Below are positions 1 to 64,000 of a stretch of DNA of 64,000 bases, one piece after another; position 1 is the first letter of the stretch; each line of letters begins with the position of its first letter. Both the position numbers and the translations under genes were made by a program. Where the stretch lies: contig NW_018407322.1 of the NCBI RefSeq assembly GCF_002113885.1, positions 1,105,026-1,169,025 on the forward strand, read 5' to 3'. This stretch comes from Mizuhopecten yessoensis. Taxonomy: Eukaryota. The notes below the pieces were generated by a model. It searched no databases. It was given only the letters and a program-made list of their open reading frames with translations, and was not told the DNA's origin.

Positions 1-700
1 ATAGAGAGGAGCAACTACCTCATTTCATACTGTAGATAAGATAGAGAGGACCAATTACCTCATTTCGTACTCTTAATAACATAGAGAGGACCAACTACCT
101 CATTTCATACTGTTAATAACATTGAGAGGACCAATTACCTCATTTCATACTGTAGATAAGATAGAGAGGACCAATTACCTCATTTCATACTGTAGATAAG
201 ATAGAGAGGACCAATTACCTCATTTCATACTGTAGATAAGATAGAGAGGACCAATTACCTCATTTCATACTGTAGATAAGATAGAGAGGACCAATTACCT
301 CATTTCATACTGTAGATAAGATAGAGAGGACCAATTACCTCATTTCATACTGTAGATAAGATAGAGAGGACCAATTACCTCATTTCATACTGTAGATAAG
401 ATAGAGAGGACCAACTACCTCATTTCATACTGTAGATAAGATAAAGAGGACCAACTACCTCATGTCATACTGTATATAACATAGAGAGGAGCAACTACCT
501 CATTTCATACTGTAGATCAGATAGAGAGGACCAACTACGTCATGTCATACTGTAGATCAGATAGAGTGGACCAACTACCTCATGTCATACTGTAGATCAG
601 ATAGAGTGGACCAACTACCTCATTTCATACTGTAGATCAGATAGAGAGGACCAACTACCTCATGTCATACTGTAGATAAAATAATGAGCACTAGCTACTT
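1..700. repeat. 40-bp minisatellite in an Arpin intron, running off the window start
   Basis: Tandem unit atagagaggaccaattacctcatttcatactgtagataag, about 17 copies, degenerating after about 680. Confidence 0.95.
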
Positions 701-1164
701 CATTTCGTACTGTTATTTTCAAATTGAGGACCAGCCGCCACATCACCTAAAGTGCGGCATGTTATCTCATTTGATACATAAGAAATAGTGGACCATCTAC
801 CTTTATTTGTACTGTAAATACGAAAGTGAGGAGTGGTAGCTAAAGTCTACTGATTGTGAGAGTTTAGACTGTCTACCTCAACTACAGTAAATTAGAAAGT
901 GACAACCGACTACATGAATCTTCATCTTTAGTGAGGAGCAGTAAGCTCAACCCTCCTCCCCAGTCAGAACAGTGTTATACCTCAGATGTGTATGTGATTG
1001 TATTATCTGTACCGTTTTTTTATGTTTTGATGATTGTTGTTCACTTCAGATTATTTTCTCAATTCATACTTTTACCATTGATCAATACATGGTGATATGT
1101 TTTTTTAATCACATAAGTAGATAAATGCATGATTCTGTGTTTATCAACACGTGTTTATCTACAG

Positions 1165-2913
1165 AGGTGGAAGCCAAGGGACCGACTGACCGTCTGACCA
1201 ATCAGGAAGCAGCAGACTTGCTGGCCAATCAAGAGCTGACGAGGCTGACCAGTAAACAACAACCTTCAGGATGTGATCAGTGTCTGTCACTATGGTTACC
1301 CGAGAATCAGACTGAGAAACTTGAGATAACCGAAGGAGATGCTATCAGAGTGAAATCAAGAGGAAACGGACCTGTAATATGTAAATAATACAACTCTGCC
1401 TTATATTTGTAACAAGTGGTTCGATGTATCAATATTAAAATATCCGTAAGTAGTCTCTGAATCAGTACAATGACATATGTACCTGTAAATAAATGACCCC
1501 CAGTCCACAATATGTATATCCCCTATATGAGTGGATATAACAGGTTGTATTTAGGGTTTCCTCTTAGTGATAACTATTATAAAAGCCAATGATAAGATAC
1601 GGTTTCCCCTTTGTGGTAAATATTATAGAAGCATGTTGTATGGCTTCCTGGGGACGGATAATTCAAAAACCTTTAATATGGTGTCCCTCTTTAGTGTTGA
1701 ATATTATAAATGACTGTTATATGGTTTCCCTCAGGTGTGGTGAGTGTTTTATATGACTGGTATATGGTTTCCCTCAGGTGTGGTGAATGTTATAAATAAC
1801 TGTTATATGGTTTTCCTCAGGTGTGGTGAATGTTTTAAATGACTGTTATATTGTTTGTTTCCCTCAGGTGTGGTGAATGTTATAAATAACTGTTATATGG
1901 TTTCCTTCAGGTGTGGTGAATGTTTTATATGACTGTTATATGGTTTCCCTCAGGAGTGGTGGATTTTATAAAGGACTGTTATATGGTTTCCCTCAGGAGT
2001 GGTGAATATTATAAATAACATGTGAAGGTTTCCCTTTAATATGGGTTCCCTAAGTAGTGGTGAATATTATGAATGACTTGTATGTGGTTTCCTTAAGTAG
2101 TGGTGACTTTTTTAAAGGACTGTTATGTGGTTTCCCTTTGAAGTGGTGAATATTACACAGAAATGTTATATGGTTTCGCTCTGTAGTGATGGTTCATATA
2201 AATTATTGTTATATGCATTGCCCCTAGTATTTGATATCATACATGTTTAAGTCTTGTTTATTTTTTTTTACAAATTTTTATTGATTCCAAGTACTTTAAA
2301 AAGACCTAACTCTTTTATAGTGAGTTAGCAGATGCATATTTACGTTTTCCTCTCAGCATTGACAACAAGGTTGTAAAAAAGGGTACCGAGAGATGATAGA
2401 AATCTGGATGTACACACTACATGTAACGATTCAATCTTACTTTCTTTCTCTCCCTTCACAGTTAGCATTGCCAAGATGGAGGGTCAGTCGGCCAGTGTGT
2501 CCAACTTTGCAGGCGGCGAACAGGTTGGCGGATCTTGGACTGACAAAATCATGGGACTCAAGTCGACTGCCCCGGGGGAGGAGGAGGAGGAGGATGACGA
2601 CCAGGATTGGGTGTGTACAGTTTTATATATAATCATACAACACTGATTATGTAGTATCAATGTACTGTGTTTTAATTTTGATATTATCATGCTGTATGTT
2701 TTTCGTCTATTTGTCACAGCAACTATATGTTTAAACGGTACTATTTTTGTATTTGATATCGTCGTCTCACACTTTGAATATAGTTGATTGATGAAATTGA
2801 CATTTGAAATTGATACTGATTTTAACATGATCGGCAGAATTTTTGTGCTAAATTTATGAGGTCTTGCTATATACATATATATCTATATTCGCCATGATTA
2901 TTTCCAGGAGTAA
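1165..2913 (+). CDS. ARPIN: Arpin (Arp2/3 complex inhibitor), 3' part: exons 1165-1380, 2462-2610, 2908-2913; 5' exons lie upstream of the window
   Basis: GT-AG splicing gives (K)VEAKGPTDRLT...WLPE...GDAIRVKSRGNGPVIFSIAKME...NFAGGEQVGGSWTDKIMGLKSTAPGEEEEEDDDQDWE*. This matches recalled human Arpin (KVEAKGDTDRLT...FWMPESE...VRLKTRGDGPFLDSLAKLE...NFTGDGKTGASWTDNIMAQK...EDEEWDD), including the acidic Trp tail. Intron phases are compatible; the tiny last exon is tttccag|GAG TAA. Confidence 0.92.
1700..2165. repeat. ~43-bp degenerate minisatellite in an Arpin intron
   Basis: Unit approximately atgactgttatatggtttccctcaggtgtggtgaatgttataa, about 10 copies. Confidence 0.85.
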
Positions 2914-3189
2914 CGTTAACGACACCACTGACATTGTCGTTCACAAATACGAATAACCTGATGAGCCAGACTTCACGACACGGAAACAGTGGATGGAAGA
3001 TAGGATCTGTTTTGTTTTTCCGGAACGTTTTTGCGGAAAATACTATAAAATAAATAAACTATTCTACTCAATGTGTTCATTCTTTTAGATTCAACAACAA
3101 AGTGGGGTGTAGTTGGAGATAAATTGTATTCAAATACCACGTAAAAAAACAAGCTGTTTTTTTTCAAGCTGAGCTGGATAGAGGATAAA

Positions 3190-3540
3190 TAACACGTGGC
3201 TAGTGTTAGAGGATATCCTACACGTGACTATTGTTAGAGGATATCTTACACGTGACTATTGTTAGAGGATATCTTACACGTGACTATTGTCAGATGATAT
3301 CTTACACGTGACTTATGATAGAGGGCATGTAACACGTGACTATGCATAGAGGTATCTAACACGACACTATTGATAGGGGATATCTAACACGTGACTTTTG
3401 ATAAAGAATATCTAACAACTGCCCATTGACAGAGAATAACTGACACCTGAGTATTGATAGAAAACATCTTAGACGTGACTAATGATGGAGATTATCTAAC
3501 ACGTGACTAGTATTGAGATGAACTGACACGTGACTATTCA
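3190..3540. repeat. 28-bp minisatellite downstream of the Arpin stop codon
   Basis: Unit acacgtgactattgttagaggatatctt, about 12 progressively degenerate copies. Confidence 0.85.
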
Positions 3541-6500
3541 TCGAGTATATCTTATGTTTGATTATTGACTATGATATATACCCATTATGGAGTACATGTA
3601 TTCGTTCAAGTATAATATTCTACCAGCTCAAGTTAGTGTGCTGAATTGAAAATTAACTTGACGAAATATATATATACTGCATATAAAACTAGCTATGGTT
3701 AACAGCATACAAAATGTATATATATTTCATTGTTGTTGCCTTAAAATGTCCATTTAGCAAATGTAAATTACATTAAAGTTAATGTGAGGGAACGTCATGT
3801 ACAACTTGTTTGCATTTTATTTCATTTCCTGTTCCGTTAATAAAAAAAAAAAGGAAATAAATATTTGTGTTTATATTCATCAAATCACTTTAATAAATGT
3901 TGACCAAACACATACTGGTGTATCCTCATTTACATACCTATTGATATAGCTATACTATACCTACCTTAACAACGCCAATGGGAATTTACTCAAGATAATG
4001 TAGAAACTATGATGGGACCCACCTAAAGTAAAGTGGTTACTCTGATGTCTTTTTTAAAAAGCGTGTGGTACTACTTGTAACATTTTTACAAGCAGATGTC
4101 GCGTTTACTTGTCTATGTTAGCACGGAAGGTCCAGTTGGTTATACATGTCTGTTTTACAATCTAGAGACACTACGTATATACCGTACACACTCAGTTTGT
4201 GTCTGTCATCGCTGGTTATCCTGATCTCAGTGTTGTCTCTTAGTGTTGTAACCCGAGACAATCTCTTGCCTTACACTCACCTGTGTAAATGGCTCTGGTT
4301 TTTGTAATACATTTGATAATTTTATGATTTTACAGTAAGATAGTTATTTTGATCGTTGTAATACGGTACCTTGCGGAAGTACTTTAGGACAACAGTCGCC
4401 ACCTCTATGTAATTAGGATAACTTTTCGCCAGCTGAGTGGACGAGTACATAAAACGCCGTTTTTATTGCGAGGCAACACTTGAAATAATTTACCAAGATT
4501 ATTTAACTTAAGTTGAAGACCCAAAACAAACTTTTCGACCACTGTTTGTATTTATTTGTATCTTTAATATCGCAGGGTGCCTCCAATTTGTCATAATGAC
4601 GTCTTGGTAAAATGATATAGTCTATGAATCTTTGTTCTGTAAAGTAAGGAAGCAATTGGAAGCTTACAATCGAGTTTAGCCTGTATTCGGTTATGCATCG
4701 TAGCACTAGGCATTCAAAGTCACTGTATGTCATATAACGACGACAGTGACCACACGTAATGGCCAGTAACAATGTTAAAACATGCGGAAAGTGAAATTGA
4801 CATCAATGAATATCGTTAATGAAGGTTTTGAAAATGAAGAAAGTATGTAACAAACTCCATGGACGAATTTATCTTACCCATTCTGTCCTTGTGTTGAAGC
4901 ACAATCTCATTGGATTGGTACTACGTATATTTGGGTTTTGGCTGAACAGACTAGTGTGTCTAAAACCGAAACCTCAATATCCAAAAGGCTTTTCGAAGAT
5001 TGAAATTTACATGATTGAAAACTGTCATTACGTAGAAGCAACACTTGCATTATAAAATACGACTTTTGATCTTCAATGAAGGCGCAGAAATCATATTTTA
5101 AAAAAATAAGTCTGTTCTGACGAGGTGAATGATTGTTGGTACATGGTGGGGAATTACAAAGAATAAATGGAAATGTTTGGTCACCAAAACATTCTCTTAA
5201 CGAAAACACACTATTTTTAGGAACCACAGACACGCCTGAAATAATTAATAATTATTTCTGTGTGCCTTCGTGAATATTCCAATGTTTCTGTGCCGAACCG
5301 CTGATCTCCACTTATGCGACTACATGCGGTGTTTTCACAGAAGCCCATTTCTCTGGAAAGAAAAAAAAACTATATACTTACCTCAGTTTCATTATAAATT
5401 ACAATAATATTTTATTAGCGTGTTATATACAATTTGTATGCGCAATCATCGTCATCCACCCTCAATGTTTCACATCGAAGCTAATAGACACGGATTAGTG
5501 AAGATGTCGCCGTGAAATATACATGTGTGTTTACACGTTGATGAGGTTATGTCTGGTTCAATGTTTGCTGACGTAATGATCATCCGTCTCAAACCTATAA
5601 TTAAATCTAGAGGTAACAATTTTTTCACCTCTATAGATAATGACATCGATTTTTGTCGTTATAATGCCAAGAAGCATAGGTTAATTGTGTGTTGTGTACG
5701 GGGCGATACTGACCTGACTCCTGACTGACCTGCACGCGAGCTGTTTGCTGGACACTATTGATTCATATGAAGAAACCTCAAACCCTACACGGAAATGATT
5801 AATTTAGTACTATTCAGAATTTATATATCAAATTTATAGATATTTTATAATAATGCAATTTCCATTCTGCAACGCAAATATCTCGCTGTCTGTCCCCAGA
5901 CCGGACGTCTTCACAATGACCTCTGTCACCGTTAAGAGCATTCCCTCTGCGTTCAGTGGAAGTCCTATTTTCGCTTTTCACAAGTTACGTTCGGTATAAA
6001 AATTATATTTGTGTCTTGTAGCATGCAGAAAATGTATAAATAAAGTACAAGTTGTCATTGTTGTCTGCATGGGGAAAATAAAATAAGGGAAAATTGTTCT
6101 GAAAATTTTTTCGTAACGGAATACTGAATAGCGCCAATTTTTTATTTTTTTTATTTTTTTTTATTTTTTGGAAATAACAACTTGTGATATATATTTTTTT
6201 CTGTAACGCCCACTTTGTATGAGCGCAGTTATAATCCAAAAGATCGTCCAGATATGTACCTCAAACTGAATACTCACTCCTGCCATCTGCCACAACGTTT
6301 TGTTTGGACTTACTCAACTTATGACTGTACTTTATTCTCTGAGGACAAAGGATACTTTTTGTGTGTCAGCTACATGCACCTATACGTGCTCCACAAATGC
6401 AACCTAGTTAGGTACATTCGTATCCGTCTTTTGACAAGAAAACGTATTTTTCACAACATTCATATCGCGTCATTGTAATCAGTGATAGTTTTGTGAGACT

Positions 6501-7894
6501 TTCAGTTTTTGAAAATATTACAGGTAGATGGACGTAAGATGGACGTAAGATGGACGTAAGATTGCGAAACCAAACACTTCCTCCCGTAATACTAGACACC
6601 AGTGATTCGGTATGTAAGGGTGAACTTTGACTTATAATTTCTACACCTCACTGATTGACACAAACGTCACAGGGCAACGGGTACTGCGTAAATGTCGGCT
6701 TCATTGAAGTAAAAGGTACATATTTGATAAAAGAACACACGGCCTAAGCCTTTAAATGTCGTCATATATGCTAATAGCACTTCACGATACATTTTCCTTT
6801 TATTTAATAAAACTCCAATTGAGTTTAGACCTGGTAAAATATAAAATCTGCAGAATTATTGAAAATGATACAGACGCATTCATTTACAATGTCCTTGATA
6901 TGATATGGCAAGAAAAATACATTTGAGAAGTCACGTAAATTCTAACCTTCTATAGAAAGAAAAAAGAAGTACTCTATTGTATTCTAGATGGCAAGGGATT
7001 CGATAATGACTTACCTATTCTACTGCATCGTATGCGTCAATAGAACTGAAAAAGGTGTAGCCAGTATTGTTGGCTAAATTCGATAAATGTCAATCGAATT
7101 ACGATTTAATGTTAAATGTAATTGTTTGATATAATAATGTTGAAACGAAAATAAATTTGTATTGATATTTGTGTGTCTGAACCGTAGACAAAGAACGATG
7201 AATATCAGGTAACTGTGGTAAGATGTCTTATGTTACATAGCGATACCATCTAAATGATTGTTTGATACTAAGTAGAACACTCACAATGCGGTCGATTGTA
7301 ATATATAGGTGTGATTTCAATTATGACAAATGTAATACTGACAAATATATTAAGATCCATGTCGTGTGATTATTGGTATAACCTGTGAATATGAAAGCGT
7401 GTAATACATTTTCTGTAAAAGATACTCGGAGCCCTGGCGAGGACTAACAAGATGAATCTTATAGCATGGCTACTTTGGCCGGCTAACCCTGAGGAATTAG
7501 TAATACGTGATCTGGGATTCGGGTATACGTCACAGGCAACACCATGGCAATAGTGACCACGCCTTTGATGTATATGAGCGTCCTGGACGGGTTAGCATGT
7601 AAACGGATGACAGTAAAATCGAGCGTGCTAGATTTAGCTCGGACTGACATAATTACATTGGGTGCTGTCACAAGCTGGTTTATAATAGGACGCTAGGAAG
7701 TTGGTTATGTGTTCTATCTCACTTTTATAGCATAGTAACGAGTGCAAATATGATGCTCGAATCCGTAATTTCGCTTTTATTGAAAATTAATTGATTTTTA
7801 GGGTTTGTGAACAAATGACAGAACTGCGCCGGATTATTTGACAATGTATGGATGTTAAGGACTTCCGCTCAGATTCATTAGCGTGGTTCGCCTT

Positions 7895-8025
7895 TGTGAT
7901 GACGTCACATCGATTGCTTCTGACGGACCAATGATATGAGACTCTACCAATGGGAGCAATACCTGATCTAACAAAAAGAGCCTATAGCGTATATATATGG
8001 GGACGGCAGGAGTAGTGGATCAGAC
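7895..8025 (+). promoter_or_regulatory. Pol II promoter of the prepropeptide gene
   Basis: Full CRE TGACGTCA 7900-7907, CCAAT 7928-7932 and 7947-7951, TATATATA 7990-7997. An Inr-like tcag lies about 30 nt later, followed by ATG 8041 and a gtaagt donor at 8053. Confidence 0.7.
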
Positions 8026-8040
8026 AGAAAACAACTTAGA

Positions 8041-11000
8041 ATGAACAACTCGGTAAGTACATTTTCTTCTTTTCATAATTTGATTGAGTGTTAAATAATC
8101 AATATATTACTATATTATATTTTTATTGTTATACAAACTGTACATTGATAATTATGATATCGCATTTTCACCCTTCTGTTTATTCCTACCTTTACTGTTT
8201 GTTCCTACCTTTACTGTTTGTTCCTACCTTATAAATAAAAGATTTGTAAAATTATCTTCCAATATAAATGTGAAACCGTTTATATTTTGGTATAGAATAC
8301 TGCTTTATTAGTATACATTTACTAATCTTTTACTATTATATGTTGAAAATAAATGTATATCATCCTTTTTTTGATAATTAATCATTCTACTAGTTGTTAA
8401 CAGAACAAATATGCATATGTTTAATCGCGACTTTACCATTTATTGATATTTATCATTTATTCTCAAAATACGCGTTGGTTGTCAAAACTGAGAGCACAGC
8501 AAATAATGTCTGTGATTGTGAAGAGGAATTTAGCGAACGCAATATTAGCGATGATGCCGAAAACTCCCCTTTCTACGTTCCGTTTGTCTTTGATTGTGGA
8601 TCACAAATACTTATTCCACTGGTCTATGACTGTGGATAACCTTTAGTTCCTCAACATTAACGTGTCTTCATATTCACACATCAGCGCTTTATAGACACGT
8701 GATCCACACAGATGTGGAATAAAAAAATAAAGAGTTACTTTAGGGCTATACTTCCTGAAACGTTTTTGGAAACAGTAAGATATCTAGAAATCAATATTAA
8801 AAATGAATCATCTCCAAAAAATTTGATTAAAACGAAATGAAATTTTCTTCAGAAAAGTTGAATTAAGACGTTCATACAGTTAACACGTAATTTCTTGATA
8901 ACGTGGGTTTGTTATTACACTACGTTTACTTGGTAACTTTGTCTTGGTATTACACTACGTTTACTTGGTAACTTTGTCCTGTTATTACACTACGTTTACT
9001 TGATAACGTTGTCTTGTTATTACACTACGTGTACTTGATAACGTTGTCCTGTTATTACACTACGTGTACTTGATAACGTTGTCCTGTTATTACACTACGT
9101 ATACTTGATAACGTTGTCCTGTTATTACACTACGTTTACTTGATACCGTTGTCCTGTTATTACACGACGTTTACTTGATAACGTTGGCTTGTTATTACAC
9201 GACGTTTACTTGATAACGTTGGCTTGTTATTACACGACGTTTACTTGATAACGTTGGCTTGTTATTACACGACGTTTACTTGATAACGTTGGCTTGTTAT
9301 TACACGACGTTTACTTGATAACGTTGGCTTGTTATTACACGACGTTTACTTGATAACGTTGGCTTGTTATTACACGACGTTTACTTGATAACGTTGGCTT
9401 GTTATTACACTTTGCTTACTTGATAACGTTGGCTTGTTTTTACACTACGTTTACCTGATAACGTTGGTTTGTTATCACACTACGTTTACTTGATACCGTT
9501 GGCTTGTTATTACACTACGTTTACTTGATAACGTTGGCTTGTTATTACACGACGTTTACTTGATAACGTTGGCTTGTTATTACACTTTGCTTACTTGATA
9601 ACGTTGGCTTGTTTTTACACTACGTTTACTTGATAACGTTGGTTTGTCATTACACTACGTTTACCTGATAACGTTGTCCTGTTATTACACTACGTTTACT
9701 TGATAACGTTGGTTTGTTATCACACTACGTTTACTTGATAACGTTGGCTTGTTATTACACGACGTTTACTTGATAACGTTGGCTTGTTATTACACTTTGT
9801 TTACTTGATAACGTTGGCTTGTTTTTACACTACGTTTACCTGATAACGTTGGTTTGTTATCACACTACGTTTACTTGATAATGTGGCTTGTTATTACACG
9901 ACGTTTACTTGATAACGTTGGCTTGTTATTACACGACGTTTACTTGATAACGTTGGCTTGTTATTACACGACGTTTACTTGATAACGTTGGCTTGTTATT
10001 ACACTACGTTTATTTGATAACTTTGTGTTGTTATTACACTACGTTTATTTGATACCGTTGTCCTGTTATTACACTACTTTTACTTGATAACGTTGGCTTG
10101 TTATTACACTTTGTTTACTTGATAACGTTGGCTTGTTTTTACACTACGTTTACTTGATAACGTTGTCTTTTTATTACACTACGTTTACTTTATAACGTTG
10201 TCTTTTTATTACACTACGTTTACTTTATAACGTTGGCTTGTTATTACACTACGTTTACTTGATAACGTTGTCCTGTTATTACACTACGTTTACTTGATAA
10301 CGTTGGCTTTTTATTACACTACGTTTACTTTATAACGTTGGCTTGTTATTACACTACGTGTACTTGATAACGTTGTCCTGTTATTACACGACGTTTACTT
10401 TATAACGTTGGCTTGTTATTACACTACGTTTACTTTATAACGTTGTCTTTTTATTACACTACGTTTACTTTATAACGTTGGCTTGTTATTACACTACGTT
10501 TACTTAACCACACGTTAAATAAAAGTAAAATATCTATGTTCTGTTAAACAAAGAGTTAGAAGTAAAATATCCCATTTACTTGAATGTATCGTTACCGTAA
10601 GACGTATCGACATAACCAAATGTTGAACTTAAAAATAGGTTCAGGTGCATACTTCAGAAGGTATCTACAGCAGTACCAGTATTGAATTATTATAGTATTT
10701 GATACGATTCCGTGTAGATATCGAATGTGAAAGGACAAACTAACGACACAGGGTTTCGAGACATGTATTAGTGTCTTTGTATTTGTCCCAGGGGTTTCCA
10801 TGTGATCTTTCTTTACGTCATATTTTGTCCTTATTTCCTCGATTTTGTATTTCATTTTTGTTCACAATTTCGATATTTTTACTACTGTGTCCGCTGATAT
10901 GTGCTGATTTCGTTATTTCATAATTTGCAATCTATCAGTTTTATTTTTAGTTTAGTTTAACATATTGCTATTATTCAGCAATGCAAACTCGTGTTTGCAT

Positions 11001-14000
11001 GTATTTAAAAGCTATAATGGAAATGGTGTTATATACTAGCCCGATCCTTTCACGTTCAGACATATTGACGAGGTTTTGTTCTTGCACAACAACATAAATA
11101 ACAAGTAGTTGCAATTGTCAATTATGATATCATATGTTTATCTTCGTCTGTTTCATACCTGTGGTATATCCACAATGATGGTAACCTCACTACCAACTGC
11201 ATGACTGGTGATCGTTTTAACCCAGCCACGTCTGATAATGGTTTTCCTATGTCAGTGCTATTTCCACGGAGCCTGTATTGACATTTATTTTACATTCTTG
11301 ATGCTGTCCCTTATGGTGACCTCTCAGATCCTGTCGATACAATTTCGAATCAAGTTTTGATTATATTCAGTTTTTAATTTCAAAGAGCTCGTCCGCCTTC
11401 TTGATCTTAGTCTCCGCACTGTTTAATATTTATGAAGTCGCTTCAATTAAATATTTTGGACAATGACATACGAAAGTGTAAGATAATTTTACCCATAAAC
11501 ATGGGAATACCAAAATCCTTAATCATACCGTTTATTGTTTTGGAAATGAAGGTAAACAGTTTAGGTACATGTGTATAGATAGTCGTTTGAATGATAAAGG
11601 CGCCTTTTACATTTTCATATATATTCGTAAAGTAAATCTAGTGATATGAAATAAATACATATATTCCCTTTCTTGACCCTGCTGTCAGAGATTTAACATA
11701 CATTCAGCTTCTAAATCAAGAATGCAATCTTACCAGCTGACAAAGACTCTAATTTTTACAGCATTGTGTCTTTGATAATTATTACACAAACTCTCTTCGT
11801 TTGTGTGACAATAGTGGTTAACGTAGCTGTACATGTACATATTGCCTAGATGGTTTGGTTTTATATGGTTTTATATGGTTTTAAGTCGTATTAACAGCTA
11901 AGGTCATTCAAGGACGTGCCTCCACGTAGGCGATACATGCCTTGTATGTGTGCTTGAGGCAGTATGACCCGGTTCTGATGCCGATTTTATAATACTTCCT
12001 CACTAAAATAACTACAATGCCGACGACACGCAACAAAGTATCCACCCCGGCACAATGTATTGACAACAGAGTAAGGACTAACTACTATTATTTTAAGTAG
12101 TTTGGTATGTCCCCCGGCCTGGGGACCGAACTCATTGCTGTCCTCACTTCGAAGAACCGAACGGTCAGCACTTTAGCCAAAAATGAGGTTTGTCAAGGAA
12201 GGCACTAGGAAATAAACGTTCTTATGAAGCAGAGTAAAAATATAAACGTCCTATATACTGCAATGGTTGCAGCAGATGTATTATTATGTCACCGAATGAA
12301 GAGCACATTAGCAAATCCCGAATTCTACAGGGGTTTCCTCATTACTTGCTTCTCCCAGCATGTAGTGGGTAGAAATATAACAGCAGGTACATTCGTTCTC
12401 AAACCTCGACCTCCAGGAGGCAATGTCAATAATCCTTCTCTTGTCAAATGACCCAAACGAGATATGGATCAAGCATCGATACAAAAATTGTGTTTGTTTC
12501 CTATGTTACGTCCTTACATTGCAAAAACAATCAAACAACTATTTCTTAAAGGTTTATATATCTGTTCAATTACAAGACTTTTCATTATTATTACAGGAAT
12601 CTAAATAACAATTCACCGTAACACTCACCGTAGTAACTTGAAGTCCAAATAAGTCTACTTCTTGCAGTAAATATAACACTTATCCATTATACTAACCGTA
12701 GTTGATAATACACTTTACCATTGTACTAACCGAAGTTAATAATACACTTGACCATTGTATTAACCGCAGTCAATGATACACTTAACCGTAATACTAACCG
12801 AAGTTAATAATACACTTAACCATTGTACTAACCGGAGTTAATAACACACTTTACCATAATACTAACCGCAGTTAATAATACACGTAACCATGATACTAGC
12901 CGTAGTTTATAATACTCTTTACCATTATACTAACCGAAGTTAATAATACACTTAACCATTGTACTAACCGAAGTTAATAATACACTTGACCATTGTACTA
13001 ACCGCAGTTAATGATACACTTAACCATAATACTAACCGAAGTTAATAATACACTTAACCATTGTACTAACCGCAGTTAATAATACACGTAACCATGATAC
13101 TAGCCGTAGTTTATAATACTCTTTACCATTATACTAACCGAAGTTAATAATACACTTAACCATTGTACTAACCGCAGTTAATGATACACTTAACCATTGT
13201 ACTAACCGTAGTTATTTAAATACATTTAGCAATCATTCTGACCGCAGTATATCTTGTTAACCACTTAACCTCCAAACTACCTACAGTTAAAACTATTAAC
13301 CATCATACATGTACTAACCGCAGTATCAGACGTAAAACTGCATAGCTACTATGCTTACTGCAGTAAGACGGAAATCATGGTTATATGATGAATTTTCACG
13401 TGGAGTTTCGAAAATCTAAAAAACAGTATCACGAGTACAAAGTTTGACTTCTCTACCATTTATGTAGCCTTTCCTTCACATGTCTGAAATATATTACATG
13501 TAGTGTTTTTGTCTAAACTAGCAATCCCATTCGTCAATAGAAATGAGAGCTATCTTGTTATGTTAACAAATCAACAAAAACGTACACAGATAATGATTAG
13601 GTCTGTACGAGGATATGTTTTTATTATCTTTTACGTTTTATTTTGAAGAAAATTCAACAGAATATTGTTTTTCTTAAGGAAGTTATTGTGCGCCACTTCC
13701 ATGTTATCCAAGATCGGACAATGTGACAGTTATCAGTTCATACAGGTGTCAAACAGCGTAACGGTTCTTATTTTATTAGAAAATATGACTTTTATTATCT
13801 CATTCACGTATCAGACAATGAATAACGTTTTTTTTTACATAAGTATAAAACAATGTGACAGTTATTATTTCATACACGTATCAGACAATATGACTGTTAT
13901 TACTTGATACAAGTATCAGACAATATGACATTCATTATTTTATACACGTATCAGACAATATGACTGTTATTACGTTATACAAGTATCAGACAATATGACA

Positions 14001-15429
14001 TTTATTATTGTATACAAGTATCAGACAATATGCCATTTATTATTTTATACAAGTATCAGACAATATGACATTTATTATTTTATACACGTATCAGACACTA
14101 TGACTGTTATTACGTTATACAAGTATAAAACAATGTGACATTTATTATTGTATACAAGTATCAGACAATATGACATTTATTACGTTATACAAGTATCAGA
14201 CAATATGACATTTATTGTTTTATACAAGTATCAGACAATATGACATTTATTATTTTATACAAGTTTCAGACAATATGACTGTTATTATTTTATACAAGTA
14301 TCAGTCAATATGACATTTATTATTTTATACAAGTACCAGACAATGTAACAGTAATCGTTTTATATGAATTGAACGGCATTTCCCCCTGTATTTGCCGACT
14401 TTTGGATATGTATTGCGCGGGCCGATTTGTCTGTATTGCAACAATATTAAGCAATATAAGTAATTTACAATTATTATTGTATACAGTCACAGTTCCTTGT
14501 ATATCATTGTTGATTTTTAAAAGTCTCAAATTCTTACTTTTTTAACATTGTGTGTACAATAGGTTTAAATAACATTGATATCTTAAAGTTAAACTCGTAA
14601 AAGTATACAACAGAAATAAGACCAGAAAATTCATAGTTTGTCAGATAAGAAGTTATTCTGAAATTGTTGATTTTTTTTCTATGCCAATGTTGCCCGCGGA
14701 CTCTATACACAAAGTGTTCTGATTCAGTAGTTTCCCTCTGTTTGGCTCCTTTATCAGTAGTTTTCCTCTGTTTGGCTCCTTTATCAGTAGTTTCCCTCTG
14801 TTTGGCTTTATCAGTAGTTTCCCTCTGTTTGGCTCCTTTTATCAGGTCGTTTTCCTTTTCTCTGTTGTTTTGTCAGATCATTTCGTATCTGTACGGTGGA
14901 ATATTTCTGATGGTTTTTAAGTCCCTTGATGGGATTTGAAAATTCTCTTCTTCATTTCACGGAACCCTAAGGAAATGAGAAGTGGCCATCCCTTATGCTC
15001 AGTTTCACTGTGCATTGTGACAAACGTGTAAATAAAGACAAGACCTCGCTGACATACATTGCTTGGCTAACATAACTGATAAATCCATACTTGTTTTATT
15101 TCCAGATAAATTGGCTATGTGTTGGGGTGTGGTGTATGACGATGATGGTGAGTGATGCGCAGGCGCGCCCAAATTTTGCGCTGTCATGTGACCACCGAGA
15201 GGTGCGCGAGTCGTGCCTGTACGGCTGTCTGGGCTGTCTGGAGGTATTCGGGGTCCAGCTGTATGACATGGCGGCCTGTTGTCATGACTGTAAGGTGACC
15301 AGGGCAGTCCTGGTTGATGACGGTCCGGTCAGATGCTCAGACAAGTACATACACGAGTCCTGGATTAAACGCTTTGGTAAAAGGGGAAGTAAGTTCCGGG
15401 GCCACGGCAAGGGATCATTGTCATGGTAA
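8041..15429 (+). CDS. Secreted cysteine-rich neuropeptide/hormone precursor, eclosion-hormone-like; exons 8041-8052 and 15106-15429; 111 aa
   Basis: ATG AAC AAC TCG|gtaagt joins in phase 0 to tttccag|ATA AAT TGG. Product: signal-like MNNSINWLCVGVWCMTMMVSDAQA, then a 70-aa peptide C-x8-C-x3-C-x2-C-x13-CC-x2-C-x14-C ending WIKRF-G-KR (amidation/cleavage signal). Exon 2 is GC-richer than its flanks. The family assignment rests on Cys spacing only. Confidence 0.75.
8895..10505. repeat. 35-bp minisatellite, intronic
   Basis: Unit ttacttgataacgttggcttgttattacac(g/t)acgt, about 45 copies. Confidence 0.95.
11851..12200 (-). mobile_element. Degenerate tRNA-derived SINE
   Basis: On the minus strand the head has A-box-like ggctaaagtg and B-box-like gagttcggtcc (about 12120-12180), and there is a simple-repeat tail (tggtttggttttatatggtttt on +). 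The body resembles a common bivalve SINE from memory; not searched. Confidence 0.55.
12670..13260. repeat. 34-bp minisatellite, intronic
   Basis: Unit actaaccgaagttaataatacacttaaccattgt. Confidence 0.9.
13845..14350. repeat. 35-bp minisatellite, intronic
   Basis: Unit tacaagtatcagacaatatgacatttattatttta. Confidence 0.9.
14724..14842. repeat. Short ~30-bp tandem repeat
   Basis: tcagtagtttccctctgtttggctccttta, about 4 copies. Confidence 0.85.
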
Positions 15430-17075
15430 TTGACGAATAAAAACAAACTAAAGTGAGTAAAAACTGCGCTAGAGGGCATCATTAGCAGATTCGTTCTGGA
15501 AGTTTGGAGTCCTCGGCATGGAAATCTTTAACAAGTTCACAGGGTGTGTCTCCTAGGGAACGTTTCGCTCTAAATAAGTGAACTGCCGCTGTGTAGCCTT
15601 AAATATGACACTGTTAAGTCATGTGTTAGTTTCTGTTTCTGCCGTGTGACCAAACGGATATGCCAATTTCATTGTGGAGAGATTTGAAAGCACCGTCCAG
15701 ATTTTGTTTACAATTGTACGTCAACAGATAGCGCTCGAGGGTAAAACAAATTTGTATATACATATGAATTTATTTATTATTAATTGATTTTTTAAACTGC
15801 AATGTCCAATAAAACAACGTTATTTTATGTTCCGTTCGTTGATGCATTTTTTAGTGATAAGTTGTACGCTGTGACATTGATATTAAGATATAATCACATA
15901 TTCTAAATAATCGACAATCTCAGTGAGTGGGAGTAGTGGACAACCCTGTTGTCTATATGGTAAATACACTTTCAGATGGCTTGTAAATTGCATGGCAACA
16001 CTACTGTATTACATAAGTTATGATAGCTTTGTCTAATGCTTCTTATATATCCCCATCGTCTCTTTGTCCTTTCTCTTGACTATAATTTCTCTCTTGAAAT
16101 CATATTTGCATTCCAATAAAATGGTTATAACATTGTGTGACATATATTGTAATCATCGTATGCATACTGTCTAAGAGAAGTTTGATAAACCGATACAATT
16201 TATTTAATTAGGTAAAAAAAGTTTGCTATGAATTAAGTTAAAATCAAACTACATGTATATCTGTTCGTGACCTATTGGCTGGTACATTCACATGTATTGC
16301 GTTCTACTCAAACACGTGTGCCATGCACAAGTGTATGTGTTCACTACATACACGTCACACGTGTATAATTCTGTCAACTGTTTGAGTAGGGGTGACGTGG
16401 TTCAGATCGGTGGAACATGTTAATAGCCTATGTACCTTAAAGATTTTTCTTGGACTTTCTTGGTGACAATCGGAGCTATTGGGCACTACAATATGAAACC
16501 ATTCCTGGAGTTTGTGTGATTTATTGTGTAAAACGTTTAGAATGTGAACTCGTGTATGAAAAACCCTTCAACGCATTTTTAAAAGTCATTACCGGAATGC
16601 TATCGTCTTTGTTGTAAGCAGACCTTTAGTAATTTTATTTTATTTTATTCGTGCTTTAACTACAGAATTCTCATTTCTAAATATTATAGGGCTGTTTTCT
16701 ATGTGGTACGTAAACATAAACCCAATATATCAATTTACATAGCTGAACTAGTAAATTGTTGTTTTTACGTATCATATGATATATAGTATTATACCATTAC
16801 GTTGTGTAGTCATATCAGTTATTGCGGTAATGAGAATTTTACTGAATATTCCGCTGGAGTACCTACAAGTACTAGGAAGCCATGCTGAATATATTATGAT
16901 ATTAATATTCATGTTTGTATACGCAGATTATTTAAGGTAATGACTTTCAAAAATATATGGTACACGTGCGAAGTAAACTTCCGGACCGGGTTCAATCAAT
17001 TCACCGACATTGCCCTATGCTAAAATATTGACTATATAATAATGTTAGGATTTAAAATACAAGTTACACCTTGAC

Positions 17076-17560
17076 TTTAAACATATTTTATTAACCAGAA
17101 TTGGAAAATAGGATTTGGCACAAGTTATAACAACTTATGAAGCCATCTCCTTACAACAGATAATGATATAGACTGTCAATTACAATTCATAGTAGTATGA
17201 CGCGATTTTTAAAGTAACACATACACATACAAAAAAATAAAAAAATATTTTAAAGTCAAGTTCATAATCGAAACATGTTAAAATCTTCCACTGGGTCTAA
17301 TAAAAATTTGCACTTGTTTGAATACATCACAACTTGTATCCCAAGCCAGATTTTCATTTCCAAACAGTAATAATCTCAACGTTAAATGTACATTTAAATG
17401 ATTTATATGATCAAAAAGTACAGTACGAGCATTTAAAGAAGAAGTGAGAGGCATTTTTGCAATGGTAGCCACAATTTATACAATTGGAGTCTTGGACCAA
17501 GTTTGCACGGTAAAGATCATGTTTGAGAGGAATGCATTCGTGTCTTAGTCTGGGTTTTTT
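17076..17560 (-). mobile_element. 5'-truncated CR1-like LINE remnant (ORF2 C-terminus plus 3' UTR)
   Basis: The minus strand encodes RLRHECIPLKHDLYRANLVQDSNCINCG and, after a frameshift, ...LLLFGNENL...VFKQVQIFIRPSGRF*, typical of a LINE ORF2 C-terminus. The tail is aataaaatatgtttaaa. Confidence 0.75.
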
Positions 17561-17744
17561 TTGTAGCGACATAAATACATACGGTCAGAATATTAGAGTT
17601 ATCTCCCTTTAAACGTGTGTCTTGTACTCGAATACATGTCTTAACACCAACGCGCACAATATTTTTACACAGATTAAAAACATTTGTGGTGCTAAAAAAA
17701 GACGAATTGATAAATAAAAGTAATGATGAAATGATATCACCGTT

Positions 17745-18090
17745 GCTTGATGTTGCATAATCCTGTTCATTCCGGAACCTTCCGGAACTGGCTGGGACAG
17801 ATTAGTTTAAAAATGATGTCATCGTCATGTGTTTATCTGTCATTACAGAATTTCCGACTCTACAGACCTACTTATTTTTAGCCCAACAATAGCGTTTAAA
17901 TCAACTCTGTGGTGTATTCATCACTGTCATCTTCTGAAAGACGAGACCAAACGACTGACCTACGCGACGTAATGTACGGTTCCTATACTGCCCTGTAAGA
18001 CTATTTGCCCGAGAACCGTGGATCTATGCATAGGATAGGGAATTTCCGTGTCTATAAATAGAACAGGATTGGCCTATATATATATACACA
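17745..18090 (+). promoter_or_regulatory. Promoter of bZIP gene A
   Basis: Consensus kappaB site GGGAATTTCC 18038-18047 just before TATAAATA (about 18053) and a (TA)n run. Also C/EBP-like TTGCATAA (about 17753), two TTCCGGAA and CRE-like TGATGTCA (about 17814). Confidence 0.55.
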
Positions 18091-18314
18091 CGCACACTCA
18101 ACGGAAACATTCGAACCCAGATCTGTGAGAACCACTACCGAGAACACCTTGGGATACCTGAAATCATCTCAAACTTCAATGTTTTAATAAGTGGGAAATA
18201 TTCAAGTAGTGATCATTGAATATTTTGGATTATTTTAACATCGATATTCAACTTTGGAAATAATTCCACAATAAGGAGTATTTATATAAGTCACAGAGTA
18301 TTAAACTCTTAAAG

Positions 18315-19998
18315 ATGACAAGGGAGTCTGATACCGCACAAGTTATAGAGTTTGATGAGGGACTGGCCGAAGCCAGTAGAGTTGCCATGGAAACCGGGAT
18401 GCTGACCCCACTGGTGAAAGAGGAACTCAAATACACCATACTATCCAGGAGGGAAGCGAATGGCAAAGGTCAAATAGAGGTCACGTTTGATGACCCTCAG
18501 CAATACCAGGTATGTCGTTTTGTAATTAACGTTTGTACTTGAATATTACATGTTAAGGGAAAACTTTATTTAAAGAAAAGTACCCCCTCCTTTTCCCTAG
18601 TCTTAGCCTATGTATCTAGGCAATATTCTCGTTGGTCATTATCTAGAACGATTCAATGTACCATATTTCAAGATAATTATTTAAACTGTGTTGGGTTATA
18701 TCTCAATCCTGAAATAAACTCCATTTTCTACCCGAACTCATGTTTTCTTAATAACGAGCTTGTAACACGATATATCTAATTATCTACATAATGAAATTCT
18801 TTTATCATAACGAAGATATCCATTGAACTTAACAAAAACACAACACGAAAATATGCAGACAAAAATGCAGGAGGCTTTACAGTAGCCAATCCTTTTCTGA
18901 GAACCTTATTAATTTATTCAATTCATAGAAAGACATACATAGAAATCGGAACAGTTACAGAATACATGTATAACTACGGAATGTTTCATAACATTCCCTT
19001 CATTTTTATAGTGTTCGGTCACTCTGAGATATGTATATCGAGATACGTAAAGGTCAATTAGGGATTAGTCTACAAATTAACGGGGTAAACATGACGTGAC
19101 GAACAGCACGTAGCACAAGGGTGATATGTACATGTAATACTGTTACGTCATTTTACCGTCATCACGTGTCCAGTTCTTCAACATATCCATTATTTAGTTG
19201 TTTCATTTAAACATTTTCTCTCTTTCTACGGTTTGTAAATGAAATGATTAAATGTATTTTTTATTTTACATTTTTTTAATTTCATTGGTGTATTCAAGTT
19301 CAAGTTGTTTATTGCCTTGAGTCTTTCGACTCATCAGTTTCGAAAATGAGATAGTTATAAACAATACAATACAATACCATACTCTGAATTGTGGCCATGT
19401 GTCTATAAACGCTTTATTTATCGGGTTTATTTACTTGACCAGTTGACCACAGAGGAGTTGGAGAAAGTGGAGAAACGGCGTCAACAGAACCGAAGTGCTG
19501 CCAGACGATTTCGTCACAGGCAGAAACAAACGTCACATGATTTCATCAAGGTAAAAGTGTTGATATTTCCCTGGCTTTCTTGTTTTACATACTGAGGTGT
19601 CTTTTATTATAAGATAGTATGATATTTATGGTGGATGTTGTGATGCGCTTACTTATACTTACTTATTATTAAGATAAAAACGTTTTATGCTTAACATGTT
19701 AGGTTTTTGACGTTTTAATTTCCATAAATAACGCTTCAAAAAGGAACTCAAATAACGCGCTAAATGTATTATTCGTATGCAACATTGTAACATGCTAATT
19801 TATAGGGTTTTGCTTATTTCATTCTAGAAAATCCAGTCTTTAGAATCCAACAATACGACGTTACGATCCGAACTTGAAAAGGTGAGCCGAGAGAAGGACG
19901 AGTTACAGCGAGAGTTACACGCACATTTACTTCACTGCCCAACTCTCGGGCTAAACAACACCCACCTCTGTCAGGAATATCATCTCTTCGAACAATAG
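18315..19998 (+). CDS. ATF3-like: ATF3/Fos-family bZIP transcription factor, paralog A; exons 18315-18509, 19443-19550, 19828-19998; 157 aa
   Basis: LTPLVKEELKYTI matches the ATF3 N-terminal LTPFVKEELRFAI motif. A 108-nt phase-0 exon carries the basic region KRRQQNRSAARRFRHRQK. The zipper IQSLESNNTTLRSELEKVSREKDELQRELHAHLLHC ends in the Fos/ATF3-type HxxxC. All introns are GT-AG. Confidence 0.92.
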
Positions 19999-20754
19999 GC
20001 CTACAGCTTCACGGGTCAGCTTCAACAAGACACTGGCTGTACACGTGTGTGGTGTCCCAGTACTGGACAAGCCTGCACTTTTTAACGGTTCCCAGTTGGT
20101 GCTACTGTACATTAACAAAACTGTCTACATGGACAAAAAACATGTCTACATTGATCATATTTAGGCGAAATACAACGTTACACGTTTTCCCTATGAATGT
20201 TGATTGTGGATCTGATATTAATGGGTTGTTCTAGAAATCAAGTGTTTGGTTCAAATTAATGATACTGAAACATATCAAAAATGTTATTTTTGTCTAGAAT
20301 TTAGTTAATTCTATATCGTAATAAAATAATAATATTGGACGTTTGTAGGTAGGATATAGTCAATCGAATTTTATAAAATGAACATGACATTGATTTTCGA
20401 TTATTTGTGACCACAATGGTTTGAACACTGAACAGTTTGTGTACAACCCTGGTGCTGTAACGGTCGCTCTACAGAATTCAGCCTCTATTCAAGAACATCC
20501 TTGATTGGATTTTTTTATGATTTGATCATTGGTGAATAGTAATTTTATTGATCTGTATGTTATTTACTTGAACGGTATTATGAATTCCAATTGTTTACTA
20601 TATAGAATCTTTTTTAATGTGTTTAAACAACTAAACCCCCTGTGATAACTTTTTACATTTGTCTATTTCACAATAAAATGTATGTTTATATGCTGTTGGT
20701 GTTTGATCTTATATCTACTTATATATCGTAAAGTGTGTATGTACTATCCAATAG

Positions 20755-22050
20755 CGAACATACGAGTACGTAGGGCATGTGTTTCACTACCTTACATTTA
20801 ACATACGAGCACGTAGAGCATGTGTTTCACTACCTTACATTTAACATACGGGTACGTAGGACATGTGTTTCACTACCTTACATTTAACATACGGGTACGT
20901 AGGACATGTGTTTCACTACCTTACATTTAACATACGGGTACGTAGGACATGTGTTTCACTACCTTACATTTAACATACGGGTACGTAGGACATGTGTTTC
21001 ACTACCTTACATTTAACATACGGGTACGTAGGACATGTGTTTCACTACCTTACATTTAACATACGGGTACGTAGGACATGTGTTTCACTACCTTACATTT
21101 AACATACGGGTACGTAGGACATGTGTTTCACTACCTTACATTTAACATACGGGTACGTAGGACATGTGTTTCACTACCTTACATTTAACATACGGGTACG
21201 TAGGACATGTGTTTCACTACCTTACATTTAACATACGGGTACGTAGGACATGTGTTTCACTACCTTACATTTAACATACGGGTACGTAGGACATGTGTTT
21301 CACTACCTTACATTTAACATACGGGTACGTAGGACATGTGTTTCACTACCTTACATTTAACATACGGGTACGTAGGACATGTGTTTCACTACCTTACATT
21401 TAACATACGGGTACGTAGGACATGTGTTTCACTACCTTACATTTAACATACGGGTACGTAGGACATGTGTTTCACTACCTTACATTTAACATACGGGTAC
21501 GTAGGACATGTGTTTCACTACCTTACATTTAACATACGGGTACGTAGGACATGTGTTTCACTACCTTACATTTAACATACGGGTACGTAGAAGATGTGTT
21601 TCACTACCTTACATTTAACATATGGGTACGTAGGACATGTGTTTCACTACCTTACATTTAACATACGGGTACGTAGGGCATGTGTTACACTACCTTACAT
21701 TTAACATACGGGTACGTAGGACATGTGGTTCACTACCTTACATTTAACATACGAGTACGTAGAGCATGTGTTTCACTACCTTACATTTAACATACGGGTA
21801 CGTAGGACACGTGTTTCACTACCTTACATTTAACATACGGGTACGTAGGACAGATGTTTCACTACCTTACATTTAACATACGGGTACGTAGGACATGTGT
21901 TTCACTACCTTACATTTAACATACGGGTACGAAGGACATGTGTTTCACTACCTTACGTTTAACATACGGGTACGTAGGACATGTGTTACACTACCTTACA
22001 TTTAACATACGGGTACGTAGGACATGTGTTTCACTACCTTACATTTAACG
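20755..22050. repeat. 43-bp minisatellite
   Basis: Unit acatttaacatacgggtacgtaggacatgtgtttcactacctt, about 30 highly homogeneous copies. Confidence 0.97.
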
Positions 22051-24639
22051 CACGGGTCCATGTACATTCCATGTATTAGATACTACCTCAAAGTCATAGC
22101 ACACTGTTGTATCTGTTACGATTTATTCGGCATTTTTTCTGACTTAGAGTTACTTGCGTTTTTTATATCTAAAAGTTAAATGAATATACGAAAGTAAAAT
22201 CTTTCTATTTGCTTTTTATGCTAGTGTACCTCTCCAATGTGAGATTGATTCTAATACGTTTTTTTCTATAGGGAGCATATTTGCTACTCTACCGTCCTAA
22301 TATCTGATAATCTTGAATCTCAGTTATGAGATTTCAGTGTGTACCAAGTTAGAGAATTGTCATACTTCACGCCTCTTTGATCACTTGATTTTAGAGTAAG
22401 CGGATAAAGAATAAAACAATACAGGCACAGAAATAAAGGTAGGAAATATAGGATAACTGTGAACAGATCCCAACAACTTCTAACTTGAATTCCTGTTTAT
22501 AACTTGGTTAGCATATTTTGATTTGAATGTCTTCAATGGTCTCAGTGAAATATACACCAAGAGACTTAAAGTTCGATTGAAGATGCAAAATATGATGTAG
22601 AACATTTTTTGTCTTAAATGATGTTATATGTATTCAGGTTTTCAGTGTTATATCTGGTAGAATGAACATAACTATCAGGGAGCGACAATTGGTTTATATG
22701 TGACAGTTTTCGCTTACGTAATGGTACATGTAGCTAGTGTCATCATTAAGTCGGCTGTCAAGGATATGGGTAACGCTATAACCATTATTGCAAAATTAGT
22801 TGGTAGTTTTTCAAGATCATACTTTATTAATTACACGTTTACTATTCTACACTTCACATGCATGTTGAAATGAGTAATTTCTAAGTTAGTTTTTTGAAGT
22901 AAAACGTTTTTTAAAAAGTTACTATATATTTGGACACTAACTGAAGGACTTTTATCTACATACTTTGTCAACTTATCGTTACTCAAACGGAACTCAGAGG
23001 TGTTCCCCCTATCAGTTATTTTAACATTAGAACATCTGCTTGTTATATATACGCACATTAGACCTATGTTAATACTGTCTGTATTTAGTATTTACTACAA
23101 TAACGTGTAGTGTTGGTGAGCATTGTGATAAGGATGTATCAATTAGTTTTATCATAGTAATATCTAGTGACAGAATTACAAAGGGTTTTGTTCAATACCT
23201 AGGTACATGTGAATTGAAATGCAATATTCTTTCTATCCATTTTTTGTCTGTGTTAGTCTTGGACTAAGATACCAATAAAACAGAAATAGTCTATAATCAA
23301 CGCCTGTCCTAACAGTTACTGTTGGGTATGGTATTATACCTCTTAGGATGTTCCATTGTTGTGACAACTGCCGATATTTCAGTATAATGTACCTATGATA
23401 CTCTGGCCCATTAAAATGAAAACAAATATTTGCAAATGCTTAAAAATTTACAATACCTATAAAAATCCCCAGACCTTAACCTTTTATCAACACATAAAGC
23501 TTATCGTAATGAATATTAATACCTAGATGTAAAAACCAGAGAATACGTATATATACTGCGCAAAAGTAAAAAAGTCCAGGAAGATAAGGTACATTTAAGC
23601 AGTAAATAACAATAGGCAATTGTTATAAATAATACACCAGTATATAAACAATGCAATATAAATTTAGCACACTACTATAGCTACTAGGGTGTTGCCTTAT
23701 TAGTTTATAAAACAAATTGAGCTGTGATTTCCTATGGTATTAAAGGTAGATTACTCATATACACGACGTAGTTGTGGAAGTCACCGTGTGTATTTATAAA
23801 TGTATTTACACAACCCATGCAGTAATTAGACCGTAGCAATATATCTATTTATATCACATGCTACATATTGAACAGTACTTTGGCAGGAAAACAGCATATT
23901 ACGAAATGTTTATAGCAAGGAACAGATGGAATATAATTACCCATAACAGTTAAATGACATATTTGTTATTCATTATAGAATATGTCAATTCATGGAATTG
24001 TATTAACCTTACAGATATCGACTTTAGCCTGTGTAAACCGGTTACTTCTACAGAATATAAAGATAGGTAATTTCTAAAAATAGATGTTACGCTGACGAAA
24101 CAAAATTATCTCCCTTTATCAGTGTTATGATTTCGGAAAGCGCCCGGACAAACATTCTGAGAATCCCTGAGATGGATGTATTCCCGACTAACGCCATATA
24201 TGGAATTGTATTACTTAATGTGAGTATATATTTCACGCTATGAGATTTTGATGCTTGTTTTATCTTTTGAAAGCATGACATTTTTATTGACTTAAAATGC
24301 TTATAATTAGATATTAATACAGCCGTTCTAACCAAACCTAGCACATGATACAGGTAATCAGAGTACGTGTTAATATTAGCTCAGTATAAACATGAGTAAC
24401 TATGACGCTGATTATTTCAATCCTGATGTATTTGTAGTGCCATTTAAAATATTTTCTTCAGTGAAGAAAATGATTCGAAAGTGCCAATTCCTATCAAATC
24501 GCTCAGTTTGCCGTTACCCTATATAAACTAATTATTCAACCAACCTATTCATTAGTCACGTTCTCCCACTAAATACCATACAAACACTAATTTATAACGA
24601 CACCATCACAAACCTAGTGAATCCGCCTACCTACCCATA

Positions 24640-25120
24640 TAAACAACGAGATACACTACCACACGAGACACAAACATAACTTAACACACGAACAACGAGA
24701 TACACCAACACAAAACGAGACAAAAACATAACTTAACACACGAACAACGAGATACACCACCACAAGACGAGACACAAACATAACTTAACCCACGCACAAC
24801 GAGATACACCAACACAAGACGAGACACAAACATGACTTAACACACGAACAACGAGATACACCAACACAAGACGAGACAGATGTACAACTTAACACACGAA
24901 CAACGAGATACACCACCACCCGAGACACACACATAACTTGACACACGCACAACGAGATACACCAACACAAGACCAGACACATGTACAACTTAACACACGC
25001 ACAACGAGATACACCAACACAAGACCAGACACATGTACAACTTAACACACGCACAACGAGATACACCAACACAAGACGAGACACATGTACAACTTAACAC
25101 ACGAACAACGAGATACACCA
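24640..25120. repeat. ~52-bp CA-rich minisatellite
   Basis: Unit approximately aacttaacacacgaacaacgagatacaccaacacaagacgagacacatgtac, about 9 copies. Confidence 0.9.
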
Positions 25121-28100
25121 GAATTTGTTATTGAAAATCACACATGTGCTGTAAAGATAATCTAATTTGTTTGCTATCCAGTTTACACGTGGAGAAGACA
25201 GGAGACTGTCGTACTTCCAAGTTAATTTACTGCCAGCATTTAAACCAATGTTAGCCTCTTCTCTTATTGAGAAGATGATAGCGCGATATATGTAGAAATA
25301 AATAAAAATAATTTAACGTTAACTGATCAAAACCTATATAGATTTAGCTGTATCGTGTAGTTGAATGGTATTAACAAAAATGTACCATTCGGAAGGACAG
25401 ACAAATATTTCTAGCTAAAATACACCCGAAACCAGCTGTTTCTCAAATACCAACCAATGACATTTCTAGCTAGAGGAAGACGAAATATAGCAACAGCATC
25501 GACAATGTCGTGGTCTGCCCACCTATTGCTCCCCCTTTCCTTTATACAAATATAATGACTGTCCTAGAGGGCGCTTTTATATCTAGGCGGCCAAGTGGCG
25601 GTGCTCAGTGTAGAACGTGAGGAATAATTTAGTCACGTGTTTGAGAAAACAATAAAGACAAAAAGTCAAATACCCTGCTATTAATGGGAACTGTGCAAAA
25701 CAGTTGCTTTTCGGTCTGAACAAAATATGCCAAACATCTTAACCAACGTAAATTATACACATAATCACATAGACACACTATCATTTTCACCAAAAATATA
25801 TATGTATGTTACATAGTTATGTTTAGATTATGAGAATGATGTCATGAGCATTAATAGCAACGTAATAATACCCGGATGTACCCGGATATATAAATTAATG
25901 TGGCCCAAGCAACCTGCTCCAGTTCTAAAACATCAAAGAAGACATATAAACCAGGCACCAGAGGAACATCATCAAAGTTAGATGTAAGTCATATCTTATT
26001 ATATTTCTCTTAATTTTAACACATACTATCACTAAAACGAAGACATTATTAATTATAGTTATATTATCAGTCGAAAAAAGTTAAAATACTGTACAAGGTA
26101 CTAATCGAAAGTTTTGAAATCATTTCTATTATAAGATGACCTTTACAACTTTATAGTATCGTTTCATTACTTTGTATGTTTTCATAATTTTAAAGTTATT
26201 ATCAATAACATCCTCTAAGTACGAAAAAAAATGTGATCACTTGAAGTGTTGCAGCCGGCGTATTTATTGTCTAAGTTTTATCATTTACATACCCGAAGGA
26301 CAAACACACTCTGCTTAATGTATCATGATGTATATTTCCAAGTAGAATAGCTACAATAAATGGTTATCAGAATTTAGTAGAAGCTTAGATGTTGTGTAGG
26401 AGAGAAATCAGAAATACCAGTGATATTGTGTGTGAAACGGTTGTCATTAAATTATAAAAATGATTATTATCAAAGCCGCGACCAATTTATTAGATTCTGG
26501 GATAAGGAATCTTTCTTAACCTTTTCGGGGGAAAAAAGAGATTTAAAAAACAAGTTAACAATAATTGACATTAATTGTAATAATACATATAGATGGTTAA
26601 AATGAAATAAACTACCATGTCGATGCCAACAATCAGGTTATATTTTCAGGTTCTATAGGCCTTTTTGGAAAACATCATGATTAAGAACAAAATAAGTGTA
26701 AGCGCTCATTTGAACATACTGTTACAGTAATAGGTCTAGCAATGGAAGTAAAGCTTTTTTGATTTCAGGTGTATTGACATTTTGCTACTACAACTAAATT
26801 TGCTTACTACACACAATTTTCTATTTTAAAACCTCGCGTTCTTAATATATCTGTGCATGAGCATAGCATACATTAATATATTGATTAACATGTAATATAT
26901 CGGCAGGACGCAAAGAAAACGCGTTCTGCACATCAAACACCGCCAAATATATGAACGTTGAAACGTTACATCATGTTCCATTATCTCTAAAATTGGAAGA
27001 AATAAAGTCATTTGTAATGTAGCAATGAGCTTCAGAATTCCATGGGCAACGTTTCATGGCATCAGATTAAAACAAAAATCAAAAGGAGGCTCACGTGTAA
27101 ATATCAAAACATACAGCTGAAGAATAAGATAAGATACGATTGCATTGGTTGAAGATCATAACGTCCTACATTGATGAAATTAAATTGAAGACAAGTGCAA
27201 GTTAAAACAACAATTAGTCTGCTGAATAGAATATAATACTATTTTATCGGACGATATGTTCATTTTAATGAGATACATTGCATTTATTTCTATGCTTATT
27301 AATTAAAGTAGCTGCTTAAGGTAAGAATTGTTCTACTTGAATACCTACTGAAATTCATCTTAAACGAATGGCACAAAGTATACTGACGTCAAAAATCATT
27401 CAACGTTAAATAACCCTGTTACTTAGGAAATGCACACATTAAATTTAAAACTGGGGTAAAATGACGTAATATATCAAACGTGTACCGTAATAATCACCAA
27501 ATATGCCGAAACCTTATTATGCAAGGTCGCACAGATTGGTAAGAAAATATGACATCGACCAAAAAAACAAAAACAAATCATTACATTTGGAGTTTGGGAA
27601 GGTTTAACATCTCCGACAATGCTTCAGGCACCAATGGCGGTATCGGCAGTCATAGCAATGAAAGCGTTCTGAAGCAACATACCTGATTTAGGTAATAGAT
27701 ATACAAAAAATATGTAATAGTAAAAAGTCAGACACATTGAAGCGAAATAAGATGAAAATGAAGAAAGGAAGAATCTATTATAAAAAGAAAAGGGAAAGCA
27801 TGTTGCTGAAACTTATGACCATTTTGTCCATTTAGGACTCATCTGTGTTACTAAAGGTTAACCATTTACATGTTTAACATCGTATGGCATTGCCACTATA
27901 TAACCCTACTAAATTCATATCATAATTGTTAGGTTGGATACCGCTGACGCTCCCTGGTCGACGGCTGTTCTATTCTTTGAAAAAAGCATACACGATACAT
28001 ACACTATTTGAGCTAAATGCTGAATAATAATAGGTGTAAATAGTTTTATTATGAGATGAACAGGTTCCAAAAATGGTTAATATAAGTATTGAACTGCTTT

Positions 28101-28344
28101 CAGTTGGCATTCATAGACAAAATTCAATGAAGCGCGCTAGTGCTTCATGTTGAATTTGCCTTTGTCCAGTTGACATCCATATTGCCTATGAATGCCAACT
28201 GAAAACAGTTCAATGCTTAAATAAATCCATGTCAATGTGTTCCGTGTGTGGAAAATATCAAAATGAAATGTGCCTATAAAACTCCAGTAGATATACTTAT
28301 ATGCATTCAATAGTATACACACTTCTATTCCTAGAACATCAACA

Positions 28345-28977
28345 ATGAGTCGAACATGGCAGTCATTTGTTTCCAAACGACGAAATCCTTCAAAGCGTGG
28401 AAAGGAATCGGCGTTGACATTCTGGGTTGTGGACCACACTTGGCAGTCAGGACTATTTGATCAGTTCGAAAAAGTCTGCAATACTGTGTTACAAGTAAAA
28501 CCTACCAGGGTATCTCCCCCTGAGATGGTTTCTTATTGTCAGACAAACCCAATGCGTATCAGCCGTTCGGAATACCCTCTTGTAACTAGGAATGTCGTTG
28601 GAGACGGCAACTGTTTTTTTCGGTGTATAAGTTACCTGCTGTGTGGTTCCGAGGAGCTACACATGGCTGTAAGGAACTGGGTTGTGTGCAATATATCTTC
28701 GCGGGATGTCGGGATGTCAGTAGCTCGCTATGTCCACAGTACCAGAATGGACAGAAAAGGAGTATGGGCAACTGACCACGAAATTATCGCCACAGCAAAC
28801 ATTCTAAATACTGATATCTTTGTGTTCTCTAAGTATGCAAGCGACTGGAAATGGATGGAATTCAGATGTAAGCGAAGAAGACGACGACGAAATATCCCAA
28901 AAAGGTCAATATTTTTGTATCACTATCGGCAGTGTCATTTTAAGATAGTATTTTCTGTAAGACATGTCGGACAGTAA
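28345..28977 (+). CDS. Intronless OTU-family cysteine protease (deubiquitinase-like) ORF, 210 aa, possibly transposon-derived
   Basis: OTU Cys loop VVGDGNCFFRCIS, helix motif H..VR..V, WATDHEI motif and C-terminal catalytic His in CHF. Also a basic KRRRRRR stretch, and a TATAAAA about 70 nt upstream. Confidence 0.75.
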   Translation: MSRTWQSFVSKRRNPSKRGKESALTFWVVDHTWQSGLFDQFEKVCNTVLQVKPTRVSPPEMVSYCQTNPMRISRSEYPLVTRNVVGDGNCFFRCISYLLCGSEELHMAVRNWVVCNISSRDVGMSVARYVHSTRMDRKGVWATDHEIIATANILNTDIFVFSKYASDWKWMEFRCKRRRRRRNIPKRSIFLYHYRQCHFKIVFSVRHVGQ

Positions 28978-29809
28978 AGTCGAACACTTGTGAAAGTCAG
29001 ACAGAATGGTTCGGTAGGTAGTGACACCGTGGCGACTTGTCCGCATGTACTTTCTATATCTGTGATATACTTTTGTTACCATTATAAACAATATGATACA
29101 GATGGTATCGGATATTATTTACGGAAGTAGCGATCCAAGTGACAGTCTGAAATATAGAAATTTAACAATATCTTCGTTTTAACGTCACAAAAGTGTAAGA
29201 ATTAAGATATTAAATGTTACCTGCATAATACTGCTACCTATGTAGGACCCGTTATTTAATTTGTTGGTCTCGAAAAAAACCTCAAAGTTTCAGTCAAAAT
29301 TATAAAATTATTACATCGTCACATATATGACTTTTTATCAGAGAGCTCAGACATTCTGATAGGTTGGTAAATACTTGTAAAAAATGTAAAATGTTCAACA
29401 AAAGAAAGAAACATTTTCATATGACACGCTTCTTCTGTTTTTGATATATTTAAGGTAACAAATAATAATGCATATCTTCCTCTACCCATCTTCTAATGAT
29501 TCTGTATTGGAAAGTGTTATTGCATGAACTGTTAATTGATGGAAATTAAACTTTCAAAATAGTATTCAAGTATTTTGTTTTACAAACCGAAATAGGAATC
29601 AGTGTCGACTTCTGCCAATGTGGTGTCAATCCTGATACCGGGACAAAAAACGATAGGTAGCTATATATTATTAAAATAATTACTCTGTGTTACAAACAAT
29701 AGGGGACATCTTCAATACTTGTTATCATTAAAGCACTAGTTTCAGAAACACCTAACCACATAGCAAACACATCACCCAACGTTTGACCTTACACTCAAAC
29801 CATGACCAA

Positions 29810-31540
29810 CTATTACATTGATTGATACAGTACTATTACATTAATTAAAACAGTACTATTACATTGATTGATACAGTACTGTTACATTGATTGATACAGT
29901 ACTATTACATTGATTGATACAGTACTATTACATTGACTGATACAGTACTATTACATTGACTGATACAGTACTATTACATTGATTGATACAGTACTATTAC
30001 ATTGATTGATACAGTAATATTACATTGATTGACAAAGTAATATTACATTGATTAAAACAGTAATATTACATTGTTTAATACAGTACTATTACACTGATTA
30101 ACAATTAGTATTACACTGATTAATACAGTACTATTACATTTATTAATACAGTACTATTACATTGATTAACAATTAGTAGTACACTGATTAATACAGTACT
30201 ATTACATTGATTAAAAATTAGTATTACACTGATTAATACAGGACTANATATTACATTGATTGACAAAGTACTATTACATTGATTAACACAGTACTATTAC
30301 ATTGATTAACACAGTACTATTACATTGATTGACAAAGTACTATTACATTGATTAACACAGAACTATTACATTGATTGATACAGTACTATTACATTGATTG
30401 ACAAAGTAATATTACATTGATTGATACAGTACTATTACATTTATTAACACAGTACTGTTACATTGACTGATACAGTACTATTACATTGATTGATACAGTA
30501 CGATTACATTGATTGATACAGTACTATTACATTGATTGACAAAGTAATATTACATTGACTAAAACAGTACTATTACATTGATTGATACAGTACTATTACA
30601 TTGATTAACACAGTACTGTTACATTGATTAACACAGTACTATTACATTGATTAACACAGGACTGTTACATTGATTGACAAAGTAATATTACATTGATTAA
30701 AACAGTACTATTACATTGATTGATACAGTACTATTACATTGATTAACACAGTACTGTTACATTGACTGATACAGTACTATTACATTGATTAATACAGTAC
30801 TATTACATTGATTAACACAGTACTATTACATTGATTGACAAAGTAATATTACATTGATTAAAACAGTACTATTACATTGATTAAAACAGTAATATTACAT
30901 TGATTAACACAGTACTGTTACATTGATTGACAAAGTAATATTACATTGATTTAAACAGTACTATTACATTGATTGATACAGTACTATTACATTGATAGAT
31001 ACAGTACTATTACATTGATTAACACAGTACTGTTACATTGATTAACACAGTACTATTACATTGATTGACAAAGTACTATTACATTGATTTAAACAGTACT
31101 ATTACATTGATTAACACAGTACTGTTACATTGATTGACAAAGTAATATTACATTGATTAATACAGTACTATTACATTGATTGATACAGTACCATTACATT
31201 GATTGATACAGTACTATTACATTGATTGATACAGTACTATTACATTGATTAACACAGTACTATTACATTGATTAACACAGTAATATTACATTGTTTAATA
31301 CAGTACTATTACACTGATTAACAATTAGTATTACACTGATTAATACAGTACTATTACATTTATTAATACAGTACTATTACATTGATTAACAATTAGTAGT
31401 ACACTGATTAATACAGTACTATTACATTGATTAAAAATGAGTATTACACTGATTAATACAGGACTGTTATATTGATTATTGATTAAAACTGTATTATTAC
31501 ATTTATTTATACAGAACTATTACACCAATTAATACAGTAC
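29810..31540. repeat. 23-bp satellite, contains an N at 30247
   Basis: Unit actattacattgattgatacagt and variants, about 75 copies. Confidence 0.95.
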
Positions 31541-31854
31541 TGAAATAGTAAATCAATGTTAATTTGAATAAACAATTGCTTTCTTACTGAGTACATGTAG
31601 TCATTGGAACATTAAGTAATACATCACTATTGCATTAAGTAAGTAATACATACATGTAAGTATTGAACAAGTACATGTTATACACTACTTTACATTAGGC
31701 AGGTAATGAATATTTGCTATATTAAAAAAGAATAAGTCACTGTTATATTAAGTGAAGCAACACTGCCTCGTTATTTCAGCAAAACTGTATAGGTAACACA
31801 CCTCTGTTACATTGAGTAAATGATAAATCAATGTTACTTAAACTTAGATTTAAA

Positions 31855-33870
31855 TCAATGTGACCCTAGGTCAGTTATATATAACTGTGACACTAGGTCA
31901 GGAAAGGTCAGTAATACATAACTGTGACCCTAGGTCAGTAAAGGTCAGTAATACATAACTGTGACACTAGGTCAGTAATACATAACTGTGACACTAGGTC
32001 AGTAATACATAACTGTGATACTAGGTCAGTAATACATAACGGTGACTCTAGGTCAGTAATAGATAACGGTGACACTAGGTCAGTAATACATAACTGTGAC
32101 ACTAGGTCAGTAATACATAACTGTGACACTAGGTCAGTAATACATAACTGTGACACTAGGTCAGTAATACATAACTGTGACACTAGGTCAGTAATACATA
32201 ACTGTGACACTAGGTCAGTAATACATAACTGTGACACTAGGTCAGTAATACATAACTGTGACACTAGGTCAGTAATACATAACTGTGACACTAGGTCAGT
32301 AATACATAACTGTGACACTAGGTCAGTAATACATAACTGTGACACTAGGTCAGTAATACATAACTGTGACACTAGGTCAGTAATACATAACTGTGACACT
32401 AGGTCAGTAATACATAACTGTGACACTAGGTCAGTAATACATAACTGTGACACTAGGTCAGTAATACATAACTGTGACACTAGGTCAGTAATACATAACT
32501 GTGACACTAGGTCAGTAATACATAACTGTGACACTAGGTCAGTAATACATAACTGTGACACTAGGTCAGTAATACATAACTGTGACACTAGGTCAGTAAT
32601 ACATAACTGTGACACTAGGTCAGTAATACATAACTGTGACACTAGGTCAGTAATACATAACTGTGACACTAGGTCAGTAATACATAACTGTGACACTAGG
32701 TCAGTAATACATAACTGTGACACTAGGTCAGTAATACATAACTGTGACACTAGGTCAGTAATACATAACTGTGACACTAGGTCAGTAATACATAACTGTG
32801 ACACTAGGTCAGTAAAGTTCAGTAATGCATAACTGTGACTCTATATCAGTAATACATAACTGTGACACTAGGTCAGTAATCCATAACTGTGACCCTAGGT
32901 CAGTAAAGGTCAGTAATACTTAACTGTGACACTAGGTCAGTTATACATAACTGTGATTCTAGTCAGTAAAACATAACTGTGAAACTAGGTCAGTAAAACA
33001 TAACTGTGACACTAGGTCAGTAAAGTTCAGTAATGCATAACTGTGACTCTATATCAGTAATACATAACTGTGACACTACGTCAGTAATACATAACTGTGA
33101 CACTAGCTCAGTAATACATTACTGGGACACTAGGTCAGTAATACATAACTGTGATCCTAGGTCAGTAAAGGTCAGTAATACATAACTGTGATACTAGGTC
33201 AGTAATACATAACGGTGACACTAGGCCAGTAAAGGTCAGTAATACATAACTGTGATACTAGGTCAGTAAAACATTACTGTGACACTGAGTCAGTAATACA
33301 TAACTGTGACACTACGTCAGTAATACATAACTGTGACACTACGTCAGTAATACATAACTGTGACACTACGTCAGTAATACATAACTGTGACACTAGGTCA
33401 GTAATACATAACTGTGACACTAGGTCAGTAAGACATAACTGTGACACTAGGTCAGTAATACATAACGGTGACACTAGGTCAGTAAAGGTCAGTAATACAT
33501 AACTGTGACACTAGGTCAGTTATACATAACTGTGATTCTAGGCAGTAAAACATAACTGTGAAACTAGGTCAGTAATACATAACTGTGACACTAGGTCAGT
33601 AATACATATCGGTGACACTAGGTCAGTAAAGGTCAGTAATGCATAACTGTGACACTAGGTCAGTTATACATAACTGTGATTCTAGGCAGTAAAACATAAC
33701 TGTGAAACTAGGTCAGTAATACATAACTGTGACACTAGGGCATATATACATAACTGTGACACTAGGTCAGTAATACCTAACGGTGACTCTATGTCAGTAA
33801 TACCTAACTGTGACACTAGGTCAGTTATACATAACTGTGATACTAGATCAGTAAAACATAACTGTGAATT
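31855..33870. repeat. 27-bp satellite
   Basis: Unit taggtcagtaatacataactgtgacac with a perfect core at about 32070-32810. It is the source of the spurious SQLCITDLV ORFs. Confidence 0.97.
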
Positions 33871-35989
33871 TAGTAAAAATATTTAATAAAATCCTACAGT
33901 GATGTTTATTTAAATCAGAGATGCAGTACTGTTATAATGAGTAACGCATTACTACTTTTGAGTTAAGGGGTCTCAGAGACTTTCTAACGGCCTGACGTCA
34001 CCAGATAATGTCGTGATATCGGCACTAAACCGGAAGTCATCAGTGTCACGGCCGTGTTGTTGGACACGTGTCATACAGTCACATCAGTATATGTAATGGT
34101 ACAATACAACAACACAATAATCAGTAGGCAACAGTATCAGACAATATGTAAGGTTGTTCATACACTCCGACAGTTCGACCTTCTTCATTTATTAATGTTT
34201 TGCTAGAACTTTATATTTGAAAATGATTCAAATGACATGGCAATACGTCTTAACAAACAATTAAACAAAGTACAATAAAGCATTAGGTACAAACCAAACA
34301 AAAATACAGAACCGACACACATTTGAGTGAGCACTTACTTTACCAATTCAAAATAGACATGAGTGTGTTTTCCAGTTTTGGCCCCGTGTTTCACATCTAT
34401 CAGTTCCTGTCTGATACACAAACATATTCTTTTTAATGTGAGATCATATACTACGAGAAAAAACCTAATGAAGCCTTTATTTGGTCATATATCAAAAAGT
34501 TAGTTTCCGTTTATAGGTTTTATTCCAAAGATTTTCCTCGCATGCAAACTAACAATAATTGAGTTTTGTTTAGCGGAGTTAATGAGATGACATAAAATTG
34601 GGCTTTTCAAATCGCAATACTTACAATTTCGTGTATAGAAAACGAATAGGTTCTGTATTAGGATGAGAAACGGAATGCAGAATTGGTTCTGTAGTTTATT
34701 CATGTAATTGCATAGTTGCCGGAGGCTAGCTGACCTTCACATTACATTAAATAAGTATACAGTGTATTATCATTAAAAAACCCATTATAAACTGGAACCA
34801 ACTGTTAACAAATGTACCGAGCAAAACAGTTGTTTACTTTTCAATTTGCACAGCCGAATGGTTATTTATCAAGAGTGTCTAATGTGTTGACATCTTGTTA
34901 TAAAACATATATAACTCAAATGACTTTGTCTAGATTGAACCTGCTTCAAGCCTTAACATTAGTAGCCAAAAAAGACACCGTTACAAAGGGTTCATATCTG
35001 AAAGACTTCAGCCTACATTAAACAAATACAGGATTAGTCATCACGACTGATTTCAAACGTTCAAGTTCTCGCTTATAACTCTACTCATATGTCTAAGATA
35101 GTTTGATTTCATAGGATTTTTAACGCTTTTCCCTAGGAACTGTTTAACACCACCAGTTTTTGTCACGAAGAGGTCATAATGTCTTTCAGCATCAACTCTG
35201 AGCTCCTATTTGCTCTGCTACTTGTTTGGATACCCGTTGTCCGCCCTTTTGTTGCCGACTTATGATGTCTTTGTTTCGTTGTCACTTCTGTTGTTGTTAC
35301 TGTTCTGGCCTTGTCCTGATGTACAATGTAGTTGACGATACGGTGATTTATTTTACGTATTGCATAATCGATGCTTATGAAAATGTTTTGTGAATGCTTA
35401 CAGGTTTAACTGATAGACACGTCCACAAGGTCGCGCTAGGATCATGAGGATGCAATAATTCTGGAGGCTTCTTTGGTTTCTATGGAAACTGGGAGAATGA
35501 CACATATAATCAAACGGCTTACATTCCAGTCCTGACTGATACACCGCAGGTAAGCACCAAAGTTTTACAGGAGAATAATGGACGGAAAGCAATAATTTGA
35601 CGTATTAAGGACTTGAATAACATTATAAATATTTATGATGTAATGCAACACAGTACGTGGGCACCCCAAAGTGCGTTAAGAATATTACATTTTGAATGCT
35701 TGTATTTATATTAAGAAACTAAAATTAAGATTACCTTTTTTCTGTAATAATTCTAATGGTCCAGGTTATATTTAAAAAAAAAAAGATCAAATGACAGAAA
35801 ATATCTTTCATGGTGTTGCATTTAGCTACGATTAGTCAAATCAATAAAAACAAAATTCGTCAATATTTCAATTCGATGTCACTGCATGATTGGTCCCAGA
35901 TTGCCATAACAACAAACAATTTCTGATTAAAAACAAACAACAACAAAAATACACGTGATAATAATTTGACAAGTGGAGCAGTTAGTTTG

Positions 35990-36100
35990 CTATTTTCCCC
36001 TGTAACAGGATATACCACATCACATTGATATTTTCCCTGTAACAGGATATACCACATCACATTGATATTTCCCCTGTAACAGGATATACCACATCACATT
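35990..36100. repeat. ~38-bp tandem triplication
   Basis: ttttcccctgtaacaggatataccacatcacattgata, 3 copies. Confidence 0.85.
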
Positions 36101-36867
36101 CAGCAACAGACATCGCCTTAGAGCAATAGACAAATAGTTAACAAACTTGCTATGAAGCTTTCACATACTGCGTTACTTTTGTATTTTATCTGTGTCCTTT
36201 GTTAATTATTATATTTTCGAGAAAATCTACTAAAATTGTCTAAATTGTTACAAGAGCAATGTCAATTTTGATTTTGTTCATTTAAATTCTTGATAAGATA
36301 AGTCTAGTAGGTGGTAAACCCGCGGTTTAGACATATTCTTTACCCCCTGGTGGTATTTCCATATCCCTTTAACCTACATATGATATGATTTATTATGTAC
36401 ATACGGGCAAAATAGACTTTAGATATGCAAATTCAAGAAGGTGACGAATTATACATTTGCTATATAATGTAAATTAAGGAAATAATGCGTTAACTAATTT
36501 TGCATACACCTTTCATATTCATAGACAAAAAATATCTTTATATGCTTTTCAAACTTAGTTATACAATTGCATATGGTTTTATTATTTCTTGATATTTTTC
36601 ATATATCAAGAGTAAAATCCCGAGAAAATATTCCCTCCCTGCAGGTTTTGTAATAAAAAGTAAGATATGGAAAAAAACGTTCATTAGTCGTTTTTTTAAC
36701 AATCTTTTGCATTAAATCTGGGACAAAAACGTGAAATATTGACATCGGAAATAAATAGCATTGATTATTGTATCAATATTTAAATTATCATTTTACAGAG
36801 GATTCAACGCTTAGAATATGAAAAACACGTCTAAAATCCGAGTTGTCATTGCTTGTCGATGAAACAA

Positions 36868-37359
36868 GGGGAGTTACAGTGCCATCAGGATGAGTGTGGC
36901 TCGGGTATTTCTACAGGAGAGTTACAGTGCCATCAGGATGAGTGTGGCTCGGGTATTTCTACAGGAGAGTTACAGTGCCATCAGGATGAGTGTGGCTCGG
37001 GTATTTCTACAGGAGAGTTACAGTGCCATCAGGATGAGTGTGGCTCGGGTATTTCTACAGGAGAGTTACAGTGCCATCAGGATGAGTGTGGCTCGGGTAT
37101 TTCTACAGGAGAGTTACAGTGCCATCAGGATGAGTGTGGCTCGGGTATTTCTACAGGAGAGTTACAGTGCCATCAGGATGAGTGTGGCTCGGGTATTTCT
37201 ACAGGAGAGTTACAGTGCCATCAGGATGAGTGTGGCTCGGGTATTTCTACAGGAGAGTTACAGTGCCATCAGGATGAGTGTGGCTCGGGTATTTCTACAG
37301 GAGAGTTACAGTGCCATCTGGATGAGTGTGGCTCGGGTATTTCTACAGGAGAGTTACAG
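36868..37359 (+). repeat. 48-bp minisatellite derived from bZIP exon-3 coding sequence
   Basis: Ten near-identical units encode GELQCHQDECGSGIST, homologous to GKLQSDLEECGCAIST in paralog B exon 3. Confidence 0.92.
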
Positions 37360-40300
37360 TTATTCCAACAAGAGTTCGGAGTACGTATCATTGACAAAAG
37401 GTCCATTAGACCATCCAGCGAAGTAAATGGACAGGCTGACGGACACTACAAGGTCAGTGAAGCTGCTGTAAAACGAGAAATTTTCTCTGAGATAAATTGA
37501 AATAAGATTTTTTTTTTGTGAAGGGGGAATAGCAGAATAATCAGATAAATGGACGGGAGGATGAACAACGTTTCTATGTTTAATGTTTTATAGACGTCGA
37601 AGGGGACGTGTGTCAGACCTCAAACAGGACTTTTAAATACCTATATACACGTATATATTGTAATGTTTAGCTGAAGACAGCCATTGGTGAAGGTACTGAT
37701 TTTCTGCGTAAAGTAAAAATACAGTTATATGAAATCGGGAAGATATCTTTGTGAAATCGTCAATGTTTAAAAGAAGATGATTAGAACACCGAGTCTTCAT
37801 CACAGGGATGTGGCACGGATCTGCATTAATACACATAGTTTAGGACCGTGTGCTTGAGGGTTTTTTCTACGTTTAATCTGTACTTAAAATACTTACAAAG
37901 TGTAAACATACTATAAAACTATATATAACAGCACCCAATTGTATCTGTTAAAGATTTAATCTATTTAATACAGTGTGCTTTAGTTGCATCTTCTATAATG
38001 AACCCATTTAAAGGATTTCTGTTCAGTAAAAGCTATATTTCGATATATTATATTAATTTATTTTATACTTTATTAAATATACATTAGTTATACTATATTC
38101 ATTTAATTTATGTTTTATTTATATATTTAGACCCTTTTTAAAGAGATCTATCCACATATTTCCTGAACTTATTATTAACTCCAAGATGTTTGTGCTGATC
38201 TATTATTTTATTGAGATTGAAGTACAATTAAACTAAACGGGAGTTGTAGTAAGATACTCTCATGATTTAAGATTTGTCGGGGTGGAAAGGCAGTAGCCAG
38301 TCTTTAGACCATTTATCAAATATTCCTGTAAGTTTGCATTCACTACATACACAATGATGTCTAGTGTTTGTTAGGAGTATATCAATTCGTTTTAGTATGA
38401 TCCGATACATAGTGACTTAAGTCCAGTGGGTTTTGCAAAATGATCTAGGTATATTTAAATAATTAATTATATCTGTGAAAAGAACGAAATATTTCTTTTG
38501 TTTTCTATTTTTTTCATTGTCAGTCCTAGGAATTCAAAACATATAAACAAAGACCCGAGAAAAAACCCAAAAATGCTAAGAACTGATTTCTACATTATCT
38601 TTGGATTCCTGATTGATATATTAATATATCGTTGTAAAAACGGGACAAGACAATACTGCACAAATTTATGTTAGTCCCGGAAGACAATCAAGCACTTATA
38701 TGATAATCATAATTACAATTGTAATACCAGAACACTCGCTACTATACCGTAGTCTGACATAGCTAATCGATAACACCCATATATAAACAGTGTGTAGTGT
38801 GGTTTTCTTTTGTATCACAGGTAGGTCACACATACACATAACGTAGTGTATACACCTCACTTAACGTAGTAAGATATCTATTTATAGAGTCATACTTGTA
38901 GTTATATATTGATACCGGCTTTAACCGGTTTAAACCGGTTACTCGAGTGGAACTTATCTGATACCGACTTTAACCGGTCTAAACCGGTCGCGGTAATGGA
39001 ACCTCTTGAATCAGTAATTTCTAAAAATAGATATATGCTGACAAAACAAAATTACCTCCCTTTATTTTAGTATTTTATAGTTAATCTTGGTCAGTGAGAT
39101 GATTTCAGAAAACGTCCGGTCAAATTTTCTGTGACTCTTTACGTTGGATGTATTTTGGACTTACCACATATACAGAATTGTATTAATGAATGTAAGTATA
39201 AAATCCACTTAATTAAAAATATATTGTTTGGTGTTTTTGGTATTATTTTTGAAAGTTAGAGATATGTATTGACTGCTAATGTTTTCGCTAATGTTAGTTA
39301 TACTATTGATATCGATATCAGAAATAGAAACCACATCAAATCCGAGGAATAATACTGGCTATGAGGGCATATGGCAGTCACCTCGTAATGTCATCGTTCT
39401 ATTCGTTCTATTTAAAGTCCCCCCCCCCCCCCCCCCCCCCANCCCCGATAAATCATAATAATTCAATGATCAACCGATCGACTGACAAATGATCCTAGCA
39501 CAATAGCATCGTTGTCGTCTGCCAACAGATCGTCTCACTCCTCATTTTATATTGATTGTCGACTATGAAGATGTTGCTTTATATATACCGTGAGGAGTAT
39601 TTTACCTATGGAGTGATAAACAAGCGAAAGCGGTAAATCAAATAGCCCGTTGTCAAGGACAACTGTAGAATATATTTACTTTTTTATTTGCAGAAAATAC
39701 CATATCAATACCAAGTTGAATGCACATCATCATACATGTATAGACAAATTATCATAATCACTGATGAAACCCGATTGTAATCGGAATAATAAATTCATAT
39801 GACATGAGCAACTCTGCTACAGTCTAATATATATCAAAGCCTATATAAAAACCGTGTACCAGAGGATTCCCTTCAAAATTTTACGTAAGTCATTTGATTT
39901 TCCACTTACTTTCGATTTAAATACATATTGCTACTAGTGCTATAGAGAGTATTTGTTATATTTACAAGATCAAAAGAAACGTTGCCATTCTGCATCAAAT
40001 GCTTACTGAACTTACTTAAGGTTAGTAAGTAAACTTTCAATTCTGAAATAGCAAGAAGTCGATTGCAACTATATCCAAAATATGGTAATCTTATAAGTAA
40101 ATGCATTTTTCTTTGTATTGTTTGATTACATTGTATGTCTTGATTTGACCTTCAGTATTTCAGCCGATATCTCCATGTTTTGTTGTATTACATGTATCAA
40201 AAGCAGTGAACATGTTTTCTTTTTCTTTTTCCAACCATTTTGAAAGAACTCGTTAAACTCATGATATTGTGATTTAGAATGAAATTCATCATTTTGAAAT

Positions 40301-41475
40301 GAAAGGAAAAATTCTAACAAGAAAATCCAGTAAGTGCGATAATCAAAGTTAATTTACACTATGTCCCAGACATTCTGTTTTTACACTATTTCCCAGACAT
40401 TCTGTTTTTTACGTTCCTTATTGAATAAATGTATCTTACTGTTCAATTACAAGTGAAGTAGCTTCAATTGACATCATATCGTTGACAATAGTAATTTGAA
40501 GTAGGAACGAGCTCAATAAGAGATTGTGAAGGTGAAAAATCAGAAATGATAGAAATGTTATTACAGCTATGAGGAATACAGTAGAAACTTCAATAGAATA
40601 TATATTTTATCTTTCACAAACAATTAAAGAGGAAACAGGAAAACATGACATAAGACAGATAAATTTAATTAACGTGAGGACTTCCATGTCGCAAGATGTA
40701 AACAGAAGCACGGTTCTATTCAGGCTGTAATTCGGAAAACATACTTTACCATATTTGTAAACGTTCATTTGAATATAACGTAACAGGCATTAATCTAAAA
40801 TAAACAAATGTCATTAAATATGTAGTTGCACGAGTGCTAAAAAGTGCTTACTATACACAATTTTCTATTTTTAAACCTTACGTTATCTATGTCGCATGAA
40901 CAGAGTATTCATTAACATATTGCTGACTATGTAAAATATCGGTATGACGTAAAGAACACGTGTTCTGCTCGTCACAAACCGCCAAATATATGAATGTTGA
41001 AACGCTGTATAACATTTCACTTTTCCTAAATACAATTTTATGTAGCCAGATTACAATATTGTTGTAAACAACAGAAACAAGATGTCCACCGGGAACATTA
41101 AGAGTATGTCATGGCTTCAGATTATAAGAAGAAAAAAACAACTTGAAGCCCTCGTCTTTGCCATGCGAATGTTAACGCTATGGCACTACTACAATGATAC
41201 TTTCAAATACTCATAAAACTTGATTAAAAAGCTAACAAACAAATCTGCAACATCGAATGAAATAGTATCGATTAAACTATGTCAAGCCTGACTTATATAC
41301 ATTGATAAAGTATGAGAATCTATGTCAATGCTTTGTTTTGGTTTTGTGTTAAACGAGTTCCCGTTGTCGTTGATCTGTATCGGGTTTTGTCTTTGCGTTG
41401 TTGTAAATACATTAGTTCATTTTTCTTGTAACTCGATGCTTCATATTTTGTTTTGTTATAATTTCAGATTTAACA

Positions 41476-42788
41476 ATGGCAGAACCATTAACAAATAATC
41501 CTGACGATTATGAAGATGCCAAAATGCATGAGGCTGCTTTGGTTGCTATGGAAACGGGGAACATGACGCCAATAATCAAACAGGAGTTACGGTGTTTAAT
41601 ACAGTCTAGACGTTTGGCAGAAGGCAAATCTGAATTGTACGTCGATTTCGTACCTCCGGTGATGACAGAGGTAGGCGCGATGTTTTATTAAAAGAAATGG
41701 GATGAAAGGTTGTGATACGACCTATAATACTAAGGATTGTACAACATGTTTTTTTTTGTTTTTTTTTGTTGTTTTTTTTTGTATTCGTTCCTGAAAAAGA
41801 TTAAAGAAACTTTTTTTTTCATGTGACGGACACGACTTTTTTCTGGAAAAGGTCGAGTTTCCTATAATTACCATTTTGGTTAGGTGACAAATTCTATCAG
41901 AAACCATTCGACTGATTTTATGTTAATTATACCATGGCTATGCATGCAATTTTTGCTTTTGCCCGAACGATTCCTTGGTTAATTTGTACATTATCAGTAT
42001 GAATTCATATCATGGTTTTAAAATGTACGATGATCTGCATTGAACATGTTTTATGCAGAAAATTGTAAGTTATAATGTGACTGTTTGATACTTTGTATTA
42101 TAAAATAATGTGTACGTAACAAAATTCTGATGGAGAATACCTTGTTTTTATGATATCTATTTGTTATATTATTTACTTGTTTAACAGCTTACACCAGAAG
42201 AACTCTTAAAGAAAGAAAACAGACGGGAACAAAACAGAATAGCGTCCAGAAAATTCCGGAGAAAGCAGGCATTCTCGATAAATAAATTCAAGAAGGTGAC
42301 GAATATAAAATTCAACGTTAAATGCATGTGTTATTTATTTTTTGCACACATACTCTATGATTAATATACGAACACATGAAATTGATATGTTTAAACTAAT
42401 TGCTCATTTGTATATAATTGCATCCATTTTTTTATGTCATTTTCATTCAAGATTAAAATACCGAAAGCATATTTTCCTGGAATGTAATCTGAATGAGTAA
42501 ATAATATTTTTTTTAGTAATATATTGAATCTGAATAAAAAAAAGTTGAAATAATGGAACCGAAAAGTAGTGTTTATTATTATTATTTTTTTTTTTTTTTT
42601 AGAGAATTCAACGCTTGAAATCTGAAAACACAAGACTATCATCAGAGTTGTCATCACTTGTCGAGGAAACAAACTCTTTACAAGGAAAGCTGCAGTCTGA
42701 TCTGGAGGAGTGTGGCTGTGCCATTTCTACAGTAGCGTCTGACCCACAAAGTGCTGGAGTATATATCATAAGTAAAAGGGCCGTATAG
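41476..42788 (+). CDS. ATF3-like: ATF3/Fos-family bZIP transcription factor, paralog B; exons 41476-41670, 42188-42295, 42603-42788; 162 aa
   Basis: MTPIIKQELRCLIQSRR motif; 108-nt basic exon LTPEELLKKENRREQNRIASRKFRRKQAFSINKFKK; zipper RIQRLKSENTRLSSELSSLVEETNSLQGKL. Introns are GT-AG, phase 0. A probable non-coding first exon ends at 39884 (TATA 39842), with the acceptor at 41467. Confidence 0.9.
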
Positions 42789-42824
42789 CCGTTAAACCAA
42801 GCAAATGGACTGACAGACATATGA

Positions 42825-43013
42825 TATATAAACTGAGTCAATGGAGCCTGGTATGTATACTGAGTCAATGGAGCCTGATATATATACTGAGTCAATGGAG
42901 CCTGATATACATACTGAGTCAATGGAGCCTGGTATATATACTGAGTCAATGGAGCCTGATATATATACTGAGTCAATGGAGCCTGATATATATACTGAGT
43001 CAATGGAGCCTGN
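42825..43013. repeat. 27-bp minisatellite with one AP-1 site per unit, ending at an N
   Basis: Unit tgagtcaatggagcctgatatatatac; TGAGTCA starts at 42834, 42861, 42888, 42915, 42942, 42969 and 42996. Confidence 0.95.
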
Positions 43014-43354
43014 ATGTTATATGTTTTACATGCGAAATAAAATAAAATACAGTATAGTTTGTTTGAATATCTCTTTTTGTAACGCCTATGTTTACAGAAG
43101 GGTGTTTAAGATACTGAAGCTTTAAGGTGGGTCATGGTAACTGTCACGGAAATCATGATTGTAATAGTGATTTAACTATCAAAACAAGGAAAACACCACT
43201 ATCGTCATAAAGCGTATAGCACTTCTTAGTGTTACGACGCTCCCGTTGGTCAATACAGTTATTGTAATCTAAGGAAAGCGAATCGACGATATTCCTGAAG
43301 GTGAAACTGAAAACAACGAAAAGAATAACCGCCTCATATACTGAAGGTACTTGC

Positions 43355-43697
43355 AACTAATGTGGGGTTATTACAACTAATGTGTGGTTATTACAACTAA
43401 TATATGGTTATTACAACTAATGTGTGGTTATTACAACTATATGTGTGGTTGGTACAACTAATGAGTGGTTATAACAACTATATGTGTTGTTATTACAACT
43501 AATGTGTGATTATTACAACTAATGCATAGTTATTACAACTAATGTATGGTTATTACAACTAATGTATGGTTATTACAACTAATGTGTGGTTATTACAACT
43601 AATGTATGGTTATTACAACTAATGTGGGGTTATTACAACTAATGTGGGGTTATTATAACTATATGTGTGGTTATTACAACTAATGTGTGGTTATTAC
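43355..43697. repeat. 20-bp minisatellite
   Basis: Unit acaactaatgtgtggttatt, about 17 copies. Confidence 0.92.
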
Positions 43698-44769
43698 GAA
43701 AGTTGTATGCATTATCAATTAGTTTGATTGTAATCTTACAAAATTGTACTGCAATGTAGCATTCACTCGTCCTCATGCCATCACGTCTTCTATCTATCGT
43801 TTGATGATATTAACAGATGGACCTGCCTGTAATAATTTAGTATCGAGTGAGGAATATCGATGATAATCTAGATACATAGGCCTCATCATATTTTTAAAAT
43901 GTAAACTTGTTTGACTTGCCTATCAACACATGAACGTTTTAAACAGGTGCTTGCTTACTTAGTAATCCTAATTGTTATTGTATTGTTAGCCTGACATAAT
44001 GTCATTAATACGGTACAGCGCTTGCCAAATATTTTGTTGTTTTTGTATTAATAAACCGTTACATACATAATGAAAATGGAAAATTTGGTACTCGACGAAG
44101 GAAACAATGGAGAGCATGATACATTGTAGGCCCTGGTTTCATGTGATCCATACATTAATCATATGCTTATTATGAAACGATACCATGTGACAATATCTAA
44201 CATTCTAATTTGTTTCCGTTGGGGTGATATCATGAGACAATCTAGTCAGAGGTTTAAGTGCCCTATTGAGGGGTCGTCGTCATTTTTTTAGCGTCATTCC
44301 GTTTCACAATTAAACACTTTTCTGGAAAATCACGTTCATCGTCACGTGCAGGTTATGCTTGTTGCATCCATTTTATATATCAAACAAAAAAAGAAGACAT
44401 GTTTTAATATACCAAATACACTTTTGTGAATATAATGATATAAATCCAGCTGGAAGTAGATTACAGAAAGAAGAATGACTACAGTGTACCTAGGCTACTA
44501 TTACAATGATCAGCTTCAGTATTTAATTGTATGGCAAACTACTTACACTACAAATGGTTTTACCGAACATTGTTGTTTCAAATAATAATATAATAATCCA
44601 ACAATGAACAAAACAGAGACCATGTACATTATATCTATAATGCATCGGAGAAAGTATACTTTTCTATGTTAGAATCAATTTCATCTTGAACAAAAAGACA
44701 TCATCAGCATCTTATTAGCTTAATTTAACTGTTAGGTCTGAAAAGGCATTATATCAAACCCAACTATGG

Positions 44770-45652
44770 CAGATAGTAGTATTTGCTATGGTAGTGTCGG
44801 TCATGATAGTGTGGGCCATGTTAGTGTTGGGCGATCACAGTGTAGACGATAGTAGTGTAGGCGATGGTAGTGTAGGCGATGGTAGTGCTGGGCGATGGTA
44901 GTACTGGGCGATCACAGTGTAGGCGAGAGTAGTGTAGGCGATGGTAGTGTAGGCGATGGTAGTGCTGGGCGATGGTAGTACTGGGCGATCACAGTGTAGG
45001 CGATAGTAGTGTAGGCGATGGTAGTGTAGGCGATGGTAGTGCTGGGCGATGGTAGTACTGGGCGATCACAGTGTAGGCGAGAGTAGTGTAGGCGATGGTA
45101 GTGTAGGCGATGGTAGTACTGGGCGATCACAGTGTGAGCGATAGTAGTGTAGGCGATGGTAGTGCTGGACGATGGTAGTGCTGGGCGATGGTAGTACTGG
45201 GCGACCACAGTATAGGCGAGAGTAGTGTAGGCGATGGTAGTGTAGGCGATGGTAGTGCTGGGCGATGGTAGTACTGGGCGATCACAGTGTGAGCGATAGT
45301 AGTGTAGGCGATGGTAGTGCTGGACGATGGTAGTGCTGGGCGATGGTAGTACTGGGCGATCACAGTGTAGGCGATAGTAGTGTAGGCGATGGTAGTGCTG
45401 GGCGATGGTAGTGTAGGCGATAGGAGTGTAGGCGATGGGAGTACTGGGCGATCACAGTGTAGGCGATAGTAGTGTAGGCGATGGTAGTGTGGACCAAGAC
45501 AGTGTAGGCGATGGTACTGTGGGCCAAGACAGTGTAGGCGATGATAGAGTGTGCTATGGTAATGTGGGCCATGGTTGTGTTTGGCGATGGTAGTATGTGC
45601 TATGGTAGTGTGAGTCATGGTATTGTTGGGAGATGGTAGTGTGAGCGATGGC
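44770..45652. repeat. 15/16-bp G-rich minisatellite
   Basis: Mixed units ggcgatggtagtgta, ggcgatggtagtgctg and ggcgatcacagtgta. Confidence 0.92.
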
Positions 45653-46689
45653 ACTTTTGTATGTCATTGGTTCCTGTTGTTGGTTTCGTATTGACTTTGA
45701 TTTTGAATTTTGTAATAAATGATTGGCTACCAGCTTCCAATCAGGTGCTAAATTCTGTACATTACTGTAATTGTTGCAATACGTTTTATATGATACAGCA
45801 CGTAAATTACACTTATTTTAAACGTTGTCGATGTGACCTAGTTACATATAATGTTATGGACATTCCAAAAGTCTGGATAATTTAAAAGTATTCGAATACA
45901 ACTTGAAATACATTGCTGTGGCTACTGGTGTCCGACCTCCAAATATAGGCATTGATAGTGGTTATTTTGAGGCAGCCTTTAACGTACTGCTTATAATGGT
46001 ATAAACAGAATATGTCTTTGTAGTCGGGTGTCGTTCCTCTGTAGTCTTCAAATGACAAGTATCAGCCTAGTAATTGGTCAGGTTGGTTTACCTGACACCA
46101 ATCAAATAGCTAGCCGCGTGCCTTCAAATTTGATTTGACATATTCCAGGGGTGTAGAGATCGAAAGTGACCGTAACCTCTGGATATCGAGGATGGAGCAG
46201 CCTCATACTAACTGCTTATAATGGCATATACAGAATATGTTTCTATGTAAAATGAGATACATTAAAAAGAAACAAAGCAATGCTCTTTAGATTTGTAATT
46301 TTTCCAAATGACTAGAAATGATTCAACACATGACCTGTCTGCTACGCTATAGATGCGTAGCATTAGTCATGTCAGGAAGCCTAAAATCACTAGTACTTGT
46401 AACAAGGGTTGTTTATATGGTAACTACTTAACATAAGGCTAATTTAAGGTTTGATTAAGCCTTATATTTCTATGTGTATAGTTTATTTTTGAGCGCTAAA
46501 GATGTTCGCTATCAGCTTTATCACAGGGAGATCAACTGACACCGAAGAAAGTCATCGATGAACGTATTTTCTAACGATTTTCTAACGATTCAATTTCTTG
46601 TTTTGCCATAATAAAATATTTAAATTATGACTTGGTTAGGAACGAAAATGCTTCTGAGGACTTGAATGGATGAATCATAAAGAGAGTTG

Positions 46690-47800
46690 CATATTTATTA
46701 CAGACATTAAAACGAGGGTCACATATGTTATTACAGACATTGAAACGAAGGTCACATATGTTATAACAGACATTGAAACGAGGATCACATATGTTATTAC
46801 AGACATTGAAACGAAGGTCACATATGTTATAACAGACATTGAAACGAGGGTCACGTTTGTTATTACAAACATTAAAACGAGGGTCACATATGTTATTACA
46901 AACATTAAAACGAGGGTCACATATGTTATAACAGACATTGAAACGATGGTCACATATGTTATTACAGACATTAAAACGAGGGTCACATATGTTATTACAG
47001 ACATTGAAACGAGGGTCAAATATGTCATTACAGACATTGAAACGAGGATCGCATATGTTATTACAGCCATTGAAACGAGGGTCCGTACGTTATTACAGAC
47101 ATTGAAACGAGGGGCACATACGTTAACACAGACATAAAAACGATGGATTGTTATTAAAAATATTATAACGAGGGTCACATATGTTATTACAGACATTCTT
47201 ACGAGGGTTACATATGTTATTACAGACATTAAAACGAGGGTCACATATGTTATTACATATGTTAAAACGATAGTCACTTATGTTATTAAAAATATTACAA
47301 CGAGTGTTACATATATTATTACAGACATTATAACGAGCTTTACATATGGTATAACAAACATTATAACGAGTGTAACATATATTATAACAGACATTGTAAC
47401 GAGTGTTACATATATTATTACAGACATTATAACGAGTGTTACATATTCATTACAGATATTATACGGGTGTTACATATTTATTACAGATATTGTAACGAGT
47501 GTTACATATATTATTACAGAATTATAACGAGTGTTACATATGTTAAAACAAACATTATTACAAGTGTTACATATATTATTACAGACATTGAAACGAGGGT
47601 CACATATATTATTACAGACAATGAAACGAGGAGGGTCACATATGTTATTACAGGCATAATTACGAGTGTTACATATATTATTACAGACATTATAACGAGT
47701 GTTACATATTTATTACAGACATTATAACGAGTGTTACTTATTTATTACAGACATTATAACGAGTGTTACATATTATTACTGATAGTACAACGAGTGTTAC
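46690..47800. repeat. 33-bp minisatellite
   Basis: Unit ttacagacattgaaacgagggtcacatatgtta, drifting to ...attataacgagtgttacatatatta. Confidence 0.92.
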
Positions 47801-49643
47801 ATCTCTCTTATTACCAGGGGCCACATATGGGCTTCACCTATCGGGCTAAAAATGGTTAAATTATATTATGTGATACTTTTGTTTTCAGGTGGAGGTTATA
47901 TAAGTATTTATACTACCATGATTGTACCGTTGACTTAGATAGCGTGTTAATGCACACATAAATAAGACATATTAATAGCAATATTCATATTGAAATTATT
48001 TCAATGCTTCGATTATCCTTACATTTGTATAACATACGGATTTGTATGTGGCAATAGCCCATGTGTAACAATGTATGTCTTTTTATCTACTATAATAACT
48101 GTCATTGTAAGAATACTAGTATACATATGTTATGTATCGCGTTGGAATGATTTTGCGAATTATATAGAGCGTTCCACAAATGTTGTATACGTTTCTATTT
48201 AATATTGACTATATATTGCTTCCTATCGGTACCGATGTTAAAACAACTTCCTCGATATCCTGAGCTATACATAGTTTTGGTTGTTTCCGTGTGCTATTTT
48301 AAGAAAACATGTTCACCTTTCGTAGTTATTGTGTTACATCGTTTAATATAATACACGATCTAGAGGCAGTCCGAAGAACAGTAAATCTATTTATATTGCT
48401 GACGAAACTGTTGCGATTGGGAGGGGACAAGACAAGCTGGTCTATGACTTTATGAAATGTTGCAGGGAATATAAAAGCTGCAGGTAATACATAGATACGA
48501 ATATTGCATATGTAACCGAAAAGAGATGTAAATGATCGACATAATTGCACACCGTTCCTGTCGGCGTTTCTAGCCCCTACACACACGTGTTAGACATAAC
48601 TACCTGTGTGTTTTATCAATGTATGTAGCGCTGCCTTACGCTGACCTACTTGGCTGTCAGGGCTCAATATAAACTGTGTATTACTATGTTTGCTACAACT
48701 TGCTGACTACAGAGAATGCAGAGCTTATACGTACGTGTGTGTAGATGGGTGTATTTTAAGTATTTCGTGTCATGCTATTAAAAGCTGACCAAAGTATGGT
48801 ATTAAGAAGTTTACATACACCTATGATTTTGTTTACTGAAGGTTTCGTAGATGTTAACGTCTGAGTAAATATATCACAACAATAGTAACGTGTACACCGG
48901 TACCTGTATCGGAGCAATGTAACAATGTGACATGTTTGGATTTTTTTACATAGACATGCATATAACATGATAGCATTGTTAATATTTACATACAATTTAT
49001 GTATAGCTTAGACAAATCAAGATATCATTTTGAGAGAAAAAAAGAAGTTATTTGATTTGATTCATGTCTCTGAGACAACTGATATGTAAAGAAATTTAAT
49101 TCAAAGCATAGCCACAGCGGAATAGAACTACCACGCTGGCGCATCAGGGCGACTCGACATGTGCTAAAGACGATAAATTATCGCTACACCCAGACAAGTC
49201 TTTGGCAGATTATTATCACCGTGCATTGCATCTTTGTTAAACTTGTAAACGTAAGGACTGGACAGTGACTATAACTCTTGAAAAACTGCGTCACCAATCA
49301 ACAAAAACCAGAGCTTAGGGTTATAAAACGATTAAATGTTGCTTATAGCCAACACGTTGATTGAAAAATTGTAAGATTAGCAGAAAAACTGTAAATGCAC
49401 TGAGAGACCATATGCCGTTGATTTCCTTACAGTCAGTCGGATTTGGATTCTGTTCCGTTCATTATCATACACTATCCATCTGTGTTTATGATATAATGCC
49501 GTATGAAATATTTTTTAACATGAATTGTGTGTTAATAATGCGTAAATATGACGAATAATCAATACGTTTTTCTATGGGATCTCATAACGAATGAGCAAAA
49601 GTAGCGACTGGATTTTAACTTTATATATATATCAGAAACCATA

Positions 49644-50604
49644 ATGGCTGTAAACCTCACCGAAGTGGATCCCAGTGACGAAGAAGAGTGCAAGCTAGCA
49701 GAGGCTGCTCTAGCCTGTTATGAATCAGGATGTCTTACTCCACTGATCAAAGAAGAATTGAAGTACAAAATACATACAAGACGGATGGAACAGGGCAAAG
49801 GGGAACTTCAGGTCCAGTTCACTGCCCCGGACAGATCTGAGGTTCGTTTTAACTGATTAAATTCAAAATAGATATATAATAATATCAAGACACAGTGGCA
49901 TAATAATATGCAGTGTATTCCTGGCAGACTGTATCTTTTACAAATTTTTAAAGGTACAGTCATAGGCGTGTGTGTGTTTTAGGATCATCTTTCAAAGTAG
50001 GTAGGGATGATACCAGAACAAAACCAAAGACACCTTTTATCATTAACAAAATTGTTTCAGTTTGTTTTATCCTAGTTACCTGTGTGAATATCATGTAACA
50101 CTGTTAAAGCGAATAAAAAAAGAACAAACTAGACAAACAAGGTTTAATGCTAACACTTATTACCGGTAAACGACCATTTCTTCTACAGCTGACAGCAGAG
50201 GAAGTTCTGAAGTCAGACAGAAGACGACAACAAAACCGACAAGCAGCACGAACGTTTCGCGAACGGAAGACGACATCGGCAGCTACTATGAATAATGTAC
50301 GCTATTTAATCATTTAAGTTTTACTCTATTGGAAAGAAACTGTGTGAAAAGTATGATTCTTTTTTCGAAAATTTTTTTTAACATAAAAAAGCCTATTCAC
50401 TCCTTGATATTCTAAGTAATGAAATATATTTATTATACGATATATTTATTCTTTTACGTTATTTTACAGACGTTGCAGAAATTACAAACTGACAACGCTC
50501 GACTTAACGCTGACATTGAAAGACTCGTCATGGAAAAGGAATTTTGGCAAGGAAAACTAAATACACTGCTGCTTAGTACAATAGAGGGTTATTTAGACTC
50601 GTGA
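49644..50604 (+). CDS. ATF3-like: ATF3/Fos-family bZIP transcription factor, paralog C; exons 49644-49841, 50189-50296, 50470-50604; 146 aa
   Basis: LTPLIKEELKYKIHTRR motif; 108-nt basic exon LTAEEVLKSDRRRQQNRQAARTFRERKTTSAATMNN; zipper TLQKLQTDNARLNADIERLVMEKEFWQGKL. Introns are GT-AG, phase 0. Confidence 0.9.
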
Positions 50605-53600
50605 TATTGAGACCCAAAACAACATCAGGATGTTCAGTATGTGCTTCAAACATAATGACCTTAAGATATGTGGTAGACACGACATTGCATCAAACTTCTA
50701 CGGTCTTTATTGGCCATTAATCCCACTCGGAATCTTACTAACGGATTTTACTGACGATTTGTCAAACGTGCATCATGTCTCTAGTCCGATGAAGTATTAT
50801 CATTGTGTGGAACCGTATTCAGGTATTTTACACATGCGGGGAGGAGTGTCTTTGCATATATAGAACCTCCAGAGTTAAGAGACTTTAGTTCCCGAACAAA
50901 ATCAGCAATGTCGAAGGTTCTGGATCGATCAATGTATAAAATAATATAAACACAGCTCGTGAGTAACATACGATATGTAAATGTTGTAGATTGGTGTTGC
51001 CTTGATCAATCAGACTTCACTATGACCTTACAAATACATACACAGTTGGTGTATAGTTAGAATGACATGTAAAGCTGCTTTACTGCCCGTATCTCATGAT
51101 TCCTTTAATATATACTTTTACGGATAGTTAGATGTCAGGTGATGACAAAGTGTCTCTCCAGTTAATGATGTCTAACGTCTAGGCGTGTTTTATGTACAAC
51201 TTACAGTGCTATGTAGTAATGAGTGCAGATCTGAACTGTCGCGTTTACCCATTACATCACACAGTTCTTCCATGTCTGATGTGTCCAAACGTGAAAATGA
51301 TTCTTATAAAATGTTATCATATTGAAGATTTAAATGAATGTATTTTGATAATTTCCAATGCTCCGTGTGATTTAATGAGTGATTGTAAATGAATATGGGA
51401 CCCTTAATGGACGTGCACCCTCGATTGGATCAACAGGTTTGACTTGGTGCGTGATGGTGTGTTTTTGAGATATTGAATGTATTATTATATTATCGATATG
51501 TTTTATTTGTTACAATTTTTATGTATAAAATATTGAACTTTGATTTTGTTTTGTTTGTCATCATCACATGAATCAGTCGTTATCTCACACATTGTTTACA
51601 AGTAAAACCAAAACTGATTTCTAGCACGTGTTCATTAACATGCCCTTACTGATGTGATATGAGAGCAAGAATAACACGACGTGTTTGTGTGCGAAACGAC
51701 AGCGAGAAGAACCGAGCAGACCCCACAGAATGAATTCATGGAAGAAACATGTTGACTCCCTTCCACTCCCCTCCTCACCCCATACCCCACCCCCGACACA
51801 GCATGTGGTGCCCTATGTAACGTCGGTCTCTAATTATATTCAGCAAAATAATTTTTCCGTCATAAGCTAAAAAAACTCTTAGTTGGAAAAATCTTGTGTG
51901 TGTATGTAAGTACGTAAGTACGCTGTAGGCAAGTGGTGACACCATCCTAACATTAGGTTCGTCGAGTTGTTTTCATTTAAGTACAAAATACTTAATTGCA
52001 GTACACTGCTGACATGTACAGTGTTCCGTTAACGTTTGAACAAAATGTCAATTGTACTTGACCTGTTTGTGGTCACGGGGTCATCGTCAGGCGTACTCAA
52101 GAATTAGGGGTGAATGTGTAAACGTTCTGTTGATTTACATACACCGCTACAATAATCGTGTAGTAGGTATATAAACAGGAAAACGAAACTTATCATCCCC
52201 GTAATGCGTTATCTACAGTGTGGAGTATTTATTGTCAGGGGTAAAAGTGAAACAACGTCAATGTTCTCGGAATCAAGGTATGGATTCTTTCTGCATTTGC
52301 GTACTAAAATGTGGTGTGTCCCATCACTAGAGTACCACAAAAGCATTACTGTAAAAAATGACCGTTATGGAGTGACATAGACATCGATGATAAGACTATA
52401 GACATGTAAGTTTTAACTATTTATGTTTGGTCTATATTAAAAATATAGTGTGCTCATTTGTATGTTTTTTTCTTTTTGTAAATATTACTAAGAAAGAGAA
52501 ACGAAAAATGACCTCTGTTAACTATTTTCAGAACGCACATAACTATACTATGGAACATCAGGTCCATAGGAAACTTGCTCTTAATTTAAGCGTAACGATA
52601 TCCTGTCTGAACGGTATTCAATAAATCACTTACCAGATGACAACACATATTCCATCGTATGCAGGTATGCATTAATGACTACTGAGACAATAATAGAATA
52701 ACCCTTCGGTGGTGAAATAGACATACGTTACATACCTGTGTTGTATTATTTCATCACAGCTATTTCTGGCACTATATCAGGTTGATTTTGAATACACTGT
52801 ACCTGCACCTTGTAAATCTCGTATGATATTGGGACAAAGGATGTGCACTATCCTCGTACAGGAAGGCATTCTTCTCATTACAATCGTAAAAAGGTCCAAA
52901 AACCACCAATATTCATCTTCAAAGGACTAGGTTGAAATGCATATGACATTTGACCAATGGAGATATAAATGAATAATAAAAAATATATAACATTACAATT
53001 TCAAATTTTAAGAAATAACCCGAATGACGACAACAACAATAAATATTTAAAGTATATATATATTTGATCAAATCAGAGATAAACGTATGGTATGCGTTTT
53101 ACGCAATTCTTTCTCCGGTTTATTTATAGATACACTATAAGGAAATTTCCAGCGACAAAGTAATAACCTGATGCAATATTCTCTACAAGCAGTTCGAACT
53201 TTCTAGACTAAGGAAGACTTTCAGCTGGTAGAGAAGTTCTTCAGGGACAGAATCAGGAGCACGTGCAATCATTCGATAATAAATCAGCCACGAGCTGTCT
53301 TTCACTTGGATTAGCAGCTTATTGACCTCGATATGTCGTGTATTTCAGACGTTCGCTGAGAAGTGCAATGTATCGATTTCGAGTTATGAGGAGAAGCACC
53401 GACTGAAGTAAGTTAGACACACGAATAGTTTCATGTGATCTGGAAACTGTGTACAGTAAGATCAAATCGTAGATTTTGAAAATGTTCCAAGAAACAGAAA
53501 CTTGGAGGAAACATCATTAACAAAGAGTAATTAAAGCACTACATAGTTCATTTTGTTTCTCCTTTATGAAACTGTTCCAGATCGATAGAATTTATAGTTT

Positions 53601-55325
53601 TAACATATTGTTTGTAATACAAATGTTTAGAAATTAGGAAGGTGTAATTGAAAACAAGTAAATCGTGCCAAAATTCATCAACTTCCGGTTTCGAAATGCC
53701 TGCAAAGGAAATTGCTTCACAAGTCCAAACTACGTGCCACTATGGTAGCGTGGCGACCGCTATTTAACGTGTCTTCCGTCTCCTGGCGACCTTTGTCTCT
53801 GCATCCCGCACTCGTCATGAGGCTGACCAATCACTGTCACTTCAGACCACTAAATGCCGGTGTATGCACACGTGACCACGTGCAACAGAATACGCAGTTT
53901 GTTTTTGCTTTCTGTTTATTTTTAGAAAACCATTTGTTGTATATACGCATGAGTAGTTTTTTCCAACAAAATGCCCAAAATTCTAAGTACCTTTTATAAA
54001 GTAAGACGCTTAAGCAGAATATTTTCATTACAGTATATTCATTTTACGATGTGTCGAATACGTTGATTTGGACAAGAAAGGGATGACAGGTATTTGCCAC
54101 TTATATTGATAATGAATTATATTTAAAACATATACAGCAATTAAGTGTCCACAGAACTGTGTAGATAAACTAGGAGCTAAATTAAGAGGTAAGCCATCGT
54201 TTCACAGCAACAGAATGTCAATCTTCATAAATCCGTATCTGAAAAGCTTCTACAAATAATAATATACTTCCAATTGACCGACTCAAGTTATTTAACCTGC
54301 ACGTGACATTGTTCCATTGGTCAATATGTGTAAATGGTGTGTGATTCAAAATCTCGTATTTTATTTGCGTGTTATATTAATTGCCTTATGGGTACTTAAG
54401 TGTTATTGTCATGTGTCAACCGAAACACTTATGCTTAAGCAGTTCTCGCGCTTTTGAATCACCCTTAGTATGGAATGCAGGTAAAATGTATATATTTAAT
54501 CATATGTAACGAGTATAGATGTTTGATTGGATAAGTATGTCATTATGAATTGTGACAATAGTTCATGTATCCGTGTGTTACATTTACAATGATAAATATT
54601 GACAAATCTGATATATTTCGTGAACACTGCTCCGAGTGTTAACATGAGCGGAAAGTTGTGTGGGGGTAGATTTATTCAATCGTTATTATATGAGGTGAGT
54701 TTGAATGTATCGTATACCACTATGTCTTAGAGACCCTATGTCTAGACGCCCAAGTCTAGACAGCGGTCTGGTAAATGCTGGAGCTGTAAATATCTCTGTT
54801 ATTTTTAGATCTTGATATTGCAGTGACATACCACTTGAATGAGACATTAAATAGACTACAACAGGGGCAGTAGTTCTGTTTAGAAACACACCTACGGTAT
54901 AATAGTATCTATACGTCGCATTTATATATACTGTATATATATATTTATCATACATATTGAATACCGTATAATACATAATGAGTACCAAGCCATACATTTA
55001 TACGGACGATAGTGTCATATATATAGACTAAAGTGTTAAACATACATATTACTGTGTCATACATTCTCATTGCCGTTTTAACACTGCCGAAGTACACTGC
55101 CGTCATTTTTTTAATTTTGTTTTCTAATTTCAAGTTTATTTTCCAGGCTAGTATCATCATTTTTTCATTAGCTTATCTCTCGCACGCGTGCAATCCAGAA
55201 ACAATAATTACACATAACCTGCATTTTTATACATATTTTGTGACAGGAAATAGTTTTACAGAGTTGAAAAATACTGAAAATGTTGAGTGTTTGTCATCTC
55301 TTATTATAAACTATAGGTATCATTT

Positions 55326-55942
55326 AGGTAGCAGTGTACAGTAGCGTACGGTGGCCATGGGTGATATTTTTGTACAATGAATAACCCATGTAATATTACA
55401 TGTATCAAAGTTTTAAAACAAAGCAGCACTAGTATTGGCATATACATGATCAAGTGGACTATATGGGCTTCACTTTAAAAAAAAAAATCGATTTTGGTCT
55501 GAGACTTTATTTTTATGTCATTTAAAAATCTGTGTCTACACAACAAAAGCTAGCTTTCCATGTAGTCTATTTTTGTACTCAGTATATGTGTAAATATTGT
55601 GAAAAATCCAGTTGAACGACCTATGCTAAATCGTGAGTATTTCTGTTACCGAGTAGTTGACATTCAACTTAAGACAGGTATTAAGAAAAGTTTGGGTTAA
55701 AAATCATGTTATTTTTGCATTTTTTGGTGTTTTTTGATGTGGTAACCATGGTTTTCACAAGTGCCAAATCTGGGGAAATCACTTTTTGGAAAAAAATGCA
55801 TTCTTCCAAAAAAATAATAATTTCAAAATGTAGTTTTTAAGTATATACAGTGTGTTGTGCAGGATATATCCCCTATCCGTGCTTATCTGAGACATGCCCT
55901 TTATTTTAAGGATCAAGCCATTTCTACTGTACTCTGCTACCT
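55326..55942. mobile_element. Non-autonomous TIR DNA transposon (MITE), possibly Kolobok-type
   Basis: Left end aggtagcagtgtacagtag vs reverse complement of the right end aggtagcagagtacagtag (18/19). The flanks are degenerate TTAA-like and there is no ORF. The superfamily is inferred from the RR terminus and TTAA context. Confidence 0.6.
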
Positions 55943-57862
55943 TACGTTGTCGTCCATTTAATATACTTAAACAACTATCACATTAACCATCATTCATAAT
56001 ATACATTGAAGAAAAAATAGAAGTATACTCCTCTTTTACATTACAAATGGTGATGGACTTGACAAACTATGTCGTTATCAACTGCATTTGTTGTCGTTTT
56101 CCGAAAAAATAATAATAATGATGTTATTTTATTATGATATTTTATTTTCAGTTATTTTCTTTTCACGGTAATGCTTTTGTTCATCAGTTAACAGTTTTTC
56201 CCCACATTTCTGTGTTCTTTCGTTATAACCGTCGCAACCTTGGTGTAAATATGCTCCTTTTCTGGTTTTACCTTTGACAGTGTAGATAATATAGCAATTC
56301 TTTTCTCTCAGTACCTTTTGCTGGATTATTTAGCAAGACTAATAAGCTTAATGGTTTTTAAATTCTTGTATTATAACGATTTCCTATTAATTTTCATGTC
56401 GTTTCATGTTCTGTATAATGAAATTTCAACTCAACAAAAAGGTTTCTCTGTCACTTTTTGTCTGTGAAGAAGTTTTATTAAAGCTCCAAGCTTCAGGTTC
56501 GAATTTCTTTTTCATTAAGCATAAAACAAAAATCAAAATTATAATCGCAAAACATAGACGGCGAATTTTTCACACGCTTTTAATACATATCTTATAGCAT
56601 GAAATGGTCCATTCCTTATTTATTAGCCGTAGATTTCTACTGAATCCTAAATGCCAAGGAATGAAGTTGGTCTTTTTTTTAAAATTTGTACACGTTTTCA
56701 GTGTAAATATGTTAACACTTTTCGATGTTTCGTTATCAAGTTTGACCTGGACGTTTATAATACTCCTCAATATGATACAATAAACAACGATTGGGAGTTA
56801 TCCCCAACTATAGATATTGCTGAGGATTTTTGCATATTAATTCCGACATAAATCTTCATCTTCTGCGAAATTGTTTTAGTCGTGAAGATTATACAATGTA
56901 TCAGCTTGAGAATGAATCAGGCGATATTTGCTCTGTAATGGCTGCAACTGCATATGGCTATCGCAGCAACCATAGGCAGTGTCATTACCAACTGCATTGC
57001 AGCAAAATACATACATGTAATACGCATCTCCTTCATAGTAAGTTTGCAGCATAACAATTAGCACATCTATAACACAGAAAAGACATTTGAAATCAGTTCA
57101 ATAGCTATATTATTTTTGTCCAAGGCTTTATCATTTAAATTCCAAGCAACGAAACTTCTAGAAAGAAGATTTGCCTGATTTAACAGTGTCATGATATGGG
57201 CATGTTGACATCATGAACATATTTCAGGCTTTTTATTATTATAACGTCGTAAATATGTTCGTGTTACAGTTTCGAAACTAAAAATACAAATTGCATTTAA
57301 GTCGTCATAGTGTTCCAACTGTCTTATTTCCACGTCATCTTTTAGATTTGACTTGTGTCAGTCATATTTTATTTTGTCTCTGATTGGTTGAATTGGTTGG
57401 GGAGAAAACGCCATACCTATTTATAGATAATATCTGTTTAACCGACGAACATTTTGTCGGTTTTCCAAAATAGTTACATCATTTCTAAAAATATATAAAA
57501 GTGCTGACGCATTTATTGGACGGTGTAGACGTGGTCTGTTATCATTTGTAGACAGTCGTCCAAGTTAGGGGCATTCGAACACAAGAGATTATGTAAATGT
57601 CTCCTCAGTTCTGTGGTTGTAAATTTAAACTGCTTTTGCTCAAATGGTTTCTCAGTAGTCAAAACTTTCTTAATATTGAAAAATATGTATCCTCACATTA
57701 AAACATATCGTTATACGGGACATTAAGAACAACAAATTTCCCTTTTGTTTGTTTGTTTTTCTCCTGATTTAGTATTAGGTCAGTTTACACCGACTATAGA
57801 ACTCTTTTCGAAACAACTAATCTTTACATTCTTTAAATATGACCTTGACGTTTTCAGATATA

Positions 57863-58391
57863 ATGGCTGCGGCTTCAGCCCATGGGTATGGTCTGGTGGA
57901 TGACAAGTTGGTTAAGGCCACACAAGAATGTCTGGACACAGGCAGCATCATGCCGATGCTCAAGGAAGAACTCAGATGTACTATACAAAACAGACGACTA
58001 GCGGAGGGCAAGACAGAACTGACCGTTCAATTCACACCCCCAACAGAGCAACAGGTGAGTTGAATCAACCTTTAATAAGGATGTGAGTTGACGGTATTTT
58101 CCCTATGGTATCATTGTGTGTAAATACTGTGGTGATTCTTCCTTTTCCACTTCACATAGACTTATTTCATAAATAAATTTATCATTGAAATTCCAAAAAT
58201 GAAGTTTATTGATGTAACACGGATAACCGTATTAATTGAAATCGATGTCTTTTTAACAATGACTACATGCCCTTCCCTTACAGCTTAATGCAGAAGAGAT
58301 CATAAAGAAGGAAAACAGAAGGGAACAGAACAGAAGAGCAGCACGAAAGTTTCGCCAGAAACAAGCTACATTATCTCAAAACTTCCAAAAG
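57863..58391 (+). CDS. ATF3-like: ATF3/Fos-family bZIP transcription factor, paralog D, partial; exons 57863-58054 and 58284-58391; zipper exon not found in the window
   Basis: IMPMLKEELRCTIQNRR motif; 108-nt basic exon LNAEEIIKKENRREQNRRAARKFRQKQATLSQNFQK. Acceptor ttttcag at 57851-57857; candidate TATA at about 57493 and non-coding exon donor at about 57593. Confidence 0.87.
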
Positions 58392-58468
58392 GTAGCGTCT
58401 AAATGTTCTTCTATCTCATGCCTTCCAAAGGAAAATATAACACTCGTAGGTAAAAATACACAATAGTT

Positions 58469-58630
58469 TAAGGAATAACCAGGATTATTGTTGGGGAAAT
58501 ACGGTATATACCGTCAAAAACTGTGTGCATTTTGCATAAATCCGCGGAACGAAGTGGTTTATGCGCAAAACTGCACAGTTTTTTTCGGTATATACCATAT
58601 CACTCCAACAATAATTCCTGTTATCCTTTA
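58469..58630. mobile_element. ~160-bp palindromic (foldback/MITE-like) element
   Basis: The arm aaggaataaccaggattattgttgg...cggtatataccg..aaaaactgtg..tttgcataaa pairs with tttatgcgcaaa..cacagtttttt.cggtatatacc...ccaacaataattcctgttatcctt. Confidence 0.7.
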
Positions 58631-59366
58631 TTATCCTTTATTACTTAATTAAAAAGTCAGATACCATTTTTTATTGATACTTAGAGGATATTTATACATT
58701 TCTGATAAAAATTGGGTTTTTGCACAAAACACCACATGGTGCAGTAATATCTTCCCCAAACGTAATATCGATCTTCGCCATGCAACTTCAACCAATATGT
58801 AATAAGAATTACGCACCAAACATTGCAGTATAGGACGCCATCACTTTGCGTGCTGTCTTGTTTAGGTTATGCGATATAACCTGAACATTTCTACCATGGG
58901 GGGAACAGTCAACATATAATCATTACTATATAAACACAGAACATCGTTATCTGACTTCAAACGATTCAAGGCAAATATAGAAAAACAATTAATATATTGT
59001 CAGATTGTTTCAAAATGGTGATATTCTAATCCTTGTTATGGGTCTATATGTTGAATTCATTATTTTCAATTTATGTAAGCATTCTAAATGTCAAATTTAA
59101 CAATTATTATTAGATAGAAAAAGTGAAGATGCTTACTTATTTACAAGCATTGACATTTTACTGAACATTTTTTTTTTCAAATTTGAGCCACTTAAATGCT
59201 AGCAGGTATTCATGTCATTGACCAGTGCTTCGTAAAATTTTTCATACAATTTTCTATACAACTAAGGTCTTTTTTGCATATCTCGTCTGTTTTAACAGTA
59301 GTTAAGACCAATTACAATTTCGAACGTTTTGGCCCCCGGGATGTCTTAAAATGACGAAACAGCTGT

Positions 59367-62300
59367 ATTTCATTTCAACAGATTTTATTGACATGGTGTT
59401 ATGGTCAAATGGATCGAATAACAGGCAAGCCTATATAAATTCTTTCCATAGGTGGCTAGAGTATTACAATAATATTATAGAACTATAGCTAAATATTTTG
59501 AAATGAAAATAAATAAATGTAAACGATAAAGTGATTAAAGGGAGGTAACTCACTTTGATTATTTACAATACAACTTAGGACATACACACACCGATACCGA
59601 CACACACACACAAACAAAACATAAATATAGTTATTAATTATCATAATTACACGTGTACACATGAGATACTATTTACCATTCGATACAGTTAGGTAGATAG
59701 ACCAAAAGTCCATGTACAAGTTCTGCACAGGTTATCACCACCTAAACTGTGTATTAATTTATTTATATGTAACTATTTAATCTACAGATTTAACCCGATA
59801 TGTACATTTATCAAAAGTATAAGTAAAACATTGTGTAGAGGAGCACAAAATAATAAATGAAAATAAATATTTATTACATAATGAAATAAATTCACAACCA
59901 TGTTCAACTGTTTTCATAGAAAATTACAGTTTTTTGTCAATATAATGGCTTTTTATATCTTGTAAAAGTTAAAACGTTTGGATTTCCCTTCACAATTAAG
60001 ACAGCCTTGTAAAATAATTTCAATATCGATATGGTTAAAGTCAAGGGCATAATTACTGAGTGAGTTGAATAAATTAATCCTCAAACCATAGTAAATAGGA
60101 CATTCTAAATCAAAATGAGAGTCTGTTTCCAATACATATGAACAAGGACATACTGGACTATCAGTTAGGTAATCATGATGCAAATCAAACTTTAAATCAC
60201 TACAACAATTTCTAGGTTAGGAAAGAATAATGTTTGCCCTTCTATCACCTTCAGTTTTGAAAATTTGAACAGATTCACTATCAGTTATAGCCTTTTTATC
60301 TAACAGTCATTTAAAACTTGTAAGTGTAGGAAAGTCAAAAAGATTAGTATCAGTGTTGTTAGCTGTGCGGCACATGAAATGAAAGAAGCTGTCAAAGTAG
60401 CTATTAGTTCTGCATATTGGTGGGTTAAAAGGTCTAGTTTGTCGGAAAGAATAATGATTTTCATTAGGATTGTTTGTAATGGGGATCAACACATCTTGTA
60501 AATATTGCGATGAGAGTCCATTCATTAATTTATCCATCATGATATATTTGTGTTTCTCTCTTCTGGCAGCCAGAGTTTCCCAACCGAGTTCGGTATAAAG
60601 TTTATTATGAGATGCTCCTGACCGAACAACGCCTGTAATAATTCTTGCTGCTTCTAATTGTATAATTTTTTGAAGATCTGATGATTGTTGTGTGCAGTTA
60701 TCCCAAACTATGTCAGCATATTCCAAAATTATAAATATAAATTATAATTAATGTTTGTCGATTTACTTTTTGATATATGTTCTGAATAAGTTGTTTCCAT
60801 GGTGCATCATCTTGAAGGGTAAGTCCAAAGTGTGTATGTGATGTAGTGTCTGTAATTTGGCTGTTTTGAAAAGTTATATTGGGGAGATTTGTGTTATGTT
60901 TCCTTGAAAATATAACTGATTTAGTTTTATTAGGGTTAAATTGTATGTCCCATGTGTTTGCCTGTTCATTCATGTTTGTAAGGTCAGTTGTTAGTGCTTG
61001 TGCTGCTTGCTGGGTCTTCATCTATAATTACATAAAGAGAGGTGTCGTCTGTAAAAAGCCTAATATTAGTGGAAATAGTTTCGGTGATATCATTGATGTA
61101 AAGAAGGATTAGAAGTGGGCCAAGGACAAATCCTCGAGGTACCCCTGCATTAATAACCTGGTATTGAGAAAAATAACCCTTAGTACTAACTCTTTGCATG
61201 CTGTCTGTAAGTTTTTTTGGAACCAGATAAGTACATTTCCATCAACAGCATAGTTTTTTAGTATATGTAGAAGACCTTGGTGCCACACACGGTCAAAAGC
61301 TTTACTGAAAATGACCTGATTGTTAGATTCAAGAGCGGGGATAGAGGAGGATTTGTTAGAAAAGTTAGTGATAGATTTTGCTATCTTCCAGCAATTGTCT
61401 GGAGGGACCATACTATCATTTACAAAATATAAACCTTAACTCCTTTCTCTGATCCATATTAACAATTTCATTATATATGAACAATAACTGATTTACTGTA
61501 GAATCTTCTGGTGTAAATCCTTACTGATGCTTAGTTATAATAGAATTTTCAACTAGGTAATTATAAAGATATTTGAAAATATTGTGTTCCATTAATTTAC
61601 TAAGACAAGAAGTTTGAAACATCATTAGTTGAACTATTTCCTTTATAAATAGCATTAATGTTTGCTGGTTTCCAACTATTTGGTAAAGTTCATGATTTTA
61701 AAGATTTATGAAATAATAGTGTGAGGGGTAATCTCAGAGAGGACCTGGTTGTTGGATTCAAGAGGGGGGATAGAGGAGTATTTGTTAGAAAAGTTAATGA
61801 TAGATTTTGCTATCTTCCAGCATTTGTCTGGAGGGACCATAATATCATTTAGTGAATTTTCAAGATTTTTTAGTAATTTGCTTTTGCTTCCTGAATCAGG
61901 TCAATAGTTTCATTTCTAAGAATACAAAATCTGTGCCAATAATGAGGATTATTATTTATTTTAGCCTTTTTTTGTGTATTCTGTTTCTTTGTCTCAGTCT
62001 TATGGTGTTGTTCATCCATGGTTTATCATTTGGGCGTACAGTTATCCCTTTGTGGGAATAACATTTTTGACCTGTTCCGTTAAACAATTAATTATAGAAG
62101 CATTAAATAGCTCAGTGTCCTGATTCGATGATAAATTCAACCAATCAACATTAAAAAGAGCATTATTCATACTTTCAAAATTAGCTTCATCATATTTCAG
62201 AATGGTCTTTTTATAGCTCACTTATTTAAATATGTTAAAAGAAATTTGGGCATGAACTGATGAGTGATCACTACAGAATGGTGCTGATACATAGGTACTT

Positions 62301-62960
62301 TTGATTTTGTTTCTGTTATTAGATGATATAATATATATGAATGTTGCACTGTCAGGTGTTATTCGTGTAGATTCATTAATAAAACTAGATAGATTATGTT
62401 TGATAAGGAGTCTTAATAAGTGATCATTTAATGTTAGGTTTAACATATCAATATTAATATCACCTGTTAGTAACATACACCCATAGAAGTATCAGTAGCT
62501 CTAGTTAATGTATCATCAAGTTTGTTCCAGTAGTCAATGTTACTGTCTGGTCTATACAAATAACCAAGGAGAAATTTAATTAAAAGAAAATAATTAAAAC
62601 CTCTGACCAAAGTAGCTCTACATCATCCCTTTCTAAGTCAGCTCTTCGTTTCATAATAACAGTGTTATTGTTATATACTATAACCCCACCCCCTGGACCA
62701 GTAGTTCTATCTTTTCTATGAGGAGTAGGAGTAAAGGACTCGAGTGTAATTGAATGTCAGTGTTGCTTATCAATGGATTTAAATGTGATTCAGTCAGACA
62801 TACTATATCGTTACTTACAAGTTCAGTTTCAATGAAGGAAGATTTGTTTCTAAGGGATCGTACATTAAGGTGAACCATATTAAGATTGTGTAACGGTCCA
62901 GGATTACTTTCAACATCAAAACAGAGGCATATGATAATAAACTGTGTAACTAAAAAAACT
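59367..62960 (-). mobile_element. Decayed APE-type non-LTR retrotransposon (CR1/L2 group) in intron 2 of paralog D, antisense; its 5' UTR may extend to about 63400
   Basis: Frameshifted ORF2 pieces lie in the expected order: endonuclease (HLNVRSLRNK, DIVCLTESHL, GDINID, SDH), RT (FSKAFDRVWH, GVPRGFVLGPLL..LYINDI, LFTDDT, FNPNKT) and C-terminus (EYADIVWDNC, CPC...ETDSHF..ECP). The 3' end is aataaaatctgttgaaatgaaat. Confidence 0.92.
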
Positions 62961-64000
62961 CAAAACATGAAGACGATAAATTATATAGACAATCAGATTA
63001 ATAGAAGCCATTATATAAATTCTTGAAATCAAATACGATTAAGTTTTGAAATATTTTAAACCACCGGCGATCCACCATAATTTGGATATAGTTACCCATT
63101 ATCAAACTGGAAAAAATTAACGTCTTGGCAGGATAGGTCGAGCATCCGGCAGCACAGGACTACATCAGGCGGGATACATGAGAACCAGTTGAACATAGTT
63201 GTGAGATACTATGACAAAAAAACAACACATGGATACAATAATCAAACACACACACGCACGCATTTTGTAGGAAAACGGAAGTGACTCTGACTTGTCAGGG
63301 TGCTTGGGACGCTTGAAAACACAGGTCCTTGTGAAACAGCTGAATGATGAAGTGTAGTTCATTTTTGGCATACTGTATCATGTGTGTGTGTGCTACGTTC
63401 CTTTTTCATTCATTATTACATTTTACATTCATGTTTTCATTCATGTTTTACATTTTTGCCAGTGAATTATCGAATTCTATCAAATTGATGAAATGATATC
63501 TCTAACACTGTAAGTTTATCAAAAAATATATTTTTACCGGTTAAAATATCCCTTCGAGAATCCACCAATCAAAACGATACTTTCCATTCACTTCATTCAA
63601 TGCAGAAGATTAATTCTTCATATTGAAATTAAAGAATAATCAAACAAATGGTTGGCAAATTTCCGCAGGAAACGGTATAATTGTATTGAGCAGCCCATTC
63701 AATTGTTGCACAGCCTTGTTGTCAAGCTTACGTCATAAGAATATGGCGCCAACGATTACGTTATTACCGTTGCAGTAACATCTATCGACGATGCGGATAT
63801 TTTTAGAATGTATCAAATGGAACATTTTATGTTTTCCCGTTGAAAACCATAGTTATTCAATTCACCTGTACGGCGTTATATACAACACTGGTGAAAAGTA
63901 TCGGTATTCTAACATGCTGTTGAATTACATATGGTATTAAACGGAAAATGTTCACTTTCGTTTTTAAAGATTGCATCGAAGTTTTCCGTATCTCCCAGTT

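Follow-up and report, generated by a model that had tools for sequence, protein, structure and literature searches.

Five residues of the bZIP basic region contact bases; position 19 is among them, and the redox role of a Cys at this position was demonstrated in Fos and Jun, not specifically in ATF3. BATF has Ser19 (NRxAAQKSRQRQ) and is phospho-regulated, ATF4 binds TGA-type half-sites, and a 108-bp exon is present in both human ATF3 and FOS. It has been reported that C19 is redox-controlled and S19 phospho-controlled, that ATF3 always has C19 in vertebrates and invertebrates, and that F19 is restricted to fungi (PMC1479340). The residues specific to the Yap family include Gln and Phe at the equivalents of Gcn4 234 and 242 (PMC6545440); in Pap1, for which the contact residues have been listed, Phe93 is one of five base-contacting residues (PMC7261193) and Gln85 lies beside the phosphate backbone, near Arg82 (PMC7261193, PMC3865217). 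NFIL3 (NxxAAxxSR) binds TTACGTAA, with S90 and A86 contacting the methyl of the first T in TTAC and the position-19 Ser contacting the outer T common to TGAC and TTAC (PMC10941009). Because NFIL3 reads TTAC with Ser at this position, a change of specificity is not inferable from Phe alone, and Phe is neither needed for a TTAC half-site nor known to be sufficient for it. In the literature searched, Phe at position 19 is described only in fungi, and no description of a Phe-type ATF3 subfamily was found.

The window analysed here, a 64,000-nt stretch of the genome of the scallop Mizuhopecten yessoensis, contains four tandem bZIP genes on the + strand, A, B, C and D, and the remnant of a fifth copy, with the following features.

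18315..18509, + strand: gene A (LOC110454639, P0001), coding exon 1, with the start Met and the N-terminal block GMLTPLVKEELKYTILSRR; donor CAG/GTATGT
19443..19550, + strand: gene A basic-region exon (RRQQNRSAARRFRHRQK), 108 nt, phase 0; Phe TTT at 19509-19511
19828..19998, + strand: gene A zipper exon and stop codon (KIQSLESNNTTLRSELEKVSREKDELQRELHAHLLHCP)
35425..35589, + strand: exon 1 of the fifth, B-like copy, a remnant with three in-frame stops and a 3-residue alignment gap
36822..37407, + strand: exon-3 remnant of the dead B-like copy, its 3' part expanded into a 48-nt minisatellite (GELQCHQDECGSGIST repeats)
39093..39191, + strand: gene B non-coding 5' exon, spliced to 41468 in probable RNA contigs; the start is possibly further upstream
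41468..41670, + strand: gene B (ATF-3-like, P0005), first coding exon, with ATG at 41476 and the N-terminal block GNMTPIIKQELRCLIQSRR
42188..42295, + strand: gene B basic-region exon (RREQNRIASRKFRRKQ), 108 nt; Ser at +4, Phe TTC at 42254-42256
42603..42788, + strand: gene B zipper exon and stop codon; the transcript extends into a TGAGTCA minisatellite
49644..49841, + strand: gene C (LOC110454667, P0008), coding exon 1
50189..50296, + strand: gene C basic-region exon (RRQQNRQAARTFRERK), 108 nt; Phe TTT at 50255-50257
50470..50604, + strand: gene C zipper exon and stop codon
57863..58054, + strand: gene D (ATF-3-like isoform X2, P0006), coding exon 1
58284..58391, + strand: gene D basic-region exon (RREQNRRAARKFRQKQ), 108 nt; Phe TTT at 58350-58352
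G000:C3995:1169269-1169406, about 244 nt past the window end: gene D zipper exon

A six-frame scan of the whole window returned exactly four QNRxAxRxFR matches, on the + strand only: QNRSAARRFR in gene A (19485-19514), QNRIASRKFR in B (42230-42259), QNRQAARTFR(ERK) in C (50231-50260) and QNRRAARKFR in D (58326-58355). Each lies, as QNRxA[A/S]RxFR, on a 108-nt phase-0 exon preceded by cag and followed by gt. Genes A, B, C and D correspond to the NCBI M. yessoensis proteins P0001, P0005, P0008 and P0006, to which they are identical wherever they lie inside the window; the scan and this identity bear out the sequence-only reading of four genes in which the Cys of the basic region is replaced by Phe. 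The Phe codons (TTT, TTC, TTT and TTT, respectively) are one transversion away from Cys TGT/TGC. The predicted proteins of about 144-162 aa are encoded by three coding exons each, with an extra non-coding first exon in gene B, and belong to the bZIP superfamily: exon 2 alone scored 19.6-27.3 bits against Pfam bZIP_1 and 17.4-24.6 bits against bZIP_2 (27.3 and 24.2 bits for gene A), the bZIP_2 cut-off was exceeded by exon 2 of genes A and C, and the full-length proteins carry PF00170/PF07716. The Pfam listings show neither a Cys-rich domain nor any DNA-binding domain other than bZIP, and the proteins stop soon after the zipper, which in the Phe-type proteins has four to five heptads and terminates in H..CP. 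The heptads of gene A, read off the sequence, run F/L-L-L-V-L-H at N+18, +25, +32, +39, +46 and +53; as in human ATF3, the second zipper heptad has Asn at 'a'. Contigs from runs X1 and X2, probably RNA, join the non-coding exon, exon 1 and exon 2 of gene B at GT..AG sites, the first joint (39191>41468) being found in both runs, and the same contig reaches exon 3 a few bases inside the predicted acceptor, beyond a T-run (aligner cut). No exon-2 remnant of the dead copy was detected in the window; exon-1-like loci number at least 12 in the scallop genome.

The family to which these genes belong was assembled by word search and comprised 82 proteins with a readable basic region. One point of the earlier reading calls for correction, as Phe is not confined to the four scallop genes: it occupies position 19 (+7, counted from the basic-region Asn) in 69 of the 82 proteins, from 19 named bivalve and gastropod genera. 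None of these 69 sequences departs from R(-4), N, A(+3), F or R(+8); Gln is found at -1 in 67 (the other two are R+F), Ala at +4 likewise in 67, with Ser in gene B, and Arg, Lys or Thr at +6. Rare family members have Ser, His or Leu at position 19, so the constraint has exceptions. Among the 150 best ATF3/JDP2/Fos relatives, Cys was present in 137 of the 138 readable basic regions, as was R/K at -1. Cephalopods and other mollusc classes are missing from the family, possibly only as an artefact of the word search. The constancy of Phe across 69 family members of many species puts it beyond chance and, taken with the invariance of the rest of the basic region, points to purifying selection that maintains a functional DNA-binding surface. 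Phe is the fixed state of this paralog subfamily across bivalves and gastropods, and the redox-sensitive Cys has been lost from its basic region. Genes A to D inherited Phe as paralogs and constitute one observation, not four independent ones.

The Phe-type proteins and ATF3 have in common an N-terminal block, TG.LTPLIKEELK..IQSRR. As LTPxxKEEL(K/R), it is present in A to D (weaker in D, IMPMLKEELR) and in most family members, in vertebrate (LTPFVKEELR, LTPLVKEELR), amphioxus (LTPIIKEELK) and hemichordate ATF3 representatives, and in Cys-type relatives from a chiton, annelids, a nemertean and amphioxus; it is absent from the Fos rows, and a motif scan did not find it in the JDP2 representatives. 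The 108-nt phase-0 exon, starting from L(T/S)xEE, has identical boundaries in the scallop Cys-type ATF3 P0129 and the Phe-type P0073, which share one contig, other than that of A to D, and lie 50 kb apart with P0073 downstream. Further likenesses to canonical ATF3 are the non-coding first exon of gene B and the zipper end, H..CP or HRPTC. The N-terminal motif, the exon and the tree described below bear out the ATF3 ancestry proposed earlier. The Phe subfamily differs from canonical ATF3 in having Phe for Cys19, Gln for Arg/Lys at -1 and Gln for Lys at +11, in its length of 144-162 aa as against 243 aa for the scallop canonical protein, and in its many paralogs per genome, where ATF3 has one. 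Since Cys19, a mark of the ATF3 family, is replaced by Phe in A to D as in the other Phe-type members, these genes are filed as a derived ATF3 subfamily rather than as canonical ATF3. Canonical Cys-type ATF3 persists in bivalve and gastropod genomes, and also in annelids, nemerteans and a chiton; as bivalves and gastropods keep it, the Phe group is a paralogous subfamily and not its ortholog. That Phe might be the ordinary state of lophotrochozoan ATF3 is accordingly true of the paralog family and untrue of the Cys-type orthologs.

Trees were rooted on Fos and did not include BATF, ATF4 or Yap, no BATF sequence being among the search returns. In the careful tree, a lophotrochozoan ATF3 clade containing all Phe-type and Cys-type ATF3-like proteins was recovered with support of 96/97, and within the same tree a canonical mollusc Cys-type ATF3 clade had support of 98/96. 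Each of A to D has 1:1 orthologs in Pecten, Argopecten and Ylistrum (support 97-100), JDP2 is sister to vertebrate ATF3, and in the quick, Fos-rooted trees the Fos rows split from all others by a 98-100 branch. Of the bZIP phylogeny called for earlier, these trees give the placement within ATF3 as against Fos. A single origin of the non-Cys state was not rejected (AU p = 0.44). The clade of all non-Cys members has weak support (72/63) and includes four Cys-type sequences, one of them from a chiton, so that any count or polarity of the changes is provisional.

With Yap1/Pap1 (RxxxNxxAQxxFR) the Phe subfamily shares Arg -4, Gln -1, Asn, Arg +1, Ala +3, Phe +7 and Arg +8, and a redox Cys is missing from both basic regions. 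The base-contacting Gln(+4) of Yap, in contrast, is Ala in the Phe subfamily (Ser in gene B), as the sequence-only reading had correctly noted, and Yap Ala(+6) is replaced by Arg, Lys or Thr; the C-terminal Cys-rich domain is missing, there is no relation in zipper, exon structure or N-terminus, and neither overall bZIP similarity to Yap nor a fungal architecture was found. Two of the four signature residues (Gln(-1), Gln(+4), Ala(+6), Phe/Tyr(+7)) are therefore present, and the description of the basic region as Yap1-like stands for Gln(-1) and Phe(+7) and lapses for the other two; the resemblance is convergent. The Phe-type basic region is as similar to that of animal ATF4 (QNKxAAxRYR) as to that of Yap. 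ATF4/ATF5 (QNKxAAxRYRQKK) share Gln -1, Ala-Ala +3/+4, Arg +6 and the Arg-Gln-Lys of +8 to +10, with +7 aromatic in both groups, and ATF4 is identical to the Phe-type consensus at 10 of 18 basic-region positions (hand count from the alignment). Against solved structures the Phe-type profile scored 47.5 bits for FosB, 42.7 for ATF4, which ranked fifth and headed the matches from outside the Fos family, and 26.0 for Pap1. ATF4 differs in having Tyr, phosphorylatable in principle, in place of Phe, and both the 108-nt exon and the ATF3-type N-terminal block speak against descent from ATF4, which the tree did not contain. This animal protein with a similar Gln/aromatic pair was a comparison missing from the earlier reading. 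JDP2 and BATF, small AP-1-type bZIPs that are mostly partner modulators, resemble the mollusc proteins in consisting of a bZIP and little else, and some Phe-family members are automatically named BATF3; JDP2, however, keeps Cys19, and the N-terminal block, which the very short BATF proteins lack, argues against BATF membership.

In the most probable account, the four tandem paralogs A to D belong to a subfamily peculiar to molluscs that was born when ATF3 duplicated and has grown since, with Gln(-1)/Phe19 fixed. The Cys-type copy was retained beside the new subfamily, and the linked changes, Arg/Lys to Gln(-1) and, at base-contacting position 19, Cys to Phe (NxxAAxxFR), preceded the split of bivalves and gastropods. 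The Phe-type proteins may still be DNA-binding bZIP dimers, in which Phe would pack on the methyl of the outer thymine of the half-site, as do the NFIL3 Ser and the listed Pap1 Phe93, and neither oxidation of Cys19 nor phosphorylation of Ser19 could any longer switch off DNA binding. Because Ala-Ala is retained at +3/+4, the half-site is more likely to be TGA-type, as for ATF3 and ATF4, than the full Yap TTAC, though affinity or flank preference would be changed. That the linked Gln(-1)/Phe19 pair gives this conchiferan-mollusc branch of the AP-1 superfamily a half-site or flank preference of its own, unlike that of ATF3 and short of the full Yap one, together with blindness to the Fos/Jun/ATF3 redox switch, is put forward tentatively, as a possibility we rate low.

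A partial shift of preference, as the earlier reading suggested, or a full one to the Yap/Pap1 site (TTAC: TTACTAA or TTACGTAA), which would turn these proteins into AP-1 relatives with new targets, is unlikely. Two of the four Yap-specific residues are present and strictly co-vary (67 Q+F vs 2 R+F), and the Pap1 counterparts contact a base (Phe93) or lie by the backbone (Gln85), but the base-contacting Gln(+4) and the Ala(+6) are absent, the Phe-type profile matches Pap1 far less well than FosB or ATF4, and ATF4, which binds TGA-type sites, has the same Gln/aromatic pair. NFIL3, moreover, binds TTACGTAA with Ser19 on an outer T that TGAC and TTAC both possess (PMC10941009). It is quite improbable that Phe is simply tolerated in small proteins that mainly sequester partners, in the dominant-negative manner of JDP2 or BATF, and for which base contact is unimportant. 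Their size, the lack of a recognisable activation domain, the fast expansion and decay of the family, as seen in the dead copy and the exon-1-like loci, and the occasional Ser, His or Leu at position 19 would suit such a role; the conservation of F, R(-4), N, A(+3) and R(+8) in all 69 proteins, and of Ala(+4) in 67, across the bivalve-gastropod split is nevertheless what selection for a functional DNA-contact surface would leave, and not a mark of constraint having been relaxed. We give hardly any credence to the genes being BATF3 or Fos/kayak orthologs instead of ATF3 derivatives, as suggested by database names ('basic leucine zipper transcriptional factor ATF-like 3', 'transcription factor kayak', 'c-Fos-like', 'jun-B') and by FosB and c-Fos as the top solved-structure matches, the PDB matches listed including no chain of ATF3 or JDP2: the Fos rows stand apart in the quick, Fos-rooted trees, they lack the LTPxxKEEL block found in vertebrate, amphioxus and hemichordate ATF3, and the Phe group lies, in a tree without BATF, inside the clade with Cys-type lophotrochozoan ATF3.

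An ATF3-derived subfamily with fixed Phe19 is an animal family that breaks both stated rules, that ATF3 always has Cys and that Phe is fungal only (PMC1479340). It is hundreds of millions of years old, has expanded in bivalves and gastropods, and is expressed, as indicated by the probable RNA contigs of gene B. As the Cys-type parent persists in the same genomes, Phe-type and Cys-type ATF3 in one species offer a natural paired comparison of DNA specificity and oxidant sensitivity. Should the subfamily have its own half-site and be redox-blind, a second stress-response network, oxidation-proof, would operate in molluscs next to the canonical one, and the repeated gene expansions would represent diversification of that network. 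Automatic names for Phe-type family proteins are unreliable; members are variously called ATF-3-like, BATF3, kayak, c-Fos-like and jun-B, and a canonical Cys-type gene has been auto-named 'chromatin assembly factor 1 subunit A-like'.

Phe occupies position 19 of the basic region, seven residues after the invariant Asn (Phe-type, NxxAAxxFR, as against the Cys-type NxxAAxxCR), in the four tandem ATF3-like bZIP genes A to D. A six-frame scan of the window for QNRxAxRxFR returned exactly four matches, all on the + strand, and recovered the four basic regions at the places where a sequence-only reading had put them. Each lies in an exon of 108 nt, in phase 0 at both ends, preceded by cag and followed by gt.

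Basic-region exons of the four ATF3-like genes in the window.
19443-19550, + strand, basic-region exon of gene A
42188-42295, + strand, basic-region exon of gene B
50189-50296, + strand, basic-region exon of gene C
58284-58391, + strand, basic-region exon of gene D

An all-versus-all comparison of open stretches showed that the upstream exon is conserved in all four genes and the downstream zipper exon in three; the zipper exon of gene D was absent from 58392-64000 in heptad and tblastn scans and lies approximately 244 nt past the window end. The three-exon model of gene A is identical to a 157-aa NCBI protein of M. yessoensis (P0001), found by a word search with its exon-1 stretch, and genes B, C, and D match exactly, over their in-window portion, NCBI proteins of 162 aa (P0005, ‘ATF-3-like’), 146 aa (P0008), and 144 aa (P0006, ‘ATF-3-like isoform X2’), respectively. 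These NCBI proteins, rather than exons spliced together into query models, were used for the searches. No long DNA-level duplication linking genes A to D was found.

The distribution of the Phe state was determined with a profile built from the A orthologs and exon pieces of B, C, and D, excluding isolated exon-3 pieces, which MAFFT misaligned. Gene A exon 1 or P0001 as lone query retrieved only scallop orthologs of A; the alignment query reached the remaining family, and the profile word search recovered 131 proteins. Across 82 readable family basic regions, position 19 was Phe in 69, Cys in 10, and Ser, His, and Leu in one each. Phe-type proteins occur in 19 named genera, including among bivalves the scallops, oysters, pearl oyster, mussel, Mya, Dreissena, a unionid, and the protobranch Solemya, and among gastropods Haliotis, Lottia, Patella, Pomacea, Babylonia, and Elysia. 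M. yessoensis itself carries at least six Phe-type genes, and a dozen or more exon-1-like loci are present in its genome. The Phe state ascribed to these four paralogs is thus real, but that description was too narrow, as it spans an ATF3-derived subfamily of conchiferan molluscs (69/82 family proteins). Every member of the Phe group (n=69) has R(-4), N, A(+3), F(+7), and R(+8), and A(+4) is present in 67 members, gene B being one of the two that carry Ser. A second change, Gln(-1) directly before the Asn, accompanies Phe: the family basic regions comprise 67 with Gln(-1) and Phe, two with Arg(-1) and Phe, five with Gln(-1) and Cys, and five with Arg or Lys(-1) and Cys. By comparison, among the 150 best ATF3/JDP2/Fos relatives from an exhaustive HMMER search with a Cys-type profile, Cys was found in 137 of 138 readable basic regions and the residue before Asn was Arg or Lys in 137 and Gln in none. 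The sole Phe at position 19 in this set belongs to P0187, a 745-aa protein of the brittle star Amphiura filiformis with several bZIP-like stretches, one of them RRERNRVAAARFR, which suggests that Phe19 was acquired independently in an echinoderm. The single Ser, His, and Leu residues belong to P0060 (Haliotis), P0074 (Pomacea), and P0075 (Potamilus), so position 19 changed again in a few lineages.

The ATF3 ancestry proposed from the sequence was borne out by a shared N-terminal block, the 108-nt exon, and membership of a lophotrochozoan ATF3 clade. The block TG.LTPLIKEELK.TIQSRRL.EGK is common to Phe-type and Cys-type family members, and its core LTPxxKEEL(K/R) is also found in vertebrate ATF3 representatives and amphioxus ATF3. 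A careful maximum-likelihood tree used 67 rows and 144 columns, without the column for position 19; trees were rooted on Fos, and BATF, ATF4, and Yap sequences, which none of the searches returned, are absent from their rows. All lophotrochozoan rows formed one clade (bootstrap/SH-aLRT support 96/97), within which the Cys-type clade (98/96) is canonical mollusc ATF3, with M. yessoensis P0129, Mytilus ATF-3-like, Patella ATF-3, Haliotis ATF3-like, and Solemya as members; the database name of P0129, ‘chromatin assembly factor 1 subunit A-like’, is a mis-naming. Nemertean and annelid homologs, as well as the single chiton homolog seen, are also Cys-type. It had been considered that Phe might simply be the ordinary state of lophotrochozoan ATF3 orthologs; this fails for the true orthologs, in which Cys is kept. 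Genes A to D each have 1:1 orthologs in Pecten, Argopecten, and Ylistrum (support 97-100), and genes B, C, and D group with their Pecten orthologs (99/92). The smallest clade with all 34 non-Cys rows (38 tips, 72/63) includes four Cys rows, namely the chiton and three others, and constraining all non-Cys rows together cost 1.25 log-likelihood units (AU p = 0.44); a single origin of the non-Cys state is therefore not rejected. Another Phe-type gene, P0073 (L010, 119508-120837), lies 50 kb downstream of P0129 (L009, C2660:67851-69505) and shares its strand; in each, the basic region is encoded by a 108-nt phase-0 exon whose boundaries match those in genes A to D. The adjacency of these two genes on one strand is consistent with the Phe type having arisen from ATF3 by tandem duplication. 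The same contig has an extra exon-1-like match at 136437-136559. Taken together, the Phe-type proteins form an ancient conchiferan-mollusc subfamily derived from ATF3. Five proteins are Cys-type yet carry Gln before Asn (EQNRRAAxKCR, QQNKDAARRCR) and may be intermediates or reversals: P0118 of M. yessoensis, whose branch is too long to place, and P0078, P0079, P0080, and P0107 from Logan assemblies, of which P0078, P0079, and P0107 nest inside the Phe-type clade and P0080 lies outside the tree rows.

The Yap/Pap1 signature is RxxxNxxAQxxFR, in which Gln(-1), Gln(+4), Ala(+6), and Phe/Tyr(+7) are the Yap-specific residues (PMC6545440, PMC7261193). The mollusc subfamily shares Gln(-1) and Phe(+7) with these fungal proteins but has neither Ala(+6) nor the base-contacting Gln(+4), whose absence the sequence-only reading had rightly pointed out. 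In searches of solved structures, P0001 as lone query gave at most weak, unranked bZIP matches, and the 36-aa exon by itself had no match. With a profile of 24 Phe-type bZIP domains, the scores were 47.5 bits for FosB, 45.8 for c-Fos, 42.7 for ATF4, 36.3 for C/EBP-beta, 31.5 for a fungal Yap-type bZIP (7aw7), and 26.0 for Pap1. ATF4, which reads EQNKTAATRYRQKK in the profile alignment, has Gln(-1), Ala-Ala, Arg(+6), an aromatic residue at +7, and then Arg-Gln-Lys, all as in the Phe type. Counted by hand, the Phe-type consensus has the same residue as ATF4 at 10/18 basic-region positions and as the fungal protein at 9/17, which, at the level of sequence, points to ATF4/ATF5 as the closest animal precedent, one that the sequence-only reading had not considered. 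In the structure of NFIL3 bound to TTACGTAA, the methyl group on the first half-site T is contacted by Ser at position 19 and by Ala(+3) (PMC10941009). TGAC and TTAC share this T, and NxxAAxxSR suffices for NFIL3 to read TTAC; TTAC recognition therefore does not require Phe, and given where Phe sits, recognition of the second base need not depend on it. Yap-like half-site specificity is considered unlikely, and since Ala-Ala is retained, a TGA-type half-site with changed affinity or flank preference would be the likelier target. It might also be supposed that the proteins do no more than sequester partners and that their basic region has decayed, but the whole contact surface is strictly invariant, which argues against such decay. 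The subfamily has lost the oxidisable Cys without gaining a Ser or Tyr hydroxyl in its place, and we infer that DNA binding escapes both oxidation of Cys19 and phosphorylation of Ser19, at least as homodimers or with another Phe-type subunit. No description of the Phe state in scallop, oyster, or bivalve ATF3 or bZIP surveys was found in the searched literature, and a study sampling Lottia and Capitella does not mention it (Jindrich & Degnan 2016, PMC4736632). With Phe-type and Cys-type genes in one genome, a possible functional shift is directly testable.

Gene B is probably expressed, as it is present in contigs of two public runs that are probably RNA; no gene B reads were seen in polyA raw-read run X17. 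At GT..AG junctions, the contigs connect a non-coding first exon (to 39191) with 41468, and likewise 41670 with 42188. The same contig picks up exon 3 a few bases beyond the predicted acceptor, on the far side of a T-run at which the aligner breaks off, before continuing into the 3' region. A 27-nt minisatellite at 42825-43013, which begins 40 nt past the gene B stop and contains seven perfect TGAGTCA (AP-1/TRE) heptamers, is placed in the gene B 3' UTR because the probable RNA contigs pass from exon 3 into it. Over the whole window, AP-1 sites (TGASTCA) are not enriched (9 observed vs 9.9 expected); one of the three N letters in the window is at 43013. Upstream of gene B, transcription of 38142-40235 is seen in contigs as well as polyA reads of both mate orientations; the region partly overlaps the non-coding first exon (39093-39191) and may be either a longer gene B first exon or an RNA of its own. 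The stretch 38960-39208 is weakly similar (68% over 250 bp) to 24014-24236.

A dead, B-like fifth gene copy sits between A and B, for which no exon-2 remnant was detected.

Remnants of the dead copy.
35425-35589, exon-1 remnant, contains stops
36822-37407, exon-3 remnant, its tail grown into a 48-nt minisatellite of about ten repeats encoding GELQCHQDECGSGIST

Long tandem-repeat arrays also occur between the genes, at 1-785, 8883-10543, 20844-22082, 24684-25127, and 29862-30503, the third of which lies just downstream of gene A and comprises about ten copies with a 129-nt period.

Follow-up and report, generated by a model that had tools for sequence, protein, structure and literature searches.

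What kind of regulators are encoded by the row of small bZIP genes on scaffold C3995 of the scallop Mizuhopecten yessoensis, and is the row a young or an old feature of the genome? The window (the whole stretch of DNA analysed, 64 kb) contains four such genes, g1 to g4, on one strand (+). Our data make it probable that they are functional, transcribed genes in a conserved tandem arrangement, derived paralogs of the ATF3 lineage, accompanied by a dead duplicate of g2. The array is a real, ordinary gene cluster and is already present in public annotation.

Gene models and transcripts

Each gene has an N-exon of 64-66 codons followed by a 108-nt basic exon and a zipper exon, and all junctions, read from the sequence, are phase 0 with AG and GT at the exon borders. 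A sequence-only reading of this DNA had described the phase-0 layout and the 108-nt basic exon for four same-strand genes and one pseudogene, and exon borders, motif search and tblastn confirmed it. The N-exons of the paralogs match one another at E 1e-10 to 1e-15 (tblastn), and the proteins of the array are 144-162 aa long. Other paralogs in the genome have AG/GT borders and a basic exon of 108 nt in all cases but one (111 nt). The exons are as follows, with the evidence for each.

18315-18509, +, g1 coding exon 1 (N-module, 65 codons); motif, tblastn, exon borders
19443-19550, +, g1 basic exon (108 nt, phase 0; ..QNRSAARRFR..); bZIP_1 E 4e-6
19828-19998, +, g1 zipper exon, to the TAG stop; sequence comparison, dN/dS against Pecten 0.10
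41476-41670, +, g2 coding exon 1 (65 codons); motif, tblastn, RefSeq model
42188-42295, +, g2 basic exon (108 nt); tblastn, Pfam, RefSeq model
42603-42788, +, g2 zipper exon, to the stop; tblastn, RefSeq model
48425-48483, +, g3 non-coding 5' exon; RNA joint (3' end defined, 5' end approximate)
49636-49841, +, g3 exon 2 (ATG at 49644; coding 49644-49841, 66 codons); RNA joint
50189-50296, +, g3 basic exon (108 nt); RNA joints on both sides, bZIP_1 E 4.8e-6
50470-51771, +, g3 zipper exon (coding 50470-50604, stop 50602-50604) and 3' UTR; RNA contigs
to about 52390, +, longer form of the g3 3' UTR; RNA contig
51880-52278, +, g4 non-coding 5' exon, overlapping the long g3 3' UTR; X1 contig
57858-58054, +, g4 exon 2 (ATG at 57863, 64 codons); motif, RNA, RefSeq XP_021359923 (P0002)
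58284-58391, +, g4 basic exon (108 nt); tblastn, exon borders, RefSeq
L029:250-384, g4 zipper exon, outside the window, 250 nt beyond its end; RefSeq comparison

RNA support was seen for g3 in contigs and raw reads and for g4 in a contig. Contigs from two studies (X1 and X2) are spliced exactly at the predicted junctions of g3. The joint 48480>49633 (GT..AG, cut +3) is present in contigs of both studies and in two raw stranded reads of X24, the joint 49839>50187 (cut +2) in contigs of both, and the joint 50296>50470 in X1, X2 and X24. Contigs running past the g3 zipper exon extend to 51771 and 52390. An X1 contig covers 51880-52281 and continues in the region of the g4 start codon (donor GT at 52279, acceptor AG at 57856-57857). 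The spliced transcripts that the sequence-only reading called for were thus found, with the g3 junctions as predicted and the g4 5' exon joined to the coding exon.

Coding exon 1 of g4 begins by splicing at 57858, and its start codon is the ATG at 57863 and not the first ATG of the open reading frame (57839). Position 58391 is the end of the g4 basic exon and not of the gene, whose second intron is about 5.9 kb long and contains retroelement debris. The sequence-only reading had allowed that the array may continue past the window, but it ends at g4, and only the g4 zipper exon lies beyond. The three-exon model of g2 is identical to RefSeq XP_021359964.1 (P0003), and g4 matches XP_021359923 (P0002). 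Both carry the RefSeq name "ATF-3-like".

Conservation of the array and decay of a g2 duplicate

Pecten maximus has 1:1 orthologs of all four genes, with order and strand kept, and orthologs are present in Ylistrum and Argopecten. Coding exon 1 of the Pecten g1 ortholog (P0072) is also 195 nt long. Values of dN/dS against Pecten are 0.10, 0.20, 0.19 and 0.23, at a dS of about 0.9-1.5, which indicates that the genes are under purifying selection. Because the same four genes occur in the same order in Pecten and dN/dS is this low, the array is old, not young.

Between g1 and g2, at 35437-37500, is a decayed copy of g2, with these remnants.

35437-35549, +, what is left of the N-exon; lacks an ATG, has about 60 nt deleted internally and stops in frame; donor GT retained
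36429-36453, +, basic exon remnant; the last 13 nt or so and the donor, the remainder missing
36798-37500, +, zipper exon; frameshift and stop

The basic-exon remnant is 96% identical to g2 42284-42307. The zipper exon, 77% identical to Mizuhopecten g2 and 66% to Pecten g2, is enlarged by a tandem repeat (48 nt x 10.3, 36867-37360). The duplicate is absent from Pecten, and it is the only "death" in the array.

This recent loss, together with an N-module identity between paralogs of only 40-53%, would fit a young, fast-turnover expansion of the species or genus in which the copies diverged by rapid or adaptive evolution. Such a history is highly improbable: it is contradicted by the syntenic 1:1 Pecten orthologs, the orthologs in Ylistrum and Argopecten and the dS and dN/dS values, and in the tree the Pecten genes are not independent duplicates. 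The birth-and-death, species-specific expansion proposed in the sequence-only reading is therefore abandoned. The array belongs instead to a family expansion that spans molluscs and has at least 15 genes in this genome. That some or all of the copies are relics without function, or artefacts of annotation, is scarcely credible. One copy is clearly dead, the long g4 intron is unusual and the RNA evidence concerns g3 and g4; nevertheless, all four genes have open frames, intact splice sites, dN/dS well below 1 and conserved orthologs, spliced transcripts exist for g3 and g4, and g2 and g4 are RefSeq models.

The N-module and the wider family

The motif [ED][TS]G.[LMIV][TM]P..K.EL[KR] is matched by all four N-modules (+) and nowhere else in the window. 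The N-module motif first described does occur in all four genes, but "EA" and "[ED][TS]G" are separated by five residues instead of three. The N-exons have no match to a Pfam family, and fold searches with the N-module gave long-helix matches only. In an AlphaFold model (pLDDT 88), helices at residues 9-27 and 31-48 precede a bZIP helix at 68-138, and each protein is predicted to be a compact unit of a two-helix N-module, a basic region and a leucine zipper of five heptads. The N-module stands a constant 49-52 residues ahead of the Asn of the basic region, a spacing shared by more than 60 family members. A folded helical module at a fixed distance N-terminal to the basic region is also seen in the Maf and CNC bZIPs, but the Maf extended homology region and the CNC domain have no sequence similarity to the scallop N-module, and the likeness is one of analogy only.

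The M. yessoensis genome has at least 15 family genes in at least six clusters, of which the array is one. An N-module profile found 527 clusters at E<=1e-3, spread over bivalves, gastropods, annelids and starfish, and starfish proteins with the RefSeq name "ATF-3-like" match the full-length family profile at E 1e-23. RefSeq names across the family are inconsistent (ATF-3-like, BATF3, fosB-like, cap'n'collar, uncharacterized). In a tree rooted on the starfish "ATF-3-like" proteins, which served as its only ATF3 reference, g2, g3 and g4 form a starred clade with their scallop orthologs, and g1 joins them in an all-Phe clade to which gastropod genes also belong. A single clade for g1-g4 was not rejected by the AU test (p 0.51), and, as had been expected, the paralogs cluster with one another instead of scattering among bZIP families. 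Members with Cys at the position of this Phe exist elsewhere in the genome. One of them, at C2660:68.2-69.4 kb, is more conservative, has annelid and starfish proteins as its nearest relatives, and is a better candidate than the array genes for the true ATF3/JDP2 ortholog. We found no paper describing the mollusc family expansion.

Relationship to ATF3, Fos, Jun and BATF

All four genes have the ATF3/JDP2 N-terminal motif ..TP-x-VKEEL-x3-I.., and they resemble vertebrate ATF3/JDP2 in small protein size, a zipper Asn at a2, acidic g positions and an H..C tail. In human ATF3 a non-coding exon precedes three coding ones, and the basic exon is 36 codons long. Its core motif LTPFVKEELRFAI lies 57-58 residues before the basic Asn (sequence from PMC6795555, compared by eye) and is identical to g1 LTPLVKEELKYTI at 9 of 13 positions, both about 50-58 residues before that Asn. 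This motif and the starfish profile match uphold the earlier description of the locus as ATF3-related bZIP genes arranged in tandem. The array genes differ from ATF3 in an Arg/Gln-rich basic region (RREQNRxAARKFR vs RRERNKIAAAKCR), in a linker 6-9 residues shorter and in copy number, vertebrates having one or two ATF3-lineage genes whereas the scallop has four in tandem and at least 15 in the genome.

The Fos family belongs to the same bZIP subgroup (PMC4736632) and also has acidic zippers, which would favour heterodimers. In both, the basic exon starts with L-[ST]-P-E-E and has the Asn at exon residue 16. Exon 3 of c-fos is 108 nt long. The array genes differ from Fos in having no long C-terminal transactivation region, in having the N-module and in having Phe for Cys. 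An unlikely but not negligible alternative to ATF3 paralogy is that the N-module bZIPs are neither orthologs nor paralogs of ATF3 but a separate old branch of Fos/ATF3, with an N-module predating the Fos-ATF3 split and the array in a lophotrochozoan-specific branch. In its favour, an annelid protein (Capitella P0130) combines the N-module with a Fos-like zipper start (..LQAETAELED..), RefSeq names waver between ATF-3-like and fosB-like, and Jindrich & Degnan (PMC4736632) trace ATF3 to a duplication of Fos in the stem lineage of bilaterians. The core motif of human ATF3, at a similar distance from the basic region, argues against it, as does the full-length profile match of the starfish proteins. 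To our knowledge, vertebrate Fos proteins lack that motif. We consider it very unlikely that the RefSeq pipeline wrongly gave the name ATF-3-like to bZIPs that are in fact of Jun or BATF type. Against solved structures, g2 did find JunD (E 1.4e-5) and c-Jun first (to 6e-3), with Fos at E 0.2-0.4 (phmmer), and BATF and BATF3, the latter the RefSeq name of several orthologs, are likewise small and essentially bZIP-only. However, the N-module is held in common with human ATF3 and would set the scallop family apart from BATF/BATF3, there are three coding exons with a 108-nt basic exon beginning L-[TS]-P-E-E, and the zippers have acidic g positions of the Fos/ATF3 type and an H-x3-4-C tail. A Jun-family member would be expected to have a Jun-type basic region and basic e/g positions; here g is acidic and e neutral, and neither the N-module nor the exon layout is that of a Jun gene. 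We know of no vertebrate Jun gene with introns and of no BATF with such an N-module. Descent from the ATF3 lineage remains the preferred reading.

Basic region, Phe for Cys and zipper

The basic exons match Pfam bZIP_1 and bZIP_2 (E 4e-6 to 1.5e-3), and PF00170 and PF07716 are precomputed for full-length g2 (P0003). The array genes have the N-x7-R and in-register heptad Leu of the bZIP superfamily. The d positions of the zipper are F/M-L-L-L/V-L/W and begin 18 residues past the Asn. Acidic residues occupy the g positions and neutral ones the e positions, and an H-x3-4-C tail follows. The array proteins would act on DNA in dimeric form, and heterodimers with Jun-like partners, whose e positions are basic, are the likeliest.

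The most unusual feature of the genes, missed in the sequence-only reading, is the Phe in the basic-region signature. In g1-g4 this signature is N-R-x-A-[AS]-R-x-F-R, with Phe for Cys/Ser in N-x2-AA-x2-[C/S]-R, and not the canonical Fos/ATF3 N-K-x-AAA-K-C-R; vertebrate ATF3 has Cys there (N-x2-AA-x2-C-R), as do Fos and Jun. As a class, Phe-type genes are not cleanly a single clade (p-AU 0.026 for one clade; at least five changes). With the g3 basic exon alone, Schizosaccharomyces pombe Pap1 was the best match among solved structures (QNRAAQRAFRKRK vs QNRQAARTFRERK; E 0.1). Fungal Pap1/Yap1 (PDB 1gd2) have Phe at the same DNA-contact position, but Gln for the second Ala (A-Q-x2-F-R), where the scallop genes keep Ala or Ser. 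The Yap/Pap1 signature N-x2-A-Q-x2-F-R is thus absent from the array genes, which have its Phe and not its Gln. The likeness is convergent and concerns one contact residue, the two groups being related only as members of the bZIP superfamily. The Phe would remove a redox-sensitive Cys and, by analogy, may move half-site preference to the TTAC type, as read by Pap1 and Yap. That it marks a mollusc-wide ATF3-derived bZIP class, with the redox Cys lost, a TTAC-like half-site and the N-module as an ancillary domain, is a possibility that we regard as rather doubtful.

Upstream region of g1

Two elements lie upstream of g1.

17770-17787, +, four-unit heat-shock element (HSE) TTCnnGAAnnTTCnnGAA, 545 nt upstream of the g1 ATG
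18037-18086, +, block of the g1 core promoter, its TATA box TCTATAAATAG conserved, 82% identity to Pecten

The HSE is the single four-unit match in the window (none in 100 shuffles), and in Pecten maximus each of its four units is preserved, 494 nt ahead of the start codon of the g1 ortholog; among g1-g4 it was seen at g1 only. Just two blocks upstream of g1 can be aligned with Pecten, the core promoter block being one. A kB-like GGGAATTTCC at 18038 is not conserved in Pecten. For the stress or immune role proposed in the sequence-only reading, the HSE is the one pointer. HSF1 activates vertebrate ATF3. The conserved HSE suggests that heat-shock factor may drive at least g1, and in that case the array would act in stress-responsive transcription, like vertebrate ATF3.

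Significance

Bivalves have expanded stress-gene families, and our study adds a regulator family to this picture, with at least 15 scallop genes and hundreds of mollusc-wide sequence clusters, whose RefSeq names should be unified. Within it, the array of four genes offers a clean and conserved case whose gene models are defined and whose g1 has a conserved HSE, and in which paralog-specific stress induction can be tested directly. The Phe at a DNA-contact position offers a simple, testable hypothesis of changed DNA specificity. If the Phe does define a mollusc-wide class, the array would consist of heat- and stress-driven heterodimer partners that rewire AP-1/CRE target choice in molluscs.

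The array and its gene models

A six-frame motif scan of the window (G000:C3995:1105026-1169025 in the 988-Mb Mizuhopecten yessoensis genome) found the conserved N-terminal motif of the array genes (N-module) four times, every copy on the + strand. In tblastn searches inside the 64-kb window, these copies match each other at E 1e-10 to 1e-15. The coding exons of the four genes, g1 to g4, with borders set from the sequence, are as follows (N-exon / basic exon / zipper exon).

18315-18509 / 19443-19550 / 19828-19998, +, g1
41476-41670 / 42188-42295 / 42603-42788, +, g2
49644-49841 / 50189-50296 / 50470-50604, +, g3
57863-58054 / 58284-58391, +, g4, the two coding exons inside the window

The basic exon is exactly 108 nt in all four genes, and all junctions are bounded by AG and GT in phase 0. 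The tandem same-strand array with a shared three-exon layout, which the sequence-only reading had proposed, is thus borne out. In human ATF3 the first exon is non-coding and the basic exon has 36 codons, and exon 3 of c-fos is 108 nt and begins LSPEE; a literature search for the human ATF3 exon layout returned nothing relevant. Single basic exons match Pfam bZIP_1 and bZIP_2, and the N-exons alone have neither a Pfam family nor a usable ESM Atlas match. The exons of g1 and g3 were searched singly against the databases, and joined models were used only in the tree, dN/dS and identity checks. RefSeq XP_021359964.1 is identical letter for letter to the three-exon model of g2, and two paralogs from other scaffolds are also identical to RefSeq proteins. 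Heptad and tblastn scans did not find the zipper exon of g4 in the last 5.6 kb of the window (58392-64000). It lies 250 nt past the window end, at positions 250-384 of the adjoining stretch L029, and is used in the RefSeq g4 proteins. The array genes are already in RefSeq, where the automatic names given to family members conflict (ATF-3-like, BATF3, fosB-like, cap'n'collar and uncharacterized). Single N letters occur in the window at 30247, 39442 and 43013.

In contigs from two probable RNA runs of different studies, g3 is spliced exactly as had been predicted, at 49841/50189 and 50296/50470, and the contigs also place the end of a non-coding 5' exon of g3 at 48483. Raw stranded RNA reads of a third study back two of these g3 joints and the + strand. 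One contig spans 51880-52281 and then enters the start codon of g4, which places a 5' exon of g4 at about 51.9-52.3 kb, with the donor GT at 52279 spliced to the acceptor AG at 57856-57857. Because this join fixes the start, coding exon 1 of g4 has 64 codons from the ATG at 57863. The non-coding 5' exon of g4 (about 51880-52278) overlaps the 3' UTR of the long form of g3, and a contig of one RNA run (X2) reaches 52390. Across 51880-52390 the neighbours g3 and g4 may either share transcription or compete for it.

Age of the array and its dead copy

Orthologs of the four array genes lie on Pecten maximus chromosome LR736840.1 in unchanged order and strand, with spacers of about 13.5, 4.5 and 6 kb and basic exons also of 108 nt. 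Orthologs of g2 were found in Pecten (73% identity), Ylistrum balloti and Argopecten irradians. Between Mizuhopecten and Pecten, dN/dS is 0.10 for g1, 0.20 for g2, 0.19 for g3 and 0.23 for g4, with dS of about 0.9-1.5. The gene order in Pecten and the low dN/dS therefore indicate an old and stable array that is kept by purifying selection. The emphasis placed earlier on birth and death does not hold, since the divergence between copies is explained by age and not by turnover.

Flanking synteny is also maintained in Pecten. A Cys-rich exon upstream of g1 (15091-15429, +) has 86% protein identity to a Pecten stretch 8 kb upstream of the g1 ortholog, which shows that synteny is kept on the upstream side, and an ORF for an OTU cysteine protease lies between g1 and g2. 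An Arpin exon at 1125-1385 (+; Pfam PF10574, E 2e-15) is not contained in the Pecten stretches compared. The OTU ORF (28345-28977, +; intronless, 210 aa, Pfam E 3e-7) sits between g1 and the pseudogene, and its counterpart between the Pecten g1 and g2 orthologs has 75% aa identity and dN/dS of 0.15. It is missing from the called genes of that locus and looks like a conserved, unannotated gene, not transposon debris. A zf-RVT remnant (the zinc-binding C-terminus of a retroelement reverse transcriptase) lies at 17414-17572 (-; E 3e-4). A second zf-RVT-like remnant at 59953-60183 (-), a likeness seen by eye only and without a Pfam match, sits in intron 2 of g4, which is unusually long here (about 5.9 kb vs about 1 kb in Pecten).

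The sequence-only reading had also placed a pseudogene in the array. This is a decayed duplicate of g2 between g1 and g2, left as three remnants.

35437-35549, N-exon remnant; ATG lost, internal deletion of about 60 nt, in-frame stops
36429-36453, basic-exon remnant; last ~13 nt and donor only, 96% identical to g2
36798-37500, zipper exon; frameshift and stop, then a 48-nt x 10.3 tandem repeat

The zipper exon of the pseudogene is 77% identical to Mizuhopecten g2 vs 66% to Pecten g2, and no remnant was detected in the Pecten g1-g2 spacer. Therefore, the duplicate was born and died after the Mizuhopecten/Pecten split. The repeat at 36867-37360 consists of 10.3 near-perfect copies (99% matches) of a 48-nt unit from the zipper end and Cys-rich tail, and its expansion leaves a long repeat reading frame open on the + strand.

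Relation to ATF3

The N-terminal part of human ATF3, given in an antibody table, contains LTPFVKEELRFAI (PMC6795555), which was compared by eye only with LTPLVKEELKYTI of g1. In that human sequence the motif sits 57-58 residues before RRRERNKIAAAKCR (PMC6795555). On these sequences, the N-module is the motif of human ATF3 and sits at the corresponding position, although the human linker from motif to basic region is slightly longer (57-58 vs 49-52 residues in the N-module family). The distance from the N-motif Pro to the basic-region Asn is 49-52 residues in more than 60 full-length members, and this fixed spacing indicates that N-module and bZIP make up a single conserved block of about 115 residues. 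The full-length family profile is matched at E 1e-23 by starfish proteins that carry the name ATF-3-like. Word-index protein searches with g2, a 35-sequence family alignment and a starfish ATF-3-like protein as queries yielded matches from molluscs, one annelid and starfish only, and did not reach vertebrate ATF3. JunD is the best solved-structure match of g2 on the bZIP sequence alone. We attribute this match to the NRIAS motif of g2 and do not take it as a sign of family membership.

In g1-g4, and likewise in 43 of the 60-odd full-length matches, the DNA-contact signature N-x2-AA-x2-[C/S]-R reads N-R-x-AA-x2-F-R (Phe-type), and Cys is kept in the annelid and starfish members and in five scallop paralogs (Cys-type). 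Fungal Pap1 (1gd2), the best solved match of the g3 basic exon alone, also has Phe at that position. In a tree of 77 proteins (129-column block, rooted on the starfish proteins), g2, g3 and g4, each with scallop orthologs, form a starred clade (96/80). g1 and its Pecten ortholog fall just outside, in a polytomy with a gene on scaffold C1799, a Pinctada gene and gastropod Phe-type genes. The two groups unite at 95/72, and the resulting clade is all Phe-type. A single clade of g1-g4 with their scallop orthologs was not rejected (p-AU 0.51). The array paralogs thus group together, as had been claimed, and are not split in the tree among different old bZIP families. One clean clade of all Phe-type genes was weakly rejected (p-AU 0.026; at least 5 changes).

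Dimerization and regulation

In an AlphaFold model made with the family alignment (pLDDT 88), the N-module folds into two helices (9-27, 31-48), and an ordered linker connects it to a single long bZIP helix. Searches of this model with Foldseek pdb and VIA wide gave generic long-helix matches only, none of them for the N-module. The zippers carry hydrophobic residues at five d positions and Asn at a2, with acidic residues at g and neutral ones at e. Homodimers would have 0-1 attractive g-e' pairs, and the array proteins therefore probably act as heterodimers, as Fos and ATF3 do.

A four-unit heat-shock element lies at 17770-17787, 545 nt upstream of the g1 ATG. It is the single instance in the window, was found in 0/100 shuffles, and all 4/4 units are conserved in Pecten. 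This one element would point to a stress role. CRE sites (TGACGTCA; 3 vs 0.9 expected, 0 near promoters) were rejected as a signal, and a kB-like site upstream of g1 was discarded, its count being at chance level and the site not conserved in Pecten. A minisatellite at 42822-43012 (27-nt x 7.1) starts 34 nt past the g2 stop codon. Every repeat unit contains a perfect AP-1 heptamer, TGAGTCA (7/9 such sites of the window). The minisatellite is missing downstream of the Pecten g2 ortholog and is therefore lineage-specific; it was rejected as a conserved autoregulatory element and is probably incidental.

Extent of the family

N-module copies were found on five further scaffolds of the same genome, C1799 (1), C2660 (3), C1607 (2), C2665 (2) and C5067 (2), and haplotig copies are also present. 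Outside the array, the basic exon is 108 nt in all paralogs but one (111 nt). A paralog on C1607, C1607b (L031, G000:C1607:101000-110999; basic exon 792-899), is degenerate in its basic region, ..KQNKKSTKRIRQ.., and its zipper exon was not found. It may be a diverged lineage and not a pseudogene, because P0048, a related protein of another species, has Val at the same position.

A profile of 14 N-exons, searched against 1.84 billion representative proteins, matched 527 clusters at E<=1e-3 and 268 at E<=1e-10. Named matches include bivalves (scallops, Pinctada, Solemya, Sinanodonta, Mya, Mercenaria), gastropods (Aplysia, Lymnaea, Batillaria, Babylonia, Plakobranchus, Haliotis, Patella), the annelids Capitella and Ridgeia, and the starfish Acanthaster and Patiria. 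A literature search that covered few subscription journals found no paper on the array, on the expansion of its family or on the Phe variant, and nothing relevant under the RefSeq accessions of the family.

A fifteenth, more conservative member of Cys-type lies at C2660:68.2-69.4 kb, about 32 kb upstream of the three expanded paralogs on that scaffold. Its exons are at about 850-994, 1501-1608 and 1860-1994 of L042 (G000:C2660:67515-70619), with a weak N-module, a 108-nt Cys-type basic exon and an ATF3/JDP2-like zipper and tail. In path length it lies closest to the annelid and starfish proteins. This member is a stronger candidate than the array genes for the canonical ATF3/JDP2 ortholog, which it probably is, and it may be the source of the expansion. 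The array itself is a real but ordinary cluster, and its moderate interest lies at the level of the family.
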